This document shows, one piece after another, positions 1-64,000 of a DNA stretch of 64,000 nt. Below the pieces are notes generated by a model that was given only the letters and a program-made list of their open reading frames with translations, had not been told where the DNA came from and searched no databases. This DNA comes from Candidatus Glassbacteria bacterium (lineage in GTDB: Bacteria; Gemmatimonadota; Glassbacteria; GWA2-58-10): NCBI GenBank assembly GCA_963752515.1, contig CAVVYO010000002.1:21362-85361 (forward strand), written 5' to 3'. The translations under genes were made by a program, and so were the position numbers. Within the stretch, counting starts at the first letter, position 1, and each line of letters opens with the position of its first letter.

Positions 1-466
1 CGGACAACTCGAAGATCTTCAAGTTCATCTCCCCACCGCAGGCAACCGGGGCGGCCATCATCAGGGTGGTATCCCCTTGGTCGAGCCGGTCGAAGCTGGG
101 GGCATTCTCGACATACCAGAGCGAGCCGCCGGCGAACATCACGTCGTATTCATTGATCTTGACCGTATCGGGGTTGTCCAAGGTAAAGGTAGTCCTGATT
201 TTGTAGAAGACTTTCCGCTCCGCCACCTTGGGGAGTTCGTCGACAACCTCCAGGCGGAAGGTCCCGTTCCTCTGAAAGTCTCCATCGTATGCTTCAATGC
301 GGTAATAATAAGTGTAATCGGCTCTATAACCTTCAGCCAGCGGGAAGTAAGCCAATTCATGCTCCGGCAGGTTTTCCGGCACGAACGGGTTGGAATCGTC
401 CGAACAACCTAAAAGCGGTAGTAGTCCCAATATCAAAAGAAACCCGGTTTTATTTAACATAGCCAT
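1..466 (-). CDS. lipoprotein, N-terminal part only (gene runs off the window start)
   Basis: My own minus-strand translation from ATG at 466 (GGAGG 4 nt upstream) gives MAMLNKTGFLLILGLLPLLGCSDDSNPF..., a signal peptide plus lipobox LLGC. The frame stays open to position 1. It is absent from the ORF track because no stop lies in the window. Confidence 0.6.
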   Translation of the reverse strand, partial: MAMLNKTGFLLILGLLPLLGCSDDSNPFVPENLPEHELAYFPLAEGYRADYTYYYRIEAYDGDFQRNGTFRLEVVDELPKVAERKVFYKIRTTFTLDNPDTVKINEYDVMFAGGSLWYVENAPSFDRLDQGDTTLMMAAPVACGGEMNLKIFELS

Positions 467-596
467 CGTTCCTCCAAGACCCGCCCGAGGGGCTGAGTTT
501 TCCCTTATTTAGCCTTGCTCTTGCCATCACGCCGCGCCGCCTAAGAAGCAATGTCCCCAATACAAGGATCATCGTTCTTTTTACCGTGGCTTTCAT
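450..596 (-). CDS. possible 48-aa small protein with a signal-peptide-like N-terminus
   Basis: Internal ATG of track ORF 450..644, with GGAGG 6 nt upstream. Sequence MKATVKRTMILVLGTLLLRRRG.... It overlaps the downstream lipoprotein start by 17 nt. No homology recognised. Confidence 0.25.
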   Translation of the reverse strand: MKATVKRTMILVLGTLLLRRRGVMARARLNKGKLSPSGGSWRNDGYVK

Positions 597-1338
597 CTTA
601 TTCCTCCAGAGGAAATTGCAGCGAGAGAGATAGAGAGAATCCAAACTTTTCCTCTCTCACTCCATGCCAACCTCCTTTCAGTCCAGCGGACCAAATGAGG
701 TTGACAATCCCTGGGGGATGCCGCTATTTTTATGCAGCAGTCCCCCAAGGGATTGCCACCGGAGCTTATACCAGAGATGTCTTGGCCGACGTGGATGGTA
801 TGGGCTTCTTTGTAGACAGTACTTGCTGCCGGTTCCGCTGCTATCTTCCGATCATCCCATCAATCGAATCTCTCCAGTCCCCATCCTTTGGTAGAATCGC
901 CGGCCCCCCTGATGGCTGATCCGGCGGCCAGCACGACCCGCCTGAAAAAATGCCGCTACAGACAGCAATACGATTCTGCCGCGATCAAAGTGGGCAGCGA
1001 ATGGGCAGAGCCACCTCGATACGGGATATCTCGAAATATCACCCAATCCGTGGATTTGAAATCGTTGCAGCATAAAACAGTAAAATGTAAGTCAAACGGT
1101 TTTGCGCGTCAACACACACCATAAAGAAATCGCCATTAGTTGTCAAGATGGTTGTTCCGTTATTTCGGTTTATCGTCAACTTTGTGCCGCAATTTTGCGA
1201 CAGCCCGATTTCTTTGGAAGTTTATCGAAACCGCCGGGCCGGTTCGCGGATACATCGTACGTTTCCGGATGGTAGCATACCGGGCCGCGCCGCGGTCTCT
1301 TGCCCGGGGAAGGGAGAGCGGTCTGGAGAGGACGGCGG

Positions 1339-3456
1339 TCAGTAGATCGACAGCGGGATGGTCAGCTTGAGGAACAGCACCCGGTCATCCCGCAGCGAGA
1401 CCGGCAGCGGGCGGTCATCGAGGATGTCGTAACGCTCGGCGGTGTAGGCCAGGTAGAGCGCCCCGAACGGCGGGATGAAGCGCCAGCCCAGCAGCCCGTA
1501 CAGGTAGCAGCGGTCATTGGCGGTGTTGTAGAGCGAGACCAGCCGCAGCCACAGGTCCGGGGTGAGGTAATAGTCGCCGGAGAGCTCGAACAGCCGGGTA
1601 GCCTGACGGTTCGGGTCCGGGTCCAGCCAGAGGCGGGTGACCGCGGCGCTGAGCCCCAGCTCCTGCCACGGCTTGATGTTGCCCCGCACCCGCAGGCGGG
1701 TCATGTCGCGGTCGAAGCTGCGGCCATCGACCAGCAGCATGTTGACCGTGTTCCACTGCTGCAGGTTCCAGCCGGCCTCGAACGACCGGGTGTGGTTGCG
1801 GTAGCGCTTCTCGAACAGCTCGGTGTCGAAGTTGTTGGCAAAGCCCACCAGCCACTTGTCCAGGAAAGTCACTCCGGCCCAGCCTCCCAGGTGCACCGCC
1901 CGCAGGGTGCCGGTGTGGCTCCAGACCAGGCCGTTGCTCTGGTTGAAGTTGAGCTTGTCGATTCCGAAGCGGCGCACCCAGTGTTCGCCGTCGAGGGTGC
2001 TCTCCAGGTCGTGACGGTCATCGTCCGGGATGAAGCCGACCCGGTTGGCCCGCTCGCGGAACCCCGGCTCGATCATCGAGTACTGCAGGGAGGAGTTGAA
2101 CAGCCCGGTCTCGCGGGCCGCGCGCAAGAACAGGGCGCTGTTGAACTCCCCGCCCTCGGTCGGCAGGCTCCCGACATACTGGCCGCTGAGCTTGACCCGG
2201 GGATTCACCACCAGGGCGCCATCGGTGCTGAACAGCCGGGCCCCCGCCTCCTCCAGGCTGCGCTCGACCACGGTGAATCCGAGGCTGGAGGAGCCGAGCA
2301 CATCCCGTTGCAGGCGCAGCGCGGCGGTGCGGGCCCCGGGCGTCTCGCCGAGCGAGCGCTCATCCCCGCCCAGCGCGGCCCAGTTGAACGATCCGGCGCG
2401 GCCATTGCCCTTCATGCCCCAGTCCAGCTCCCCGATCCGGCGGGAGTAGAACAGGTTGATCGGGTTGCGGAATAGCTCCGCCCCCTCCAGGAAGAACAGT
2501 CGCTTTTCCGGGTAGAAGGTCTCGTAGCGGGTGAGGTTGATCACCTCCAGGTCGGCCTCGACCGTGGCGAAATCGGGGTTGAAGGTGAAATTGGCATCGG
2601 CGGTCCCTCCCAGCCGCAGCCGCAGGTCCGCCCCGCCGATCAGCTCCCGGCCCTCCGCGCGCATTATCGTCCGGCGTCCGGTGCCGGCGGGCGGATCGGC
2701 GGCCAGCCCCACCAGGTAGGGGAACAACTGGGCCGAGAAACTGCGGGAGAGGCCCTCCAGCCCGGTCAGATCGCCCGACTGCGACACCCGCCAGGCGACA
2801 TCCCTTCGCCGCCAGAAGCTGGTCTCGAACCCTTCCGGGTAGTTGCGGCGGAAGTTCACCCCCCAGACCGGCGTTTCCCCGGGCGGCAGACGCAACTCGC
2901 CCACCGGGATCGCCAGCTCGGCGCTCCAGCCCAGGGAGTCCTCGCGGGTGGCGACCCGCCAGGCGCAGTCCCAGCTCTTGTCGTTGGTGCCGCCATCCTC
3001 GCCGATCCGGCCCTCGACCTGGGTGCCCAGCGAGTTGGTGGAGAAGTAGTAGCAGTCGCGGCGGGTGTGGAAGGTGTCCAGGTAGAAGGTGACCGCGTTG
3101 TCATGGTCCATGTCGGCATCGCGGCGGGAGATCCGGCTGTTGGCCGCGGCGCCGTCGGGGTTGAGGCAGCGGAACGCGGCGTAGAGGTGGCCCCGGTCGA
3201 ACAGCACCGCCACCCGGGTCATCGCCCGGGCCGGCAGGCCGGGGTCGGGCTTGAGCTGGAAAAAGCCCTCCTGCCAGTCGGCCCGGGCCCAGCAGGAGTC
3301 GTCCGGCACGCCATCCAGCACCGGGGCGGAAACTGCCTCGGAGGCACGGATCGCCCGGAAGTCCGGAGTGTCCTGGGCCGGCAGGGGGACAGCGCAGCAG
3401 CCCAGCACGGCGATTATCGGCAGCAGGCGGCCGGAAAACGGCATCGGGCGGCTCAT
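1339..3456 (-). CDS. secreted carbohydrate-binding family 9-like / DUF5916-type protein
   Basis: 705-aa ORF with an N-terminal signal peptide (LLPIIAVLGCCAVPLPAQD). The PVLDGVPDDSCWARADW region is typical of CBM9/DOMON-like DUF5916 proteins. Long beta-rich C-terminal part. Confidence 0.75.
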   Translation of the reverse strand: MSRPMPFSGRLLPIIAVLGCCAVPLPAQDTPDFRAIRASEAVSAPVLDGVPDDSCWARADWQEGFFQLKPDPGLPARAMTRVAVLFDRGHLYAAFRCLNPDGAAANSRISRRDADMDHDNAVTFYLDTFHTRRDCYYFSTNSLGTQVEGRIGEDGGTNDKSWDCAWRVATREDSLGWSAELAIPVGELRLPPGETPVWGVNFRRNYPEGFETSFWRRRDVAWRVSQSGDLTGLEGLSRSFSAQLFPYLVGLAADPPAGTGRRTIMRAEGRELIGGADLRLRLGGTADANFTFNPDFATVEADLEVINLTRYETFYPEKRLFFLEGAELFRNPINLFYSRRIGELDWGMKGNGRAGSFNWAALGGDERSLGETPGARTAALRLQRDVLGSSSLGFTVVERSLEEAGARLFSTDGALVVNPRVKLSGQYVGSLPTEGGEFNSALFLRAARETGLFNSSLQYSMIEPGFRERANRVGFIPDDDRHDLESTLDGEHWVRRFGIDKLNFNQSNGLVWSHTGTLRAVHLGGWAGVTFLDKWLVGFANNFDTELFEKRYRNHTRSFEAGWNLQQWNTVNMLLVDGRSFDRDMTRLRVRGNIKPWQELGLSAAVTRLWLDPDPNRQATRLFELSGDYYLTPDLWLRLVSLYNTANDRCYLYGLLGWRFIPPFGALYLAYTAERYDILDDRPLPVSLRDDRVLFLKLTIPLSIY

Positions 3457-3607
3457 CCCTGTGGCGGACCTCGAGTTGGTTTTATTCCTTCCAATTGGCG
3501 GGCAAAAATCCCGGCCTCCCGAGCCGAGTCACAGGGCCGCCAATATAGTCGTGACCTGGTGGACAGTAAAGCTTTTCCCGTGGTTGCAGATTTTTTCCAT
3601 TTCCCGC

Positions 3608-3636
3608 TTGACAGCCGCGCCGGTCGATGTTACTTT
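3608..3636 (+). promoter_or_regulatory. sigma70-like promoter candidate for the Rrf2 gene
   Basis: TTGACA (3608-3613), 17-nt spacer, TACTTT (3631-3636), about 30 nt upstream of ATG 3666. Lies in the divergent intergenic region. Confidence 0.4.
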
Positions 3637-3665
3637 CGATAAAAAGACAAAAGGATCGGAATATC

Positions 3666-4088
3666 ATGATAACCCAGACCGGACAATATGCCCTGCGGGC
3701 GATGATCTTCCTGGCCGACCACCAGCGGGAGGACCGCTACTGGCTGGCCCGCGAGATCGGCGAGCGGACCCGGGTGCCCGCGCAATACCTGGCCAAGGTG
3801 CTGCTGACCCTGGCCCATGCCGGGCTGGTGCAGTCCCAGCGCGGGCGCCAGGGGGGCTTCCGGCTGGCGCGGCCCGCGGCGGAAATCAATCTCTACCAGG
3901 TGCTGGAACCGGTCGAGCACCTGCCGAAGATCTACCACTGCCTGCTCGGTTCCACCACCTGCGCTCAGCGCGAGGAGCCCTGCCCGTTGCACTCGCGCTG
4001 GGAGGAGGTCCAGCGGAAGTACCTGGAGTTTCTGAGCTCGACCCGGCTGGAGATGCTGGTCGGGGCCGGGCCGCCGGTCCAGCCCTGA
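3666..4088 (+). CDS. Rrf2-family transcriptional regulator (NsrR/IscR-like)
   Basis: MITQTGQYALRAMIFLADH... is the canonical Rrf2 wHTH N-terminus. C-terminal Cys residues (CLLGSTTCAQREEPCPLH) fit an Fe-S cluster ligand set. Internal ATG chosen (AAGGA upstream) rather than track start 3627. Confidence 0.9.
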   Translation: MITQTGQYALRAMIFLADHQREDRYWLAREIGERTRVPAQYLAKVLLTLAHAGLVQSQRGRQGGFRLARPAAEINLYQVLEPVEHLPKIYHCLLGSTTCAQREEPCPLHSRWEEVQRKYLEFLSSTRLEMLVGAGPPVQP

Positions 4089-4104
4089 TCCCGGCTTGAA
4101 ACCC

Positions 4105-4144
4105 GGACCCCTCTTCCACTTTCCAAAACTTTTTCGATAGTTGT
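4105..4144 (+). repeat. intergenic repeat family, K module only (truncated copy) in the rrf2-hcp spacer
   Basis: GGACCCCTCTTCCACTTTCCAAAACTTTTTCGATAGTTG is nearly identical to the K module at 35730-35772. It is followed by a ...GGCAGTCAGGAAGG segment that resembles the post-K module of other copies. Confidence 0.7.
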
Positions 4145-4328
4145 CGCTGAATATCGGACCGCAAGTCGGGATCGGACAGGCTCCGCAGGGTCTGCCGCGA
4201 GGGGCGGCAGGTGGCAGTCAGGAAGGCCGTTTTCGTTCACCGCGCTCCCGCCCTTTCCCGGGCGGGAGTCATTCACCGCCCAGACGGCGCCCGGGACCCG
4301 GGGCCGTCGCGCGAAAGGAGTCGTGAGC

Positions 4329-5981
4329 ATGAGCATGTTCTGCTTCCAGTGCGAACAGACCGCCAAGGGCACGGGCTGCACCGTGACCGGGGCCTGCGGC
4401 AAGGACCCGCAGACCGCCAGCCTGCAGGACCTGCTGGTGCATGTCGCCGAGGGGATCGCCGTGTACGCCCACCGGGCGCGCCGGCTCGGGGTGCGGGACC
4501 GTGGACTGGACCTGTTCGTGGTCGAGGCGCTGTTCACGACAGTCACCAATGTCAATTTCGATCCCCAGTCGGTCGAGCAGTGGGTGCGCCGGGGCGCGGA
4601 GCTGATCGGGCGGGCGCGGGCGCTGTATGAGCAGGCCGCGCTCCAGGCCGGCCAGAAGCCGGAGCGGCTGGTGGGCGGCCCGTCCAACTGGGCTCCCGCC
4701 GGGGATTCCGCCGGGCTGCTGCGCCAGGCCGAGGCGATCGGCATCGCCCGGCGGCTCCAGGCCCACGGCCAGGATGTCGCCGGCCTGCAGGAGCTGATCA
4801 TGTACGGCTTGAAAGGGATGGCCGCCTATGCCGACCATGCCCAGGTGCTGGCAGTGGAGAAGGAGGAGGTCTACGGCTTCTTCCACGAGGCGCTGGACTT
4901 CCTGGCCGGCGAGCCCTCCGAGCTGCAGCCATTGGTGGAGATGGCGCTGCGGGTGGGCCAGGTCAACCTCGAGGTGATGGGGATGCTGGATGCGGCCAAC
5001 ACCGGCGCCTACGGGCACCCGACGCCGACCAAAGTCCGGGTGACCCCGCTGCGGGGCAAGGCGATCCTGGTCTCCGGCCATGACCTGCGCGACCTGGCGG
5101 ACCTGCTGGAGCAGACCGCCGGCAAGGGGATCAAGGTCTACACCCACGGCGAGATGCTGCCCTGTCACGGCTACCCGGAGCTGAAGAAGCACCCGCATCT
5201 GGCGGGCAACTACGGCGGGGCCTGGCAGGACCAGCGCAAGGAGTTCGAGGCTTTCCCCGGCGCGATCCTGATGACCACCAATTGCATCCAGCAGCCCCGG
5301 GAGAGCTACCAGGGCCGGATTTTCACCAGCGGGCTGGTGCAGTGGCCGGGGGTCAGGCACATCGCGGGCCGCGATTTCACCCCGGTGATCGAGGCCGCGC
5401 TGGCCGCGCCCGGATTCGCCGAGGATGGCGAGCCGCAGGAGATCCTGGTCGGCTTCGGGCACAACGCTGTCCTGGGGGCGGCCGACCAGGTGATCGACCT
5501 GGTCAAGCGCGGGAAGATCCGCCGCTTCTTCCTGGTGGGCGGCTGCGATGGGGCCAAATCCGGGCGCAACTACTACACCGACCTGGCGCAGCAGATCCCG
5601 GACGACTGCGTGATCCTGACCCTGGCCTGCGGCAAGTTCCGCTTCAACAAGCTCGAGTTCGGCGCGATCGAGGGGCTGCCGCGCCTGCTGGACCTGGGCC
5701 AGTGCAATGATGCCTTCTCGGCGGTGAAAGTGGCCCAGGCCCTGGCCGGAGCGTTCGGAGTGGGGGTCAACGAGCTGCCGTTGTCGCTGGTGCTCTCCTG
5801 GTACGAGCAGAAAGCGGTCTGCATCCTGCTGACCCTGCTGCACCTGGGGATCAGGGACATCCGGCTCGGGCCGAGCCTGCCGGCGTTTGTCGGCCCGAAC
5901 GTGTTCCAGGTGCTGATCGAGAACTTCAACCTGATGCCGATCAGCACGCCGCAGGCCGACCTGCAGGCGATCCTGGGCTGA
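4329..5981 (+). CDS. hcp: hydroxylamine reductase / hybrid-cluster protein
   Basis: MSMFCFQCEQTAKGTGCT is the diagnostic N-terminal Cys motif. About 550 aa, as expected for Hcp. AAAGGAG lies 8 nt upstream of ATG 4329; track start is GTG 4323. Confidence 0.95.
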   Translation: MSMFCFQCEQTAKGTGCTVTGACGKDPQTASLQDLLVHVAEGIAVYAHRARRLGVRDRGLDLFVVEALFTTVTNVNFDPQSVEQWVRRGAELIGRARALYEQAALQAGQKPERLVGGPSNWAPAGDSAGLLRQAEAIGIARRLQAHGQDVAGLQELIMYGLKGMAAYADHAQVLAVEKEEVYGFFHEALDFLAGEPSELQPLVEMALRVGQVNLEVMGMLDAANTGAYGHPTPTKVRVTPLRGKAILVSGHDLRDLADLLEQTAGKGIKVYTHGEMLPCHGYPELKKHPHLAGNYGGAWQDQRKEFEAFPGAILMTTNCIQQPRESYQGRIFTSGLVQWPGVRHIAGRDFTPVIEAALAAPGFAEDGEPQEILVGFGHNAVLGAADQVIDLVKRGKIRRFFLVGGCDGAKSGRNYYTDLAQQIPDDCVILTLACGKFRFNKLEFGAIEGLPRLLDLGQCNDAFSAVKVAQALAGAFGVGVNELPLSLVLSWYEQKAVCILLTLLHLGIRDIRLGPSLPAFVGPNVFQVLIENFNLMPISTPQADLQAILG

Positions 5982-6011
5982 GGATAAGGCAATTCTGGAA
6001 AAGCACACGAA

Positions 6012-6043
6012 GGGCGCGGAACCATGACGGTTCCGCGCCCTTT
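6012..6043 (+). terminator. GC-rich hairpin downstream of hcp (terminator-like)
   Basis: GGGCGCGGAACC-atgac-GGTTCCGCGCCC followed by a short TTT. Outer pairing AAGCAC..GTGCTT extends the stem. Confidence 0.5.
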
Positions 6044-6058
6044 CCGTGCTTATCTGTT

Positions 6059-6512
6059 CCGGGGGGAGGGAGGAAAACCTTTTCCAAAAGGTTTCCTCCC
6101 TCTCCCCGGGCCCCTCTCCTACCTTCCCAAACTTTTTCGCTAGTTTGCTGCTGGAGGTTGGACCTCCAGTCAGGATGGGCCTGCCAACATCGTAGGGGCC
6201 GGCCCCCGGGCCGGTCCGCCTTTGCCTGCGGGCGCGGCCTGCCGCGCCCCTACCGGCCAACCCGATCATCATCGGTCAAGCTCAAGCCGACCAGCCCGGG
6301 AAGCAGCGGTTGTGTTTTTGGAGGGGGGTGGCGGGGCGGTCTTTGGGCCGCGGCTGGAGGCAGGAGGGAGCGGTTTTTTATGAAGTACCCGCGGCGGCTG
6401 TTAAAGACCTCAGTGCAACTCCAGCTTCGCGGCCCTGCTGTAAAAGACTCTTGCTACTGGTCACAGCAGGAGAAAAATCCGCAGGATTTACGGGATTAGC
6501 AGCGGGCTGGAG
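6059..6512 (+). repeat. intergenic repeat family, long copy (type 2: H + K + nested palindromes + 3' module)
   Basis: H hairpin CCGGGGGGAGGGAGGAAAACCTTTTCCAAAAGGTTTCCTCCCTCTCCCCGG, then K (CCCAAACTTTTTCGCTAGTTTG). Shares GTAGGGGC...GCCCCTACCGGCCAACCCGA, CGGTCAAGCTCAAGCCGACCAGCCCGGGAAGCAGCGGT and GGGCCGCGGCTGGAGGCA with the copy at 35679-36390. Confidence 0.85.
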
Positions 6513-6651
6513 CTTCCCCCGGAACAGACGGATGAACCCTTCTTCCTGCTCCGAGGGTCAGCATGGCTCTTGACCTTTCCCCGCTGATTCGGTAGCATAA
6601 TAGCATCTAAAGTGGCAGTCACCAGTCCCTTCCCTGTCGGAGATGCCACCG

Positions 6652-7059
6652 ATGGAGCTTCTGAGCTGGAACCCCTTCTACAGCGTGGGGGTCGAGCGCC
6701 TGGATGAGCAGCACCGGCGGCTGATCGAGCTGCTGAACGGCTACGCCAACGCTGTCCTGGAGCGTCACGGGGCCGAGGCGCTGGGACCGTTGCTGGAGGA
6801 GCTGGTGGTTTACGTGGCGGTGCACTTCCGGGATGAGGAGGGGCTGCTGCGCGAGCATCGCTATCCCGAGCTGGAGGACCACCTGCGGGAGCACCAGGCG
6901 CTGCTGGACCGCCTCGAGGAGCTGCGCGGCCGGCACGCCGCGGGCCAGCCGCTGGACAACCGCCCGGTGATCGAGTTCCTGTTCGACTGGCTGCAGCACC
7001 ACATCCTCGGCACCGACCGCCGCTACGGCCCGTTCTTCAACGACCTGGGCATCTTCTGA
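6652..7059 (+). CDS. bacteriohemerythrin-like protein
   Basis: MELLSWNPFYSVGVERLDEQHRRLIELLN..., HFRDEE...H..EH and WL.HHI..TD..Y match the hemerythrin His/Asp/Glu metal-ligand pattern. Confidence 0.85.
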   Translation: MELLSWNPFYSVGVERLDEQHRRLIELLNGYANAVLERHGAEALGPLLEELVVYVAVHFRDEEGLLREHRYPELEDHLREHQALLDRLEELRGRHAAGQPLDNRPVIEFLFDWLQHHILGTDRRYGPFFNDLGIF

Positions 7060-7311
7060 GCTCGCCCGGAAGCCGGCTTTGCCGCCCGCCTCACCCTCGA
7101 TGAGCCCTCCCGATCCGGTCCGGCCTCCCCTGCCCGGCTGGTCAAGGCTGTTGACTTTTGGGCCCATCGGCAGTAAAGTTACCATCCCCCCAGCATGTCA
7201 TTCCAGCTATCTTCTTCCCCGGCTGTAGCTTCGCAGGGCAGTGCGGCTGCGGGGGGAGATGGTTTGCGCCCGATCAGGCCTCACTCGCCCGGCACGACAA
7301 AAGGTGGCAAG

Positions 7312-7998
7312 ATGAAACGAATCAGGCAGTTGATCCTGCCGGCGCTGATGGCGCCGTTGCTCCTCGCTTTGCTCCCGGCCGCCTGCGGCAATGACAGCGG
7401 CCCGACCGGAGTCGAGGGCAACCTGGTCACGGTCGGGACCCTGACGCTGGGGCTGGACGGCTCCAACATCCCGATCGACTCGACCAACAGTGAGCGGGCT
7501 TTCGATCTGCTGATCGCCCCGGTCTACGAGACCTTCAACAAGGGCCACGCCGACCTGGCGGTGGGCACGCTGCTGGCCGCTGTCACCGATTTAGAAGGCC
7601 GGGTCAGCGGGCACGTCGAGGTCTCCGGCACGGTCAGCTCCAACCAGAGCCCCACCACTTTCGATTTCACCGCCACTTTCCATGATTTCTCCAACGATGC
7701 CAAGCTGTACCTCGGCGGCCGGTTGCGCTACGCGGGCAGCATCGCCTTCAACGCGCAGACCGGGCAATTCGGCACGATCCTCAACATCAGCGGCGATGGG
7801 CTCGGCTTCACCGGCACCTACCGTGGCAACATCCGCTTCAACAACCTGCGGATTTACGCCGACCGGGATGGGATCGACCAGTACAACGGCGCGGTGGTGT
7901 TCATCCCCGCCGGGCAGAGCCCTCAATTCACGCTCACGCTGACTCCCCCGCCGGGACCGGGGGGGCCGGGAGGTCCGCCGGATGGCACCGATGAATAG
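7312..7998 (+). CDS. lipoprotein of unknown function (paralog 1)
   Basis: Internal ATG with AAGGTGG upstream. MKRIRQLILPALMAPLLLALLPAACGNDSG gives a signal peptide plus lipobox. The C-terminal half aligns with the next gene. Confidence 0.7.
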   Translation: MKRIRQLILPALMAPLLLALLPAACGNDSGPTGVEGNLVTVGTLTLGLDGSNIPIDSTNSERAFDLLIAPVYETFNKGHADLAVGTLLAAVTDLEGRVSGHVEVSGTVSSNQSPTTFDFTATFHDFSNDAKLYLGGRLRYAGSIAFNAQTGQFGTILNISGDGLGFTGTYRGNIRFNNLRIYADRDGIDQYNGAVVFIPAGQSPQFTLTLTPPPGPGGPGGPPDGTDE

Positions 7999-8638
7999 TC
8001 GAGCGCACCGAGGCGATGGCCGCCGGAGGGCCCTGCCCGCTTTGCTGCTGGCGGCGCTGCTGGTGATTGCCTGCGGCGGTTCCGGGGAAACCCTCACCGA
8101 GCCGGATCTGCCTGCCGACTGGCTGGCCGAGGGCGTCCTCACCCTCGGCCAGGGCGCGGAGTTCCCCAATGTCGCGGTCAACCAGGCCAATGCGGCCGGC
8201 GCCCAGCAACTGGTGGTGGGCGAGCTCTACAGCGCCTTTGTCAAGGGCATGACCCTGCTGGACGAGATCGAGGGCGCGGCGGTGGTCCCGGGCGGGCGGG
8301 AGGGCCGGCTCCGGCTGGATGGCCGGGTGACAGTGAGCGAGAACCAGGCCGCCGGCGATTTCACCGGCCGGCTGTTCGACTACAGCGAGGGCGGCAACCT
8401 GATCCTCGGCGGGGGACTGCGCTACCGGGGGACAGTGGTCTCCGATCCATTGACCGGCCAGTTGCAGACAGTCCTCGAGCTCGAGGGCGCGGTGCGATTC
8501 GCCGGCCAGTTCGGCGGCACGATGCGGTTCGGCCAGGTCCGCCTGACCCGCGACCCCTCGGGCGCGTTCGCCTCCGATGACTCGGTCTCGGTCACCTCCG
8601 GGGGAGTCACTTTCACCAGCCGTTTCCAGTTGCGATGA
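7982..8638 (+). CDS. lipoprotein of unknown function (paralog 2)
   Basis: Lipobox LVIACGGSG. LILGGGLRYRGTVVSDPLTGQLQTVLELEGAVRFAGQFGGTMRFGQVRL aligns with LYLGGRLRYAGSIAFNAQTGQFGTILNISGDGLGFTGTYRGNIRFNNLRI of the upstream gene. Overlaps that gene by 17 nt. Confidence 0.7.
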   Translation: MAPMNSRAHRGDGRRRALPALLLAALLVIACGGSGETLTEPDLPADWLAEGVLTLGQGAEFPNVAVNQANAAGAQQLVVGELYSAFVKGMTLLDEIEGAAVVPGGREGRLRLDGRVTVSENQAAGDFTGRLFDYSEGGNLILGGGLRYRGTVVSDPLTGQLQTVLELEGAVRFAGQFGGTMRFGQVRLTRDPSGAFASDDSVSVTSGGVTFTSRFQLR

Positions 8639-8665
8639 GGCGGGGACCCCCCGCCTTTTGATTTT
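8639..8665 (+). terminator. rho-independent terminator after the lipoprotein pair
   Basis: GGCGGGG-acc-CCCCGCC immediately after the stop codon, followed by TTTTGATTTT. Confidence 0.8.
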
Positions 8666-8780
8666 CCTGCTTCCTTCGATCCAACCGCATGTCCCTCCCC
8701 AACTTGAAAATCACCGCGCCGGGGGCTACGTTTAAACAGGAGCCCCCGCGCGGGCGCGCGCTGTGGCGGGGATGGCCGCG

Positions 8781-8830
8781 CCGGGCGCGGGAGGAAAACC
8801 TTCTTCAAAAGGTGTTCCTCCCGCGCCCGG
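8781..8830. repeat. intergenic repeat family, isolated degenerate H hairpin
   Basis: CCGGGCGCGGGAGGAAAACCTTCTTCAAAAGGTGTTCCTCCCGCGCCCGG has the same architecture and AAAACCTT..AAGGT core as the H modules. A second GC hairpin lies at 8716-8751. Confidence 0.6.
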
Positions 8831-8886
8831 ATCAATGGCGGTTGTGTCAAACCGGGATGTGCTCACGACGGAGGGGAGGCGCGCCG

Positions 8887-9834
8887 ATGGCGACTGAACG
8901 CGCGGGCGACGGGGCCGGCTATCTGCTGCCGTTGGCGGTCCCGCTGGGAGAGGATTCCGCCGTGGCCCGGGGACACCTGGAGCGGGTCAACTCCCGGCTG
9001 ACGGGCCTGGGGGTGCGGGTCCTGTTGCGCCGGGCCACGGTCGATGGGCGCAGTTTCGTGCCCTGCTACCTGTTCCGTCTCCCCGCCGGGCGCCGGGATG
9101 ACCAGCAGGCCCGCCTGCTGGCCGAATCGTTCTTCCTGGCGCTGGCCCAGCGGCTGGACTGCCGTTTCCCGATCGGCCGGCTGGACAATCCCTGCCTGCC
9201 GCTGGAGATAGCCGGAGAGCACGAGGCCCTGGAGCTGCGGGAACTGGCGCGGGGCTTTCCCCGGGCCGGGATCGCGGAAGGGACCCCGGAGCCGGCGGTC
9301 CCGCGCGAGGAGGGTCGGGAGAGTGTCGGGCTGGAGGCTTACGAGTTTGCCTGGGAGCTGGTCCCGGTGATCAGCGGTGACCGCTCCTTGCGGCGGGGCT
9401 TGCGGCGGCTGATGGACAGCCGGGAGCTGTGCGGGGCCTCCCGGCGCGAGCTGGCCGGGTTGCTGGAGCAGGGCCAGGGCGCCGACCGCAAGCTGCTGGA
9501 GAAATGCGCCGGGCCGGCGCTGGAGGCGGCGCGGGAGGGATTGGCTCTGCTGCTGGGCGAGGAGCCGGGCCGGGGAAAGGCGTTCTTTTCCCAGCTCGAG
9601 GCCCGGGAGGTGGGCGAGGCCGCCCTGCAGGCGATCGAGGTCCGGCTGGACTGGCGCCAGTTGTTGCGGGCGCTCAACCCGGAGGAGGCCGGGCCGGCCC
9701 TGGAGGGGGAGAGCCTGACCGAGCGGCTGGTGGAGCTGTATTTCTGCCAGGCCGGGGGCAGGGAGCTGGCGCTGGCGCTGCTGCGCCGCAAGCGGCTGTG
9801 GGCGGGGCTGGGAAGGCTGCTGCGGGAGGGGTGA
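8887..9834 (+). CDS. hypothetical protein (315 aa)
   Basis: ATG 8887 preceded by GGAGGGGAGG. The track ORF starts at 8689, but that N-terminus is translated repeat sequence. No domain recognised. Confidence 0.5.
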   Translation: MATERAGDGAGYLLPLAVPLGEDSAVARGHLERVNSRLTGLGVRVLLRRATVDGRSFVPCYLFRLPAGRRDDQQARLLAESFFLALAQRLDCRFPIGRLDNPCLPLEIAGEHEALELRELARGFPRAGIAEGTPEPAVPREEGRESVGLEAYEFAWELVPVISGDRSLRRGLRRLMDSRELCGASRRELAGLLEQGQGADRKLLEKCAGPALEAAREGLALLLGEEPGRGKAFFSQLEAREVGEAALQAIEVRLDWRQLLRALNPEEAGPALEGESLTERLVELYFCQAGGRELALALLRRKRLWAGLGRLLREG

Positions 9835-9930
9835 GGGATTGGCGATTCTGCCAACTAATGTCTCTGCTAATATTCCAGTGACTTTACTATCGGGGTGAAA
9901 GAGGAGGCAGTGTGGACTTCTGTAACCAAG

Positions 9931-10686
9931 TCAATCATCACCAATTCCATAAATTTCCCTTAATACGCCCAGTGCTTCACTCAAAGTTATGCGGCGCAAC
10001 CCCAGATCTGATAGATTCAAGGATGTTTCTTGTTTCATGGCTTGCAAAAATTTGCGAAAGTCTGTCTTGACTGAATCGGGAAGAGTTATTGCCTCGGTGG
10101 GATTGAGCAATTGATAGAGCTTGAAAACATCATTCTTGTGTTTGTTGACGTCATTGCTATGCGCGTTTTTTCTTCCGGATAAGTCGAGCCAGGCACGCGC
10201 TTTGAGAGGAATCAGATGAGTTGGCGCAACGACCGGCAGGCCTTCAAGTTCCTGTTTTCCAGAATGAATGAAGTGATAGTAGTCATTATCAAGGAGAATG
10301 GCGGATAGGCTGGAGATTTCTTCATCTGTAGGTATCGGTGTGAGATGACTCCCATCCGCAATATCAAGAATATCGGGCTTGCGGGAAAACAATTCCAGCA
10401 TCTCGGGATAGGCCTCATCTTGCGGCTTGAAGAACCGGTAAAACAGCCTTCTGCCAGTGCTTTTCTGGCGATTGTCGTACTTGCCATCACGGACAAAAGC
10501 CCAGAACGCTTTTAAAAATTTGTCATTCAAGACTTCTACACACAAGACAATATCCAAATCCTTGGTGGAACGGAACGACAGTCCGGCAGCTTCCATGGCA
10601 AGAGAACAGGCGGTTCCACCGATAAGAACGTAGCAATCGGATAATTCTGAAAAATGGGTCTTAAAATATTCGAGACCTCTTACCAT
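9931..10686 (-). CDS. nucleotidyltransferase, AbiEii/AbiGii-type toxin (type IV TA / abortive infection)
   Basis: 251 aa. LIGGTACSLAM...FRSTKDLDIVL fits the GG(T/S)A...(S/T)xDLD nucleotidyltransferase motif of the AbiEii (DUF1814) family. Low-GC relative to the flanks. The start overlaps the upstream gene stop by 7 nt. Confidence 0.75.
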   Translation of the reverse strand: MVRGLEYFKTHFSELSDCYVLIGGTACSLAMEAAGLSFRSTKDLDIVLCVEVLNDKFLKAFWAFVRDGKYDNRQKSTGRRLFYRFFKPQDEAYPEMLELFSRKPDILDIADGSHLTPIPTDEEISSLSAILLDNDYYHFIHSGKQELEGLPVVAPTHLIPLKARAWLDLSGRKNAHSNDVNKHKNDVFKLYQLLNPTEAITLPDSVKTDFRKFLQAMKQETSLNLSDLGLRRITLSEALGVLREIYGIGDD

Positions 10687-11606
10687 GATAGATTCCCCAT
10701 CATCTCTTCGAGAGCAGCCTGTACCCTCTCATCTGAGTTCTGTTGCAAGGTCAGGTAAAGGGAGAATTTATCAACCACGCCATCTTGGGCAAACATTTGC
10801 GGGGAATAGCTCCAGATTTCCATTTCACAGGCTTCATGGTCCTCCGGGGGCAGTTCGACAGTATCGCCCAGCCGCTTCAGCCAACTCCACTTCTTCAAAC
10901 TGATAGCATAAACCGGCCGATTGGGCGGTGACAGCAGGCTGTAGTCGGCCAAGGCAGACAACCCGGCTTTAATTCCCGGCCAGTGGTCGGCAGAGGGATC
11001 ACGTATCCAAAGCCGCTTCTTGACCGGGCTGCGCATGAATTCACGCGCTTTCTCCCACAATTCTCTTGAGGGCTCACTGAAACACAGCACTCGTTCCCGG
11101 CCTTCCGTGAGGACTTTACCCAAGCCAACAGATTCAAGTTCATCGAATGTCCGCGAGAGAGTCATTGACGAATAATCCATGTTGGCGGACAACCCAGAAG
11201 GGGTATACTTTTGCTTGGCGCCATGGATAATGGCATGCAGCACTACTGCCTGGGTTGATGGGCTGAACTTGGGGCTGCTGCCGCGAATCTTCTTGTAGTG
11301 CTCCCGCAGATCCACTCCAAGCATGGGCAAGTACATCTGATTGCCTGGTACCACAAACGGCACCTTGTGCTCGATCAAACGCTTACGGTTGTATGCGGCG
11401 ATTGCCTGGTGCACATAGATGAACAAAACACCGGCACCTTTTCTGGACCTGTGAGAGATCGGCTTGCAGACATTGGCGGGAGTCACCTGGTTTCGCCAGC
11501 GATCCACCATCAGACACCCCCAGGCATAGCGATCCCAAGAGACACACTTGGAAGAACAGATAGAAGCTGTTGAAGATAGTGCGGAAGCTCTGCTTCCCCC
11601 TTCCAA
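10680..11606 (-). CDS. putative cognate wHTH antitoxin/regulator (AbiEi-like)
   Basis: Sits immediately upstream of, and is translationally coupled to, the AbiEii-type gene. Winged-helix-like segment MDYSSMTLSRTFDELESVGLGKVLTEGRERV. The start is uncertain: an ATG at 11680 opens a 56-aa ORF in another frame (MNSTMQAFEALFSE...), so the N-terminus may be frameshifted. Confidence 0.5.
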   Translation of the reverse strand: MEGGSRASALSSTASICSSKCVSWDRYAWGCLMVDRWRNQVTPANVCKPISHRSRKGAGVLFIYVHQAIAAYNRKRLIEHKVPFVVPGNQMYLPMLGVDLREHYKKIRGSSPKFSPSTQAVVLHAIIHGAKQKYTPSGLSANMDYSSMTLSRTFDELESVGLGKVLTEGRERVLCFSEPSRELWEKAREFMRSPVKKRLWIRDPSADHWPGIKAGLSALADYSLLSPPNRPVYAISLKKWSWLKRLGDTVELPPEDHEACEMEIWSYSPQMFAQDGVVDKFSLYLTLQQNSDERVQAALEEMMGNLSW

Positions 11607-11921
11607 ATCCCGAGGGGAGGACCAGAGATATCAAGCGTCTCGCTGAATAGTGCCTCAAACGCTTGCATTGTGCTGTTCATATCGAGCGCCCCACGCTAAC
11701 GCTGAAATGCACGGTAACAAGGAGAGTGTTAATGAGCAAAAACAATGTTATATACTTGCCTTGCGCTCCGCAAGCTTCTCGTCCAGGTTACGGTGATGGT
11801 TGTTGATGCGGTCGCCTTGTGATCTTATTTTGTATCCTCCCGGGCGGCGTTCGCAACCTCAGCGCCGCCCCTTGCGTTGTGGTAAAGGATTGTCCCTGAA
11901 CGGTGATCCGGCATCCATCCC

Positions 11922-12005
11922 CAATCGATGAAAAGTTTGGAAGGGGGCCAGGGGGGAGCCCCAGGGGGAGCGGAAAAACTTTTTAAAAAGTTTTCCGCTC
12001 CCCCC
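11922..12005 (-). repeat. intergenic repeat family, short copy (K then H, inverted orientation)
   Basis: CAATCGATGAAAAGTTTGGAAGGGGGCC followed by GGGGGAGCGGAAAAACTTTTTAAAAAGTTTTCCGCTCCCCC. TATAAT at 12008-12013 follows directly. Confidence 0.8.
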
Positions 12006-12046
12006 TCTATAATGATTTTAGTGTCTTTCAGAAAGGTTTCCGCAAG

Positions 12047-12834
12047 ATGCCCGATCAGCAAAAAATCTTGGATTACCTGGCGCTGGAGTGAAAGGTCGGC
12101 CGGGCGCCGGCGTTGTTCCTCGATTTCGATGGGACCCTGGCCCCGTTGGCCCGTATCCCCTACGAGGCGGTTTTCCCGGAGGAGAACCTGTCGCGCGGTG
12201 GAGCGCCTGCTGCCGTGCTGCCCCCTGGCGATCATCAGCGGCCGCTCGCTGGAGAGCGTGCGGGCGGCGGCGGGGATTCCCGGCATTTCCTATGCGGGCA
12301 GCCACGGGTTCGAGCTCGCCCTGCCGGATGGCCGGGTGCACCAGGTGGGCGCGGAGTTCCTGCCGCGGCTGGACCGGGCGGAGGTCGAAGCGCGGGAGCT
12401 GGCGGAGGGGGTCGCGGACACCTGGGTCGAGCGCAAGCCATTCTCCCTGGCCCTGCATTACCGCGATGGCGCGGCGCGGGAGCCCGCCCGGCTGGAGGCG
12501 CTGGTGGAGCGGGTGCGAGTCGGCAATGGCCCCCTCAAGCTTGTCCACGGCTAGCTGCTCCTCCAGCTGCAGTCGGCTCTGGAAACTGGCACGAGGGACG
12601 GGCGCGCGCGCGGCCGCCCTCGGTGCTGGCCGCATAGACCGCTGGAAGCTGCTCCCGCTCTACCTGGGCGATGACACCTCCGATGAGGATGCCTTCCGCG
12701 CCGTGGCCGGCCGGGGACTGGGAGTGCTGGTGGCCGAGGAGCCTCGTCCCAGCGCCGCCGCCTTCCGGCTGCGCGACACGGTTCAGGTGCGCGCCATGCT
12801 GGAGGGGCTGGCCCGGCTGCTCAGGCCGGTTTGA
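12047..12834 (+). pseudogene. otsB: trehalose-6-phosphate phosphatase, disrupted
   Basis: OtsB signatures are spread over three frames. FLDFDGTLAP is in frame 2, AIISGRSLESV..YAGSHGFEL..KPFSLALHYR in frame 0 ending at TAG 12552-12554, and LYLGDDTSDEDAF in frame 1. There is also an in-frame TGA at 12089-12091 between ATG 12047 and the FLDFDGT motif. Confidence 0.75.
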
Positions 12835-12851
12835 CTGAGCAACTGCATTGT

Positions 12852-12975
12852 CCGGGGGGAGGGAAGAAAACCTTTTGAAAAAAAGGTTTTCTTCCTCCCC
12901 CCGGACCCCCCTTCTTCTTTCCCAAACTTTTTCGCTTGTTCAAGGCTGAATGGCGGGCAGCAGTCAGGAGCAGCG
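12852..12975 (+). repeat. intergenic repeat family, short copy (H + K + CAGTCAGGA segment)
   Basis: CCGGGGGGAGGGAAGAAAACCTTTTGAAAAAAAGGTTTTCTTCCTCCCCCCGG, then CCCAAACTTTTTCGCTTG, then GGCGGGCAGCAGTCAGGAGC. Starts 18 nt after the otsB stop. Confidence 0.85.
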
Positions 12976-13006
12976 GATCATCCCGCCGCGATTGGCCGCT
13001 TGGCCC

Positions 13007-13034
13007 TTGACTGCGCCGCGAACCGCTGTAAATT
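13007..13034 (+). promoter_or_regulatory. sigma70-like promoter candidate for the permease gene
   Basis: TTGACT, 16-nt spacer, TAAATT, about 115 nt upstream of ATG 13149. Confidence 0.35.
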
Positions 13035-13148
13035 ACCCGGCATTATGTCTTTCCAGTGTCGCCCGGAATATCCCTGACCAGCGGCCGTCCCTGTCCCGGG
13101 CCGGCCCGGAGCGTTCACCCCTGCCGGGACCAGTCCCAAGAGAGAGGC

Positions 13149-14597
13149 ATGTCCACAGCCACGAGCAGCGGTTCCACAGTCGGTTTGAAGCGGGTCCTCA
13201 CCTTAAGCGACCTGGTGATCTACGGGATCATCCTGATCCAGCCCTGCGCGGCGATGCCGCTGTTCGGACATGCCAACCAAGAGGCGCAGGGCCACGCCGT
13301 GGTGTCGGTGCTGCTGGCCATGAGCGCGATGCTGATGACCGCGATCAGCTACGGGCGGATGGCCAACCGTTACCCGGCCGCCGGCTCGGCCTACACCTAT
13401 GTCGGGCGCGGGCTGCATCCCAGCATCGGGTTCCTGACCGGCTTTTCGGTCTACCTCGATTACCTGATCATCCCGATCATCTGCACCATCTTCTGCGGCA
13501 GCGCGGCCAACCAGATGATGCCTTTCATCCCGACCCAGGCCTGGTACCTGCTGTTCGCCGGGATGTTCATCTGGCTCAACCTGCGCGGGATCAAGACCAC
13601 CAGCCGCTTCAGCTGGGCGCTGATGATCGTGATGAGCATCGTGGTCTTCTGGTACATGGGCGCGGCGATCCAGCACCTGTTTTCCCTCGGCGGGACCGCG
13701 GCGCTGTTCAGCACCGAGCCGTTTTACCATTCGAGCTCGTTTTCCTGGAAAGTGATCGGCAGCGGCACCGCGCTGGCGGCCCTGACCTATATCGGCTTCG
13801 ATGGTTTGACCACGCTGTCCGAGGAAGTCGAGAACCCGCGCCGCAACGTGATGCTGGCGACAGTGCTGACCTGCCTGATCACCGGCGTCTGGAGCGGAGC
13901 GCAGGTCTACCTGGCCCAGGCCGCCGTGCCCTGGTCCGAGTGGGGCGGTTTCCTCAACGACATCATGGCCAGGGCCGGCATCTCGGACCTCAGCGAGGCC
14001 CTCAACCGCGCGATGTTCGGCATCGCGGGCATTGTCGGCGGCTACCCGCTCGAGTTCGCGATCACGACCGTCCTGCTGGTGGCGAGTGTCGGCAGCGGGG
14101 TCACCGGCCTGGCCGGCTGTGTCCGCGTGATGTACGGGATGGGCCGCGATCGCGTGCTCCCGGAGAAATTTTTCGGGCACCTGAGCGCCAAGCAATCCGT
14201 CCCCTCCTACAATGTCCTGCTGATCGGGGCCATTGTCGTGGTCGCGCCCTTTTTCCTGGACTATGGCCAGTGCGCCCATCTGATCAATTTCGGCGCCCTG
14301 CTGGCGTTTTCCCTGGTCAACCTGGCCTCGATCCGCGAATACTATTTCCGGAGCAAGAACCGCTCGCTGGGCTCTTTCTTCAAGAATTTCCTGCCCCCCG
14401 CGCTGGGGGTGGTGGCCTGCATGGCGATCTGGAGCAGCCTGCCGCCGCTGACTTTCCTGGTGGGCGGGATCTGGCTGGCGATCGGGGTGATCTACCTGAC
14501 CTACCGCACCGGGTTTTTCCGCCGCGAGCTGACCATGACCGACGTGTTTGGCGGCGGCGAGGTGAAAGAGGAAGCGGAAGAGACCGCGGTCAGGTAG
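13149..14597 (+). CDS. APC-superfamily amino acid/polyamine permease
   Basis: About 480 aa and multi-TM. N-terminus LKRVLTLSDLVIYGIILIQPCAAMPLFG and overall hydrophobic pattern are typical of APC/PuuP-like permeases. Internal ATG with AGAGAGG upstream. Confidence 0.8.
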   Translation: MSTATSSGSTVGLKRVLTLSDLVIYGIILIQPCAAMPLFGHANQEAQGHAVVSVLLAMSAMLMTAISYGRMANRYPAAGSAYTYVGRGLHPSIGFLTGFSVYLDYLIIPIICTIFCGSAANQMMPFIPTQAWYLLFAGMFIWLNLRGIKTTSRFSWALMIVMSIVVFWYMGAAIQHLFSLGGTAALFSTEPFYHSSSFSWKVIGSGTALAALTYIGFDGLTTLSEEVENPRRNVMLATVLTCLITGVWSGAQVYLAQAAVPWSEWGGFLNDIMARAGISDLSEALNRAMFGIAGIVGGYPLEFAITTVLLVASVGSGVTGLAGCVRVMYGMGRDRVLPEKFFGHLSAKQSVPSYNVLLIGAIVVVAPFFLDYGQCAHLINFGALLAFSLVNLASIREYYFRSKNRSLGSFFKNFLPPALGVVACMAIWSSLPPLTFLVGGIWLAIGVIYLTYRTGFFRRELTMTDVFGGGEVKEEAEETAVR

Positions 14598-14638
14598 GTC
14601 TGAGGCCGCGGGTGTGACCGGATCATCAGCAAACAGCA

Positions 14639-14676
14639 GGGGCTGCCCGCGAAGGTTGGGGCGGCCCCTTTGCTTG
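14639..14676. terminator. hairpin between convergent genes (bidirectional terminator candidate)
   Basis: GGGGCTGCCC-10 nt loop-GGGCGGCCCC (one G-U pair), followed by TTTGCTTG. Confidence 0.55.
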
Positions 14677-14787
14677 TATCGCGCAGGTCCTTTCATGGGA
14701 TCTTTGGTTCTGCAACCGCGGCGAGGGTGCAGCTCATCTCCCGATCACATCGGGACACCCCGGAAGATGCGGCATGGCAAGGGGCGT

Positions 14788-17067
14788 TCACTCGATCTCG
14801 AACTCCACCCCCTCGATGTCCCACAGCAGGGAGACCCGGTCCTGGGCCTCCAGCAGCAGGCGGTAGCCGCCCGGCTCCAGCGGCGCGGTATCGAGGGTGA
14901 ACACCTCCGGCACAGGTTCCCGCCCGCTTTCATCATGTCGCTCCAGCACCAGCCGGATCGCCGATTCCGCCCGGCCCTGCCCGTATGATAACAACAGGTC
15001 CGCCATCTTGCCCAGCAACTGGTGGATGATGCCTCGCCCCTCCTCCAGTCGGATCACATCCACGTACTGGCGGAAAGAGCGCGACCCGTCGGCTTCCCGC
15101 GCCAAGTTGCCCAGCTCGGTGTAGACCTGGATCGGCTCCCCGCGACGGAAAGTGAGCCAGGGGCGGGGGGAGATCCTCACTCCGCCGCGGACATGGCAGG
15201 GACCCTGCTCCGGGGGCAGGGGGCCCAGCACCACCGCCGAGTAGTTGATCGAGTCACCATGGAAAATCGGGAAGTTGAGGCTGCCCCGGCCGACATGCTT
15301 TTTCGCTCCGAGCTGGGTACGGAAGAAATAGTTGCTCTTGCCCACCGGGACAACGGCCCGGTGCACCGCCAGCCAGAGGCTGTCGCCGCTCTGGGGGGCG
15401 GCGGGAACCCGGTAGAGCCGGCTGGCGCTCCGGCTGGTGCGGTGCCAGAGGCGGTCGAACGTGCCCAGTTCGCCCGCGGGGGCAGGCTGTCCACCCTCCG
15501 GCGCCGCCTGGTAAATTTCCACTTCCAGGCTGTCCGGCGAGGGGGCGGGGAACTGCGCCACGAAATAATCCAGGGTCTCCTCCAGGTCCTCCACCGCCAG
15601 GTGGCGCACCCGCAGCGCCTGGGGGATGTTCCCGATCATGATCGTGCCTCCCTCCGGCAATGTTGAGGGTCCGGGATAGAGCAGATAGCCGCCGGTGACC
15701 CGCCGCTGCTCGAAGTAGAACTGAGCCCTGCCGTAGTGCCAGACCTGGAGCCGGATGGTCCCGGTGGTGTCGGCCAGCGCATGATCGGTCACCCGGCTGG
15801 AGGGGTAGGAGCTGTGCCGCTCGATGTGGGTCGGCGGTCCCAGGCGCAGGTGGAACAGCCCGCGGTGGTCCAGGGACAGCTCCCGGCAACGGTCTACCAG
15901 CACCTCGGAGTCGAACAGCAGCGCGGGATCGAGGTCCTGGAACTCCAGCGCCGGGGCGCGCAGGATATCGGCGGCCAGCTCCTTCTGGAAAATTTCCTGC
16001 GGGTGGTAGAGGCTGTAGTTGCGCTCGGCGAAACGCAGCCGCTGGTAGTGCTCGGTCAGGCGGCGGTTGTTGCCGGCCAGCGGGTCCAGCTCGAGCATGA
16101 TCCAGAACGAGCGCAGGAAAGTGATCTTCTGCTCCGCGGAGATCAGGAACTGCCACTGCTCCCGATCCTCGGGCAGGAAGATCGCCTCGGTCTCCCGCTC
16201 CAGGCGGCCCAGGGACTCGGTGGCCTCGGCCCGGTCCAGCGCCCGGAAGTAGCCGGCGACAAACTCCAGGCTGTCGCCCCGCTCCAGGGCCAGCCGGGCC
16301 TCGAGCAGGGGCAGGTCCGGCGGCTCGAAGTCGGGGTAGGCTGACCGCAACTGGCTGAGCTTGTGCGCGGCCCGCTCCGGCTGCTCCAGGTAGAAATAAT
16401 CGTAGGCCAGCTCCAACTGCCAGTCGGGGTGGCCGGGATGCTCCTGCAGATACTGCTCCAGGCATCCAGCCACCTGGCGGCGATCTTTGGGATACTGCCC
16501 GTACAGCTCCTCGCGCCAGAGGCGGTGGGCCTCCTGGTACTCCGGGTTCCGGCAGAGCAGCTTTTTCAGGGCGTTGACCGCCAGGCGGAAATCCTCGGGC
16601 TCGCGGCGGGTGAGACCGAGCAGGGTTCGGGCGTAGAGCAGCTCATCGCGATCGGCATCGATCCGGCGCGCCCGGTTCAGCCATTCCCCGGCCCGGCGGT
16701 AATCGCCGGCCACCCGGCGCTCGGTCTCGGCCAGCCCCAGGCAGGCCCGGAACCGCTCCTCTTTCGCGCCATGCTCCAGCACTTGGGAAAAATCCTCCCG
16801 GGCGCGTTCGGCCATTTTCAGCTCGATACCGAGCCACCCGCGGCGCAGCAGCAGCCGGCAGTCCGGTTTCTCGCCGGTCAGGGCGCTGTCCAGCAGGGCC
16901 ATCGCGGCGCTGGTGTCCCCCGCTTCGACCAGCCGTTGCGCCTGCGTTCCGGTCTGATGTTCCTCGAGGGGCGGCAGCAGAATCTGCGAGGCCAGGGTGT
17001 GCGGAAACGACAGGAGGGCGCACGACAGCAGGATCGCGAGCGACTGCAACCGGGCGAAACAGGGCAT
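14788..17067 (-). CDS. secreted TPR-repeat protein with a degenerate GWxTD-like domain
   Basis: Internal ATG 17067 with GGAGG upstream and signal peptide MPCFARLQSLAILLSCALLSFPHTLASQ. TPR-like helical N-terminal half. SFWIMLELDPLAGNNRRLTEHYQRLRFAERNYS ... LDHRGLFHLRLGPPTHIE resembles the GWxTD domain core, but the GWxTD signature itself is not conserved. Confidence 0.6.
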   Translation of the reverse strand: MPCFARLQSLAILLSCALLSFPHTLASQILLPPLEEHQTGTQAQRLVEAGDTSAAMALLDSALTGEKPDCRLLLRRGWLGIELKMAERAREDFSQVLEHGAKEERFRACLGLAETERRVAGDYRRAGEWLNRARRIDADRDELLYARTLLGLTRREPEDFRLAVNALKKLLCRNPEYQEAHRLWREELYGQYPKDRRQVAGCLEQYLQEHPGHPDWQLELAYDYFYLEQPERAAHKLSQLRSAYPDFEPPDLPLLEARLALERGDSLEFVAGYFRALDRAEATESLGRLERETEAIFLPEDREQWQFLISAEQKITFLRSFWIMLELDPLAGNNRRLTEHYQRLRFAERNYSLYHPQEIFQKELAADILRAPALEFQDLDPALLFDSEVLVDRCRELSLDHRGLFHLRLGPPTHIERHSSYPSSRVTDHALADTTGTIRLQVWHYGRAQFYFEQRRVTGGYLLYPGPSTLPEGGTIMIGNIPQALRVRHLAVEDLEETLDYFVAQFPAPSPDSLEVEIYQAAPEGGQPAPAGELGTFDRLWHRTSRSASRLYRVPAAPQSGDSLWLAVHRAVVPVGKSNYFFRTQLGAKKHVGRGSLNFPIFHGDSINYSAVVLGPLPPEQGPCHVRGGVRISPRPWLTFRRGEPIQVYTELGNLAREADGSRSFRQYVDVIRLEEGRGIIHQLLGKMADLLLSYGQGRAESAIRLVLERHDESGREPVPEVFTLDTAPLEPGGYRLLLEAQDRVSLLWDIEGVEFEIE

Positions 17068-17279
17068 CTTGCCTCCAGGGCCGGGAGCGGGCGTGAGGAC
17101 TGCCGGGGGAGGAGCCGGTTGATCTCGCTGATGATTATCGTGCGATCCATGACCGATGTCAATGCTTTTTGCACGGTGCGGGGAGCAAAACCGGGCGGCG
17201 GCAAACCGAAAGCCGGAGGGACAGCCCCCCTCCTGCGGGGCCTGTCCCTCCGGCCGCCAGACAGCCTGTGGCGCGCGGC

Positions 17280-17807
17280 TCAATGGACAGTCGCGTGCAG
17301 GCGCCCCAGGCTGGCCTCGATGAACGCCGGGATGTCCTCCGGGCCGCGGCTGGTGATCAGGTTGCGGTCCTCCACCACCTCCTCGTTGTGGTACTCCGCC
17401 CCGGCATTGCGGATGTCCTGCACGATCGATTTCCAGCCGGTCATCTTGTAGCCCTGGGCCACCTGGGCCGAGATCAGCAGCTGCGGCCCGTGGCAGATCG
17501 CGAACACCGGCTTGCCGCTCTTGACAAAATCGCGGACAAAGCGAACGGCATGCCCATCGGCCCGCAGGTGGTCCGGGGAGTGGCCGCCGGGGATCAGCAG
17601 GGCATCGAACTCATCGACCGACCGGATCTGGCTCACCGCGCGGTCGATCCTGACCTCGGCGCCCTGCTTCTTGCCCTGCACGGTCTCCCCGGCTTTCAGC
17701 CCGACATGAATCAGCTCGTGGCCGTCCTTCTGGTAGGCTTCGGCCGGCCTGGTGTACTCCACATCCTCGAAACCGTTGCCGATCAATACCGCTATTTTGG
17801 CCATCAT
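17280..17807 (-). CDS. DJ-1/PfpI family protein (type 1 glutamine amidotransferase-like)
   Basis: KIAVLIGNGFEDVEY...LLIPGGHSPD...PVFAICHGPQLL carries the nucleophile-elbow Cys-His motif of PfpI/YhbO. Confidence 0.9.
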   Translation of the reverse strand: MMAKIAVLIGNGFEDVEYTRPAEAYQKDGHELIHVGLKAGETVQGKKQGAEVRIDRAVSQIRSVDEFDALLIPGGHSPDHLRADGHAVRFVRDFVKSGKPVFAICHGPQLLISAQVAQGYKMTGWKSIVQDIRNAGAEYHNEEVVEDRNLITSRGPEDIPAFIEASLGRLHATVH

Positions 17808-18045
17808 CCGACCTCCATTTTAGATAAAGCATTGATATGGGATGAGTTACCTGCAATTAATCATACGGCGCGGATGGCCTGAAAGCAACCCATCCCGCCG
17901 CTGCCGAACCGGCCGCTCGGCGATCGGCCAAGACACTGTCACGATTTTGTGGAATTTATTATTATTCCCGCGCGTGATCCGCAACCGTTTTCCTTTCCCG
18001 GCGGGAGGCCGGGCGACCCAGCCACAGGCAGGAGGAGTAAACAGG

Positions 18046-19203
18046 ATGGGGACCAGGATTGCCTCGCGGGCGGCGGGGCTTCGCCAGTCGGCGATCCGCG
18101 CCATGACCCGGCTGGCGGTCGAGCGCGGCGGAGTCAACCTTTCGCAGGGCCTCTGCGACCTGCCGACCCCGGAAGTGGTGCGGCAGGAGGCCTGCCGGGC
18201 GATCGAGGAGGGGTGCAACACCTATGCGCCGATGAACGGCACCGCCGGGCTGCGCCGGGCGATCGCCGCCAAGCTGGAGCGTTTCAACCATCTGCGGGTC
18301 GATCCGGAGCGCGAGCTGACTGTCACCAGCGGGGCGACCGGGGCCCTGGCCTGCGCCCTGCTGACGCTGCTGGAGCCCGGGGAGCGGGTGCTCGCTTTCG
18401 AGCCGTTCTATGGCTATCACCTCAACCTGGCGCGCCTGCTGGGGTTCGGCACTGTCACCCTCCGGCTGCGGCGGCCGGACTGGGCGATCGATTTCGCGGA
18501 GCTGGAGCGGCTGCTGGCGGGCGGCACCGTGCGGGCGCTGCTGCTCAACACCCCGGCCAACCCCTGCGGCAAGGTGTTCCGCCGGGAGGAGCTGGAGTGG
18601 ATCGCCGCCCTGTGCCGGCGCTACGATATCATGGCGATCACCGATGAGATCTACGAGCACATCGTGTTCGATGGCCGGGAACACCTGAGCCTGGCCGCCC
18701 TGCCGGGGATGCAGGGGCGCACGGTGACCATCTCCGGTTTCTCCAAGACCCTGGCGATGACCGGCTGGCGGCTGGGCTATGTCGCCGGGCCCGCGGAGGT
18801 GATCGAAAAGCTCACGCTGATCTCGGACCAGCTCTACATCTGCGCCCCGCACCCGCTGCAGGCCGGGGTGGAGCGCGCCCTGCCGCTCCTGGAGGAAAAC
18901 TACTACCGCGAACTGCCCGCCCGTTACCGGGCCAAGCTGGACATCCTGGCCCCGGCCCTGGAACAGGCCGGTTTCGAGCCCCTGCCATTGGAGGGGACAT
19001 ATTTTCTGCTGGCCGGGTACGAAAAATGCTATGGAAAGCTCGGGTCGATGGCGGCCGCCGAGCGGCTGCTGACGGAGCGGCTGATCGCCGCGGTGCCGGC
19101 CGAGAGCTTCTTCTCCGACGGCCACGATCAGCCCTGGCTGCGCTTCTGCTTCGCCAAGGAGGACTGCGAGCTGGAACGCGCCGCCCGCCTGCTCGGAGGA
19201 TGA
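18046..19203 (+). CDS. class I/II PLP-dependent aminotransferase
   Basis: Internal ATG with GGAGGAG upstream. IRAMTRLAVERGGVNLSQGLCDLPTP, NTPANPCGKVF and the SGFSKTLAMTGWRLGY Lys motif. Confidence 0.85.
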   Translation: MGTRIASRAAGLRQSAIRAMTRLAVERGGVNLSQGLCDLPTPEVVRQEACRAIEEGCNTYAPMNGTAGLRRAIAAKLERFNHLRVDPERELTVTSGATGALACALLTLLEPGERVLAFEPFYGYHLNLARLLGFGTVTLRLRRPDWAIDFAELERLLAGGTVRALLLNTPANPCGKVFRREELEWIAALCRRYDIMAITDEIYEHIVFDGREHLSLAALPGMQGRTVTISGFSKTLAMTGWRLGYVAGPAEVIEKLTLISDQLYICAPHPLQAGVERALPLLEENYYRELPARYRAKLDILAPALEQAGFEPLPLEGTYFLLAGYEKCYGKLGSMAAAERLLTERLIAAVPAESFFSDGHDQPWLRFCFAKEDCELERAARLLGG

Positions 19204-19231
19204 TGCCCAATCCGACAGCAATGCTATTTTT

Positions 19232-19745
19232 CCGGGGAGCGGGAGGAAACCTTTTGAAAAAGGTTTTCCTCCCTCTCCCCGGACCCCTCTCCCACTTTCC
19301 CAAACTTTTTCGCAAGTTTGATGTGCAGGTGGGATCAGCATTTCAGGATGGGGAACAGTCTTTTGCTTTTCACCCCCAGCGCCCGGAACGGGCGCTCCGC
19401 GGCAGCAACTGGATGAGCTACTCTGTAGCAGCGGTTACAGAACTGGAAATACCATGGCAGGCAGTAGTGGAGGCAAGAACTGACTGGCAGATGCGCGTCA
19501 GCGCTGCCCACGCATCAGGGCAGCGTAATGATCCCGCGATTACAAGCTACTGGAAGAAGACTTCAGTGGTGGGCGAGTTTTGCGCCGCAAAGACTTTTGC
19601 TTCTTTTGGTCACAAAAGAAGAAAAACAATGACAATCAATGAGATAGCGGCATAGCCAGGAGTTTTCTGGCAGCCGGCCGTTCAAGGTGATTTTAGTGCC
19701 GCCGGCCGGCGAGTTTTGCGCCGCCAGGGCTCTTTCCCGGGCTGG
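19232..19745 (+). repeat. intergenic repeat family, long type-1 copy A (core 19232-19662 plus a partly duplicated 3' module)
   Basis: H 19232-19282, K 19283-19320, internal hairpin 19378-19396, GGCAGATGCGCGTCAGCGCTGCC, GGCGAGTTTTGCGCCGC, GTCA-loop hairpin 19600-19621, end ...GCATAGCCAGGAG 19662. A second GGCGAGTTTTGCGCCGC lies at 19707-19723. Confidence 0.9.
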
Positions 19746-19816
19746 AATTCTTGTACGGATGCTGTCATCGCGGCCATGAGATGAGCCCGGTTGTCCATTC
19801 CATGGACTGAAAGCCG

Positions 19817-21439
19817 ATGAAGAAAGCGATGGAAAAAGCCGAATCCCCGCGGGACCGCTTCAGTCGACTGCTGCCGGAGGCGCTGGTGCTGGCCGCGGCG
19901 CTGATCATCCGGGCGGCGTATTTCGCGTCCTGGCGCCATCATCCGTTGTTCGAGCCGCTGCTGCCCGGCTATGACATGACCCGCTTCCACCAGTGGGCGC
20001 AGGAGATCGCCGCCGGCAGGCTTTCGCCGCCGGGGACTTTCTACCAGGGACCGCTCTACCCCTACCTGCTGGGCGCGCTCTACGCCCTGCCCGGCCCGGA
20101 TGTCATCACTGCCGTGCTGTTCCAGCACCTGCTGGGCGCCGGGAGCGTGGCCCTCTGCTACCTGCTGGCGCGAAAGCTGTTCGGCCGGGGCCCGGCGCTG
20201 CTGGCGGCGGCGATGATGGCGCTCACCCCGATCTTTTTCTGCTACGAGGGACTGCTCAAGGCCGATACCCTGGTGACTTTCCTCGATCTGGGATTTCTGC
20301 TGGCCCTGGTGTCTTTCCGCCCGGGACAGCCCTGGCGCGGGGCGCTGACAGCGGGGCTGCTGCTCGGGCTGTCATCCCTGGCCCGGGCTAATGCCCTGGT
20401 GCTGCTGCCGCTGGGGATGTACTGGCTCAGTCGACAGAGCCGCCGGGAGGGGCTCGCCCGCGGCCGGGCGCTGCTGCCCGCTCTGCTCCTGGCCGGGACG
20501 ACCTTCCTGGTGATCGGCCCGGCGACTGTGCACAACCTGGTGCGGGGCAATAAGTTCGTTCTGGTGTCGGACAATTTTTCCGAGAACTGGCGGATCGGCA
20601 ACAGCGCCGGTTCGACCGGAGGCTTCTGCTACCCGGAAGGCCGGCTCCTGCCGGTGGGTTCCGGGGATTTCTGGCGGCTGCAGCTGAAGAAAACGGGCCT
20701 GCTGCTCGGCCACCGTGAGCAGCCGAACAATGTCGATTTCCTGCAGCTGCGCGAGGAGCTGCCGCTCTTGCGGGTGCCGCTGTTGTCCTGGGGCTTTTTC
20801 CTGGCTTTCGGGCTGGCCGGGGCGCTGCTGTACCGGGATCGGTGGCGGAAACTTTTGCCGCTCTATGCCTACCTGCTGCTGCTAAGCGCGGGCATTGTCG
20901 CTTTCTTTGTCACCAGCCGCTTCCGGCTGCCGCTCTGGCCGCCGCTGGTGATCCTTTCCGGGGCGGCCCTCTACCGGGTTTTTTCCGCAGCCATCGCGCG
21001 GCGCTATGCCCAGGCACTGGCGGTGGCCCTCCCGGCCGGGGCCCTGGCCGCGACGCTGATCCTCACCGCCCCGCGCACGATCGAGGGGCGCTATTTCGAC
21101 AATATGCTGCTGATCCACGAGCGACGGAGCGACCGCGAGGGGGCGATCCATCAGCTCCGGGCCAAGCTCGCCCATTACCCGGACGATGGCACCGCGCTCT
21201 GGCGGCTGGCATATTACCTGCATCTGAAGGGGGAGCGGCAGGAGCCGCTGCTGCTGCTGGAACGGCTGCTGGCGCTCCACCCCGACCACCCGCAACTGCT
21301 GCGGGAGGGCGGGCTGCTCTACCTGCGCCTGGGTGAGCGGTCGCGGGGACAGGCGCTGCTGGAGCGCTACCTGGAGCTCTCCCCCGCCGACCCGGACAGC
21401 CTGCGCCTGCGTGGGCTGATCACCGCGGGCCGCCCCTGA
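19817..21439 (+). CDS. GT39/ArnT-like membrane glycosyltransferase with C-terminal TPR repeats
   Basis: 540 aa. The N-terminal roughly 400 aa are polytopic membrane, resembling PMT_2/ArnT-type. The C-terminus carries TPR-like repeats (ALWRLAYYLHLKGERQEP...LERLLALHPDHP...). Confidence 0.7.
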   Translation: MKKAMEKAESPRDRFSRLLPEALVLAAALIIRAAYFASWRHHPLFEPLLPGYDMTRFHQWAQEIAAGRLSPPGTFYQGPLYPYLLGALYALPGPDVITAVLFQHLLGAGSVALCYLLARKLFGRGPALLAAAMMALTPIFFCYEGLLKADTLVTFLDLGFLLALVSFRPGQPWRGALTAGLLLGLSSLARANALVLLPLGMYWLSRQSRREGLARGRALLPALLLAGTTFLVIGPATVHNLVRGNKFVLVSDNFSENWRIGNSAGSTGGFCYPEGRLLPVGSGDFWRLQLKKTGLLLGHREQPNNVDFLQLREELPLLRVPLLSWGFFLAFGLAGALLYRDRWRKLLPLYAYLLLLSAGIVAFFVTSRFRLPLWPPLVILSGAALYRVFSAAIARRYAQALAVALPAGALAATLILTAPRTIEGRYFDNMLLIHERRSDREGAIHQLRAKLAHYPDDGTALWRLAYYLHLKGERQEPLLLLERLLALHPDHPQLLREGGLLYLRLGERSRGQALLERYLELSPADPDSLRLRGLITAGRP

Positions 21440-21468
21440 GACCGACCCTGCAACAAAGGCCGGGATTC

Positions 21469-21950
21469 CCGGGGGAGGGAGAAAACCTTTTGGAAAAGGT
21501 TTTCTCCCTCCCCCGGACCCCCTCTCTCTTTCCCAAACTTTTTCGATAGTTTGATGTGCAGGTGGCTCTATCAATCAGGATAAGCTATTCACGGAGCGAG
21601 AGAGTAGTTCTTTGCCTTTCACCCTCAGCGCCCGATCAGGGCGCTCCGCGGCAGCAACTGTATGAGCTACACCGAGGCAGCGGTTACAGCACTCATCATC
21701 CCATGATGAACTGTAGGGGAGGCAAGAACCGACTGGCAGATGCGCGTCAGCGCTGCCCAACCTGATGGGTAGCGTAAAGATCGCACGATTACCAGCGGCC
21801 AATTGAAGATTATCAGTGGTGGGCGAGTTTTGCGCCGCACAGACTTTTGGTCCTTTTGGTCACAAAAGGACAAAAAAAATAAAGAAGTTGGAGCATAGCA
21901 GGGAGACCGAGAATCACCGGCAGGATGCCCTGCCCCCCAGGCTCTTTCCC
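21469..21950 (+). repeat. intergenic repeat family, long type-1 copy B
   Basis: Collinear with copies A and C. H 21469-21516, K, hairpin 21627-21645, GTCA-loop hairpin 21850-21871, end GCATAGCAGGGAG 21905. It is followed by GAATCACCGGCAGGATGCC, which also occurs at 36372-36390. Confidence 0.9.
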
Positions 21951-22001
21951 CTTGGTATAGCCTCTGACAGGTAAATCTGTAATGGTAGAAATGGTATCAA
22001 G

Positions 22002-23637
22002 ATGAACCCTGGAGATACCCCCTTGCCCCGCTTGCTGGCGCTGCTGCTGCTGCTGCCGGTCGCGGCTCCGGCCGCCCGGCTCCCGGAGCGCCCGAACATC
22101 CTGCTGCTCACTGTCGACAGCTTCCGGCCCGACCGGCTGGGCTGCTACGGCCGCGAGGGAGCCCATACCCCGGCGATCGACTCGCTGGCCGCCCGCGGGG
22201 TGCTGTTCGAGCGGGCCTATGCCACCGCCGCCTGGACCAACCCGGCCAATGTCAGCACCCTGACCGGGCTTTATCCCGCGGTGCACGGGGTCCAGCGACG
22301 GGATGACGGTGTCCCCGGGGGGCTGGACACTTTCCTGGAGGCCCTGGCGCGGGCGGGCTACCTGGCGCCGGAACTCAACTACCTGTTCCCGGAGCCCAAC
22401 TACCGCAATCTCGGATTCAGTCCACATCCCGGCCGGAATCTGGAAAAATTCCTGGCGGAGTACCAGGATACCACCTGGTTCGCCTGGTACCATTTCCATG
22501 GGCCGCACCTGCCCTACGATCCGCCCGAGGAGTTCCGCCGCCTGTTCCTGCCGTCCGGCGGCGAAAAATCGCTGGCCGCGGTGCGGGAGAATATCCTGCT
22601 GCCGCGGGGCGAGCGGAAGTTCTCGCCTCGCGAGCAGGAGCTGGTGCGGGCGCTCTATGCTGCCGAGCTGGCGGCCCAGGACCGGGAACTGGCGGCGGTG
22701 TTCCATGCCCTGGACAGTCTAAGGCTGCGCCGGGGGACAATCGTGGTCCTCACCGCCGACCACGGCGAGGAGCTGTTCGACCATGGCTGGCTGGGGCATG
22801 CCTCCACCAGCCTGAGCGGCACCCTGTTCGAGGAGCTGATCCATGTCCCGCTGATCCTGAGTTGGCCGGGCGAGCTGCCGCAAGGGCAAAAAGTGAGCGC
22901 CCTGGCCCAGTCGGTGGACCTGGTCCCGACCCTGCTGGCCCTGGCCGGGCTGGAGCTCGATTTCCCCTGCCAGGGGGTGAGTCTGTTGCCCCTGATGCGT
23001 GGGGAGCGCGGGGAAGTTCGGGATGAGATCTTCTGCGAGAGCAGTGTCTGCGGCTACCAGTGTCCGGCCGGGGAGGACCCGGTCTGGCTGCGGGCGGTCC
23101 GTGCGGGCGCACTGGAAGCTGATCCAGACGGTCCCGCCCGGGGGCGCCTCCCCGCGGTATGCCCTCTACGACCTGGCGCGTGATCCCCTCGAGCGGCGCG
23201 ACCGCTCTGTCGAAGCGCCGCTCGAGCTGCAACGGATGCAGGGTCGGCTGGCGGCGCGGATTTTCGAGAACGTGCGCCTGGCGCGGCAGCTGGAGCGCGA
23301 GGCTCCTGTCCCGGCCGCGGCGGTGGAGTTCGCCGGGCCGGTGGAGGTGCTCGCCCCGAACGAGGGCGAGCGGGTGTCGTTCCAGGCTGTCGCGGGCCAG
23401 GTCACCATCCGCTGGAGCGGCCCGCCGCAGGCCGGCTACCGGCTGGAGTACCGGGTGGGCCAGGGCAAGCACCGCCTGGAGGGCGCGTTCGACTTGACCG
23501 GCAACAGCGAAAGCTTCGGGCCGTTCAACCGGGTGTTCTGGCGCTCGCTGACCCTCTACAACCCGTTCAGCTTCCGGGTGGTCCCGGCCGGACGGCCCGA
23601 GCTGGCCAGCCCCTGGCGGACTTTCACCTTCGAGTAA
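22002..23637 (+). pseudogene. sulfatase-like (alkaline phosphatase superfamily) enzyme split by a frameshift near 23103-23110
   Basis: Track ORF 22002..23183 carries the N-terminal sulfatase-like fold (NILLLTVDSFRPDRLGCYG...). Track ORF 22999..23637 carries the C-terminal WKLIQT...YALYDLARDPLERRD region. The reading frame changes between AVR and HWKL. The protein has a signal peptide. Confidence 0.7.
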
Positions 23638-23673
23638 TTTATTTCCATCGGCGGACTTTCGTTCACCGGGTGA

Positions 23674-24915
23674 ATGTTTTATATTGCGGCAAAATTCTCC
23701 CGCTGCAGCTTTTTCCCGCCGACACACCGGGCGAACCACGCGCGCGAGGACCCCGTTTTGAGCGACAAGCTGAAGATCCTCGGGGTGGTGGGGGCCAGGC
23801 CCAATTTCATGAAGATCGCCCCGCTGGCCGAGCGCCTGCGCGCCGAGCGCGACTGGTGCGGGTTCACCCTGGTCCACACCGGGCAGCACTATGACCGCCG
23901 GATGAACGAGGTCTTTTTCGCCGAGCTGGGGATCGATCCGCCGGAGGTGTTCCTGGGGGTGGGCTCCGGCAGCCATGCCTCCCAGACCGCCCGGATCATG
24001 CTGGCCCTCGAGCCGGTGCTGCTGGAGCAGGCTCCCCACCTGGTGCTGGTGGTCGGCGATGTCAACTCGACCGTGGCCGGGGCGCTGGTGGCCGCCAAGC
24101 TCGGGATCGCGGTGGCCCATGTCGAGGCCGGCCTGCGCAGTTTCGACCGCCGGATGCCCGAGGAGCTCAACCGCATCCTCACCGATAGCTTGAGCGAGCT
24201 GCTGTTTACCCCCAGCCGGCTGGCCGATGCCAACCTGCGGCGCGAGGGGGTGCCCCCGGAGCGGATCTGCCTGGTGGGCAACATCATGATCGATACCCTG
24301 GTGCGGCGCTTGGAGCAGGCCCGCGCGCTTCGCCCCTGGGAGGGGCTGGACCTGACCGAGGGCGGCTACGGGCTGGTGACCCTGCACCGGCCGGCCAATG
24401 TCGATGACCCGGCGGTGCTGGCCGAGCTGGTCGGGGCGCTGGCCGAGCTGTCGCGCGAGCTGCCGCTGGTGTTTCCGGTCCATCCCCGCACCCGGGCGGC
24501 GCTCGAACGCGAGGGGCTGCTGACGGCGCTGGAGGCGGCCGCTGGGATGCGGCTCGCCGGGCCGCTGGGCTACCTGGAGTTCCTGGCCCTGATGCGCGGC
24601 TCGCGGCTGGTGCTCTCCGACTCCGGCGGGATTCAGGAAGAAAGCTCCTACCTGGGGATTCCCTGCCTGACCCTGCGCGAGAACACCGAGCGCCCGGAGA
24701 CCATCGCGCAGGGGACCAACCGGCTGGTGGGGCGCGACCGGGGAAGAATTCTGGCCGGGGCGCGTCAGGCCTTGCGCGATGGAGGCAGCCGCGGCGGCGA
24801 GCTGGAGTTCTGGGATGGCCGGGTCACCGGCCGAATTGTCGAGGAGCTGCGGCGCCGCATGGGATATTTCCTCACGCCGGCCGAGCGCCGGCTCGACCCG
24901 GAGCGGGCCCGATGA
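23674..24915 (+). CDS. wecB: UDP-N-acetylglucosamine 2-epimerase (non-hydrolysing) family
   Basis: KILGVVGARPNFMKIAPL, HTGQHYD, GSGSHA.QTA, VLVVGDVNST, HVEAGLRSFDRRMPEE.NR. The likely true start is TTG 23758 (GAGGA 7 nt upstream) rather than ATG 23674. Confidence 0.9.
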   Translation: MFYIAAKFSRCSFFPPTHRANHAREDPVLSDKLKILGVVGARPNFMKIAPLAERLRAERDWCGFTLVHTGQHYDRRMNEVFFAELGIDPPEVFLGVGSGSHASQTARIMLALEPVLLEQAPHLVLVVGDVNSTVAGALVAAKLGIAVAHVEAGLRSFDRRMPEELNRILTDSLSELLFTPSRLADANLRREGVPPERICLVGNIMIDTLVRRLEQARALRPWEGLDLTEGGYGLVTLHRPANVDDPAVLAELVGALAELSRELPLVFPVHPRTRAALEREGLLTALEAAAGMRLAGPLGYLEFLALMRGSRLVLSDSGGIQEESSYLGIPCLTLRENTERPETIAQGTNRLVGRDRGRILAGARQALRDGGSRGGELEFWDGRVTGRIVEELRRRMGYFLTPAERRLDPERAR

Positions 24916-26537
24916 TCGCCACCGCTGTCGCCGGGACCGGCAACTGGGGCAAGAACCTGGTCCGCACGTTCCAGCGCCTGGAGGACAGCGGGCTGCGCTG
25001 GCTCTGCGACTCCGACCATCGCGCGCTGGAGGCCGCGGGACGCGGCTGCCCCGGCGCCCGGCTTACCGGCGATTTCGCCGAGTTGCTGCGCGATGAGGCG
25101 CTGGAGGCGGTGGCCCTGGCCACTCCGGCCGAGAGCCACTACCGCCTGGCCCGCGCGGCGCTGGAGGCCGGCAAGCACGTTTTTGTCGAAAAGCCGCTGG
25201 CCCTGTCCGCCCCCGAGGCCGAGGAGCTGGAGCGCCTCTCCCGCGAGCGCGGCCGGGTGTTGATGGTCGGCCACCTGCTGATCTACCACCCGGCGGTGAC
25301 CGCGCTCAAGGCGATGGTCGACACGGGCGAGCTGGGAAAGATTTTCTACATCCACACCCAGCGGGTCAACCTCGGGGTGGTGCGACGGGATGAGAACGCC
25401 CTCTGGAGCCTGGGCCCGCACGATCTGTCGATCATCCTCGAGCTGCTGGGCCATCCGCCGGTGGAGGTGTCCGCCCGCGGGGCCTGCTATCTGCGCCCGG
25501 GGATCGAGGATGTCGTGTTCCTGACCCTGCGCTTCGCGGATGGGGCGATGGCCCATGTCCAGCTCTCCTGGCTCGATCCCCATAAGGAGCGCAAGGTCAC
25601 CGTGGTCGGCAGCCGCAAGATGGTGGTGTTCGATGACATGCAGGCCGCCGAGAAGCTCCGGGTCTACGACAAGGGGGTCAGTGTCAGCCGCGACTATGAT
25701 TCCTACACCGACCTGCTCACCCTGCGCGAGGGCGATATCCTGATCCCGCAACTCAGGATGGAGGAGCCCCTGCAACTGGAATGCCGCCACTTCCTGGACT
25801 GTGTCGCCGGGCGCGCGGAGTGCCGCAGCTCCGGCCGGGCGGGAGTGGCGGTGGTCAGGGTGCTCCAGGCCGCCACCGAGTCGCTCCGGCGCGCGGGAGA
25901 GCCGGTCCCCATCTGCGAGGAGAGCCATGCAGGAAAACAGACCGCCAGTAAGTTCTTCGCCCATCAGAGCGCCTACATCGATGCGGGCGCGGTGATCGGC
26001 GAGGGCACCCGCATCTGGCATTTCTGCCACGTGATGGCCGGGGCCCGGATCGGGGCCGGCTGCAACCTCGGCCAGAATGTCGTGGTCCACCCGACCGCGG
26101 TGGTCGGCGCTGGGGTCAAGATCCAGAACAATGTCTCGGTCTATGACCGGGTGATCCTCGAGGATGATGTTTTCTGCGGGCCGAGCATGGTCTTCACCAA
26201 TGTGGTCAACCCCCGCTCCCACACCCCGCGCAAGCATGAATACCAAGAGACCCTGGTGCGCCGCGGGGCCTCGATCGGGGCCAACGCCACCGTGGTCTGC
26301 GGTCACGTGATCGGCCGCCACGCGTTTGTCGGGGCCGCGACCCTGGTCACCAGGGATGTCCCGGATTTCGGACTGGTCTACGGGGTCCCGGGAAGGCTGC
26401 GCGGCTGGATCTGCAAGTGCGGGGTGCGGCTCCCGCTGGGCCTGGAGCCGGAAGGAGTCGAGCAGGCCGCCTGCGCCGACTGCGGCCGCCGCTACACCCG
26501 CCGCGGCCTGACTGTCGAGCTGCCCGGCGAGGACTGA
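24912..26537 (+). CDS. bifunctional fusion: Gfo/Idh/MocA oxidoreductase (WbpB-like) + hexapeptide N-acetyltransferase (WbpD-like)
   Basis: N-terminal roughly 330 aa: GTGNWGKN Rossmann motif, EKPLA, Gfo/Idh/MocA C-terminal fold. C-terminal roughly 200 aa: left-handed beta-helix repeats (IGEGTRIWHFCHV..IGAGCNLGQNV..) and the W.C.CG...C..CG tail. ATGA overlap with wecB. Confidence 0.8.
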   Translation: MIATAVAGTGNWGKNLVRTFQRLEDSGLRWLCDSDHRALEAAGRGCPGARLTGDFAELLRDEALEAVALATPAESHYRLARAALEAGKHVFVEKPLALSAPEAEELERLSRERGRVLMVGHLLIYHPAVTALKAMVDTGELGKIFYIHTQRVNLGVVRRDENALWSLGPHDLSIILELLGHPPVEVSARGACYLRPGIEDVVFLTLRFADGAMAHVQLSWLDPHKERKVTVVGSRKMVVFDDMQAAEKLRVYDKGVSVSRDYDSYTDLLTLREGDILIPQLRMEEPLQLECRHFLDCVAGRAECRSSGRAGVAVVRVLQAATESLRRAGEPVPICEESHAGKQTASKFFAHQSAYIDAGAVIGEGTRIWHFCHVMAGARIGAGCNLGQNVVVHPTAVVGAGVKIQNNVSVYDRVILEDDVFCGPSMVFTNVVNPRSHTPRKHEYQETLVRRGASIGANATVVCGHVIGRHAFVGAATLVTRDVPDFGLVYGVPGRLRGWICKCGVRLPLGLEPEGVEQAACADCGRRYTRRGLTVELPGED

Positions 26538-26558
26538 AAAACTAAAGATGGGTGTTCA

Positions 26559-26983
26559 CGGGGGAGGGAGGAACCCTTTTGAAAAAGGGTTCCTCCCTCC
26601 CCCGGACCCCCACCCGCTTCCCCAAACTTTTTCGAAAGTTTGATGTGCAGGTGGGATCGGCATTTCAGCACTGTGGACATTCTTGTCTTTCGCCCAAAGG
26701 CGGCTTTAGCCGCCACCCCGCGGCGCAACTGTATGAGCTACATAGATGCAGCGGTTACAAAGTGGCGATCCTATGACAGGCGTGATGAGAGGCAAGAACT
26801 GACCGGCAGATGCGCGTCAGCGCTGCCCACCCTGATGGGTAGCGTTTCGACACCGCGATTACAAGCGGTTAATTAAAAATCACTATTGGCCGGCGAGTTT
26901 TGCGCCGCACAGACTCTTGCTTCTTCTGGTCACAGAAGAAGAAACATAATGACCAATCAAAGAGATAGCGGCATAGCCAGGAG
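26559..26983 (+). repeat. intergenic repeat family, long type-1 copy C
   Basis: Collinear with A and B. H 26559-26605, K, hairpin 26699-26714 (GGCGGC-ttta-GCCGCC), GTCA-loop hairpin 26920-26941, end GCATAGCCAGGAG 26983. Confidence 0.9.
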
Positions 26984-27007
26984 TCTCGGATAGCAGGCGG
27001 GGTAAAA

Positions 27008-28390
27008 GTGGCTCATGCGCCGGAGACCGGCGAAAGGAAACCCTTGAGCGAACGCCGCACACCGGCGGCCGATGAAAAAAACCCGCCGCGGGTGATCTAC
27101 CTGATAGCCCTGGAACTGGTGGTCGGCAACGCGATTTTCGACAACCAGGTCAAGCGGCTGCTGCTGCGGCTCTCAGTCGCGGGACGGGCGCGGATCACCC
27201 TGGTGGTGCTGCTGCCCTGGCTGGAGCTGACCCGCCGCGGAGTCTACTCCAACTTCCGCCATCACGCCCGCGCGCTGGAGTCATTGCGGGCGGAGCTCTC
27301 CGCGGGCGGGATCGAACTGCGGCTGGTGCGGACCCTCTACCCCTCGGCCTTTTTCCACATGCGGGCCCCGGGGCTGGCCTGGTTCAGCCTGCTGGCGGTG
27401 CCCGCGCTGGTGCGGGAGATCCTCCGCGCCCGGGCCGGGCTGGTGCACTGCCGTTACTACTATGCGACTTTCGCCGCGCTGGCGGCCTCCACGCTGCTGC
27501 CGCGGGGGCCGCGGGTGATTTTCGATGTGCGCACCCTGCTCCCCGAGCAGGGGATTGTCAATCATACCTGGGGCGAGCGCTCGGCCGCCTATCGCTGCTG
27601 GAAGCGGATCGAGGGCTGGATGCTGCGCCGGGCCGGGCGGGTGGTGTCGGTCTCCCCGGCGATGACCGCCCGGCTGGAGCGCGAGGCCCCCGGGGTGCGG
27701 GTGGAGACTATCCCCAATTTTGTCGATCTGGGCCGTTTCCGCCCGGACCCGCAGGCCCGCGCCGCGGTCCGGGGGGAGTTGGGGCTGATGCAGGAGCGGC
27801 CGGTGCTGGTGTTCTCCGGCACCCTCGGCGGGCGCTACCCGGCCGAGCGGATCGCCGAGTGCGCGGCGGCGTTCTGCCGGGCGCTGGGGCCGGAGAGTTT
27901 CTTCCTGGTGCTCACCAGCTCGGATGAAAAGCGGCTGGCCCCGCTGGCCGGGGCCCTGGCCGCGGAGGGTCTCGCGCGGGAGCGCGATTGGCGGGCGCTG
28001 GGCTGCCCGCCGGAAGAGGTCCCGCGCTACCTGGCCGCCGCCGATTATGGGCTGCTGGCCCTGGCCGATTTCCTGACCGCGGAGACTTTCCTGCCGCTCA
28101 AGTTCGGCGAATATCTGGCTTGCGGGCTGCCGATCCTGACCCACCCGGCCAACTCCGAGCTGACGCGGCTGGTGGCCGAACATGGGGTCGGGCTGGCCCT
28201 CGACCCGGAGGCGGACCTCGCCGCGACCGGGGCGCGCCTCACTGCGGAAGTGGCCTCGATGCGCGAGCGCTGCCTGCAGCTGGCCCGCGAGCAGTTCGAC
28301 CTGGAGCGTTTCGCCGGGCGCTACGCCCGCATTTACGATGAACTCAGTGGCCGCGCATCGACTGCGGCCGGGCAGGAGAGCCTGCGATGA
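27008..28390 (+). CDS. GT4-family glycosyltransferase
   Basis: C-terminal Glycos_transf_1-like region (VLVFSGTLGGRY..., E.F.PLKFGEYLACGLPIL). GTG start directly after repeat copy C; exact start uncertain. Confidence 0.75.
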   Translation: MAHAPETGERKPLSERRTPAADEKNPPRVIYLIALELVVGNAIFDNQVKRLLLRLSVAGRARITLVVLLPWLELTRRGVYSNFRHHARALESLRAELSAGGIELRLVRTLYPSAFFHMRAPGLAWFSLLAVPALVREILRARAGLVHCRYYYATFAALAASTLLPRGPRVIFDVRTLLPEQGIVNHTWGERSAAYRCWKRIEGWMLRRAGRVVSVSPAMTARLEREAPGVRVETIPNFVDLGRFRPDPQARAAVRGELGLMQERPVLVFSGTLGGRYPAERIAECAAAFCRALGPESFFLVLTSSDEKRLAPLAGALAAEGLARERDWRALGCPPEEVPRYLAAADYGLLALADFLTAETFLPLKFGEYLACGLPILTHPANSELTRLVAEHGVGLALDPEADLAATGARLTAEVASMRERCLQLAREQFDLERFAGRYARIYDELSGRASTAAGQESLR

Positions 28391-29529
28391 GAGTGTTTTT
28401 CTTCACCGAGGGCACCCAGGCCTCCCCCGCCAGCCGGCTGCGGGCCTACGAGTACTTCGCCTACCTGCGAAAGATGGGCTTCAGTCCCCGGGCCGCCAGT
28501 TTCACCAGCCAGCCCTACTGCCGTCGGCTGGTGGAGGGCAAGACGATCGGCGAGGCCCACCGCCTGCTGGAGAAGACCTGGCAGGCGCGGGCGGTGCTGC
28601 GCCTGCTGGCCGGGGCCCTCACCTGCCGGGTGGTGGTGATCCAGCGGGTGCTGCTGCCGGTCTGGCTCCAGCGCCTGGTGAGCCGGCTCAACCCGCGGGT
28701 GATCTTCGACTACGACGATGCGGTCCACCTCGGCCGCGAGCGGGAGTTCGCCAGCCAGGTGCGGCTGGCGGCGCGGGTGATCGCGGTGAGCGAGACCGCC
28801 CGCGAGGCCGCCCTGACGGCCGGGGCCCCCGCCGAGCGGGTGATGGTCCTGCCCACCCCGGTCGACTGCGCCAGCTACCGCACCCGCGACCAGCGCCTGG
28901 CCTCGCGGGAGGAGGCCGACCGCCAGTTCAACGATGGGCCGGGCCGGTTCCTGGTGGGCTGGATCGGTTCGCCGGCCACCACGCCGTTCCTGCAACAGGT
29001 CTGGCCGCGCCTGGCGGAGCTGGCCGCGCGCGAGCCGCGGGTGGCGTTCCTGTTCATCGGCGCCCGGCCGTTCGACACCGGCCTCCTGGCGGGCCGGGCC
29101 ACCTTCCTCTCCTGGAGCCGCGAGTACGAGACCAAGCTGCTCTCCAGCCTGGATGCCGGGATCATGCCCCTGCCGGATGACCAGTGGTGCCGGGGCAAGG
29201 GCGGCTACAAGCTGATCCAGTACATGGCCGCCGGGGTGCCGGGCCTGGCCTCCCCGGTCGGGGCCAACAACGAGATTGTCGCCGAGGGCGCCACCGGCAG
29301 CTTTGTCGGGGAGGACCGGGGCTGGGGACCGGCCCTGGAGCGCCTGCTGCGCGACCCGGAGCTGGCCGCCCGCCTGGGGCGCGAGGGCCGCCGCCGCGCC
29401 GAGCGGCTTTACGACTACTCTGTCGCCGCCCCGCGCCTGGCCGAGCTGATCCGCGCCGCCGCGGGTGTCGAGCCCCGCGCCGGGACTGTCCCCGGCGAAC
29501 CACCTTTCGCGCCGGCGGGCACCAGATGA
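28387..29529 (+). CDS. GT4/GT1-family glycosyltransferase
   Basis: GWIGSPATTPFL..., GIMPLPDDQWCRGKGGYKLIQYMAAGVPGLASPVGANNEIV is typical of the GT1/GT4 C-terminal domain. ATGA overlap with the upstream gene. Confidence 0.8.
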   Translation: MRVFFFTEGTQASPASRLRAYEYFAYLRKMGFSPRAASFTSQPYCRRLVEGKTIGEAHRLLEKTWQARAVLRLLAGALTCRVVVIQRVLLPVWLQRLVSRLNPRVIFDYDDAVHLGREREFASQVRLAARVIAVSETAREAALTAGAPAERVMVLPTPVDCASYRTRDQRLASREEADRQFNDGPGRFLVGWIGSPATTPFLQQVWPRLAELAAREPRVAFLFIGARPFDTGLLAGRATFLSWSREYETKLLSSLDAGIMPLPDDQWCRGKGGYKLIQYMAAGVPGLASPVGANNEIVAEGATGSFVGEDRGWGPALERLLRDPELAARLGREGRRRAERLYDYSVAAPRLAELIRAAAGVEPRAGTVPGEPPFAPAGTR

Positions 29530-30200
29530 AACTCTCGGTGATCATTCCGGTCTTCAATGAGCGCTCGACAATCGAGGAAGTGATCGACCAGGTCAACCGG
29601 GTCGCGGTGGACAAGGAGATCATCGTGGTCGACGATGGCTCGACCGATGGGACGGTGGAGGTGCTGCGCAAGAAAGAGCGCGAGGTGACCAAGGTCCACC
29701 TGTCGCCGGTCAATTTCGGCAAGGGCGCGGCGATCCGGGTCGGGCTGACCTATGTCACCGGGGATGTGATCGTGATCCAGGATGCCGATGTGGAGCTCGA
29801 TCCCCAGGAGTACCACCTGCTGCTGGCGAAGATCGAGCAGGGGGCGGAGGTGGTCTACGGCTCGCGGTTCCTCGGGCGCAACCCGGGGATCTCGCTCGTG
29901 ACCCGCCTCGCCAACCGTTTCCTGACGCTGCTGACCAACCTGCTCTATGGCTGCCGGCTGACCGACATGGAGACCGCCTACAAGATGTTCCGGGTCGAGG
30001 TCGCCCGGCGGCTGCGCCTGCGCTGCATCGGTTTCGAGCTGGAGCCGGAGATCACCGCCCAGTTTCTCAAGCTGGGAGCGAAGATCCACGAGGTGCCGGT
30101 CTCCTACAACCCGCGGACAGTCGAGCAGGGCAAGAAGATCGGCTGGCGGGATGGGCTGCGGGCGGTCTACTACCTGCTGCTCTACCGTTTCTTTCGCTGA
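29526..30200 (+). CDS. GT2-family glycosyltransferase (polyprenyl-phosphate sugar transferase-like)
   Basis: MKLSVIIPVFNERSTIEEV..., VVDDGSTDGT, IQDADVELDP (DxD). Internal ATG 29526 overlaps the upstream stop (ATGA). Confidence 0.9.
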   Translation: MKLSVIIPVFNERSTIEEVIDQVNRVAVDKEIIVVDDGSTDGTVEVLRKKEREVTKVHLSPVNFGKGAAIRVGLTYVTGDVIVIQDADVELDPQEYHLLLAKIEQGAEVVYGSRFLGRNPGISLVTRLANRFLTLLTNLLYGCRLTDMETAYKMFRVEVARRLRLRCIGFELEPEITAQFLKLGAKIHEVPVSYNPRTVEQGKKIGWRDGLRAVYYLLLYRFFR

Positions 30201-30226
30201 GCCTGACCCCTCGAGGAGCGTGAGCC

Positions 30227-32146
30227 GTGTGCGGCATCGCCGGGATTGTCGACAGCCAGGGAGGGCCGATCGGGACGGAGCGCCTGCGGGCGATGAGCGA
30301 CCGGCTGGTCCATCGCGGGCCCGATGATGAGGGTTTCTGGCGCAACCCGGTCGCGGAAGGAGCGGCCGAGGGCGGCCCCTCCTGCGGCCTGGCTTTCCGC
30401 CGCCTGTCGATCATCGATGTCGCCGGCGGCCGTCAGCCGCTGTGCAACGAGGACCGCTCGCTGTGGCTGGTGTTCAACGGGGAGATCTACAACTTCCCCG
30501 CCTTACGCGCCGAGCTGGAGGCCAGGGGCCACCGTTTCGCCACCCGCTCCGATGGCGAGACGATCCTCCACGCCTACGAGAGCTTCGGGATCGAGGGGAT
30601 GCTCGCCCGCCTGCGCGGGATGTTCGCTTTCGCCCTCTGGGACCAGCCCCGCGCCAGGCTGGTGCTGGCCCGCGACCGGGTGGGCAAGAAGCCGCTGGTG
30701 TACTGCGAGCGCGAGGGCCGGCTGCATTTCGCCTCCGAGCTGGGGGCGCTGCTGGCCGACCCCGCCCTGCCCCGCGAGCCGGACTGGACCGCGCTCCACC
30801 ATTACCTGACTTTCATGTGCGTGCCCGCCCCGTTCACCGCTTTCCGCGGGATAAAAAAACTCCCCCCGGCGCATTTCCTGGTCCGGGAGGGCGGCGCCAC
30901 TCGGATCGAGCGCTACTGGCGGCTGGCCTACGGCCCCAAGCTGAAGCTCTCGCGGCCCGAGGCCGCCGAGGCCCTGCGCGAAAAGCTGCTGGAGGCCACC
31001 CGGCTGCGCCTGATGAGCGAGGTGCCCCTCGGAGCCTTCCTCTCCGGCGGGATCGACTCCAGCAGTGTCGTGGCGGCGATGAGCCGCGCCGGCGGCGGGA
31101 CGGTCAAAACCTTCTCGATCGGCTTCGAGGAAAAGAAGTTCAACGAGCTGCCGTTCGCCCGGCTGGTGGCCGCGCACTACGGCACCGAGCACCACGAGTT
31201 CATGGTCCGGCCCAATGCCCTGGAAGTGCTGCCCGAGCTGGTGCGGCACTACGGCGAGCCCTATGCCGACAGCTCGGCGATCCCGACTTTCTTCCTGTCG
31301 CGGCTGACCCGTCAGCATGTGACTGTCGCCCTCAATGGCGATGGCGGGGATGAGTCGTTCACCGGCTACCGCCGCCACTATGCGGGCCGGATCGCCGACC
31401 GGTTCCACGCCCTGCCCGCGCCCTTGCGCCAGCTGGGCCGCCGGACACTGGAGCGCCTGGCCCCGCGGCCTCACGACCGCCAGAGCCTGCTGGCCGGCTT
31501 CCGCCGGTTCGCCGAGGCCGCCGAGTTGCCGCGCCATGAGCGCCACGCCCGCTGGACCGGCTATTTCACCGAACCGGAAAAGCGCCGGCTGCTGGCTCCG
31601 GAGCCCCTGGCCGCGCTGGACGGTGTCCCGCCCTCGTCCGAGCTGCTGCGCCCGTATTTCGAGGAGGGCGCGGACCTCGATGGCGCCGAGGCCGCGGTGC
31701 TGGCCGATGTCGCGTTCTACCTGCCCAACGACCTGCTGGTCAAGGTGGACATCGCGACCATGGCGGTGTCGCTGGAGGGCCGGAGCCCCTTCCTGGATCA
31801 CGAGCTGATGGAGTTCGCCGCCCGACTGCCCTCGCGCTACAAGCTGCGCGGCCGGGCGCTCAAGGCCATTCTGAAAGAGGCGGTGCGGCCCTGGCTGCCG
31901 CGCGAAATCCTCGAAAAACCCAAGTGGGGTTTCGCGATCCCGATCGGCAACTGGTTCCGGGGCGAACTGAAAGACTTCCTGGCCGACAGCTTGCTCTCCG
32001 GGCCATCGGCCGGCGGCTTCTTCCGCAAGGAGGAGGTCGAGCGGCTGATCGGCGAGCACCAGCGCGGGGAACGCGACCTGGGCCACCATCTCTGGATCCT
32101 GCTGATGTTCGAGCTGTGGCGGAGGGAGTTCCTGGGCGGCGCCTGA
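30227..32146 (+). CDS. asnB: asparagine synthase (glutamine-hydrolysing) family
   Basis: MCGIAGIVD provides the N-terminal nucleophile Cys. SGGIDSS PP-loop motif. 639 aa. Confidence 0.9.
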   Translation: MCGIAGIVDSQGGPIGTERLRAMSDRLVHRGPDDEGFWRNPVAEGAAEGGPSCGLAFRRLSIIDVAGGRQPLCNEDRSLWLVFNGEIYNFPALRAELEARGHRFATRSDGETILHAYESFGIEGMLARLRGMFAFALWDQPRARLVLARDRVGKKPLVYCEREGRLHFASELGALLADPALPREPDWTALHHYLTFMCVPAPFTAFRGIKKLPPAHFLVREGGATRIERYWRLAYGPKLKLSRPEAAEALREKLLEATRLRLMSEVPLGAFLSGGIDSSSVVAAMSRAGGGTVKTFSIGFEEKKFNELPFARLVAAHYGTEHHEFMVRPNALEVLPELVRHYGEPYADSSAIPTFFLSRLTRQHVTVALNGDGGDESFTGYRRHYAGRIADRFHALPAPLRQLGRRTLERLAPRPHDRQSLLAGFRRFAEAAELPRHERHARWTGYFTEPEKRRLLAPEPLAALDGVPPSSELLRPYFEEGADLDGAEAAVLADVAFYLPNDLLVKVDIATMAVSLEGRSPFLDHELMEFAARLPSRYKLRGRALKAILKEAVRPWLPREILEKPKWGFAIPIGNWFRGELKDFLADSLLSGPSAGGFFRKEEVERLIGEHQRGERDLGHHLWILLMFELWRREFLGGA

Positions 32147-32149
32147 GCG

Positions 32150-32610
32150 GAGCTGAAGAAAGGATTTATCCACGAAGCACACGAAGGTTCACGAAGAGTT
32201 TTCTTGGTGTGCCTAGCGCGTGTGATGAACTGCGAAGCCCGGCGCCTGGGCAGTGGCCGCTGAAAAAGACCACACCCCCCGTCGGCTGTCGCCGCCACCC
32301 CTCTGTTTAGAGGGTGTGATGAACTCAGGAGTGGGAAAGAACACCACCCCCGGTGTCCCCCTTTGGTAAGGGGGATTGTTCCGGCTTCGGCCCGGGCAAT
32401 GGCGCAACTGGTTGATTGCTTTGCTGTTTAATGCTGCCGGGGGTGTGTAGTCTTTTATCGGTGGCCGCGGGAGGCCCGGAGTCCGCGGTAGGGGCGATGC
32501 CTACCAAGGTGAGGCCCGACATCCAGTAACTTTCGAAAAAGTTTGGGAAGGTGGGAGGGGGGCCGGGGGAGGGCGGAAACCTTTTCCAAAAGGTTTCCGC
32601 CCTCCCCCGG
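32150..32610 (-). repeat. intergenic repeat family, long mosaic copy with H/K in inverted orientation
   Basis: K (reverse) 32524-32562 and H 32563-32610 abut the next gene. Read on the minus strand, GATGTCGGGC and GTAGG..CCTAC follow K as in copy 52870. Contains hairpin TCCCCC-tttggtaa-GGGGGA (32356-32375) and the duplicated GTGTGATGAACT. Confidence 0.8.
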
Positions 32611-32659
32611 AAAAAGATCCTCATCTGCTGTTGTCATCCAGGGATGAAAGAGGCCGCGG

Positions 32660-33901
32660 GTGGAGCCGGTGCTTTACATCAGCTACGATGGCCTGCTGGA
32701 CCCCTTGGGGGCGAGCCAGGTGCGGCCCTATCTGCGGGAGCTGGCCCGCCGGGGGGTGCGGCTGACGGTGCTGAGTTTCGAGAAGCCCGAGCGCCTGGCC
32801 GACTGCCCGGAAGTGGCGCGGGTGCGGCGCGAGCTGGCGGCCGAGGGCATCCGTTGGCGGCCCTTGCGCTACCACAAGCGGCCGGCCTCCCTGGCCACCG
32901 CCTGGGATGTACTGGCGGGGATAGTCGCCGGGCTGGCCCTCGGGCGCGGGGCCGGGCTGATCCATGCCCGCAGCTACATCGCGGCGCTGATCGCGTTGGC
33001 GCTCTGCCGGCTGACCGGGGCGCGCCTGTTGTTCGACATGCGCGGCTTCTGGGCCGATGAGCGGGTCGAGGGCGGGCTGTGGCGGCCCGGCGCCCGGATG
33101 TACCGGCTGTTCAAGGCCCTGGAGCGCCGCTACCTGGCCCGGGCGGATGGGATCGTGGTCCTCACCCGCCGCGGGGCGGAAATCCTGCGGGGGATGCTTC
33201 CGCCGCGCGAGTCCCCGCCGCTGCTGCGGGTGATCCCCACCTGCGCCGACCTGGAGCTGTTCCGTCCGCCCTCGGGCGGGCGGCCCCCGGTCGCGGAGCG
33301 CCCGTTGCGGCTGATCTATCATGGCAGTTTCGGCACCTGGTACCTGCTGCCCGCGATGCTGGCGTTCTACGAGCAGGTGCGCCGGGTGCGGCCCGGGAGC
33401 ATTTTTTCGCTCGTCACCCCCGCGCCCGCGGAGGAAGTCTGGCGCGCGGCCGCGGGGCTGGGGCTTGCCGCAGAGGCGCGCGACGGGTTGCGGGTCGAGT
33501 CCCGCCCCTACCGCGAGGTCCCCGCGGCGCTGGCCCAGGCCGACTGCGCGGTGTTTTTCATCCGGCCGAGCTTTTCCAAGCAGGCCTCCTGCGCCACCAA
33601 GTTCGGCGAGGCGCTGGCCTGCGGGTTGCCGGTGGTGACCGGCGCGGGGATCGGCGACCATGACCGCCAGGTGCGGGAGCAGCGGGTGGGGCTGGTGCTG
33701 GAGGATTTCTCGGAGGGCAGTCTGGCCCGGGCGGCGCGGGAGCTGCCCGTCCTGCTGGCCGATCCGGAGCTGCCCGGGCGTTGCCGCGCGCTGGCCGAGG
33801 CTGAATTTTCGCTGGCCGGCGGAGCGGAGCGTTACCTGGAGCTTTACCGGGAACTGCTGGGGGAACCGGCCGGGATCGCCATCGGGAGGGCCCGCGCGTG
33901 A
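32660..33901 (+). CDS. GT4-family glycosyltransferase
   Basis: EPVLYISYDGLLDPLGASQVRPYL N-terminus. C-terminal FGEALACGLPVVTG motif. GTG start. Confidence 0.8.
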   Translation: MEPVLYISYDGLLDPLGASQVRPYLRELARRGVRLTVLSFEKPERLADCPEVARVRRELAAEGIRWRPLRYHKRPASLATAWDVLAGIVAGLALGRGAGLIHARSYIAALIALALCRLTGARLLFDMRGFWADERVEGGLWRPGARMYRLFKALERRYLARADGIVVLTRRGAEILRGMLPPRESPPLLRVIPTCADLELFRPPSGGRPPVAERPLRLIYHGSFGTWYLLPAMLAFYEQVRRVRPGSIFSLVTPAPAEEVWRAAAGLGLAAEARDGLRVESRPYREVPAALAQADCAVFFIRPSFSKQASCATKFGEALACGLPVVTGAGIGDHDRQVREQRVGLVLEDFSEGSLARAARELPVLLADPELPGRCRALAEAEFSLAGGAERYLELYRELLGEPAGIAIGRARA

Positions 33902-35022
33902 GAGTGCTGTTCATTGTCCCCTACCCGGTCCAGGGCGCCAGCAACCGGCTGCGGGTGCAGCAGTACCTGCCGTTCCTGGAGGCCCACGAGGTGTGTTGCC
34001 GCGTGCGGCCGTTCTACAGTGAGGCGCTGTGGCGGATCCTCTACCGCCCGGGGCATCACCTGGAGAAGCTGCTGCGCGGGCTGGGCTGCCTGGCCAACCG
34101 GGCGCTGGACTTAGGACGCTCCTTGAGCTGCGAGCTGGTGCTGATCCACCGCGAGGCCGCCCCGGCCGGCCCGGCCTGGTTCGAACGGGCGTTGCGCCTG
34201 ATGGGCAAGCCCTACGCTTACGATTTCGATGATGCGGTCTGGCTGCCCAATGTCGCTCCCTCCAACCGGCTGTTTGCGCGGCTGAAGTGCCCGGGCAAAG
34301 TGGCCGGGATCGTCCGGGGGAGCGCGCTGGCGCTGGCCGGCAACCATTACCTGGCCGACTGGGCTGTCCGCGCCGGGGCCCGCGCGGTGGAGGTGCTGCC
34401 GACCGTGGTCGACACCGCCCGGGTCCGGCCGCCGGAAGCCCGGCAGTCCGTTGCGGAGCGTCCGGTGGTGATCGGCTGGATCGGCAGCCCGACCACGATC
34501 GCGTTCCTGGAGGATTTCCGCCCGGTGCTCGCGCGGGTGCTGGAGCGTTGCGCGGGAAAGGCGGTGTTCCGGGTGGTGGGCGGGACCCTGGCCGGGCCAT
34601 TGCCGGCGGGGATCGAGTGCGCGCCCTGGAGCCTGGAGGGCGAGCTGGCCGAGTTGCAGGGTTTCGACCTGGGGGTGATGCCGATGCCCGACAACGAGTG
34701 GACCCGCGGCAAGTGCGCTTTCAAGGCGATCGAGTACATGGCGGTGGGGGTCCCGGCGGTCTGCAGCCCGGTCGGAACCAATTGCGAGTTGATCGAGGAT
34801 GGCCGCACCGGCTTCCTTCCCGCCGATGATGACCAATGGGTCGAGACCATTTGCCGGCTGGTGGCGGACCCCGCCCTGCGGCAGCGGGTGGGACTGGCCG
34901 GGCGGCAGGTGATCGAGCGCGGCTACAGCCTGGAGAGCGCGGCGCCCCGTCTGCTGGCGGCGCTGCGCCGGGCGGCCGGGACCGCGCGGGAGGTGGAGGG
35001 TGAACCTCAAGGCCTCCGTTGA
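33898..35022 (+). CDS. GT4/GT1-family glycosyltransferase
   Basis: MRVLFIVPYPVQGASNRLRVQQY..., GWIGSPTT, GVMPMPDNEWTRGKCAFKAIEYMAVGVPAVCSPVGTNCELI. Paralogous to 28387-29529. Overlaps the upstream stop. Confidence 0.8.
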   Translation: MRVLFIVPYPVQGASNRLRVQQYLPFLEAHEVCCRVRPFYSEALWRILYRPGHHLEKLLRGLGCLANRALDLGRSLSCELVLIHREAAPAGPAWFERALRLMGKPYAYDFDDAVWLPNVAPSNRLFARLKCPGKVAGIVRGSALALAGNHYLADWAVRAGARAVEVLPTVVDTARVRPPEARQSVAERPVVIGWIGSPTTIAFLEDFRPVLARVLERCAGKAVFRVVGGTLAGPLPAGIECAPWSLEGELAELQGFDLGVMPMPDNEWTRGKCAFKAIEYMAVGVPAVCSPVGTNCELIEDGRTGFLPADDDQWVETICRLVADPALRQRVGLAGRQVIERGYSLESAAPRLLAALRRAAGTAREVEGEPQGLR

Positions 35023-35650
35023 GCGGTCGCTGACTGTCGCGCTGCTGCGCGGGCTGGCCCCGACAGGTCGCGGGCTGGCCGAGGGGAGCCTGGCGCTGCG
35101 GCTGTTCCGGACCCTGGTGCTGCGCCCGGCGCGGGCGCTGTCCGCGGCGGCCCATCGCCTGGCGGAAAAAGCCCGGGCCGTGTGGCTCGGCAGCCGCGCC
35201 GGGGCCCTCGCTCGCAGGGCCGGCGGACTGCTGCTGGTGGGCGACTACCTGGACCGCCCGACCCCGCGGCTGGCCGGGGCGATCCGCGCGGCGCGGGTCT
35301 GGCGCTGGACCGAGCGGCGGTTTTGGCCCCGGGCCGGGTCGCTGTGGCGAAAGCTGCGGGCGGTTCCGGCCGGGACCGCGCTCGCCGGGCTGACTGAGCG
35401 CCTGGGAAGCCGCATCTCCGGGCCGCGCGGGCTGATGCTCTTTTCCCTGGCCTTCCTGGCCGGTTTCTACGCGGTCCGGCTGGCGATCCTGGGACTGGCC
35501 CCGGCGGATTTCCTCCTGCCCTGGAGCGCCGGCCCGCTGGCGCTGGCGCTGCTTCTGGCCGCGCTGGGGCTGTCCGGGCGGGGCGGACGCTCCGGACCCG
35601 GACTGCTGGAACGGGCGCTCGCGGCCCTGCGGCATCCGCGACGGGACTGA
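35000..35650 (+). CDS. hypothetical protein, Arg/Ala-rich with C-terminal hydrophobic helices
   Basis: 216-aa ORF overlapping the upstream GT by 23 nt and ending 29 nt before a repeat H hairpin. LMLFSLAFLAGFYAVRLAILGLAP.. and PLALALLLAALGL are TM-like. No recognised domain, and the composition is close to what a high-GC frame would give by chance. Confidence 0.4.
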   Translation: MNLKASVERSLTVALLRGLAPTGRGLAEGSLALRLFRTLVLRPARALSAAAHRLAEKARAVWLGSRAGALARRAGGLLLVGDYLDRPTPRLAGAIRAARVWRWTERRFWPRAGSLWRKLRAVPAGTALAGLTERLGSRISGPRGLMLFSLAFLAGFYAVRLAILGLAPADFLLPWSAGPLALALLLAALGLSGRGGRSGPGLLERALAALRHPRRD

Positions 35651-35678
35651 TACCGATTTGACGACAAAGGCGGCTTGT

Positions 35679-36390
35679 CCGGGGGGAGGGCGAAAACCTT
35701 TTGAAAAAGGTTTTTCGCCCTCCCCCCGGGCCCCCCTTCCACTTTCCAAAACTTTTTCGATAGTTTGGCTCAGTAGGTTGGACAGCGAATTTGGGTAAGA
35801 CCGAGGCCAGGGCGGTTTGTTCAGGGACGGAGTGGAGTCTTTCGGGCCGCGGCTGGAGGCCCGGGGTTAGGTGTAGGGGCGTCCGGCCGGACGCCCCTAC
35901 CGGCCAACCCGACCAACAGCGGTCAAGCTCAAGCCGACCAGCCCGGGAAGCAGCGGTGGTGTCTTTGGGATGGGGGTGGCGGCGGTTTTCGGGCCGCGGC
36001 TGGAGGCAAGGGTCAGCGATGGGAGAGCCACGCAATTTCCATCGTGGCCGACATGGAATGACACGGGTCGGCAGGCCATGCGTTGCAGCGCCAGGGATGG
36101 CGCGAAACGCGGCGACCACCGAAGGAGCGCCTGACTTCCTCGGGCACACCGCCGTCTATTCAAGACCTTGATGTTGTTTCAGCTTCGCGGCCTTGGCACC
36201 AAGAGACTTTTGCTTCTTTTGGTCACAAAAGAAGAAACATAATGAAAATCAAAGAGATAGCTGCATAGACAGGGATTTTCAGACAGCAGGTCGCGATAAA
36301 AGTGGTCCATGCGCTTTTGGTCACGACAGAACAAAAAAATAGAGAAGCTACGAGAACGGCAGGAGGCAGGGGAATCACCGGCAGGAGTGC
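35679..36390 (+). repeat. intergenic repeat family, longest type-2 copy
   Basis: H 35679-35729 and K 35730-35772. Perfect palindrome GTAGGGGCGTCCGGCCGGACGCCCCTAC. TTCGGGCCGCGGCTGGAGGC occurs twice (about 35841 and 35989). 3' module with GTCA-loop hairpin 36213-36234, then a second degenerate 3' module to about 36390. Confidence 0.85.
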
Positions 36391-36441
36391 TTGACCTTTG
36401 CATCTGCTGTTAAATCGGTACCAGCGGGCTCTGGAAAAACC

Positions 36442-38349
36442 ATGGAAGAGATGCTTAAAAACGAAGACATCATCTGCTTCTCCTCGATCGACTGGGACTT
36501 CATCTGGCAGGGGCACCAGGAGATCATGGCCGCCCTGGCCCGAGCCGGCAACCGGGTGCTGTTTGTCGAGAACACCGGGGTGCGTGGCCCCCGTCCGGGC
36601 GACTATGACCGGATCATCAGCCGGCTGCGCAACTGGTGGAAGGGCTACAAGGGCATCCGTCGGGTGGAGCGCAACCTGTATGTCTACAGCCCGATGGCGC
36701 TGCCTTTCCCCTACAACCGGGCGGCGCGCTGGGTCAACCGACGGCTGATCGGGCGGGTGCTGGGCTCGTGGTGCCGCTCCCAGCAGTGCTCGGCGCCGAT
36801 CCTCTGGAGCTTCCTGCCCACCCGGCTGACCCTGGAGCTCTGCCGCAGCCTGCCGCGCGGGCTGCTGGTCTACTACTGCATCGACAGTTTCGCCGACAGC
36901 TCGCCGGCCGCGGCGCGGATTGTCGAGAGCGAGCGGGAGCTGATCGCCGAGGCCGACCTGGTGTTCGTCACCAGCGAGCAGCTCCGCGAGCACTGCGCCC
37001 CGCATGCCCGGGGCCCGGTGCACAAGTTCCCGTTCACGGTGCATTTCGAGCGTTTCGAGCCGGTGCTGAAGATGGAGCATCCGCCCTGCCCGCCGGAGCT
37101 GGAGGCGATCCCCGAGCCGCGGGTGGGCTACATCGGCGGGCTGCACCGTTGGCTGGACCAGGAGCTGGTGGCGGAGCTGGCCGCGGCGATGCCCGAGGCG
37201 AGCTTCGTGTTCGTCGGCCCGGAGCAGGAGCCGATGCAGCGGCTGAAAAGCCTGCCCAATGTCCACCTGCTGGGCGGTCGGCCCCACGACCAACTGCCGT
37301 TCTACCTGCGGCAGTTCCAGGCCGGGATCATCCCCTACCGGCGGACCGGGTACACCGACAATGTCTACCCGACCAAGCTCAACGAGTACCTGGCGCTGGG
37401 CCTGCCGGTGGCCGCCACCCCGATCCGCGAGCTGGAGCTGTTCGCCCGGGAGCACCCGGGGCTGGTGGATCTGTGTGCGGATGCGCAGTCGATGGCGGCC
37501 GCCCTGCGGCTGCGGCTGGCCCCGACCGGTCGGGGCAGCGCGGAGGGCGCGCGCCTGGTGCGGGAGCGGATCGAGCTGGCGCGGGAGAACTCCTGGACCC
37601 GGCGCCTCGAGCGGATGTGCGCTCTGATCCGCGAGGAGATCGACCGCGGACTGGCCCGCAGCGAGCCGCGTTGGCGCGCCCGCCTGGCGGGGACATTCTC
37701 GAGCTACCGCCGCCGGAGCATCGGGCTGGCCGCGGCGGGGCTGCTGGCCTGGGCCGCGTTGTTCTGGAGCCCGCTGGTCTACTGGGTGGGCGCTCCCCTG
37801 CGGGTGGAGGAGCCGCCATCGCCAAGCGCGGTGATCCTGGTGTTCGGCGGAGGGGTGGGCGAGGGCGGCCGGCCCGGCCGCTCGACCATGGAGCGGGCCG
37901 CGCTGGCGGCGGAGCTCTATCACCGGGGGCTGGCCCCCAAGATCGTCTTCTCCAGCGGCTACCAGCAGTTCCGCGACCGCGACGCCGAGGACATGCAACG
38001 GGTGGCCCAGTCCCGGGGAGTGCCCGCGGCGGACATCCTGCTGGAGGACCGGGCCGCCAGCAATTACGAGAACGTGGTGCGCTGCCTGGAACTGATGAAG
38101 CAGCACCACTGGCGCTCGGCGATCGTGATCTCCGGCCGCTACAACATGCGGCGCACCGGGTTGCTGCTGCGCCGCCAGCTCCGGGAGCTGGAACTGGAGG
38201 GGAGCATCGGCCCGGATTCGCTGCATCTGGTGCCGGTGCGCGAAAATATCTTCTTCCATCCCCGGGAGGGGGACCGGCTGGCCCAGTGGCGGGCGATCCT
38301 CCACGAGTATCTGGCGATCGCCGACTACTATCGCCGCGGCCTGCTCTAG
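36442..38349 (+). CDS. fusion protein: glycosyltransferase-like N-terminal domain + YdcF/ElyC (DUF218) C-terminal domain
   Basis: MEEMLKNEDIICFSSIDWDFIWQGHQEIM..., GYIGGLHRWLD, YPTKLNEYLALGLPVAATP are GT1-like. A TM segment follows, then VILVFGGGVGEGG...STMERAALAAELYHRGLAPKIVFSGY...ASNYENV...AIVISGRYNMRR, a DUF218 pattern. Confidence 0.7.
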   Translation: MEEMLKNEDIICFSSIDWDFIWQGHQEIMAALARAGNRVLFVENTGVRGPRPGDYDRIISRLRNWWKGYKGIRRVERNLYVYSPMALPFPYNRAARWVNRRLIGRVLGSWCRSQQCSAPILWSFLPTRLTLELCRSLPRGLLVYYCIDSFADSSPAAARIVESERELIAEADLVFVTSEQLREHCAPHARGPVHKFPFTVHFERFEPVLKMEHPPCPPELEAIPEPRVGYIGGLHRWLDQELVAELAAAMPEASFVFVGPEQEPMQRLKSLPNVHLLGGRPHDQLPFYLRQFQAGIIPYRRTGYTDNVYPTKLNEYLALGLPVAATPIRELELFAREHPGLVDLCADAQSMAAALRLRLAPTGRGSAEGARLVRERIELARENSWTRRLERMCALIREEIDRGLARSEPRWRARLAGTFSSYRRRSIGLAAAGLLAWAALFWSPLVYWVGAPLRVEEPPSPSAVILVFGGGVGEGGRPGRSTMERAALAAELYHRGLAPKIVFSSGYQQFRDRDAEDMQRVAQSRGVPAADILLEDRAASNYENVVRCLELMKQHHWRSAIVISGRYNMRRTGLLLRRQLRELELEGSIGPDSLHLVPVRENIFFHPREGDRLAQWRAILHEYLAIADYYRRGLL

Positions 38350-38483
38350 AAAAAGCTGGACAACGCGCCCATCAGCGGCCAAACTACCAGTTCCGCGAGC
38401 CGCCCGTCGTTTCGGGCGGAAAGGCCGGGAACAGCCGGCGGCCGTTGGAACCGGATCGAACCATCAACAGGGGTCCAAGCTCA

Positions 38484-39434
38484 ATGAACTGTCTGATCAC
38501 CGGAGGGGCCGGCTTCATCGGCAGCAACCTGGCGGAATACCTGCTGGCCAGGGGCTGGACGGTGCGGATCCTCGACAACCTGAGCACCGGCCGCCGGGTC
38601 AACCTGGCCGCTTTCGAGCGCCGGGTGGAATTCATCGAGGGGGACATCCGCGACCGGGAGCTGGTGGGCCGGGCGGCCGCGGGCTGCCGGGTGATCTTCC
38701 ACCAGGCGGCCCTGCCCAGCGTGCCGCGCTCGGTCAAGGACCCGGCGCTGACCAACGAGGTCAATGTCACCGGGACCCTCAACGTGCTGCTGGCGGCGCG
38801 GGAGGCCGGAGCCGAGCGGGTGGTGCTGGCCTCCTCCAGCTCGATCTACGGCGACAACCCGGAGATGCCGCGCCGGGAGGAGCTCACTCCCCGGCCGCTG
38901 TCGCCCTACGCGGTGTCGAAGCTGGCCTGCGAGCACTACGCCCGGGCGTTCGCGGTGGTCTACGGGCTGCAGACTGTGGCCTTGCGCTACTTCAATGTCT
39001 TCGGCCCGCGCCAGGACCCGGACTCGCCCTACTCGGCGGTGATCCCCCGTTTCATCCGCGCCCTGCAGCAGGGCCAACGGCCGCAGGTTTACGGCGATGG
39101 CCGCCAGTCGCGCGATTTCACCTATATCGAGCAGGTCTGCCGGGTCAACGAGCTGGCCGCGACAGTCGCCGGACCGTTCCACGGCGAGGCGTTCAATGTC
39201 GGCTGCGGGCGCAGGTTCTCGCTGCTGGAGCTGCTCGGGGAGCTGGGCCGGATCATCGGCCGGGTCCCCGAGCCGGAGTTCCTGCCGGAGCGCGCCGGCG
39301 ATGCCCGCCACTCCCAGGCGGCGATCGACAAGCTGCGGCAGGTGCTGGACTTCGAGCCCCGGGCCGATTTCCCGGCCGAGCTGGCCCGGACGGTCGAGTG
39401 GTTCGGGCGCGAGGGAGCGGCGGCGAATGCATGA
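38484..39434 (+). CDS. NAD-dependent sugar-nucleotide epimerase (WbpP/TviC/UDP-glucose 4-epimerase-like SDR)
   Basis: MNCLITGGAGFIGSNL, SSSSIYG, SPYAVSKLACE (YxxxK), LRYFNVFGPRQDP. This is the real gene at the 3' end of artefactual track ORF 36636..39434. Confidence 0.9.
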   Translation: MNCLITGGAGFIGSNLAEYLLARGWTVRILDNLSTGRRVNLAAFERRVEFIEGDIRDRELVGRAAAGCRVIFHQAALPSVPRSVKDPALTNEVNVTGTLNVLLAAREAGAERVVLASSSSIYGDNPEMPRREELTPRPLSPYAVSKLACEHYARAFAVVYGLQTVALRYFNVFGPRQDPDSPYSAVIPRFIRALQQGQRPQVYGDGRQSRDFTYIEQVCRVNELAATVAGPFHGEAFNVGCGRRFSLLELLGELGRIIGRVPEPEFLPERAGDARHSQAAIDKLRQVLDFEPRADFPAELARTVEWFGREGAAANA

Positions 39435-40173
39435 CAATGCGGCGATCAACGAGAAGATTTTCGAGATCGAGGACCGCTACTGGTGGTACCGGGCCCGTCG
39501 GGAGATTATCGTCAAGCTGGCCGGGGCGCACTGTCGACCAGGAACCAGGGTGCTGAACCTCGGCTGCGGCACCGGTGCGGACTCCGCCCGGCTGGAGGGC
39601 CAGGCGGACTTCTTCAACCTCGACTACTCGCGGATCGCCCTGGGCTTTTGCCGTCGCAAGTCACGAGGCCATTCACTCTGTGCGGGCGCCGAGCATTTGC
39701 CATTGCGGGAGAGCGCTTTCCGGCTGGTGCTATGCCTGGATGTACTCGAGCACCTGGCGGACGACTGTCAGGCCTTGCGGGAGATTCACCGGGTGCTGGA
39801 GCAGGACCAGGGTCGCCTGTTGTTGACTGTGCCGGCTTTCGAGAGCCTCCGGGACTGGCGGGACGAGGTCGCGGGGCACCTGCGGCGCTATCGGCGCGCG
39901 ACGCTGCTGGCGCTGCTCGAGGAATGCGGGTTCGAGCCATTGTTCTGCTCCTATTTCAGCAGTTTGTTGCTGCCGGCCTTCTTGCTGGAGCGGCTATTAC
40001 TATCGGCTCGTCCGCCTGAGCGACGAGAGCATTTCCCGTCGGGGCGCGGTGTGTCCAACTTCATCTTGGAAAAGGTCTTTTTGCTTGAGAAGCATTTCCT
40101 GCCACGGCCGGGCTTCCCTGTAGGGAAATCGCTGATCTGTCTGAGTCGTCCCCGGCGGGACCGGGAGAGTTAG
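39427..40173 (+). CDS. class I SAM-dependent methyltransferase
   Basis: VLNLGCGTGAD (motif I), LCLDVLEHLADD, LLLTVPAF. ATG 39427 overlaps the upstream stop by 8 nt. Confidence 0.85.
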   Translation: MHDNAAINEKIFEIEDRYWWYRARREIIVKLAGAHCRPGTRVLNLGCGTGADSARLEGQADFFNLDYSRIALGFCRRKSRGHSLCAGAEHLPLRESAFRLVLCLDVLEHLADDCQALREIHRVLEQDQGRLLLTVPAFESLRDWRDEVAGHLRRYRRATLLALLEECGFEPLFCSYFSSLLLPAFLLERLLLSARPPERREHFPSGRGVSNFILEKVFLLEKHFLPRPGFPVGKSLICLSRPRRDRES

Positions 40174-40196
40174 CATCAAACCGCGGAGCGAGCCAG

Positions 40197-41384
40197 TTGG
40201 AGCAGCAGCGCAAGTACAAGATCCTGAGGATCATCGCCCGGCTCAACATCGGCGGACCGGCCCTGCACGTGATCATCCTCAACAGCGAGCTGGACCCGGA
40301 GCGCTATGTCTCGACCCTGGTCACCGGGCGGGTCTCGGCGACCGAGGGGACGATGGAAGAGGTGGCGCAGAGCCGGGGAGTGCGGCCGATCATGATCGAT
40401 GCCCTGGGGCGGGAGATTTTCCTGCGCGAGGACCTGCGGGCGCTGATCAAGCTGATCCGGCTGATGGACTGCGAGAAGCCGGACATTGTCCACACCCACA
40501 CCGCCAAGGCGGGTTTCCTGGGGCGGGTGGCCGCCAAGCTGACCGGGGTGCCGGTGGTGATCCACACCTTCCACGGGCACGTCTTCCACAGCTACTTCGG
40601 TTATCTCAAGACGAAATTCTTCTTGTGGTTAGAGCGTCTGCTGGCTAAATTTACCGATATTATCGTCACTGTCGGCGACCAGCAACGACGGGAGATCATC
40701 GAGTACGGGGTGGCTGAGCCGGAGAAGGTCGTGGCGGTCCCGTTGGGCCTGGACCTGGGGCCGTTTGTCGAGTCCGCTCCGGACCGCAATCAGTTGCGGC
40801 GGGAGCTGTCCCTGGAAGATGATGTGCTGCTGGTGGGGATTGTCGCCCGGCTGGTGCCGATCAAGAACCACACCTGTTTCCTGCAGGCGGCCCGCCTGGT
40901 GAGTGAGCGGTTCGCGCCGGTGAAATTCCTGGTCATCGGCGATGGCGAGCTGCGTGAGGAACTGGAGCGCAAGGCCCGGGAGCTGGGGCTGGATTCCCGG
41001 GTCATCTTTATGGGCTTCCAGCACAACCTGGTCAAGATTTACTCCGGTCTGGACATTGTCACCCTGAGCTCGTTCAACGAGGGCCTGCCGGTGGCCCTGA
41101 TCGAGGCGATGGCCGCGGGCCGGCCGGTGATCTCCACCGATGTCGGCGGGGTGCGGGACCTGATCCTGGACGGGCACAACGGCCTGCTGGTGCCCTCCAA
41201 CGATCCGCCGGGCCTGGCCGAGGCGATCCTCTACCTGCTGCGCCGGCCGGAACGCCGGGAGATGATGGGCCAGGCCGGGCGGGCGATGGCTTACCCCCAT
41301 TTCGACAAGAAACGGCTGGTCAGCGACATCGACAATCTCTACCAGCGGCTGCTCGCCGGCGAGCGGCGCCTCAGCCGGGCCTGA
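40197..41384 (+). CDS. GT4-family glycosyltransferase
   Basis: KILRIIARLNIGGPALHV, VHTHTAKAG, SSFNEGLPVALIEAMAAGRPVISTDVGGVRDLI. TTG start. Confidence 0.85.
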   Translation: MEQQRKYKILRIIARLNIGGPALHVIILNSELDPERYVSTLVTGRVSATEGTMEEVAQSRGVRPIMIDALGREIFLREDLRALIKLIRLMDCEKPDIVHTHTAKAGFLGRVAAKLTGVPVVIHTFHGHVFHSYFGYLKTKFFLWLERLLAKFTDIIVTVGDQQRREIIEYGVAEPEKVVAVPLGLDLGPFVESAPDRNQLRRELSLEDDVLLVGIVARLVPIKNHTCFLQAARLVSERFAPVKFLVIGDGELREELERKARELGLDSRVIFMGFQHNLVKIYSGLDIVTLSSFNEGLPVALIEAMAAGRPVISTDVGGVRDLILDGHNGLLVPSNDPPGLAEAILYLLRRPERREMMGQAGRAMAYPHFDKKRLVSDIDNLYQRLLAGERRLSRA

Positions 41385-41541
41385 CCGCGGCCGGGCAGAA
41401 CTCCAGGCCGCATCGCCGAAAGCCGCGCCCGACGGCAGGATCCCGGTCAGACCGCCCCCCAGCTCGCCGAGCAAGCTACCCCGTTCACGGCGCGTTCATT
41501 TTTTCTGGTCACTGCCTTTCCCTCGGAGCACAGGAGTCCTG

Positions 41542-42537
41542 ATGCGAGCGCTCATCACCGGCGGCGCCGGATTCATCGGTTCTCACCTGAGCGAGAAGCT
41601 GCTGTCGCTCGGCTACCATGTCACCGTGATCGACGATCTCTCCACCGGCCGGATGGAGAATGTCCAGCACCTGACCGACCACCCGAAGTTCTCCTTCGCC
41701 ATCGAGAACATCCTCAACGAGACGGTGATGGACCGGCTGGTCTACGAGTGCGACATCATCTTCCACCTGGCGGCCGCGGTCGGGGTGGAGCTGATCGTCA
41801 GCCGCCCGGTGGAGGTGATCCAGACCAACATCCTCGGCACGGAGATGGTGCTGAAGATCGCCGGCCGCTACCGCAAGAAAGTGCTGATCACCTCCACCAG
41901 CGAGATCTACGGCAAGAGCGAGCGGGTGCCGTTCTCCGAGGAGGATGACAGCATCATGGGCCCGACCACCAAGAACCGCTGGTCGTACGCCTGCTCGAAG
42001 GCGGTCGATGAGTTCCTGGCGCTGGCCTACCACCAGGAAAAGAAACTGCCGGTGGTGATCGCCCGGCTGTTCAACACGGTCGGCCCGCGCCAGACCGGGC
42101 GCTACGGGATGGTGGTCCCGCGCTTTGTCGCCCGGGCCCTGCTGGGCCTGCCGATCCAGGTCTACGGCGATGGCCGCCAGAGCCGCTGCTTCACCTGTGT
42201 CGATGACACGGTCGAGTTCCTGACCCGACTGTCCGTCAGCCCGCAGGCCGAGGGGCAGATCTTCAATGTCGGCAACAACCAGGAAATCAATATCATCGAC
42301 CTGGCCCGCAAGGTGCAGGAGCTGACCGGCAGCGCCAGCGGGATCGAGCTGATCCCTTACGACCAGGCCTACCAGGCCGGTTTCGAGGACATGCGCCGCC
42401 GGGTCCCGGATATCCGCAAGGTGACAGCCCACACCGGCTACTCGCCGCGTTACGGGCTGGATGCGATCCTGGCCAGCGTGATCGAGTACGTCCGGCAGGC
42501 CGGCCCGGAAACCCTGCTCAATTCCCGGCCCTGCTGA
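41542..42537 (+). CDS. SDR-family NAD-dependent epimerase/dehydratase (UDP-glucuronate decarboxylase/ArnA-C-like)
   Basis: MRALITGGAGFIGSHL, TSTSEIYG, YACSKAVDE (YxxxK), ARLFNTVGPRQ. Confidence 0.85.
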   Translation: MRALITGGAGFIGSHLSEKLLSLGYHVTVIDDLSTGRMENVQHLTDHPKFSFAIENILNETVMDRLVYECDIIFHLAAAVGVELIVSRPVEVIQTNILGTEMVLKIAGRYRKKVLITSTSEIYGKSERVPFSEEDDSIMGPTTKNRWSYACSKAVDEFLALAYHQEKKLPVVIARLFNTVGPRQTGRYGMVVPRFVARALLGLPIQVYGDGRQSRCFTCVDDTVEFLTRLSVSPQAEGQIFNVGNNQEINIIDLARKVQELTGSASGIELIPYDQAYQAGFEDMRRRVPDIRKVTAHTGYSPRYGLDAILASVIEYVRQAGPETLLNSRPC

Positions 42538-42566
42538 GCGCACTGTCCCCGGCGAGGAGCGAGCGG

Positions 42567-43913
42567 ATGGACATCGGCCTCAACCGCGAAATCCTGAGCA
42601 TCACGCTGCTCGTCCTGGTGGGCACGAGCCTGCTGTCCTACGTGCTGGTGCTGTTCTTCAAGCATCTGGCCTTGCGCGGCGGAGTGGTGGACCGGCCGCG
42701 CGGGGACCGTTTCCATGACCAGCCGGTGCCGCTGCTGGCCGGCAATGCGATCTACCTGGCGTTTCTGGCCGGGCTGGCGCTGCGGGGGCTGCTCTCGCCC
42801 TGGGTGGCGCTGGTGCTGGGACTGGGCCTGGCGCTGATGCTCTACGGTCTGCTGCGGGACCGCCGGCGGCTGCCCTGGTACTTCGCCGCGGCGGTGCTGT
42901 GGTGCTCGGTGCTGGTGCTGGCGCTCGGCAATGGGGACCGGCCGCAACTGCTGGGACTGCTGCTGGGCGGAACGATCCTGGTCTTCGTGGGCAATGTCGA
43001 CGATACGACCACGGGCGGGATCATCCCGCACGTCAAGCTGATCGGCCAGGCGATCGCCGGGTTCTTCCTGATCTATTTCGGGTTCCAGGTCAGCTTCTTT
43101 CTGGACCTGGGGGTGGAGTGGGGCTGGCCGCAACTGAAATACCTCGCCTTCCCCTTCACCCTGCTCTGGATCATCGGCCTGACCAACGCGTTCAACCTGA
43201 TCGACAACATGAACGGCCTCTCCGGCGGGGTGGCGGTGATCAGCAGCCTGTTTTTCGGCCTGATCATGTTCGCCAACGGCAACCGTGAGTTGGGAGAGGT
43301 GCTGTTCGTGCTGATGGGCGCCGGGCTCGGCTACCTGCCGCACAACTTCCCGCGGGCCCGGGTGTTCATGGGCGACACCGGCAGCATGTTCCTGGGTTTC
43401 GTGCTGGCCGGGCTGTCGATTGTCGGCAGTTGGAGCACGGCCACCGGCTGGGCGGCCGACCGCTTCAAGATCTCGCTGGCGATCCCGGCGCTGGTGCTGG
43501 CCTATCCGATTTTCGACACCGCGCTGGTGGTGGTGACCCGGATCCTGCGGCGAAGGCCGATCTCGCTGGGGGGCAAGGACCACTCCAGCCACCGGCTGGT
43601 GCGGCTGGGGCTGGGCCCGGTCGACTCGGTGCTGCTGATCTACAGCTTCGCCTGCTTTGCCGGTTTCAGCGCGCTGTTCCTGACGATGATCCGCTACGAG
43701 CAGGCGCTGCTGATGCTGGCGTTCGTGGTGGCCTTCATTTTCCTGGTCGGGCTGCGGCTCGGCCGGGTGCAGATCCAGGAAAGCGGTAACCCGGCCCCGC
43801 GGCCGGACGTTGGCAAGGTCGAGCCTGTCGCTGTCGAAACTACCGGCGGCGAGCTGGACCCTCAGTTACAGTTTAACTCTCAAGTCCAAGAGACAAGGCA
43901 AAATGCACAATGA
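42567..43913 (+). CDS. MraY/WecA-family polyprenyl-phosphate N-acetylhexosamine-1-phosphate transferase
   Basis: Polytopic membrane protein with NAFNLIDNMNGLSGG and MGDTGSMFLGF motifs. Confidence 0.85.
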   Translation: MDIGLNREILSITLLVLVGTSLLSYVLVLFFKHLALRGGVVDRPRGDRFHDQPVPLLAGNAIYLAFLAGLALRGLLSPWVALVLGLGLALMLYGLLRDRRRLPWYFAAAVLWCSVLVLALGNGDRPQLLGLLLGGTILVFVGNVDDTTTGGIIPHVKLIGQAIAGFFLIYFGFQVSFFLDLGVEWGWPQLKYLAFPFTLLWIIGLTNAFNLIDNMNGLSGGVAVISSLFFGLIMFANGNRELGEVLFVLMGAGLGYLPHNFPRARVFMGDTGSMFLGFVLAGLSIVGSWSTATGWAADRFKISLAIPALVLAYPIFDTALVVVTRILRRRPISLGGKDHSSHRLVRLGLGPVDSVLLIYSFACFAGFSALFLTMIRYEQALLMLAFVVAFIFLVGLRLGRVQIQESGNPAPRPDVGKVEPVAVETTGGELDPQLQFNSQVQETRQNAQ

Positions 43914-45168
43914 AAGCGCGCAAGACAAGGACCGGCCGGAAGCCTCGGCGGGTGCGGGCCCGGGCCTGCCCACCCGCGAGCAACTGTCGATGATCTTCGA
44001 AAACCTGTTCGAGCGCCAGCGGCTGGTGGAGCTGGCGGCCCGCTGCACCACCCGTGAGGAGAGCCTGGACCTGCGCCAGGCCCGGATCGAGGAGCTGATC
44101 GAGATCCTGCTCAAGGCCTGGGAGCTTGGTCCGAAGAGCCCGAGCGGGAGCCTGTGGGGCGCGGTCGACCAGGAGCTCTCCTCGCGCCAGCGCAGCTACC
44201 TGGGCCAGGGCGAGGCCAAGCTGCGCTCGATGCTGGCCACGCTGTTTTCCGAGGGGGCTTCCGACCGCAAGCTGGCCGCCACCCTGCTGTGGGTGATGCT
44301 CCGCGAGCGTCACGCCCGCCTGCTGGCCGAGTTCGAGAACCAGCTCAGCCGGGGCTTCCGCGACACCGGGAGCAACCTGCCGGGCGGTCGCCCGATCTGC
44401 CTCGCCCGGCTGCGCGAGCTGGAGGACACGATCCAGTTCGGGGTGCGGGAGCTGCGCAATCTGCTGGCCGACCAGACCCGCCAGCTCGAGGGCTTGTCGC
44501 GCCGCCTGGAGTCGCTGGAGCTGCAGCAGGAGCGGGGCTCGGTGCTCGGGTCGCTCGGCGGCGGCAGCGCCGCCCTGCGACGGCGGCTGCAGCGGGTCCC
44601 GCTGGAGGAGATCCGGGTCGGAGTGTTTATCGATGTCCAGAACATGTTCTACGCCGCCAAGAAGCTGGATGGGGCGCGGATCGACTACGAGTCGATCCTC
44701 GACCACATCGTCGGCCCCCGGCGGCTGATCAAGGCCCTGGCCTACATCGTCGAGTCGGCCGAGATCGACCAGAGCGGCTTCATCAGCGTGCTGGAGAAAA
44801 AGGGCTACCAGGTGCGCCGCAAGGAGCTCAAGTCGTTCATGGATGGGACGGCCAAGGGCGACTGGGACATGGGGATGGCGATCGACGTGATCGAGCTGGC
44901 CTCGTACCTGGACGTGGTGGCGCTGGTCACCGGCGATGGCGATTTCGTCTCGCTGGTGCGGCTGATCAAGAAGCTCGGGCCCCGGGTCGAGCTCTACGCT
45001 TTCGGCCACAACCTCTCCAGCGAGCTGCGCGAGGTCAGCGACCAGTTCTTCGAGATCGGCACCGAGCTGCTGCTGAAGAACCATCACCGCAATTCCCCGG
45101 CTCCCGCGCCGCCGGTCGAATTGCCGCCGGCCGAGCCGCAGCCACCCGAGCGGGAAGAGATCAGATGA
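43903..45168 (+). CDS. NYN (LabA/DUF88-like) domain protein with a roughly 250-aa N-terminal coiled-coil extension
   Basis: C-terminal half VGVFIDVQNMFYAAKKL....KGDWDMGMAIDVIE....VALVTGDGDFVSLVRLIKKLGPRVELYAF matches the NYN/LabA acidic-residue pattern. The N-terminal half is helical and unassigned. Overlaps the wecA-family gene by 11 nt and trkA by ATGA. Confidence 0.7.
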   Translation: MHNESAQDKDRPEASAGAGPGLPTREQLSMIFENLFERQRLVELAARCTTREESLDLRQARIEELIEILLKAWELGPKSPSGSLWGAVDQELSSRQRSYLGQGEAKLRSMLATLFSEGASDRKLAATLLWVMLRERHARLLAEFENQLSRGFRDTGSNLPGGRPICLARLRELEDTIQFGVRELRNLLADQTRQLEGLSRRLESLELQQERGSVLGSLGGGSAALRRRLQRVPLEEIRVGVFIDVQNMFYAAKKLDGARIDYESILDHIVGPRRLIKALAYIVESAEIDQSGFISVLEKKGYQVRRKELKSFMDGTAKGDWDMGMAIDVIELASYLDVVALVTGDGDFVSLVRLIKKLGPRVELYAFGHNLSSELREVSDQFFEIGTELLLKNHHRNSPAPAPPVELPPAEPQPPEREEIR

Positions 45169-46508
45169 GAGCGATCATTGCCGGGGCGGGCGATGTGGGC
45201 TTCCACCTTGCCTCCCGCCTCTCCCAGCAGGGCGAGGAGATCGTGGTGATCGACCCCGACCAGGAAAAGGTCGATCGGGTGTCCGACCACCTGGATGTGC
45301 TGGCCCTGCAGGGCAGCGGGGTGGACTTCCGGATGCTGGACAAGGCCGGAATCGCCCGCTCGGACATGGTGATCGCGGTGACCGACGATGATGAGGTCAA
45401 CATCATGGTCTGCCAACTGGCCCGTCGCTACGGGGTGGGACTCAAGATCGCCCGGGTCGGCGCGGATTGCTACTACGGAGACTCGCCCCTCTCGCCGCGC
45501 GAGGACCTGGGGATCGATGTGATGGTCAACCCCGAGGTGGCCGCCGCCGAGCAGGTGGTGCGCCTGTTGCGGCTGGCCCCGGCCACCGATGTGGCCGAGT
45601 TCGCCGAGGGCGAGGTGATGCTGATCGGCCTGCGCATCGGCGAGAGCTTCCCCCACCTCGACCGGCCGCTGCGGGAGATCGCCGGGGAGTTCGAGGCCCG
45701 GGCGTTCCTGGTGGCGGCGATCAGCCGCGGCGACCAGACGATCATCCCCGGGGGCCAGGACCTGATCCGCCGCGGCGACCTGCTCTACGTGATCGGCCGC
45801 AGCGAGGCGGTGCCGGACATCCTGCGGCTGACCGGCCACAGCGACCGCCCCCTGCAACGGGTGATGCTGGCCGGGGGCACCCGGACCGCGGTGCTGACCG
45901 CCCGGCGGCTGGAGGAGCGGGGGGTGAGCCCGATCATCTTCGAGGCCAGCCGCGCCCGCTGCGCCGAGCTGGCCGAGGAGCTGACCAGCACCCTGGTGCT
46001 CAACGGCGACGCCACGGACCTGGACCTGCTCCAGAGCGAGGGGGTCGATGGGGTGGACGGGTTCGTGGCCCTGACCGGGGATGAGGAGAACAACATCATC
46101 AGTTGCCTGGTGGCCCGCAACATGGGCGCCGGCAAGGTGATCGCCCGCATCCGCCGGATCGAGTACATCAACCTCGCCCACCGGATCGGGATCGATGCCA
46201 CGGTCAGCCCGCACCTGTCGACAGTCAATGCGATCCTCTCGGCCGCCAACAGCGACCGGCTGATCGCCCTGGCCACGATGCGGGGCCTCAGCGCGCAGAT
46301 CATGGAGGTCTCGATCAAGGCGGGGCTGCCCTATGTCGGCAAGCCCCTGCGCGAGCTGCGGCTGCCCTCGGCCTGCATCCTGGGCTCGGTGGTGCGCGAT
46401 GGGCGGGTGTTCATCCCCCACGGCAGCGACCACCTCGAGCCCGGCGACAAGGCGGTGATCTTCACCCTGGCCCAGCAGGCCCGCAAGGTGAGCAAGTATT
46501 TCCTGTAG
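45165..46508 (+). CDS. trkA: Trk potassium uptake system, NAD-binding subunit
   Basis: MRAIIAGAGDVGFHLA Rossmann motif. Duplicated RCK_N/RCK_C architecture, about 447 aa. Confidence 0.9.
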   Translation: MRAIIAGAGDVGFHLASRLSQQGEEIVVIDPDQEKVDRVSDHLDVLALQGSGVDFRMLDKAGIARSDMVIAVTDDDEVNIMVCQLARRYGVGLKIARVGADCYYGDSPLSPREDLGIDVMVNPEVAAAEQVVRLLRLAPATDVAEFAEGEVMLIGLRIGESFPHLDRPLREIAGEFEARAFLVAAISRGDQTIIPGGQDLIRRGDLLYVIGRSEAVPDILRLTGHSDRPLQRVMLAGGTRTAVLTARRLEERGVSPIIFEASRARCAELAEELTSTLVLNGDATDLDLLQSEGVDGVDGFVALTGDEENNIISCLVARNMGAGKVIARIRRIEYINLAHRIGIDATVSPHLSTVNAILSAANSDRLIALATMRGLSAQIMEVSIKAGLPYVGKPLRELRLPSACILGSVVRDGRVFIPHGSDHLEPGDKAVIFTLAQQARKVSKYFL

Positions 46509-46567
46509 GCGGCAGTGCCGGCTCCCGGACCAGAGCGTAAACCCTCACCCCCGACGTTCCAGTCCCG

Positions 46568-48016
46568 ATGAAGCTCAAAGTCGTGCTACAGGTGGTCGGG
46601 CTGCTCCAGGTGTTTGTCGGCCTGGCGATGCTGCTGCCGATCGCGGCGGCGATCATCTACCGGGAGGAGGCGCTGCTGTGGCTGGCGCTGTCGGCCGCGG
46701 TGGCGATCCTGGCCGGGGGGCTGACCTTCCTGCTGACCCGCCAGGCCGGGGAGATCCGCATCCGGGAGGGTTTCGCGATCGTCACCCTCGGCTGGGCCTG
46801 CACCGCCCTGGTCGGCGCCCTGCCGTTTTTGCTCTCCGGGGCGATCCCCTCGTTCACCGATGCCTATTTCGAGACGATGAGCGGCTTCACCACCACCGGG
46901 GCCTCGATCCTGACCGATGTCGAGGTCATGCCGAAAAGTCTGCTGCTCTGGCGCAGCCTGACCCATTGGCTCGGCGGAATGGGGATCATCGTGCTCTCGA
47001 TCGCGATCCTGCCCTTCCTGGGGGTCGGCGGGATGCAGCTCTACCGGGCCGAGGTCCCGGGACCGACTCCCGATCGGCTCCGGCCCCGGATCAGCCAGAC
47101 CGCCGGCCTGCTGTGGGCGGTCTACCTGCTGCTGACCATGCTCGAGATCCTGCTGCTGATTGTCGGCGGGATGGACCTGTTCGACGCCACCAATCATGCG
47201 TTCGCCACCATGGCCACCGGGGGCTTTTCCACCCGCAACCTGTCGGTGGGGTTTTACCAGAGCGCGTTCATCCACTACGTGATCGCGTTCTTCATGTTCG
47301 CGGCCGGGGTGAACTTCACCCTGCACTACCGTTTCCTGGCCGGCTTCCGGCTCAGGGAATACTTCCGTGACCGCGAGTTCACGTTCTACCTGATGATTGT
47401 CGGCGGGGCGACCCTGGCGCTGTTCCTGGCCAATGCCCGGTTCGGGGCCGGCCTCTCCGAGAGCAACTTCCGGGCGAGCCTGTTCCAGGCGGCGTCGATC
47501 ATCACCACCACCGGGTTCGCCACCGCCGATTTCGACCTGTGGAGCCCGTTCAGCCGGACCCTGCTGCTGGTCCTGATGTTTGTCGGCGGCTGCGCCGGCT
47601 CCACCGGCGGCGGGATCAAGGTGCTGCGCCTGCTGCTGCTGCTCAAGCTCGGCCGGACAGAGCTCAAGAAACTCCTGCACCCGCGCGGGGTATTCCAGGT
47701 GAAGGTCAACCGGATCCGGGTGCGGCCGGAGGTGATGCTCAACGTGCAGGGCTTCTTCACCCTCTACATCGCCCTGTTCGTGCTCTGCTCGCTGGTGATG
47801 ACCGCGCTGGGCCTGGACCTGGTGACCGCGGCCAGCTCGGTGGCCGCCACCCTGGGCAACATCGGCCCCGGGCTGGCGGAGGTCGGGCCGGCCCGCAACT
47901 ACGCTTTCATCCCCGGCTTCGGCAAGTGGGTGCTGTCGCTCTGCATGCTGCTGGGCAGGCTGGAAATCTATACCGTGATCGTGCTCTTCCTGCCCGAAAC
48001 CTGGCGGAAGCTCTGA
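46568..48016 (+). CDS. trkH: Trk potassium uptake system, membrane subunit
   Basis: 482-aa polytopic protein with TTTGF / [16 protein letters not shown] selectivity-filter-like motifs. Confidence 0.9.
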
Positions 48017-48095
48017 GGCACCGGCCATCCGGCCGGCGGTGGGGCGAAACGAAACCATCGCAAGAACGTCTGGTCCCAAGGAAAACAATAAGCCC

Positions 48096-49892
<1,797 letters not shown>

Positions 49893-49984
49893 GCGGCGTG
49901 GGGTGACTGACCCGCCGGCTGAGATTCAAGGTGATGACAGTACAGCGCTGACTTACTGCTCTGCTGCTGTCCAACCCACTTGAC

Positions 49985-50056
49985 AAGGGAAAAAGTTTTG
50001 GAAAGTGGGGGGCCCGGGGGGAGGAAAACCCTTTCCAAAAGGGTTCCGCCCCCCGG
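49985..50056 (-). repeat. intergenic repeat family, short copy (K then H, inverted)
   Basis: AAGGGAAAAAGTTTTGGAAAGTGGGGGGC followed by the imperfect hairpin CCGGGGGGAGGAAAACCCTTTCCAAAAGGGTTCCGCCCCCCGG. Confidence 0.75.
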
Positions 50057-50096
50057 AGCAGCCGTTCAGGGTAAAATTGCGGGCAAGGGAGGCATC

Positions 50097-51950
50097 ATGG
50101 CGGGTGCGGCGTTCGATTCCGGAAGGGGCGATCCCCTGGCCGGGGGTCTGCCCCCGGCGGATGAACGCGAGCGCCTGCTGGCCGAGGCCAACCTGGGCTT
50201 TTCCGGCTGGCGCTGGGTCGCCGCCCGCTCGGGCCGGGGCGAGAGCCTGGAGACAGAGGTCTCCCCGGCCGGGGCGCTGCTGGCCGCTGTCGCCGCGGAG
50301 AGCTTCCGCCGCTACCTGACCGCCACCACCGGCAAGTCCGAAGTCCACCTGGCCCTGGGCACCGACACCCGTCCCACCGGACCGGGGCTGGCCCGCCAGG
50401 CCTTGCGCGCCCTGCTGGCCGGCGGGGCCCGGGTCGACTGGCTGGGAGTGGCCGCCTCCCCCGAGGCCCTGGCCTACGCCGCGGCGGAACGCGGCCTAAA
50501 TGGCCTGCTGCTGATCACCGCCAGCCACAACCCGCCCGGGCACAACGGCTTCAAGTTCGCCGGGCGCAATGGCGGGGTGATCGATCCCGCGCAGGATGAG
50601 CGCCTGCGCGAGCTGTTCCTGAAGCTCTGGCGCTCGGAAAGCGAACTGCTCGCCCTGCGGGAGCGCCTGTCCGCGGTGGACCCGCGGCGGGTGGCACAAC
50701 TGCTGGCCGCGCCCGAACCCAAGCTTCGCAGCTCGGCCGCCTACCAGGCCCTGCTGGACCGGGTGCTGGCCGGGCCGCTGATGGCGGAGCAGGTCCGGGC
50801 GGAGCTGCTCCGCGCCCTGGAGCGCGAGCCGCTGGGGGTGGTGGCCGAGCTCAATGGCTCGGCGCGGGCCACCGCCGGGGATCAGCGCTACCTGGAGGCG
50901 CTGGGGGTGCGGGTCCGGCTGGAGAACGCCGAGCCCGGGCGTCTGGCCCACCCGATCCTGCCCGAGGGCGCGAGCCTCGACACCTGCCGATGGCTGCTGG
51001 AGCAGAGCGCCGCCGCGCGGCCGGAGTTCCAGCTCGGCTATGTCCCGGACAACGATGGCGACCGGGGGAACCTGGTGCTGCTGGATCGGGATTCCTCCCG
51101 GGCCCGGCCATTGGAGGCCCAGGAGGGGTTCGCCCTGGCCGTGGCCGCGCGGCTGGCTTTCCTGGCCCGGTGCCGACGCGGCTGCCCCCCGGCGGGGGAT
51201 GCTCCTCCGGCGGTGGTGGTCAACGATCCGACCTCGGGCCGGGTGGATGCTGTCGCCGAGCGGTTCGGGGCGCGGGTGTTCCGGGCCGAGGTGGGCGAGG
51301 CCAATCTCGTCCGGCTGGCGGAAGAACTGGAGCGGGAGGGGCAGCCGGTGGCGATCCTCGGCGAGGGCAGCAATGGCGGCAACATCACCCCCCCGGCGCG
51401 GGTGCGCGACCCGCTGGCCACCGTGCTGTCGCTGGTGCTGCTGGCCCGGCTGGAGGGAGTGCGACGGGAGCTGGAGGAACGTTTTCCGGCCCCGGCGGGC
51501 GCCGCTGAGGGCGAAACCTCCCTGGCGGCCCTGGCCGCGCGCCTGCCGCGCTGGCACTCCACCGGGCACTACGAGCCCCGGGCCCAGCTCCAGGTGTGTC
51601 ACGAGGACCACGACCGGCTCAAGAGCAACTACGAGCGGATTTTCGAGCGGCGGTGGCCGGAGTTCGCCCCGGAGCTTTCCCGCCGCCTAAGAGTCGCCGG
51701 CTACCGCTTCCTCAACTACGAGGGCGCGCGGATCATCCCCGGCCCGGGCCGGCGGGAAGCCGGGGGGCTCGGCGGATTCAAGGTCCAGTTGCTGGATGGG
51801 GCGGGCCGCGAGCGGGGTTTCCTCTGGATGCGCGGCAGCCGCACCGAGCCGGTGTTCCGGGTGATGGCCGACACTTCGGCCGGCGAGGCGGAGGAGCATT
51901 ACCTGCTGGAGCTGCACCGCGCGGTCCTGCTGGAAGCCGACCGCGCCTGA
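50097..51950 (+). CDS. phosphohexomutase family (phosphoglucomutase/phosphomannomutase/phosphoglucosamine mutase-like)
   Basis: LLITASHNPPGHNGFKF is the active-site Ser loop. PDNDGDRG is the metal-binding loop. Internal ATG with AAGGGAGG upstream. Confidence 0.85.
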   Translation: MAGAAFDSGRGDPLAGGLPPADERERLLAEANLGFSGWRWVAARSGRGESLETEVSPAGALLAAVAAESFRRYLTATTGKSEVHLALGTDTRPTGPGLARQALRALLAGGARVDWLGVAASPEALAYAAAERGLNGLLLITASHNPPGHNGFKFAGRNGGVIDPAQDERLRELFLKLWRSESELLALRERLSAVDPRRVAQLLAAPEPKLRSSAAYQALLDRVLAGPLMAEQVRAELLRALEREPLGVVAELNGSARATAGDQRYLEALGVRVRLENAEPGRLAHPILPEGASLDTCRWLLEQSAAARPEFQLGYVPDNDGDRGNLVLLDRDSSRARPLEAQEGFALAVAARLAFLARCRRGCPPAGDAPPAVVVNDPTSGRVDAVAERFGARVFRAEVGEANLVRLAEELEREGQPVAILGEGSNGGNITPPARVRDPLATVLSLVLLARLEGVRRELEERFPAPAGAAEGETSLAALAARLPRWHSTGHYEPRAQLQVCHEDHDRLKSNYERIFERRWPEFAPELSRRLRVAGYRFLNYEGARIIPGPGRREAGGLGGFKVQLLDGAGRERGFLWMRGSRTEPVFRVMADTSAGEAEEHYLLELHRAVLLEADRA

Positions 51951-52013
51951 ACAGAGCATTGCCACCAGGGCCGCTTGGCCCGTTAAGCTTATTAAACCGA
52001 AGCGAGAGTATGC

Positions 52014-52841
52014 ATGAAAGTCGATCTGCACATCCACAGCACTTACTCCGATGGCAGCCTGGGGCCGCGCAAGATCGTGGCCCGGGTGATCGAGCGCCAG
52101 CTGTCGGTGATCGCGATCACCGATCACGACACGGTCAACCACTTCCCCGAGATGCGCGAGCTGGCCGGGGAGGGCGGGCCGACCGCGCTGCTGGCCGGGA
52201 CGGAGTTCAGCAGCCTGTTCCATGACCGGGAGATCCACATCCTGGGCTACGACCTGGATCCGGAGGATCAGGAGCTGCGCCGCCACCTGGAGCGGGTCCG
52301 CCTGCGAAGAGAGGAGCGGGCCCACCGCATCCTGGAACGGCTGGAGCGCAGTAACGTGCGCATCCCGCCCAGCGACCTGGAGCTGATCGAGGAGGGGGCG
52401 ACAGTCGGGCGGGTGTTCATCGCCCAGTTGCTGCTCGGCCATGGCTATGTCAGCTCGATCAACGAGGCTTTCGACCGTTTCCTCGGAGCCCAGGGCAGCG
52501 CGTTTGTCCCTTACGAGCTGACCGATGCCCGCCAGGTGATCGCCATGATCCGCCAGGCCGGCGGGATCAGCATCTTCGCCCACCCCAACGCCCAGGAGCT
52601 GGAGAGCATGGGGCCGGCCCTGGCGGCCGAGGGGCTGGAGGGGGCCGAGGGCTACCGCCCGGGACTGGGCGGCCCCGAGGGCCGCGCGGTCCGTCGGCTG
52701 ATCGAGAAGCAGGGGCTGCTGGTCACCGGCGGCTCGGACTGGCACTCCGACAATGGCCGGTTCCCCCTGGGCGAGTTCTACCTCGAGATCGACCGGGTCC
52801 GGGAGTTCCTGGAACGGATCGGCGTTTCCGTCGGCCACTGA
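52014..52841 (+). CDS. PHP-domain metal-dependent phosphoesterase (TrpH/YciV-like)
   Basis: MKVDLHIHSTYSDGSL, AITDHD, GGISIFAHP, GSDWH. Confidence 0.9.
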   Translation: MKVDLHIHSTYSDGSLGPRKIVARVIERQLSVIAITDHDTVNHFPEMRELAGEGGPTALLAGTEFSSLFHDREIHILGYDLDPEDQELRRHLERVRLRREERAHRILERLERSNVRIPPSDLELIEEGATVGRVFIAQLLLGHGYVSSINEAFDRFLGAQGSAFVPYELTDARQVIAMIRQAGGISIFAHPNAQELESMGPALAAEGLEGAEGYRPGLGGPEGRAVRRLIEKQGLLVTGGSDWHSDNGRFPLGEFYLEIDRVREFLERIGVSVGH

Positions 52842-52869
52842 GCCCACTCAGAACCAAAGATCAACTGCT

Positions 52870-53690
52870 CCGGGGGGAGGGAGCAAACCTTTTGAAAAAG
52901 GTTTTTCTCCCTCCCCCCGGGCCCCCCTTCCCCTTTCCCAAACTTTTTGCTAGTTGAAAGATGGTTGTCGGGCAGTAGGCTGGCAGGATTTGGCCGTAGG
53001 GGCGGGCAGGCCCATCTGTTCCAACAAAATCGGCGATAAGTGGGATTGGTGCGACCGGGGGGTTGGGTCAGCAGCTCCGGTCGGGGCCGGCCCCCGGGCC
53101 GGCCCTGAAAAACACAACCCCCGGTTTCCCCCTTTGCTAAGGGGGATCAACAGCACTGCCGGCCCGCGGCTCCCACGGGCGCGGCATGCCGCGCCCCTAC
53201 GATGGGCTCCGGGCCTCCAACCTGATTCCATCGCACCTGCTTTCCCTGTTTTTGCCTTTGCCCCCAGCGCCCCTCCGGGGCGCTCCGCGACCGAGGTCGG
53301 GGCCGGAAAGCTGACACTCCCCGGCGGATGAGGCGGCGCCCGGGCATGACACCCCCCGGCAGCTGAAGCTGCCACCCCCCTCCAGGGGGGAGTAACAACG
53401 CTACACCCAACCGGTTGCGGCAACTCGACAGGTGCAGCCGGCACAGTCCCCCCTGGAGGGGGGTGGCCCCGCGGCAGGCGGGGCCGGGGGGTGTAAGGCC
53501 CGGGTACCGCACCAGCGGCCGGGAGGCGGCCGGCGAGTTTTGCGCCGCAAAGGCTCTTTGCGCCACTTTCCAGCCACAGAAAGTGGAAAAAAATAAAGAA
53601 GTTGGAGAACGGCAGAGGGCCGGGGAAACACCCCATCCCACGGTCCTCCCCGCCCCTTTCCGGAACTTTTTGGAGAGTTGGATGCGATGA
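52870..53690 (+). repeat. intergenic repeat family, longest mosaic copy (type 3), followed by an extra K-like module
   Basis: H 52870-52920 and K 52921-52955. Distant arms GTAGGGGCG (about 53005) and CGCCCCTAC (about 53195). Hairpin TCCCCC-tttgctaa-GGGGGA 53127-53146. GGCGAGTTTTGCGCCGC plus hairpin CCACTTTC-cagccaca-GAAAGTGG 53563-53586. K-like CCCCTTTCCGGAACTTTTTGGAGAGTTGGATG at 53652-53685. Confidence 0.8.
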
Positions 53691-53727
53691 TGTCGGACCG
53701 CCAGGCCGTCTCAACCCTGTCCGCGCG

Positions 53728-54564
53728 ATGACTGAACTGGAAGGTACTCCTGGCGCCCATCCCCCCGGCCTGAACCCCCGGGAGGCGCTGCTGGCCCTGG
53801 CCGCGGCGCTGGCGCTGCTGTTGGCCGTAGTGGCGCTGTTCGGCGGCGAGGCTCCCGCCGGGCTGCCCGGCGGCCGGTTCACCTGGCTGGCCCTGCTGGA
53901 GCTGGCCGCCCTGGGCCCGCCGCTGGCCCTGCCGCTCGTGCGCCGCCACTCGCTGCGCTTTCTGTTGCGGGAGAGCCTGCTGATCCGCCCGGCCCCGCCG
54001 GCGGCGGTGGCGGGCGGGCTCCTGCTGGGAGCGGGCCTGGTGCTGCTGGCCCCCTGGTTCGAGGGCTGGCAGGCCCGGCTGACACCGCCCCCGCCGGGGC
54101 TGGCCGAGGCCGCCTGGCGGTTTGCCCGGCTGGGGCCCGGAGAGTCCGCGGCCTGGGCTTTCTGCTGCCTGGCCGTGGCGCCGTCCCTGCTGGAGGAGGC
54201 CTTTTTCCGCGGGCTGCTGCTGCGTCCGGCGCTGGAGCGCTGGAGCCGTCCGGCGGCAGTGGCCGGGATCGGCCTGCTGTTCGCGCTGTTTCATCTCAGC
54301 CCCTGGCACCTGCCGGCCTACTGGCTGATCGGGATGCTGCTGACCTGGGCCGCCGCGCGCGCCGGATCGGTCCTGCCCGCGCTGGCGCTGCACCTGGCCA
54401 ACAATGGGCTGTCGCTGCTGGCGGTGAATCTTCCCGCCACCGCCCTGGCCGGCTGGGTGCGCGGGACTGCCCCGGTGCCGCCCGGGCTGGCGGCCCTCGG
54501 CGCGGCGCTGGCGCTCGCCGGCGCGGCCCTGGTGCGCCGCTCCACCCGGCCCGGCCCCGCCTGA
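53728..54564 (+). CDS. CPBP-family intramembrane glutamic endopeptidase (CAAX protease-like)
   Basis: LLEEAFFRGLL, FALFHL and ALHLANN motifs in a polytopic protein. Internal ATG chosen, because the track N-terminus is repeat sequence. Confidence 0.8.
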   Translation: MTELEGTPGAHPPGLNPREALLALAAALALLLAVVALFGGEAPAGLPGGRFTWLALLELAALGPPLALPLVRRHSLRFLLRESLLIRPAPPAAVAGGLLLGAGLVLLAPWFEGWQARLTPPPPGLAEAAWRFARLGPGESAAWAFCCLAVAPSLLEEAFFRGLLLRPALERWSRPAAVAGIGLLFALFHLSPWHLPAYWLIGMLLTWAAARAGSVLPALALHLANNGLSLLAVNLPATALAGWVRGTAPVPPGLAALGAALALAGAALVRRSTRPGPA

Positions 54565-54590
54565 TGCCAATTTAACGGCAAAGGCTTTTT

Positions 54591-54712
54591 CCGGGGGGAG
54601 GGTGGAAATCCCGTTGGGCGGGATTTCCGCCCTCCCCCCAGGGATGCCTTCCCCCCGGGGATGCCTTCCCCCCATCCCCCCTTCCACTTTCCAAACATTT
54701 TCGCTGGTTCAC
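54591..54712 (+). repeat. intergenic repeat family, short copy with a re-coded H hairpin
   Basis: CCGGGGGGAGGGTGGAAATCCCG-ttgg-GCGGGATTTCCGCCCTCCCCCC keeps the outer stem but replaces the AAAACCTTTT core with a different complementary pair. Tandem duplication GGGATGCCTTCCCCCC x2 (54641-54673), then K (CCACTTTCCAAACATTTTCGCTGG). Confidence 0.8.
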
Positions 54713-54835
54713 TGCCGGATGTCGGCCGGCCCTTCCGGAAAATGAAACTATTTCCCGCCGACAGTTGTCCTAACAGAACAGGTGTGCCCGAAAAAATTCC
54801 GCTCCGCGCTCAGTTCACCCAGTTGGAGGTAATGG

Positions 54836-56317
54836 ATGCGTCCCTCTTTGCCGAGATTTCTCCCTGCCGCGGCCGCGCTGCTGAACCTCACGCTCCTGGC
54901 GGCCGCGCTGCCGCTGTCGGCCGCGACCGAGCCCGCCGCGGCGCCGCAACGGCAGGCAGCCCTGATCGAGGGCCCGGTGGATTTTTTCCACAGCTACAAC
55001 ATGACCGTGCTCTTCCCGGTGAGCCGCGCCGCGCTCGGGGCGGCCGACACGATGCAGGCCGGGTCCGACACCCTGCCGGTGCTGACCCTGGATGAGTGCC
55101 TCGAACGGGCGATGGGCGACAACCCCGACTACCAGAAGAACCTGGAGAACCTGCGGGCCTCCCAGGCCGACCTGGTCAGCGCCTGGGGCAACTTCATGCC
55201 GACCATCAGCACCGGCTATGGGTTGGCCCAGAACAACCAGAGCCGCGCCTTCCTCGACCAGAGCGGCGTGCTGCGCCTCAGCGGCGGGATCAGCAAGTCG
55301 GCCTACGGCAACCTGAACATGAACTACACCCTGTTCAACCGCGGCTACCAGTTCTTCGAGCTGCGCAACGCCCGTTACCTGCGGAGCCAGCGGCTGGAGA
55401 ACCGCCGCAACTCCGAGCTGGGGTTGGTGGCTCTGGTGCGCCGGGCCTACTTCAACACCCTGCGCCAGCAGAAACTGCTGGAGGCGGCGGGAATCCAGGC
55501 CGAGCAGCGCCGCGACCAGTTGCAACTGGCCGCGGCCCGGCTGGCGGTGGGCTCGGTCACCCGGCTCGATGTGCTCCAGGCCCAGAAGCTGGTCAAGGAC
55601 CAGGAGCTGGTGATCCTCCAGACCCAGAACGCGCTCAAGAGCGCCCGGATGGAGCTGCTCCGGCAGATGGGCGGCGACCTGGGCGAGCAGTTCTCCCTGG
55701 CGGACGAGTTCCAGGTCCACCAGGTCGGGTTCGAGCTGGAGCGGCTGCTGAGCGAGGCCCGCACCGTTCATCCCCAGCTGCAGGGGATCGAGTTCCAGAT
55801 CCGCCAGCAGGAGAGCAACCTCGCCATGGGCCGGCTTTCCTACCTGCCGGTGGTCTCGATGCGCGCCGGCTACAACCGCAGCGAGGATGCCCTGACCCTG
55901 CGGCCGGATGCGGGCACCGGCCGCCAGCTCTCCGTGTCGGTGGGCTGGGACATGTTCGATGCTTTCGCCCGCTTCCGCCAGAACCGCCAGTTCGAGGTGG
56001 CGATCAACAACCTGCACTACGACCTGGAAAGCGTGCGCCTGCAGCTCGAGCAGACGGTGCGCGAGAACTACAACAACCTGCACCAGCTCTACCAGCGCAC
56101 CCTGACCCTGAGCGAGAGCCGCGAGCTGGCCCGCCAGTCGCTGGAAATGGAGCAGGAACGCTACCGGCTGGGCAGCGCCAGCATCATCGAGCTGCGCCAG
56201 GCCCAGTTCGACTACTCGGATGCCGAGGTGCAATACATCAACTCGATCTACGACTTCCACTCGGCGCTGTCGACCTTGAGCCAGGCGGTGGGCCGGGACC
56301 TGACCTTGGAGTACTGA
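54836..56317 (+). CDS. TolC-family outer membrane efflux protein
   Basis: 493 aa with a signal peptide. Two-repeat OEP architecture (LTLDECLERAMGDNPDYQ..., ...LSEARTVHPQLQGIEFQI...). GGAGG lies 6 nt upstream. Confidence 0.85.
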   Translation: MRPSLPRFLPAAAALLNLTLLAAALPLSAATEPAAAPQRQAALIEGPVDFFHSYNMTVLFPVSRAALGAADTMQAGSDTLPVLTLDECLERAMGDNPDYQKNLENLRASQADLVSAWGNFMPTISTGYGLAQNNQSRAFLDQSGVLRLSGGISKSAYGNLNMNYTLFNRGYQFFELRNARYLRSQRLENRRNSELGLVALVRRAYFNTLRQQKLLEAAGIQAEQRRDQLQLAAARLAVGSVTRLDVLQAQKLVKDQELVILQTQNALKSARMELLRQMGGDLGEQFSLADEFQVHQVGFELERLLSEARTVHPQLQGIEFQIRQQESNLAMGRLSYLPVVSMRAGYNRSEDALTLRPDAGTGRQLSVSVGWDMFDAFARFRQNRQFEVAINNLHYDLESVRLQLEQTVRENYNNLHQLYQRTLTLSESRELARQSLEMEQERYRLGSASIIELRQAQFDYSDAEVQYINSIYDFHSALSTLSQAVGRDLTLEY

Positions 56318-56320
56318 ACC

Positions 56321-56349
56321 GGCCCGGAAGGTTTGTGGCCGGGCTTTTT
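56321..56349 (+). terminator. rho-independent terminator candidate after tolC
   Basis: GCCCGG-loop-CCGGGC followed by TTTTT. A second hairpin, GGGGGCGCGAA-aagc-TTCGCGTCCCC plus TAATTTATT, lies at about 56375-56410. Confidence 0.55.
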
Positions 56350-56474
56350 AGCTGAAAATATTTTTCTTCCGCCAGGGGGCGCGAAAAGCTTCGCGTCCCC
56401 TAATTTATTGCGCCTCAGTTGGTTACGTGTCGCCGGCGTGGTTTCTGGAGAGCAGATGCTTGCGGTTAGGGCAC

Positions 56475-56503
56475 TTGACTGGAACGCGAGCGGGCTTTAT
56501 TAT
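56475..56503 (+). promoter_or_regulatory. strong sigma70-like promoter candidate with no obvious ORF behind it
   Basis: TTGACT (56475-56480), 17-nt spacer, TATTAT (56498-56503). Confidence 0.45.
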
Positions 56504-56640
56504 TGGGATGTCCGCCATTCAACGATCTGGCGAGAGGCAGGGCGGCGATGCCTTTGCCGCAAGGATCGGCTCGGGCGGTCCCGGCGCCGGCCGGCGGGCC
56601 GGAAAAGCCGGTGGAACAGGGCAAAATCGCTCAAATAGGC

Positions 56641-56670
56641 TTGACAAGCCTGACAGCGGTTTGATAGATT
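56641..56670 (+). promoter_or_regulatory. sigma70-like promoter candidate upstream of hup
   Basis: GGCTTGACAAGCC, 17-18 nt spacer, (A)TAGATT. Shares the CTTGACAAGCC motif with the promoters at 60957 and 63651. Confidence 0.45.
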
Positions 56671-56915
56671 GGGACAAAGCCGCAAGTGCCGATTGGACGG
56701 CCTCCGAGGGGCGGGCCAAGCGTAGACACGGAAATGGCGGGCATCTGCCGGTGTCAAATCAGCAGCGGAAGCGGCACCGGCCGGCAGAGCGAGCGAACTC
56801 GCAGGGCTTCGGTTCCGGAGCGACTTGCAGCAGAAGCGGTCCCCTCGAGTGAGCAGTACCGATGCAACTGTGTTTCCCGGTACCCTTTTCACCTCATGAG
56901 TGGAGGTTGTATCCG

Positions 56916-57185
56916 ATGACCAAAGCCGAGCTGATCGACAAGGTCGCCTCTGACGTTGGTATTTCCAAGAAGGCCGCTGGCGAAGCCATCGATGCCATCT
57001 TCGGGAACATCCAGGTTGCCCTGAAGAAGGGCGACAAGTTCACCCAGGTCGGGTTCGGCACTTTCGGCGTGGTCAAGCGCGCCCCGCGCGAGGGCCGCAA
57101 TCCCCAGACCGGCCAGAAGATCCACATCCCCTCGCGGAGCGTGGTCAAGTTCACCGCCGGCAAGGAGCTGCGTGAGGCCGTCTGA
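56916..57185 (+). CDS. hup: HU-family nucleoid-associated DNA-binding protein
   Basis: MTKAELIDKVA...FGTFGVVKRAPREGRNPQTGQKIHIPSRSVVKFTAGKELREAV is canonical HU/IHF. GGAGG upstream. Confidence 0.95.
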   Translation: MTKAELIDKVASDVGISKKAAGEAIDAIFGNIQVALKKGDKFTQVGFGTFGVVKRAPREGRNPQTGQKIHIPSRSVVKFTAGKELREAV

Positions 57186-57258
57186 GGACGGTCGCCACGG
57201 CGACGGCAGCGGGCCTGGCGTGCCGGCCGTCGCACAGCTCACGACAGCAGACAGCAAC

Positions 57259-57292
57259 GGCGCGGATCCTCTGGATTCGCGCCGTTTCGTTT
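57259..57292 (+). terminator. rho-independent terminator between hup and the bTHX gene
   Basis: GGCGCGGATCC-tct-GGATTCGCGCC (11 bp, one G-U pair) followed by GTTTCGTTT. Confidence 0.75.
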
Positions 57293-57295
57293 CCC

Positions 57296-57400
57296 TCAGC
57301 CTTTCTTTTTCACTACCTTCTTCAGCTTGTGGGGACGGGTCTTGCCGTACGACCCGTTGTAAATTTTCCCCCGGCGCGAGCGCTTGTCGCCTTTGCCCAT
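57296..57400 (-). CDS. 30S ribosomal protein bTHX
   Basis: My own minus-strand translation gives MGKGDKRSRRGKIYNGSYGKTRPHKLKKVVKKKG (34 aa). This matches the MGKGD(K/R)(K/R)(S/T)(K/R)RGK... THX signature. GGAAGGAG lies 6 nt upstream. Too short for the ORF track. Confidence 0.8.
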   Translation of the reverse strand: MGKGDKRSRRGKIYNGSYGKTRPHKLKKVVKKKG

Positions 57401-57597
57401 GCCAATCTCCTTCCCTTTAGCGGAGTTACCTGTTAATTTGTCGGGAGGTGCGCCCAGCCGGCAGATTGCGGCGGCCGGGCTCCCGCTGGCTTAGCGGTGG
57501 AAAAATACAGCATTTGGAACCGGCGGGCAAGGGTCTTGTCCCCGGGATGGTCATCGGGCGCCCGGCCGGAAGGAGGCGGTCCTTGCCATTGCGGCGG

Positions 57598-58536
57598 ATG
57601 CTCAGGCAGCACTGGATGGTGGCCGGGATCGCGGTGGTCGCGCTGTGGGGCTATTGGCTGCCCGCGGCCGGGGAGCTGGCCGGCCGCCACCTGTCCTGGC
57701 TGGTGGGTACGTTGATGTTGATGATGGGCCTGGGAGTGGGCTTCCGAAGGCTGCGGCGGCGGATGGCGGCCTGGCGGCCGAACCTGCTGGCGATCGGGCT
57801 GGTCTACCTGCTGGCTCCGCTGTTGTCCTGGCTGGCCGGGCGGTGGCTCTACGGTGGCCGGGGCGAGGTTTTCACCGGGCTGATGCTGGTCGGCACCACC
57901 TCCACCACCCTCTCGAGCTGCATCGTCTACACCCGGCTGGCCGGCGGGGATGAGGCCCTGGCGCTGTGGCTGTCGGTGACCTCCACCCTGCTGTGCACCC
58001 TGGTCCAGCCCTTGCTGCTGGCGCTGGCCCTGGGCGCGGCGGTCCCGGTCCCGGCCGGGATGCTGATCACACGGCTGGCGATGGTGCTGCTGCTGCCGCT
58101 GACCCTCGGGATGCTGCTGCGCGAGTTGCTGGGCGAGGAGCGGGTGGCGCCGGTCGGGAGCTATGTCACCCGGGGGGCGGCGCTGATCATCCTGATCGTG
58201 CTGATGGCCTCGGTGGCGGAGGGACGGGAGCTGCTCGGCAGTTGGCGCAGCCTGCCGGTGCTGGGGCTGGTGGCCGGGCTGCACCTGCTGCTGCTGGGCG
58301 GGGCGGCGCTGGGGGCGCGCCTGCTGGGCTTGAGCCGCGCCGAGGGGATCGCCGTGCTGTTCTGCGGCACGCAGAAGACCCTGCAGATCCCGGCCTACCT
58401 GGCGATCCGGGTGCTGGGAACCCCGGCCGCGGCGCTGGCCCCGGTGCTGTTCCATGTCTTCCAGCTGGTGCTGGACTCGCTGCTGGTCTCCCGCCTCGCG
58501 GGCCGGACAGGGGTGACGGACCCCCCGGGGCCATGA
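57598..58536 (+). CDS. bile acid:sodium symporter (BASS/SBF-like) family transporter
   Basis: Polytopic. MLMMGLGVGF, LVGTTSTTLSSCIVYTRLAGGD and FCGTQKTLQIP are typical of SBF-like/YfeH proteins. Start uncertain (57547 or 57598). Confidence 0.75.
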   Translation: MLRQHWMVAGIAVVALWGYWLPAAGELAGRHLSWLVGTLMLMMGLGVGFRRLRRRMAAWRPNLLAIGLVYLLAPLLSWLAGRWLYGGRGEVFTGLMLVGTTSTTLSSCIVYTRLAGGDEALALWLSVTSTLLCTLVQPLLLALALGAAVPVPAGMLITRLAMVLLLPLTLGMLLRELLGEERVAPVGSYVTRGAALIILIVLMASVAEGRELLGSWRSLPVLGLVAGLHLLLLGGAALGARLLGLSRAEGIAVLFCGTQKTLQIPAYLAIRVLGTPAAALAPVLFHVFQLVLDSLLVSRLAGRTGVTDPPGP

Positions 58537-58559
58537 ACGGCTGCCTCTTGCCAGGCTGG

Positions 58560-58700
58560 AGATTGCACTGCCGGTGTCGTGCGATACTGAATTGCTGTTC
58601 GATCTACAGCCATCAACCAGCGAAAAAGTTTGGGAGGGCGGGAGGGGGGATCGGGGGGAGGGCGGAAAACCTTTTTCAAAAGGTTTCCGCCCTCCCCCCG
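58560..58700 (-). repeat. intergenic repeat family, short copy (post-K segment, K, H; inverted)
   Basis: The reverse complement of 58570-58620 (GGTTGATGGCTGTAGATCGAACAGCAATTCAGTATCGC) parallels AGTTTGATGTGCAGGTGGGATCAGCATTTCAGGATGGGG of copy A. K (reverse) 58611-58651, H 58652-58700. Confidence 0.8.
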
Positions 58701-58782
58701 GAGCACCCGCCTTTTGTTGTCAAACTTGGCGCCAAGGATTCGATCCCGGGGAGCGGTTGATTTGAAATCGAAGGAACCGAAA

Positions 58783-59792
58783 GTGGAGCAGGCGGTCGAC
58801 AGTGGCCGGGACCACCCGCTGCTGCAGGTGCGGGAGCTGTCGGTGCATCTAACCGGTGGGGTGACCGCGGTCGACCGGGTGAGCTTCACGCTCGGGGCCC
58901 GGGAGAGCCTGGCCCTGGTGGGCGAGAGCGGCTGCGGCAAGACCCTGACCGCGTTGTCGCTGCTGCGGGCGGTCCCGCCCGAGGTGGGCCGGATCGAGGC
59001 CCGCGGCCTCGAGTTCGAGGGGCGGGAGCTGACCCGGCTCTCCCCGGGCGAGCTGCGCCGGGTGCGGGGCTCCGGGATCGCGATGATCTTCCAGGACCCC
59101 TCGGCCGCGCTCGACCCGTTGTTCACGGTGGGCGACCAATTGGTCGAGACCATCCGCGCCCACCGGCGGCTGGGACGCCGGCCGGCCCGGGACCTGGCGG
59201 AGCGGGCCTTGAGCGAGGCCGGGCTGGCCGAGAGCGCCCGGGTGCTGGCCTCCTATCCCCACCAGCTCTCGGGCGGCCAGCGCCAGCGGGCGATGATCGC
59301 GATGGCCCTGGCCACCGGCCCGCGGCTGCTGATCGCCGATGAGCCCACCACCGCGCTCGATGTGACGGTCCAGCGCCAGATCCTGGAACTGCTGGCCGGC
59401 TTGCGGCGGTCGCGCGGGCTGGCCCTGCTGCTGATTACCCACAACCTGTCGATTGTCGCCCGGCTGGCCGGACGGGTGGCGGTGATGTACGCCGGGCAGA
59501 TTGTCGAGGAGGCCCCGGTCGAGCAGCTGTTCCGCGCCCCGGCCCACCCTTACACCCGGGCCCTGCTGGCCTGCCTGCCCCGGGTCGACCGCCGGGTCGA
59601 GGAGCCGGGGACTATTCCCGGCCAGGTGCCCCGGCCCGGGGACTGGCCCGCGGGCTGCCGCTTCCGCCCCCGCTGCGCCCTGGCCCGGGAGGGCTGCGAG
59701 CGGGACCAGGCGCTGCGCCCGCTGGCGGCGGGCCGCTCCGCCCGTTGCTGGCTGGCCGGGGTCCCCCCGGCCGATTCCGCGGCGGAGGAGCG

Positions 59793-59796
<4 letters not shown>
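58783..59796 (+). CDS. ABC transporter ATP-binding protein, oligopeptide/dipeptide (DppD/OppD-like)
   Basis: LALVGESGCGKT (Walker A), LSGGQRQR, LLIADEPTTALD, plus the oligopeptide-type C-terminal extension (HPYTRALL...C.F..RC). Probable GTG start at 58783; the track N-terminus is repeat sequence. Confidence 0.85.
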
Positions 59797-60792
<996 letters not shown>

Positions 60793-60956
60793 GCGATAGT
60801 ACCGGAATTACCCTTGAAACGTTGCGCGGTCCGGCCCTCAGGCGGCTATCTTCAAGCGGATAGAATTTTATCAGAGCAAGCCCGGCCCAGCGGGTGCATC
60901 CCGGGTGACAAGTGGTGAAAGCTGTACTATATCAATCAGTTGCCCTGAAAAATTGC

Positions 60957-60985
60957 TTGACAAGCCTCTGGCCTTGCGGTATGTT
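60957..60985 (+). promoter_or_regulatory. sigma70-like promoter candidate for the exbB operon
   Basis: TGCTTGACAAGCC, 17-nt spacer, TATGTT. An A/T-rich tract (GAAAAATT) lies immediately upstream. Confidence 0.5.
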
Positions 60986-61065
60986 CTATCCCCGACAAAC
61001 CCGATCAGAGAGGTTTAGTTCCCTAAACATCTCTTTTTTCACACTCGCGTGGAGGTATCGCGGAA

Positions 61066-61755
61066 ATGGGCATTATCAACTGGCTGATGTACAACGACGT
61101 ATCCCAGTGGTTCTTCTCGACTCCGTTTGGCACGTTCATGCTGGAGGGCGGGATTTTCATGCTCCCGCTGGCCCTTTGCTCGATCTGGGGTCTGGCTGTC
61201 ATGATCGTCAAGTCGGTCACTCTGACCATGGCCGCGGTCAAGACCAAGAAGCTGCTGACCCAGGTCAATGCACTGCTGGAGAAGAAGGACATTCAGGGCG
61301 CGATCGAGCTGTGCGAGAACACCAAGGGCCCGGTGGCGGCGATCCTCCTGGCGGGTCTGCGCAAGGTCGGCGAGGGCAGCGAGCGGGTGCAGAAGGCGAT
61401 CGAGAACACCGGTACGATCGAGCTGGCGTTCCTGGAGCGCGGCCTGATCACCCTGGCGACCATCATCAGTGTCGCCCCGATGATCGGCTTCCTGGGGACG
61501 GTGCAGGGCATGATCATCGCCTTCGCCCAGATCGAGAAGATCGGCGAGGTTTCGCCGCAGGCGGTTGCCGGCGGGATCAAGGTGGCGCTGATCACCACCG
61601 CGGCCGGCCTGACCATCGCCATCCCGCTGCAGATGGCCCACAACTACTTTGTCTCCCGCATCGACCGGCTGATCCTCGACATGGAAGAGAGCTCCCAGAA
61701 CATCGTCGAGGCCGCGGTGGCGATCGAGGACAAGCGGAACACTGTCAAGGTATAA
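61066..61755 (+). CDS. exbB: MotA/TolQ/ExbB proton-channel family protein
   Basis: 229 aa, three TM segments, with the ...APMIGFLGTVQGMI...GGIKVALITTAAGLTIAIP motif. Confidence 0.9.
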   Translation: MGIINWLMYNDVSQWFFSTPFGTFMLEGGIFMLPLALCSIWGLAVMIVKSVTLTMAAVKTKKLLTQVNALLEKKDIQGAIELCENTKGPVAAILLAGLRKVGEGSERVQKAIENTGTIELAFLERGLITLATIISVAPMIGFLGTVQGMIIAFAQIEKIGEVSPQAVAGGIKVALITTAAGLTIAIPLQMAHNYFVSRIDRLILDMEESSQNIVEAAVAIEDKRNTVKV

Positions 61756-61855
61756 GCAGGGAATCCAGGGTTGCGGCGGCAGGGCGGGATCGCCGGATGG
61801 GTGGTCCCGCCGCGGGCTCCGCGACCATTGCGGTCAAGCAGAGGGAGGCAGTTAG

Positions 61856-62278
61856 ATGTCGTTGATCAAGTCCAAAAACAAGGTGGCGGCCGAAATCCCG
61901 ACCGCATCGATGGCCGATATCGCCTTTCTTCTGCTGGTTTTCTTCCTGGTTACCACGGTATTCAACGAGGAGAAGGGGCTCGAGCTGCTTCTCCCCGAGG
62001 CCAAGGCGGAGGAAATCCAGGTCAGCCAGAAGAACATGCTGCACATCGTTGTCCGCCCGGACAACCTGATCGTGCTGAAGAAGGGCAAAAACCCCGAGGA
62101 AGCCCCGATCCCGATCGATGGACTGGCCGAGCGGATGCGGCAGGAAATTTCTCTCAACCCCAACGTGATCGCCGCGGTCAAGACCGACCCGGAAGCCTCG
62201 TACAACCAGATGATCAACGTGCTGGACGAGTTGCAGGCAGCCGAGGCGAGCCGGATCTCGCTTCAGGCGCTGGAGTAA
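61856..62278 (+). CDS. exbD: ExbD/TolR biopolymer transport protein
   Basis: IPTASMADIAFLLLVFFLVTT is the N-terminal TM segment with the conserved Asp. 140 aa. Confidence 0.9.
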   Translation: MSLIKSKNKVAAEIPTASMADIAFLLLVFFLVTTVFNEEKGLELLLPEAKAEEIQVSQKNMLHIVVRPDNLIVLKKGKNPEEAPIPIDGLAERMRQEISLNPNVIAAVKTDPEASYNQMINVLDELQAAEASRISLQALE

Positions 62279-62356
62279 CGGGTCGGGCGCAAGGTTCTCG
62301 CGCCCGGCACGAGGCGTCTTCTGCGGGTCGAAAGCTGTAACTGAAAGGAGTCTATC

Positions 62357-62863
62357 TTGGCAGTTGAAGCGAAAAAGATGGGGGGGCTCAAACGCAAGGC
62401 CAAACTCGAGCCCGGGATCCCCACGTGTTCGATGTCGGACATCGCGTTCCTGCTGCTGATCTTTTTCATGGTGACGACGGTTTTCCGCAAGGAACAGCCG
62501 CTGAAGATCGCTTGGCCGGAGGCCGAGGCGCTCAAAAAAACCGAGTTCAAGAACAAGAACATCCTCCACGTCTGGGTGAACACGGATGATGAGCGCACTC
62601 CCGGGATCAACGAGGAAGGCTTGGTCTATGTCGACGATGTCGCCTACGACCTGAACGACCCCGCCCGCCAGAGCCTGCTGGTCGAGAAGCTGAAGCAGGA
62701 ATCCGCCGACCTGAAGGGCAAGTTGCTGATCGCTTTCCGGGCCGACCGCAATACCCCGTACCGGAAAATCAACCTGGCCCTGGAAATGCTCAAACAGGCC
62801 AACACGGTCCAGGTGATGTTCGCTACCACCCTGGAAAAAGACGCAGTCGATCTGTCACGTTAA
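62357..62863 (+). CDS. exbD: ExbD/TolR biopolymer transport protein (second copy)
   Basis: IPTCSMSDIAFLLLIFFMVTT. TTG start with AAAGGAG 6 nt upstream. Confidence 0.85.
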   Translation: MAVEAKKMGGLKRKAKLEPGIPTCSMSDIAFLLLIFFMVTTVFRKEQPLKIAWPEAEALKKTEFKNKNILHVWVNTDDERTPGINEEGLVYVDDVAYDLNDPARQSLLVEKLKQESADLKGKLLIAFRADRNTPYRKINLALEMLKQANTVQVMFATTLEKDAVDLSR

Positions 62864-62883
62864 CCCGGACAAGGGGGTGTGAG

Positions 62884-63549
62884 ATGGAAGAAGTAAAATC
62901 ATCATCCCGTAGTCTGATCCGGGAGAGCGCCAACTACAAGTTCAAGCAGAAATACGGCAAGTATTTCGGCTGGGCGGTGGTGATCTCGCTGGTCTTCCAC
63001 GTGGTGTTCATCCTGGGCATGCCGAGCCTGAACGCCGACATTCAGACCCGGGATGATTCCACGCTGGAGGCGGTCGATCTGCCGCCCGAGGTGGTGATCC
63101 CGCCTCCGCCGAAACAGTTGTCCAAGCCGAGCATCCCGATGGAAGCCTCCGAGGAGATCGAGGATGACGTCACCATCGAGGAGACCACCCCGCCGCCGCC
63201 GGACCTGATTCCCGAGGTCCCGATGCAGCAGGAGACCGCCGCTCCGGCCGAGGAGTTCCTGACCGTGGCCGAGGTGATGCCCAAGGTCAAGTCTCAGCCG
63301 CCGATGCCCAAGATGCCCTCCTACATCGCGCGGGCGCGGGTGAATGTCGAGACCAGGGTCGAGTTCTATGTCGCCAAAACCGGCGATGTCGATCCCGGAC
63401 GCACCCGGATCGCGGTATCCTCGGGCTACCCGGAACTGGATGAGCTCGCCCTGGAGTACGCCAAGAAGATCAAGTTCCACCCGGCGCTCAACCGCGGCGA
63501 GCCGGTCGCGGTGCGCATGGCGATCCCGATCAAGTGGATCTCCAAGTAA
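62884..63549 (+). CDS. tonB: energy transducer TonB-family protein
   Basis: N-terminal TM segment, Pro-rich spacer (PPEVVIPPPPKQ..., TTPPPPDLIPEVP), and a C-terminal TonB_C fold (...YPELDELALEYAKKIKFHPALNRGEPVAVRMAIPIKW). Confidence 0.85.
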   Translation: MEEVKSSSRSLIRESANYKFKQKYGKYFGWAVVISLVFHVVFILGMPSLNADIQTRDDSTLEAVDLPPEVVIPPPPKQLSKPSIPMEASEEIEDDVTIEETTPPPPDLIPEVPMQQETAAPAEEFLTVAEVMPKVKSQPPMPKMPSYIARARVNVETRVEFYVAKTGDVDPGRTRIAVSSGYPELDELALEYAKKIKFHPALNRGEPVAVRMAIPIKWISK

Positions 63550-63577
63550 CGAGCGTGGCGGTGAACGAGATTGCCGG

Positions 63578-63620
63578 CCAACCCCCCATCGCCCTGCCGG
63601 CGGTGGGGGGTTTGTCTTGG
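63578..63620 (+). terminator. rho-independent terminator candidate after tonB
   Basis: CCAACCCCCCATCGCC-ctgcc-GGCGGTGGGGGGTTTG (near-perfect 16-bp stem) followed by TCTT. Confidence 0.65.
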
Positions 63621-63650
63621 CGGCCATCCCCTCCGGTTTATCCCCCTCAC

Positions 63651-63679
63651 TTGACAAGCCCGCCCGCCTGGGGTACAAT
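63651..63679 (+). promoter_or_regulatory. sigma70-like promoter candidate for the receptor gene
   Basis: CACTTGACAAGCC, 17-nt spacer, TACAAT. Confidence 0.55.
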
Positions 63680-63734
63680 CTCGTGTTTTCCGCTGTGTCA
63701 GCTGATTCTTTCCCGTCCGCTCCCGCGAGGCTCG

Positions 63735-64000
63735 ATGAAGTCCCTGCGCTCGGCCCTGTTGTCGCTCTGGCTGCTGCTGCTCGCTGTGCTGCTGTGGCCG
63801 GCATCGCTGGCCGCCCAGAGCACCGGCAAGCTGGAGGGCGCGGTCACCGACCAGACGAGCGGGGTCCCGCTCGCCGGCTGCCAGGTGACTGTCGAGGGCA
63901 CCACCCTCGGCAACATCACCAACGAACAGGGCCGCTTCTTCATCCTCAACGTCTCCCCCGGCCTGCGCTCGGTCCGCTTCAATTTCACCGGCTACACCCC
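63735..64000 (+). CDS. TonB-dependent receptor, N-terminal part (CarboxypepD_reg-like domain); runs off the window end
   Basis: My own translation gives MKSLRSALLSLWLLLLAVLLWPASLAAQSTGKLEGAVTDQTSGVPLAGCQVTVEGTTLGNITNEQGRFFILNVSPGLRSVRFNFTGYT. This is a signal peptide followed by the G.V.D...G.PL.GA.V...GT..G..T...G.F....P.G......F.GY pattern. Confidence 0.75.
   Translation, partial: MKSLRSALLSLWLLLLAVLLWPASLAAQSTGKLEGAVTDQTSGVPLAGCQVTVEGTTLGNITNEQGRFFILNVSPGLRSVRFNFTGYT

Follow-up and report, generated by a model that had tools for sequence, protein, structure and literature searches.

An undescribed family of palindromic intergenic repeats in a Glassbacteria-like bacterium and a homologous family in Desulfolutivibrio

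Similar palindrome-rich sequences recur in the intergenic spacers of a 64-kb stretch of DNA (the window, that is, the whole sequence analysed) from a Glassbacteria-like bacterium belonging to the Gemmatimonadota, and this raises the question of which kind of repeat they represent. The window contains 14 copies of an undescribed intergenic repeat that is built around a hairpin located shortly 3' of stop codons. The LepA protein encoded in the window is at most 82% identical to that of any relative, and the sampled portion of this genome is the 64-kb window.

Census and anatomy of the repeat

A covariance model (R1) was built on the hairpin module H and the conserved module K and was used to search the window with filters switched off. 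The search recovered the same 14 loci that had been listed in a preliminary description of this DNA and returned a single further match, which is weak (53593-53685, E 0.0019). The K motif yielded 10 matches at up to three mismatches, compared with none in 100 shuffled sequences, and the H arm motif yielded 17 matches, whereas shuffles gave 6.2 on average and never more than 13. As claimed before, no coding sequence is interrupted, every copy being located between GC3-supported ORFs, and both orientations occur, with four of 13 copies reversed. Repeat-bearing spacers are indeed present at the previously given positions 32150, 49985 and 58560, but these represent left edges, and the H+K core is reversed there. 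The copies and the adjoining modules are listed below, with the R1 cores in brackets.

4039..4207, forward: degenerate copy (R1 4039-4149; 21.6 bits, E 6e-6) with a K match (4115-4136) and T; H collapsed to CCCGG-CTTGAAA-CCCGG; self-BLAST match 4102-4207
6038..6185, forward: core L-H-K-T (R1 6038-6151; 70 bits), H 6059-6110, hairpin -44 kcal/mol
6190..6642, forward: mosaic of repeated modules; 6240-6372 in common with 35880-36018; M3-like hairpin 6392-6478
8781..8831, no strand assigned: H-only decayed copy (R1 8783-8828; 29 bits, model positions 31-69), -44 kcal/mol
11918..12030, reverse: reverse copy (R1 11918-12030; 41 bits), H variant 11963-12005, reverse-complemented K 11928-11950
12832..12974, forward: short core (R1 12832-12946), H 12852-12905, 18 nt past the stop codon at 12834
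19204..19700, forward: long form (R1 19211-19324), core with H 19232-19283 and, over about 380 nt, a multi-hairpin module
21440..21925, forward: long form (R1 21447-21557), H 21469-21517
26538..27033, forward: long form (R1 26536-26646), H 26559-26606
32147..32490, no strand assigned: mosaic hairpin modules adjoining a reverse core; 32337-32376 in common with 53108-53147; z -4.1
32495..32640, reverse: reverse core (R1 32522-32632; 74.6 bits), H 32563-32610
35651..35800, forward: core (R1 35658-35771; 82.8 bits), H 35679-35730, 29 nt past the stop codon at 35650
35800..36390, forward: mosaic modules; 35880-36018 similar to 6240-6372; M3 twice (36204-36260 and 36314-36370); z -3.9
49950..50085, reverse: reverse core in the LepA-PGM junction (R1 49976-50077), H 50016-50057
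52842..52998, forward: core (R1 52849-52961), H 52870-52921, 29 nt past the stop codon at 52841
52999..53601, forward: mosaic hairpin modules, M3 53527-53600; most over-structured spacer, z -5.5
54570..54735, forward: core with divergent inner stem (R1 54570-54715), H 54591-54641; tandem duplication between H and K
58575..58724, reverse: reverse core in the SBF / ABC-ATPase spacer (R1 58609-58722), H 58652-58701

The core had initially been regarded as consisting of H and K only, but the alignment of the copies revealed a larger unit of about 150 nt that comprises, in this order, a left module L, the hairpin H, a C-rich spacer, K and a tail T. L has a length of about 22 nt (TTTGACaACAAAGGCgGcTgtt), the consensus starts with ..TTCCGGGGGGAGGG and contains no GTAG, and T runs to ..TCAGGA. 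H is a palindrome of 45-55 nt that forms a near-perfect Watson-Crick hairpin of 20-25 bp with a loop of 2-4 nt, followed by the C-rich and G-poor sequence GGACCCCCCTTCC. The conserved unit is asymmetric, L being unlike K and T.

Other recurring hairpin modules often follow the core unit. The copies of up to about 820 nt described earlier represent mosaics of several such modules and not a single repeat; the one form that returns in its entirety comprises about 440 nt and is found three times, with 79% identity. A native hairpin (5998-6046) 3' of the hcp gene precedes the copy at 6038..6185, a second M3 piece (19703-19735) lies beside the long form 19204..19700, and a sigma-70-like promoter (13007-13034) is located 3' of the copy at 12832..12974.

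Covariation of the hairpin arms and placement relative to genes

In each of the 13 hairpin copies, the folding energy of H lies between -31 and -51 kcal/mol, and the complete core at 35651..35800 folds with -67 kcal/mol (z -4.3). The two arms covary: the own (cis) arms yielded -43.3 kcal/mol, compared with -33.0 kcal/mol for swapped (trans) arms, and none of 20,000 permutations reached the observed value. Individual copies display the same behaviour, as the outer stem of 8781..8831 (GGGCGCGGG/CCCGCGCCC) is compensated with respect to the consensus and the inner stem of 54570..54735 (AAATCCCG/CGGGATTT) is fully compensated. In the copy at 4105, H seems to have collapsed symmetrically. Since only four G.U pairs occur among about 280 stem pairs and the stems fold equally on either strand, a DNA palindrome fits these data better than a structure confined to RNA.

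The distances of 18-30 nt between stop codon and H that had been reported for seven forward copies are correct. Eight forward copies in the window carry a co-directional stop codon 7-31 nt upstream of H, and in the reversed copies H is located 35-80 nt ahead of a start codon; the L end of 32495..32640 lies 25-50 nt ahead of the next start codon. The gene order of the window agrees with that of independent Glassbacteria contigs, and the element is absent from the syntenic contigs examined. The LepA-PGM spacer comprises 205 nt here, including the copy at 49950..50085, compared with 22-24 nt in the relatives, and the SBF and ABC genes, which overlap in one relative (L084), are separated here by the copy at 58575..58724. 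Two gene junctions that are tight in the relatives are thus enlarged here by the element.

H shares with intrinsic terminators a GC-rich stem-loop soon after a stop codon, and a role in transcription termination had been considered. This reading is weakened since H lacks a T tract, since canonical hairpin-plus-T terminators often adjoin the element and since two copies sit in junctions that are operon-internal in the relatives. As a canonical intrinsic terminator H was rejected, a C-rich tail being present in place of the T tract, and a terminator scan of the window returned neighbouring hairpins but never H.

A homologous family in Desulfolutivibrio

An H-only scan of JGI metagenomes revealed that a homologous element occurs in Desulfolutivibrio, among others in the cultured isolate D. 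sulfoxidireducens (complete genome CP045506.1), and in one marine MAG. The H+K sequences of the two phyla are about 75-80% identical, and the family is accordingly not unique to the Glassbacteria-like genome but has a related version in a different phylum. Its distribution is patchy, with occurrences in three distant lineages and absence from the sister lineages sampled; Solidesulfovibrio lacks the element at the one orthologous locus examined. The placement is similar to that in the window, as 22 of about 27 evaluable copies at Desulfolutivibrio-type loci carry a co-directional stop codon 7-31 nt upstream of H. The same copy downstream of icd is kept in three lineages of Desulfolutivibrio, in which icd has 93-96% identity to the L111 copy, and the stem of this orthologous copy has changed symmetrically and with compensation from AAACC-TTTT/AAAA-GGTTT to AACC-TTTTTT/AAAAAA-GGTT. 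The long form of Desulfolutivibrio has about 250 nt and contains two H-like palindromes that are separated by about 170 nt, fold each on itself and bracket one hairpin (hp4) that is hypervariable in sequence and always paired. The long modules of about 440 nt are not shared with this family.

The element had previously not been recognised as any described family, and the database searches agree with this. Rfam 15 yielded no match at the gathering threshold and, at E<=1, just generic miRNA-type hairpins far under threshold; plasmid and phage collections contained no matching record, a search of papers for the sequence string found none that contains it, and the sources searched contained no published description of the Desulfolutivibrio family. 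The reported lack of transposase, RT and Cas genes in the window was reproduced by Pfam scans of the ORFs. Pfam scans of the window ORFs and a crude HUH/Y motif scan revealed neither a RAYT nor another transposase, the window and about 290 kb of related loci being considered; the motif HUH...Y..NP was absent from the window and from loci L086-L118. An integron attC site or gene cassette was rejected as well: H and K lack the R''/R' core sites (RYYYAAC / GTTRRRY), no integrase is encoded in the window, and the same gene order is found in element-free relatives.

Probable affiliation of the family and its possible origin

We assign a probability of roughly 55% to the reading that the repeats form a new family of non-autonomous REP/REPIN/BIME-like palindromic repeats that was amplified in this lineage, with a hairpin that probably has a second role as an RNA hairpin of 3' UTRs. 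The likeness to REP and BIME elements noted in the preliminary description is evident from the dense, modular and palindrome-rich character of this intergenic family. As in the REP/REPIN-RAYT systems of Pseudomonas and Enterobacteria (Bertels and Rainey, PMC3116915, PMC3337134), the repeats are extragenic, dense and hairpin-forming, with 13 H hairpins in 64 kb that are all located between ORFs, and the two halves evolve together, as indicated by the arm test, the change at the orthologous site and the variable but paired hp4. Symmetrical collapse of the palindrome and parts that keep their pairing but not their sequence are described behaviours of REPINs (PMC3337134). Vertical retention at orthologous sites and a location mostly in the 3' flanks of genes are further common traits. 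However, a REPIN joins two REPs, both short and imperfect, across a long spacer, whereas H is one long near-perfect palindrome, and the asymmetric conserved flanks L, K and T are unlike REP/REPIN. The REPs of enterobacteria and pseudomonads carry a conserved GTAG-type tetranucleotide at their head, which H lacks. In REP/REPIN systems a single-copy RAYT gene (Y1/HUH transposase) is flanked by the repeats; none was found within the 64 kb. According to a preprint, REPIN-RAYT systems are mostly inherited vertically (bioRxiv 10.1101/2022.05.22.493013), and with respect to this statement the occurrence of near-identical H+K in two phyla is atypical.

The BIMEs of E. coli, which combine PU/REP with fixed extra-PU motifs, are likewise intergenic mosaics of distinct hairpin modules and linker motifs, with the same modules reshuffled between loci, but their sequences are unrelated, they belong to a different phylum, and their alternating Y/Z PU arrangement is missing here. 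The BOX elements of Streptococcus pneumoniae (boxA-boxB(n)-boxC) are also modular, variable in length, strongly structured and devoid of an encoded protein, but differ in sequence and in the rules of module order; they are not known to have a single dominant perfect hairpin or a rule of stop-codon adjacency. A symmetric hairpin does not account for the strict co-orientation of the copies with the gene upstream, which a function at the RNA level would fit equally.

Such a function is the core of a possible, though less probable, alternative, in which L-H-K is a host-selected cis-acting 3'-UTR RNA element transcribed with the upstream gene. It might serve as a factor-dependent or leaky terminator, a stabiliser, a processing site or a near-stop hairpin that modulates the terminating ribosome, and selection for this role instead of selfish spread would explain position and orientation. 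The strong, phylum-independent rule that places the L-H end 7-31 nt past a co-directional stop codon argues for this alternative, as do the rut-like composition of the DNA after H and the fact that the orthologous copy is retained while its stem changes with compensation. Liang, Rudd and Deutscher are said to have found in 2015 that in E. coli a gene is translated less when a REP hairpin lies at most about 15 nt from its stop codon. The reversed copies upstream of start codons, the near absence of G.U pairs and the lack of strand asymmetry in folding are at odds with an RNA element. Canonical terminators occur beside the element, which is thus not a substitute for them, sister lineages manage the same genes without it, and about 75-80% identity across two phyla combined with absence from sister genera would be abnormal for a regulatory RNA. 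Both readings are compatible; the usual course in REPs is that a selfish repeat becomes co-opted.

A classical MITE is an unlikely origin. The arms of H would then be terminal inverted repeats, directly adjoining each other, of a DDE-type IS, or the unit of 150-250 nt would be an IS deletion derivative, mobilised by the transposase of its parent and expected to generate target-site duplications. H can be read as IRL and IRR with an interior of 2-4 nt, H-like palindromes occur at both ends of the Desulfolutivibrio long form, and the patchy distribution across phyla is consistent with horizontal IS transfer. An IS1595-family transposase gene is located 3.6 kb from a copy at locus L119, a link between them being not established. 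Correia elements of Neisseria and other MITEs are similarly abundant, small, intergenic and patchy, and their capacity to alter transcript ends and the expression of neighbours may count as a further likeness. Yet Correia elements possess 26-nt terminal inverted repeats and a TA duplication, neither of which was seen here. The MITE-type affiliation considered at the outset fails on these points: the ends of the unit (L versus T, and the hp6 end in the relatives) are not reverse complements, and no direct repeats flank nine long, sharp-ended copies of the relatives, the ends of the window copies being fuzzy. Moreover, no parent element or transposase accompanies any window copy, and so strong a bias in orientation would be uncommon among DDE MITEs. 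It is still less probable that the long forms of both families are structured ncRNA genes or leaders of polysaccharide genes, with the H+K copies as decayed remnants. The three long copies are over-structured (z about -4) with 10 compensated pairs, precede glycosyltransferase and sulfatase genes and contain no conserved ORF. Against this stand the lack of an Rfam match, of framing promoters or terminators and of long modules shared between both families, the organisation as a string of local hairpins without long-range architecture, and the free recombination of modules, which also occur in spacers beside genes as unrelated as those for hemerythrin, CAAX protease and GT-DUF218. An assembly or chimera artefact, or a chance accumulation of GC-rich hairpins, is already refuted: only the metagenome-type contig speaks for it, whereas the copies differ by 8-30% and have unique, unrelated flanks, which excludes an assembly duplication, the motif counts are far above those of shuffles, the gene order matches independent contigs, and homologous copies exist in the complete genome of an isolate.

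As a REP-like family, the unit would have been copied to many intergenic sites by a trans-acting enzyme encoded outside the window, the likeliest candidate being a transposase of the RAYT or IS200-IS605 type, structure-specific and acting on single-strand DNA, that recognises the hairpin. Copies are kept chiefly at sites where the L-H end follows closely on the stop codon of a gene read in the same direction; once in place, they are inherited vertically with the symmetry of the palindrome maintained. Transcription of the upstream gene probably continues into forward copies, which would become part of its 3' UTR; there the hairpin may block 3' exonucleases or may act as a partial, leaky terminator or as an insulator between genes.

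Census and anatomy of the intergenic repeat

The K motif of the repeat was matched ten times in the window at three or fewer mismatches and not once in 100 dinucleotide shuffles, and the arm motif of the hairpin H gave 17 matches compared with a shuffle mean of 6.2. A BLAST comparison of the window with itself placed most of the repeated DNA outside of paralogous genes in the spacers named by the preliminary description, and a covariance model built from H and K (R1), run on the window without filters, recovered 14 loci and one further weak match. The repeat claimed for 14 loci is therefore real, and the family accounts for approximately 6-7% of the 64-kb window. Every copy is located between ORFs with coding-type GC3, in agreement with the statement that none lies inside a CDS. 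The weak additional match (53593-53685, + strand; 15 bits, E 0.0019) overlaps the annotated start of a CAAX-protease ORF and could represent either a copy in advanced decay or a chance hit.

Pfam scans covered 50 window ORFs, excluding five that are among the shortest with GC3 support (two of these, short and on the reverse strand, overlap TrkA), and showed a gene complement of an ordinary kind, for housekeeping, polysaccharide synthesis and transport. Among these 50 ORFs there was no transposase, reverse transcriptase or Cas protein, as had been reported from the sequence. Two small ORFs (77-412 and 551-919) had no Pfam match, and the window ends (1-2000 and 62001-64000) show a G+C content of 57% and 62%, lower than the remainder. 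A low-GC island on the reverse strand (9931-11606; approximately 50% versus 67% G+C) carries the gene of an AbiEii-like nucleotidyltransferase toxin (9931-10686) and that of a 308-aa partner without a Pfam hit; the two genes probably represent an acquired AbiE toxin-antitoxin or abortive-infection pair. Copies 8781 and 11964 occupy the nearest spacers on either side of this island, the gene 8886-9834 lying between copy 8781 and the island.

The alignment of ten copies (A4) extended the unit beyond H and K to approximately 150 nt, with the modules in the order L, H, C-rich spacer, K and T.

Modules of the repeat unit and copies in the window (copies are named by coordinate)
L: approximately 22 nt, TTTGACaACAAAGGCgGcTgtt; starting point 0-10 nt from the upstream stop codon in forward copies
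H: hairpin of 20-25 bp
C-rich spacer: GGaCCCCCCTtCC, between H and K
K: CTTTCCCAAACTTTTTCGnnAGTTTG
T: weaker tail, ending near TCAGGA
Forward copies (n = 8): 6059, 12852, 19232, 21469, 26559, 35679, 52870, 54591
Reverse copies (n = 4): 11964, 32607, 50064, 58697; L-H end 35-80 nt ahead of the following start codon
Copy 8781: decayed, H only
Copy 4105: K and T kept, H symmetrically collapsed to CCCGG-CTTGAAA-CCCGG

The distances of 18-30 nt between stop codon and H given in the preliminary description are correct. Each H has a folding energy of -31 to -51 kcal/mol, and ten of the 14 longest inverted repeats of the window are H hairpins. The two arms covary: pairing of a 5' arm with its own 3' arm yielded -43.3 kcal/mol, compared with -33.0 kcal/mol for the 3' arms of other copies (mean gain of 10), and none of 20,000 permutations reached the observed mean. 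Compensated triplets in the stem include AGG/CCT, CGG/CCG, AGA/TCT, AAG/CTT and CGA/TCG, and the inner stem of copy 54591 is wholly replaced with the pairing still perfect. The same copy contains a tandem duplication of GGGATGCCTTCCCCCC (two copies, 54640-54672) between H and K. A stem formed by L and T and enclosing H and K, proposed by RNAalifold, was inconsistent when checked copy by copy.

Mosaic modules surrounding the core

Copies 19232, 21469 and 26559 run on into a common module of approximately 380 nt with approximately 79% identity (A1, the alignment of these three long forms), which is made up of consecutive local hairpins, shows ten compensated pairs and contains no conserved small ORF. 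Pieces of this module and other hairpin modules are recombined in the spacers 5982-6642, 32147-32659, 35651-36390 and 52842-53601. After removal of the core, six of seven long spacers were still over-structured (z -3.9 to -5.5, compared with +0.3 to -2.6 for four coding controls). Since modules recur in differing combinations and the spacers are over-structured even without the core, the wording 'mosaic, palindrome-rich' is accurate, and the reported copies of up to 820 nt have to be regarded as such mosaics and not as single repeats.

A further module, M3, consists of GGCGAGTTTTGCGCCGC..GACTTTTG, followed by the hairpin CTTCTTTTG-GTCA-CAAAAGAAG and an A run. Changes in its hairpin are compensated, and in several spacers it is located directly ahead of the next gene. 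M3 does not conform to a sigma-70 promoter or to a terminator, and its distance to the start codon varies.

Sites of module M3 in the window
19572-19640
19703-19735
21822-21893
26888-26952
36204-36260
36314-36370
53527-53600
6443-6478

Gain in the lineage of the window and a homologous family in Desulfolutivibrio

No protein of the large collection searched exceeds 82% identity to the LepA protein of the window; those of its best matches that bear a name are from Candidatus Glassbacteria, and among the GTDB representatives found a MAG labelled Gemmatimonadales ranks first (77%). Five contigs of these relatives (L001 and L081-L084), with a G+C content of 54-60% compared with 67% for the window, share with it the gene order GT, epimerase, WecA, NYN, TrkA, TrkH, LepA, PGM, PHP, CAAX and OEP as well as a second block comprising SBF, ABC, ABC and ExbB. 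Neither BLAST nor R1 revealed a trace of the element in these five contigs. The LepA-PGM junction measures 205 nt in the window, where it is filled by a reverse copy, versus 22-24 nt in L081-L083, and the SBF and ABC ATPase genes, which overlap in L084, are parted by another reverse copy in the window. Since the syntenic relatives are devoid of the element and both junctions are expanded only in the window, the element was gained in the lineage of the window. It is tolerated within formerly tight operon junctions, and because copies sit there, this argues against H as an unconditional terminator. A stretch of 25 nt upstream of the OEP gene (window 54737-54761, L082 15885-15909, L083 8868-8892) is 92% identical to the relatives in a spacer that otherwise cannot be aligned with them, and probably represents a conserved operator or promoter element.

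A strict pattern of the H-K junction had no hits in the GTDB representative genomes or the JGI metagenomes, and within these collections the junction is specific to the lineage of the window. With the pattern limited to inner H, matches were obtained at 28 metagenome loci, 26 of which contain GCCTCCGGCGGCCA-GGGGGGAAACCTTTTGAAAAAGGTTTCCCCCC-TGGACCCCCCTTCGAAAACTTTGTCGCGCTTCGCG after a stop codon, while the other two (L086 and L113) represent a shorter marine-MAG variant. Both families have in common GGCGGC in L, the spacer GGACCCCCCTTC and AAACTTT..TCG of K; because the search required only inner H, these likenesses are independent signs of homology. BLAST between the families yielded approximately 75% identity over 80 nt (E approximately 1e-7). 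According to the neighbouring proteins the contigs belong to Desulfolutivibrio/Desulfovibrionaceae, and the isolate D. sulfoxidireducens (CP045506.1) possesses a copy downstream of icd; an IS1595-family DDE transposase gene (L119, 14912-15832) is located 3.6 kb from it. A third variant was found in the marine MAG ORCQ01000004 (57% G+C).

No copy was present in 21 kb around the orthologous icd locus of Solidesulfovibrio (icd 79% identical), which is too diverged to delimit the ends of the element, or in gut Desulfovibrionaceae and approximately 80 other loci of many phyla. The distribution is patchy, with multiple copies in distant lineages and absence from the sister lineages sampled. Within Desulfolutivibrio no empty site was found: copies occupy the icd site in each of the three lineages examined and the MBOAT-region site in both contigs covering it. 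Three Desulfolutivibrio lineages, whose icd is 93-96% identical to the L111 copy, have kept the copy downstream of this gene, and between the orthologous copies the stem is altered complementarily on both arms; the copies thus pass on vertically and remain symmetrical in place.

Among the Desulfolutivibrio-type loci, 22 of approximately 27 evaluable copies have a co-directional ORF end 7-31 nt ahead of H, and the same rule holds for the forward copies of the window. The Desulfolutivibrio long form (approximately 250 nt; alignment A8) consists of two H-like palindromes flanking further hairpins. It occurs in loci from L088 to L116, for example at L101 2230-2510 (- strand), and has six hairpins. 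Its fourth hairpin (hp4), between TTTTCG and CGATATCAGG, is hypervariable in sequence and always a perfect stem of 20-22 bp. In the window copies, the weak tail T is likewise enclosed by the TTTTCG ... TCAGG bracket.

Interpretation of the repeat family

The evidence best supports a new family of non-autonomous repeats of the REP/REPIN/BIME type, which would be spread by a trans-acting enzyme recognising the hairpin. A variable but paired spacer and a symmetrical collapse of the palindrome have both been described for REPINs (PMC3337134), and likewise hp4 of Desulfolutivibrio is variable yet paired and H of copy 4105 is symmetrically collapsed. A crude motif scan of the window and the related loci revealed no RAYT-like motif. 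The searches agree with the initial remark that the sequence was not recognised as a described family: it had no match in Rfam 15, a comparison suggested along with that remark, no real match in plasmid and phage collections or IMG/VR, where the single hit was an AT-rich chance palindrome, and literature searches by sequence string and by Desulfovibrio plus REP yielded nothing relevant. The initial comparison with REP/BIME- or MITE-type elements stands in its first part; a classical MITE is contradicted by the lack of terminal inverted repeats and, in relatives' copies with sharp ends, of target duplications.

A purely RNA-level function is a serious rival, since a symmetric hairpin does not account for the strong rule that ties orientation to the upstream gene; the nearly pure Watson-Crick pairing of the H stems and their equal folding on both strands provide weak evidence for a DNA-level palindrome over an RNA-only structure. 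Within the REP-like reading, the hairpin has probably been co-opted in the 3' UTR, where it might act as exonuclease block, leaky terminator or insulator. A canonical terminator is contradicted by the missing T tract and by copies in operon junctions; the canonical hairpin-plus-T terminators of the window adjoin the elements and do not lie within them. Canonical terminator-like hairpins follow hcp (5998-6046) and the 7982-8638 gene (8637-8657, with a T tract), and therefore the genome uses ordinary intrinsic terminators alongside the repeat. Insertion into a native terminator hairpin was rejected at a flank complementarity of -20.0 kcal/mol in cis versus -19.4 kcal/mol in trans, an integron attC site fails on core sites and conserved synteny, and neither K nor reversed L has the consistent -10/-35 of a promoter, sigma-70-like promoters being located downstream of the elements and outside them.

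It seems rather unlikely that L-H-K is a horizontally transferable unit with a new mechanism of homing downstream of stop codons along transcription, or else a portable 3'-UTR RNA module. The target of homing would be the first few tens of nucleotides that follow the stop codon, in the orientation of transcription; insertion might, for instance, be linked to the termination of transcription or translation or to a single-strand structure at this point. A portable module would have been acquired and amplified by different phyla for its tuning of the expression of individual genes. Homology across phyla and co-oriented adjacency to stop codons are uncommon features, and on present evidence the REP-like element is not a new category.

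The repeat hairpins lead to inflated spurious ORFs and will disrupt the assembly and binning of such genomes, and R1 is of practical use for masking them; six-frame peptides of the element, used as protein query for spurious ORFs elsewhere, found none at E<=1. To our knowledge, REP-type repeats are well studied in Proteobacteria only, and the presence of such a repeat in different phyla, combined with its lack in the sampled sister lineages, would amount to an uncommon instance of horizontal spread in a class that is generally deemed vertically inherited. The Glassbacteria/Gemmatimonadota lineage of the window is barely sampled. Desulfolutivibrio is cultured and has complete genomes, and therefore the moving enzyme, the close association with stop codons and the effect on mRNA ends can be tested at the bench.

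Follow-up and report, generated by a model that had tools for sequence, protein, structure and literature searches.

Do three similar stretches of intergenic DNA, here called A, B and C (Table 1), make up a single discrete element, or has each been put together from smaller parts? A sequence-only reading of the window (the whole 64-kb stretch of DNA analysed) had described them as collinear copies of about 430 nt. Alignment and nhmmer bear this out: the copies, each of about 430-450 nt, align from end to end and score E-values of about 1e-150 to 1e-158 with a profile built from those same three copies.

Three related spacers

The core (see below) is 73-79% identical between pairs of copies. 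Conserved positions are more clustered than expected by chance: the longest unbroken invariant stretch is 25 columns, while permutations average 10.4 (p 0.0006). The conserved blocks listed earlier were all located in their given places, the one correction being that the GCGATTAC block reads ACGATTACCAGC in B. This copy also carries an extra 13 nt inserted 3' of GATGTGCAGGTGG.

A, B and C are genuine non-coding repeats, as had been proposed. They have no reading frame in common, their variable columns lack codon periodicity (43/32/32), and every frame is broken because of indels of 13, 2 and 1 nt. The genes that follow them were confirmed as GT39/PMT_2, sulfatase and GT4. Since the genes adjoining the three copies are mutually unrelated, the unit has been copied between intergenic sites rather than duplicated along with a gene. 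A short-read contig assembled independently from the same strain has one end at window position 19747, 12 nt past the second GGCGAGTTTTGCGCCGC module in A, and the other at 21494, within the 5' hairpin of B; ends at or near modules are the outcome that dispersed repeats would give.

Table 1. Positions in the window of the three spacers, their modules and related features
Feature	Position	Strand	Method	Details
Copy A, composite spacer	19232-19662	+	alignment; nhmmer E 9e-158 (A+B+C profile)	aminotransferase gene stop 19203; GT39 gene start 19817
Copy B, composite spacer	21469-21905	+	alignment, nhmmer	GT39 gene stop 21439; sulfatase gene ORF start 22002
Copy C, composite spacer	26559-26983	+	alignment, nhmmer	oxidoreductase/acetyltransferase gene stop 26537; GT4 gene ORF start 27008
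5' module of A	19231-19320	+	inverted repeats, folds	hairpin 19231-19283 (25-nt arms); mirror-repeat tail CCCCTCTCCCACTTTCCC 19284-19301; AAACTTTTT 19302-19310; small AT hairpin reaching 19320
5' module of B	21469-21552	+	inverted repeats	perfect 23-bp hairpin 21469-21516; tail 21518-21534; AAACTTTTT 21535-21543
5' module of C	26559-26641	+	inverted repeats	perfect 22-bp hairpin 26559-26604; tail 26607-26623; AAACTTTTT 26624-26632; small hairpin CAAACTTTTTCGAAAGTTTG
A/B/C-specific core	19333-19571 (A), 21566-21821 (B), 26655-26891 (C)	+	block location, core-only nhmmer	
Block GATGTGCAGGTGG	19320, 21553, 26642	+	pattern search	
Internal hairpins	19378-19396 (A), 21627-21645 (B), 26699-26714 (C)	+	pattern search	
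Block CCGCGGC(A)GCAACTG(G/T)ATGAGCTAC	19397, 21646, 26718	+	pattern search	
Block GCAGCGGTTACA	19428, 21677, 26748	+	pattern search	
39-nt block GGCAAGAAC...GCTGCCCA	19472, 21721, 26791	+	pattern search	
Short module GGCGAGTTTTGCGCCGC	19572-19588, 19708-19724, 21822-21838, 26892-26908, 53532-53548	+	pattern search, BLAST pairs	
3' module of A	19590-19662	+	inverted repeats, pattern search	
Terminal hairpins	19600-19621 (A), 21850-21871 (B), 26920-26941 (C)	+	pattern search	
Other 3' modules	21840-21905, 26910-26983, 36204-36293, 36314-36386, 53540-53632, 6440-6478	+		
Composite spacer D	35667-36390	+	BLAST pairs	
Composite spacer E	52866-53640	+	BLAST pairs, pattern search	variant terminal hairpin 53563-53586
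Mini-core	14687-14738	-	nhmmer E 4e-4	

Modules within and beyond the three copies

The 430-nt stretch is modular, not the one discrete element implied earlier. In each copy a 5' hairpin with its C-rich mirror tail is followed by the core and then by a 3' module consisting of a GTCA hairpin and an A-rich part. The flanking modules and several core sub-blocks are also found alone elsewhere, in other combinations and orientations. Within this one window of one genome there are about 14 copies of the 5' module, in both orientations and in some cases adjoining unrelated genes, seven of the 3' module, five of GGCGAGTTTTGCGCCGC and four of the internal-hairpin module.

The portion restricted to A, B and C is only about 190-250 nt long: when the window was searched by nhmmer using the core alone and no filters, with A, B and C as the source of the profile, there was no other full-length match. 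The core of A contains the internal hairpin, blocks CCGCGGCAGCAACTGGATGAGCTAC and GCAGCGGTTACA, an invariant 39-nt block (19472-19510), a hairpin GCGCTGCCC...GGGCAGCG and GCGATTACAAGC; the 39-nt block holds the second GTCA loop reported earlier, GCGC-GTCA-GCGC. Even core sequence has a relative elsewhere. The mini-core, a 50-nt relative of block GATGAGCTAC...GCAGCGGTTACAGAAC...ATCCCATGA followed by GCGATACAAGC, scores E 2e-13 once the profile contains the mini-core itself. Unlike A, B and C, it is on the minus strand: it sits between two convergent genes, directly 3' of the stop of a TPR gene on that strand, and is thus downstream rather than upstream of a gene.

The 3' module of A reads AGACTTTTG, the hairpin CTTCTTTTG-GTCA-CAAAAGAAG, an A-rich run and GAGATAGCGGCATAGCCAGGAG. 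Wherever it occurs (7/7) this module is the final one ahead of a + strand gene, among them hemerythrin and CAAX-protease genes. Its placement bears on the idea that the copies are separate genes for small or medium ncRNAs, each transcribed from a promoter in its 5' module and ending at the GTCA hairpin. The defined unit length, the ends conserved in three copies and a stable terminal hairpin kept through three compensatory changes would all fit such a gene. However, no sigma-70-type promoter or U-tract terminator was found in A, B or C, the terminal hairpin being followed by a run of A; the similarity between C and D1 passes the supposed end and continues to the start codon (26911-27007 versus 36204-36301); and a 3' module immediately abuts the start codon at 36391. 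We therefore consider an ncRNA gene very improbable.

Three other long spacers (6055-6520, 35667-36390 and 52866-53640) have ends like those of A, B and C and different middles. Spacer D combines a 5' module with an unrelated middle, which recurs at 6230-6362, and with a tandem pair of 3' modules extending as far as the TTG at which a GT/DUF218 gene starts. Spacer E has a 5' module of the A/B/C type, an internal-hairpin module at 53248-53289 (hairpin 53266-53284), GGCGAGTTTTGCGCCGC at 53532 and the variant terminal hairpin, located where it had been described; its middle is unlike that of A, B and C and contains GTAG/CTAC palindromes.

The closest-related pair of copies changes along the unit, so that relatedness is mosaic. 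The 5' modules of B and C are 86% identical (family D13), the internal hairpin is common to A and B and replaced in C, and one type of 3' tail is found in A, C and D1, another in B, D2 and E. From this mosaic similarity we infer recombination between modules. We favour, at about even confidence, a reading of A, B and C as paralogous composite intergenic spacers, BIME/BOX-like mosaics of reused modules. Recombination or gene conversion between common flanking modules, rather than a transposase, would have spread the copies and kept them alike.

Might the copies instead be non-autonomous mobile elements, whether MITE-like, REP/RAYT-like or IS200/IS605 PATEs, served by a transposase elsewhere in the genome? 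They are multicopy at unrelated intergenic sites; unrelated phyla carry many copies of the 5' module, which is found in either orientation, a pattern suggestive of horizontal spread; REP-type GTAG...CTAC palindromes lie in neighbouring spacers; and the short-read assembly breaks at or beside modules. Against this, A, B and C lack terminal inverted repeats and target-site duplications, the modules appear independently of one another, a Pfam scan of 42 proteins from this one window revealed no transposase, TnpA, TnpB or IscB domain, and plasmid and phage collections gave no match to the core. Mobile elements thus seem an unlikely explanation. The PATE variant, in which the right end retains a guide-RNA scaffold, was put forward by the sequence-only reading. 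The ends of IS200/IS605 elements carry hairpins similar to each other, whereas the left and right hairpins here are dissimilar in sequence, and no Rfam family, those of transposon-associated guide RNAs included, is matched by A, B or C. PATE identity failed on every feature examined (ends, repeats, transposase, Rfam), and, like the single element, it is not supported; the non-coding nature of the copies and the maintenance of their hairpins stand.

Pairing, folding and possible roles

Double substitutions had been taken as an argument for selection on structure. The hairpins are indeed maintained: across 45 local pairs 95.6% of cells are paired, only 8 of 500 shuffles score as high as the real alignment, and the large 5' hairpin retains its pairing despite substitutions. 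Only four pairs are compensatory, however, three in the terminal hairpin and one in the internal hairpin, while 34 are invariant and six are broken in one copy. Compensatory changes in the core are real but few, and covariation there is thin. With most predicted helices invariant, the covariation argument therefore depends on two simple hairpins, each compared across three sequences. By fold z-scores the sense strand (-2.4, -3.3, -3.2) folds somewhat better than the antisense (-1.5, -2.7, -1.6), and one pair is G-C in A and G-U in B and C, the antisense equivalent of which would be an A-C mismatch.

These results can be set against the proposal that the core serves as a cis-regulatory leader, a dedicated structured RNA of riboswitch- or antitermination-like type, coordinating three transcription units of one glycan-biosynthesis cluster, with generic flanking modules supplying only a terminator and a translation-initiation context. 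All three full cores are in sense orientation immediately 5' of glycan genes within 7.7 kb, hold long conserved blocks (25 and 18 invariant columns), retain their local hairpins and fold better in sense, and a possible closing helix, GCGGC(A)GCAA / TTGCGCCGC, is predicted in 3/3 copies. Yet the pairs are mostly invariant, the minimum-energy folds of A, B and C differ from each other beyond the local hairpins, core sub-blocks occur elsewhere (one of them 3' of a gene on the other strand), Rfam offers no match, and no homologue of the core was found in genome, metagenome or viral collections with the patterns tried. A dedicated leader RNA is in our estimation improbable, if less so than a mobile element. 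The earlier suggestion that the copies are cis-acting leaders of some kind is a fair possibility.

If the copies are mosaic spacers, the unit would be transcribed on the + strand as an intercistronic region or, probably, as a long 5' leader to the glycan gene that follows. Lying right after the upstream stop codon, the 5' module could be a barrier, either a terminator or a structure protecting the 3' end, while binding or stability signals may reside in the conserved hairpins of the core and in the 3' hairpin plus A-rich tract, giving a common post-transcriptional input to three glycan genes. Block conservation, hairpins kept through change, the lack of coding signal and sense-strand folding are suggestive of function. 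The invariant 39-nt and 18-nt blocks, and the single glycan cluster holding all three full copies, would suit a dedicated regulatory RNA as well as a mosaic.

A triple helix may add strength to the proposed barrier. The hairpin has a purine-rich 5' arm and a pyrimidine 3' arm, of which the tail is a mirror copy, and tail and arm covary. Read against the parallel complement of the purine arm, the tail agrees at 13/16 positions in A, 13/15 in B and 11/14 in C. Such an order, purine-pyrimidine-pyrimidine, is that of an intrastrand triplex, making the module a possible triple-helix repeat. Many copies of it occur in an Armatimonadota metagenome-assembled genome (MAG) and in Desulfovibrionaceae, the conserved parts being the hairpin apex (AAACCYTTT..AAAAGGKTT) and the end, CCCAAACTTTTT.

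Comparison with known systems

IS200/IS605 PATEs and the TnpB/IscB guide RNAs (omega RNA, HEARO) are, like A, B and C, non-coding, multicopy, hairpin-bearing units of a few hundred nt, the differences being those given above. Polysaccharide leader RNAs (JUMPstart/ops with RfaH, the EAR of Bacillus eps, LoaP leaders and UpxY-dependent Bacteroides 5' UTRs) are similarly long non-coding sense regions 5' of glycan-biosynthesis genes, at several loci per genome. Here, in contrast, there is neither an Rfam match nor a NusG-paralogue domain among the window proteins scanned against Pfam, and the flanking modules adjoin non-glycan genes too.

BoxC, PIT and TMECO are intrastrand triplex motifs (Hoyne et al. 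2000, as cited in Holder et al. 2015, PMC4666352). The 5' module likewise comprises three consecutive homopurine/homopyrimidine blocks on one strand with short loops between them, and is G/C-rich, multicopy and intergenic in several bacterial groups; one of its strands could potentially form a purine-motif triplex and the other a pyrimidine-motif triplex. It runs from a purine arm through a pyrimidine arm to a pyrimidine mirror, a topology of class III on this strand and of class I on its complement, whereas TMECO, with the order pyrimidine-purine-purine, belongs to class II (Holder et al. 2015, PMC4666352). Arms are 8-20 nt long compared with 9 nt in TMECO (PMC4666352), and the apex and module end are, unlike in TMECO, conserved. 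TMECO is reported in Proteobacteria, chiefly enterobacteria (Holder et al. 2015, PMC4666352), whereas the 5' module is found in Desulfovibrionaceae, the Armatimonadota MAG and the present genome.

The BIMEs of enterobacteria, which contain REP sequences, and BOX of Streptococcus pneumoniae show no sequence similarity to the modules described here. The composite is also far longer, at about 430-450 nt, its core has been seen only three times so far, and its host is an uncultured bacterium, probably a relative of Gemmatimonadota: the closest LepA, at 77% identity, comes from a MAG labelled Gemmatimonadales. In organisation they are alike: non-coding and strictly intergenic, built of a few hairpin-forming modules in varied order and orientation, present in many copies per genome and frequently placed right after stop codons. 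The GTAG...CTAC palindromes in spacers neighbouring A, B and C extend the likeness to REP.

Copies A, B and C and their modular construction

The three intergenic copies A, B and C, each of about 430 nt on the + strand, align from end to end as first proposed, from the base of the long hairpin to ...GCATAGCCAGGAG. A profile made from these same three copies retrieves them with nhmmer E-values of 9e-158 (A), 6e-152 (B) and 7e-151 (C), and pairwise identity in the core, the middle portion of the unit, is 79% for A-B, 76% for A-C and 73% for B-C. The conserved blocks and hairpins listed in the sequence-only reading were all found in place, with the one exception that B has ACGATTACCAGC, and the variant hairpin at 53563-53586 is present as claimed. 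Invariant columns cluster: the longest run is 25, where permutation gives on average 10.4 (p 0.0006), and the five longest runs total 76 compared with 39. A coding origin was ruled out, as the earlier reading had also held. The copies have no common reading frame because of indels of 13, 3, 2 and 1 nt, which break every frame, and three-base periodicity is absent from the variable columns (43/32/32). The alignment, the clustered conservation and the lack of a shared frame therefore show A, B and C to be real, non-coding and unevenly conserved copies.

Repeat search (families D1-D7 and D18-D19), together with all-against-all BLAST of the intergenic regions, resolves the unit into modules. The first 95-130 nt, comprising the long hairpin, the C-rich tail and then CCCAAACTTTTTCG.AAGTTTG, occur about 14 times in 64 kb by repeat and profile search, and the latter finds this 5′ module in both orientations in the window (see table). 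The closing 90 nt or so, the 3′ module, contain AGACTYTTG, a GTCA-loop hairpin, an A-rich run and a GGAG-containing tail; all seven instances lie on the + strand, with no further module between them and the next gene. The genes that follow include hemerythrin, CAAX-protease and GT/DUF218, the module abutting the TTG start of the last. Parts of the core recur too: the sub-block GGCGAGTTTTGCGCCGC occurs five times in the window, the block TTTGCCTTTC.CCC-AGCGCCC-loop-GGGCGCT-CCGCG is also found in spacer E, and a 50-nt mini-core lies between two convergent genes, hence downstream of a gene, not upstream. In place of the CTACA and TTACA of A, B and C, the mini-core reads CTGCA and TTGCA, the change being identical in both copies of the direct motif. 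About 190-250 nt have so far been seen in A, B and C alone.

Repeat modules and palindromes of the window, with upstream stop and hairpin start where a 5′ module follows a gene
Feature	Position	Strand	Stop/hairpin start	Context
5′ module	6055-6145	+		
5′ module	12850-12942	+	12834/12853	
5′ module of A	19231-19320 (from 19220 by repeat and profile search)	+	19203/19233	3′ of aminotransferase gene, 5′ of GT39/PMT_2-TPR gene
5′ module of B	21469-21552 (from 21456 by repeat and profile search)	+	21439/21469	5′ of sulfatase gene
5′ module of C	26559-26641 (from 26545 by repeat and profile search)	+	26537/26558	3′ of GFO/IDH-hexapeptide gene, 5′ of GT4 gene
5′ module	35667-35783	+	35650/35680	spacer D
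5′ module	52866-52956	+	52841/52871	spacer E
5′ module	54586-54709	+	54564/54592	
5′ module	11884-12007	-		
5′ module	32527-32615	-		
5′ module	49947-50058	-		
5′ module	58584-58713	-		
5′ module, hairpin only	8782			
5′ module, tail only	4102			
5′ module, tail only	53639			
50-nt mini-core	14687-14738	-		between two convergent genes; related to centre of A, B and C
REP-like palindrome	6190-6255			long spacer
REP-like palindrome	32486-32506			long spacer
REP-like palindrome	35873-35900			long spacer; perfect 28-nt GTAG...CTAC, GTAGGGGCGTCCGGCCGGACGCCCCTAC
REP-like palindrome	53177-53196			long spacer

The long spacers at 6055-6520, 35667-36390 (D, with two tandem 3′ modules, D1 and D2) and 52866-53640 (E) have the same end modules with other middles, including GTAG...CTAC palindromes; across spacers A/B/C, D, E and a further one, G, the ends are held in common and the middles are unlike. 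Whether spacer E could join A, B and C as a further structural homologue was considered, and this was rejected because its alignment is confined to its two ends. Relatedness is itself a mosaic. In the 5′ module B is nearest to C (86%), in the 3′ tail one type is found in A, C and D1 and another in B, D2 and E, and the internal hairpin is common to A and B. The simplest account would be exchange between the flanking modules, which are abundant, through recombination or gene conversion. The system consists of short multicopy modules, in varied order and orientation, that are found only between genes. In the likeliest reading, to which we give about even odds, the three copies are full-length members of a BIME/BOX-like mosaic repeat of intergenic DNA, and a long leader is transcribed from them.

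Relatives, flanking genes and the question of mobility

In the PATEs of IS200/IS605 elements, similar subterminal hairpins at both ends are recognised by one Y1 transposase. An element of this type, retaining a guide-RNA-like scaffold, had been suggested for the copies, and it fails in its testable features. Their 5′ hairpin (GGGGGAGGGAGG...CCTCCCTCCCCC, with arms of 22-25 nt) and 3′ hairpin (CTTCTTTTG-GTCA-CAAAAGAAG) show no similarity to each other, and a Pfam scan of 42 proteins of the window, itself 64 kb of a 272-kb contig, gave no transposase-type domain. Exact-match look-ups of two window proteins returned no record. Neither an inverted repeat linking the left and right ends of A, B or C nor a target-site duplication in their flanks was found, so that both hallmarks of a MITE are missing. 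The genes flanking the three copies are mutually unrelated, and the unit has therefore been copied on its own between intergenic sites; that a transposase drove this copying is improbable, and we grade it below the other alternative, a dedicated regulatory RNA, considered with the hairpins below.

Searches for known signals gave little. Rfam 15 at gathering thresholds produced no matches in the whole window, and an E-value scan of 19100-27100 produced just generic microRNA-model hairpin matches on the 5′ hairpin, far below threshold. No tRNA or tmRNA was found. Counts of sigma-70 promoters and U-tract terminators were not above those of shuffled sequence, with none within the copies; inspection by eye of the tail and the GGCGAGTTTTGCGCC block for promoters of the sigma-54, ECF and Bacteroidetes types gave spacings that did not fit, and these motifs were dropped.

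The homologue collection that the earlier reading called for, carried out with nhmmer and database searches, gave no relative of the core. The invariant core 23-mer GGCAGATGCGCGTCAGCGCTGCC had no matches in genome, viral and metagenome collections, and of 78 metagenome matches to the core 18-mer GGCGAGTTTTGCGCCGCA none was upheld by nhmmer at E 0.001, a looser cut-off yielding one weak 38-nt match (locus L111, E 0.008). BLAST of plasmid and phage collections returned nothing similar to A, B or C, and a profile search of 363 loci (more than 2.8 Mb) detected the 5′ module alone and no core. Nothing relevant was found in the literature on the tail sequence or on Gemmatimonadota repeats.

All three copies do lie just upstream of GT39, sulfatase and GT4 genes, as originally described. 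The window has a G+C content of 66.5% and its genes are mainly on the + strand, the rest of the glycan cluster comprising further glycosyltransferases, an asparagine synthase, an epimerase/dehydratase and a WecA-like transferase; an NYN-domain protein (a predicted RNase) is encoded within it at 43810-45168. The spacers of 450-760 nt between the genes of the cluster bear on its transcription and rearrangement. The sulfatase ORF (22002-23673 region) is short, at 393 aa, and the next 490 nt are 70% G+C, with two ORFs tested there giving no Pfam match; the region could hold a frameshifted or decayed gene or one that goes unrecognised. Elsewhere (9931-11606, - strand), the gene of an AbiEii-type nucleotidyltransferase toxin and the ORF upstream of it, whose family is unknown, overlap and are likely a type IV toxin-antitoxin pair, and the promoter region of the pair holds a reversed 5′ module. 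Two adjacent stretches at 58866-60792, about 1 kb apart and 72-86% identical (repeat families D9, D15 and D17), probably represent paralogous genes for ABC ATPases of the oligopeptide type, the second having ABC_tran and oligo_HPY domains.

The host is a diderm, since it has an OEP-family gene (54836-56317), and has no close sequenced relative. The GT39 protein has its best non-self match at 52% identity and Hcp its best match at 70%, and LepA is 77% identical to that of a MAG labelled Gemmatimonadales; none of the repeat modules was found in this closest LepA relative. The sole cluster mate of the GT39 protein is from the same strain, on a 1.7-kb Logan contig (L304) of run ERR10755943, an independent short-read assembly. 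It corresponds to window 19747-21494 at 99.94% identity, and its ends fall 12 nt past a GGCGAGTTTTGCGCCGC module and within the 5′ hairpin of B. The repeats document an unusually dense modular vocabulary in a poorly sampled bacterial lineage.

Hairpins of the core

For the sense strand RNAalifold predicts 92 pairs, 8 with a double change and about 20 broken in one copy, and for the antisense strand similar numbers. A count restricted to seven local helices, with 45 pairs and three sequences only, gave 34 invariant pairs, 4 compensatory, 1 one-sided (G-U or G-C) and 6 broken in one copy. Three of the compensatory pairs are in the terminal hairpin (A 19600-19621, in the 3′ module) and one is in the internal hairpin (A 19378-19396); 95.6% of the cells of these 45 pairs are paired, and the observed covariation was matched by 8 of 500 column shuffles. 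A little support is added by the terminal hairpin, which keeps its pairing with differing stems across seven module copies, and a little more by the internal hairpin of spacer E, AGCGCCCC-TCC-GGGGCGCT. The sense-strand folds are moderately more stable than shuffled sequence (z of -2.4, -3.3 and -3.2), with weaker values of -1.5, -2.7 and -1.6 for the antisense. Pairing kept through change and better folding of the sense strand suggest that the hairpins are maintained, probably in sense RNA.

The claim that pairing survives where sequence differs stands for the local hairpins, although most pairs are invariant and the minimum-energy folds of the three copies disagree beyond those hairpins; GCGGC(A)GCAA / TTGCGCCGC is a candidate closing helix for the core. 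The broader idea of a single structured RNA or ssDNA element is only partly supported: it draws on the non-coding nature of the copies and their maintained hairpins, but the modular build and the disagreement of the minimum-energy folds speak against it. That the core is a dedicated regulatory RNA we think unlikely. There is a general trap here: intergenic repeats that are dispersed also preserve their palindromes, so compensatory changes confined to some simple hairpins of a repeat are not enough to identify a structured RNA gene.

The 5′ module and comparison with known systems

The triplex-type 5′ module may matter more than A, B and C themselves, and is the part most worth an experiment. 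Relatives were found in other genomes via a pattern derived from the tail and then a gapped pattern, and there too the architecture is multicopy (loci L166 and L305-L363). The Armatimonadota MAG SKW107 has at least 36 loci (36/60 among the matches listed), and others are in Pseudodesulfovibrio karagichevae, Desulfovibrio caledoniensis, several Nitratidesulfovibrio species and UBP15 UBA6099. All have a purine-rich 5′ arm, a pyrimidine-rich 3′ arm, a turn of 1-5 nt and then a tail mirroring the 3′ arm, and invariably terminate in CCCAAACTTTTT. Read in parallel, the tail complements the purine arm (G to C, A to T), as in GGGGGAAGGGGAGAGGGAAA with CCCCCATCCCCTCTCCCT and GGGGGCGGGGAAGAAA with CCCCCACCCCTTCTTCC. 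At 54640-54690, the hairpin and mirror tail of one module are parted by two tandem GGGATGCCTTCCCCCC copies, in what looks like insertion or slippage at the turn.

The tail matches 352 of the 432 positions in the purine arms of 36 distinct copies, and in 34 of these copies the mirror orientation is better than the direct one. The tail scores 8.18 within copies compared with 6.38 +/- 0.21 for permuted tails (0/20000), a difference inflated by the shared descent of the copies. Tracking of arm by tail is also seen within the window set alone (p 0.00015) and in 10 long-arm copies of other genomes, mostly Desulfovibrionaceae (0/20000), shared descent again making both results look stronger, and is absent in the short-arm set (p 0.14). 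Since we know of no templated mutational process by which mirror repeats would track an inverted repeat, the mirror tail points to selection.

The module has the three blocks of an intrastrand triplex motif, namely purine strand, Watson-Crick pyrimidine partner and pyrimidine mirror, joined by short loops. In layout it matches the class III pyrimidine-motif intrastrand triplexes, and its complement the purine-motif class I (classes as defined by Holder et al. 2015, PMC4666352). According to the same paper, neutral pH disfavours runs of C+.G-C triples, and RNA does not form triplexes of the purine motif. The form adopted may be purine arm - loop - pyrimidine arm - turn - mirror pyrimidine strand - AAACUUUUU. 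The 3′ GTCA hairpin was considered as a second triplex element and rejected, its flanks by eye not being mirror repeats.

By our ORF calls, the large hairpin starts 19-30 nt past the upstream stop in seven window copies (see table), after a short linker in which CAAAG(G/A) is frequent. By a rough gene call, 79 of 81 modules in other genomes are intergenic, facing gene 3′ ends 82 times and 5′ ends 34 times. Proximity to stop codons and the bias towards 3′ ends favour a putative role at transcript ends. The module could be a triplex-reinforced transcription terminator or a structure protecting mRNA 3′ ends, and the core of A, B and C a lineage-specific regulatory leader added to it. Unrelated phyla share the conserved module, which lies mostly where genes end. 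The full proposal, of a selected and self-contained triple-helix terminator or 3′-end protector onto which the leader was built, strikes us as doubtful. Triple helices stabilise some eukaryotic and viral RNAs, and the 5′ module, if the proposal is true, would be their bacterial counterpart. A long purine-pyrimidine-pyrimidine mirror element is in any case common to Desulfovibrionaceae, an Armatimonadota MAG and the host genome; its three-way covariation is among the clearest comparative evidence one might hope for of a selected triplex-capable sequence in bacteria, and it is open to direct test with oligonucleotides and reporter assays.

The repeat family is new by sequence and of a kind already known. 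Distinct multicopy modules, variation in order and orientation, and intergenic confinement liken A, B and C to BIME and BOX repeats. A REP/RAYT system combines a GTAG tetranucleotide beside a short palindrome with an associated RAYT gene; here GTAG...CTAC palindromes occur in neighbouring spacers but not at the ends of A, B or C, and the 64-kb window contains no RAYT gene. Among intrastrand triplex motifs, the BoxC/PIT/TMECO motif of E. coli has 9-nt stems and the order pyrimidine-purine-purine (PMC4666352), opposite to the purine-pyrimidine-pyrimidine order of the 5′ module.
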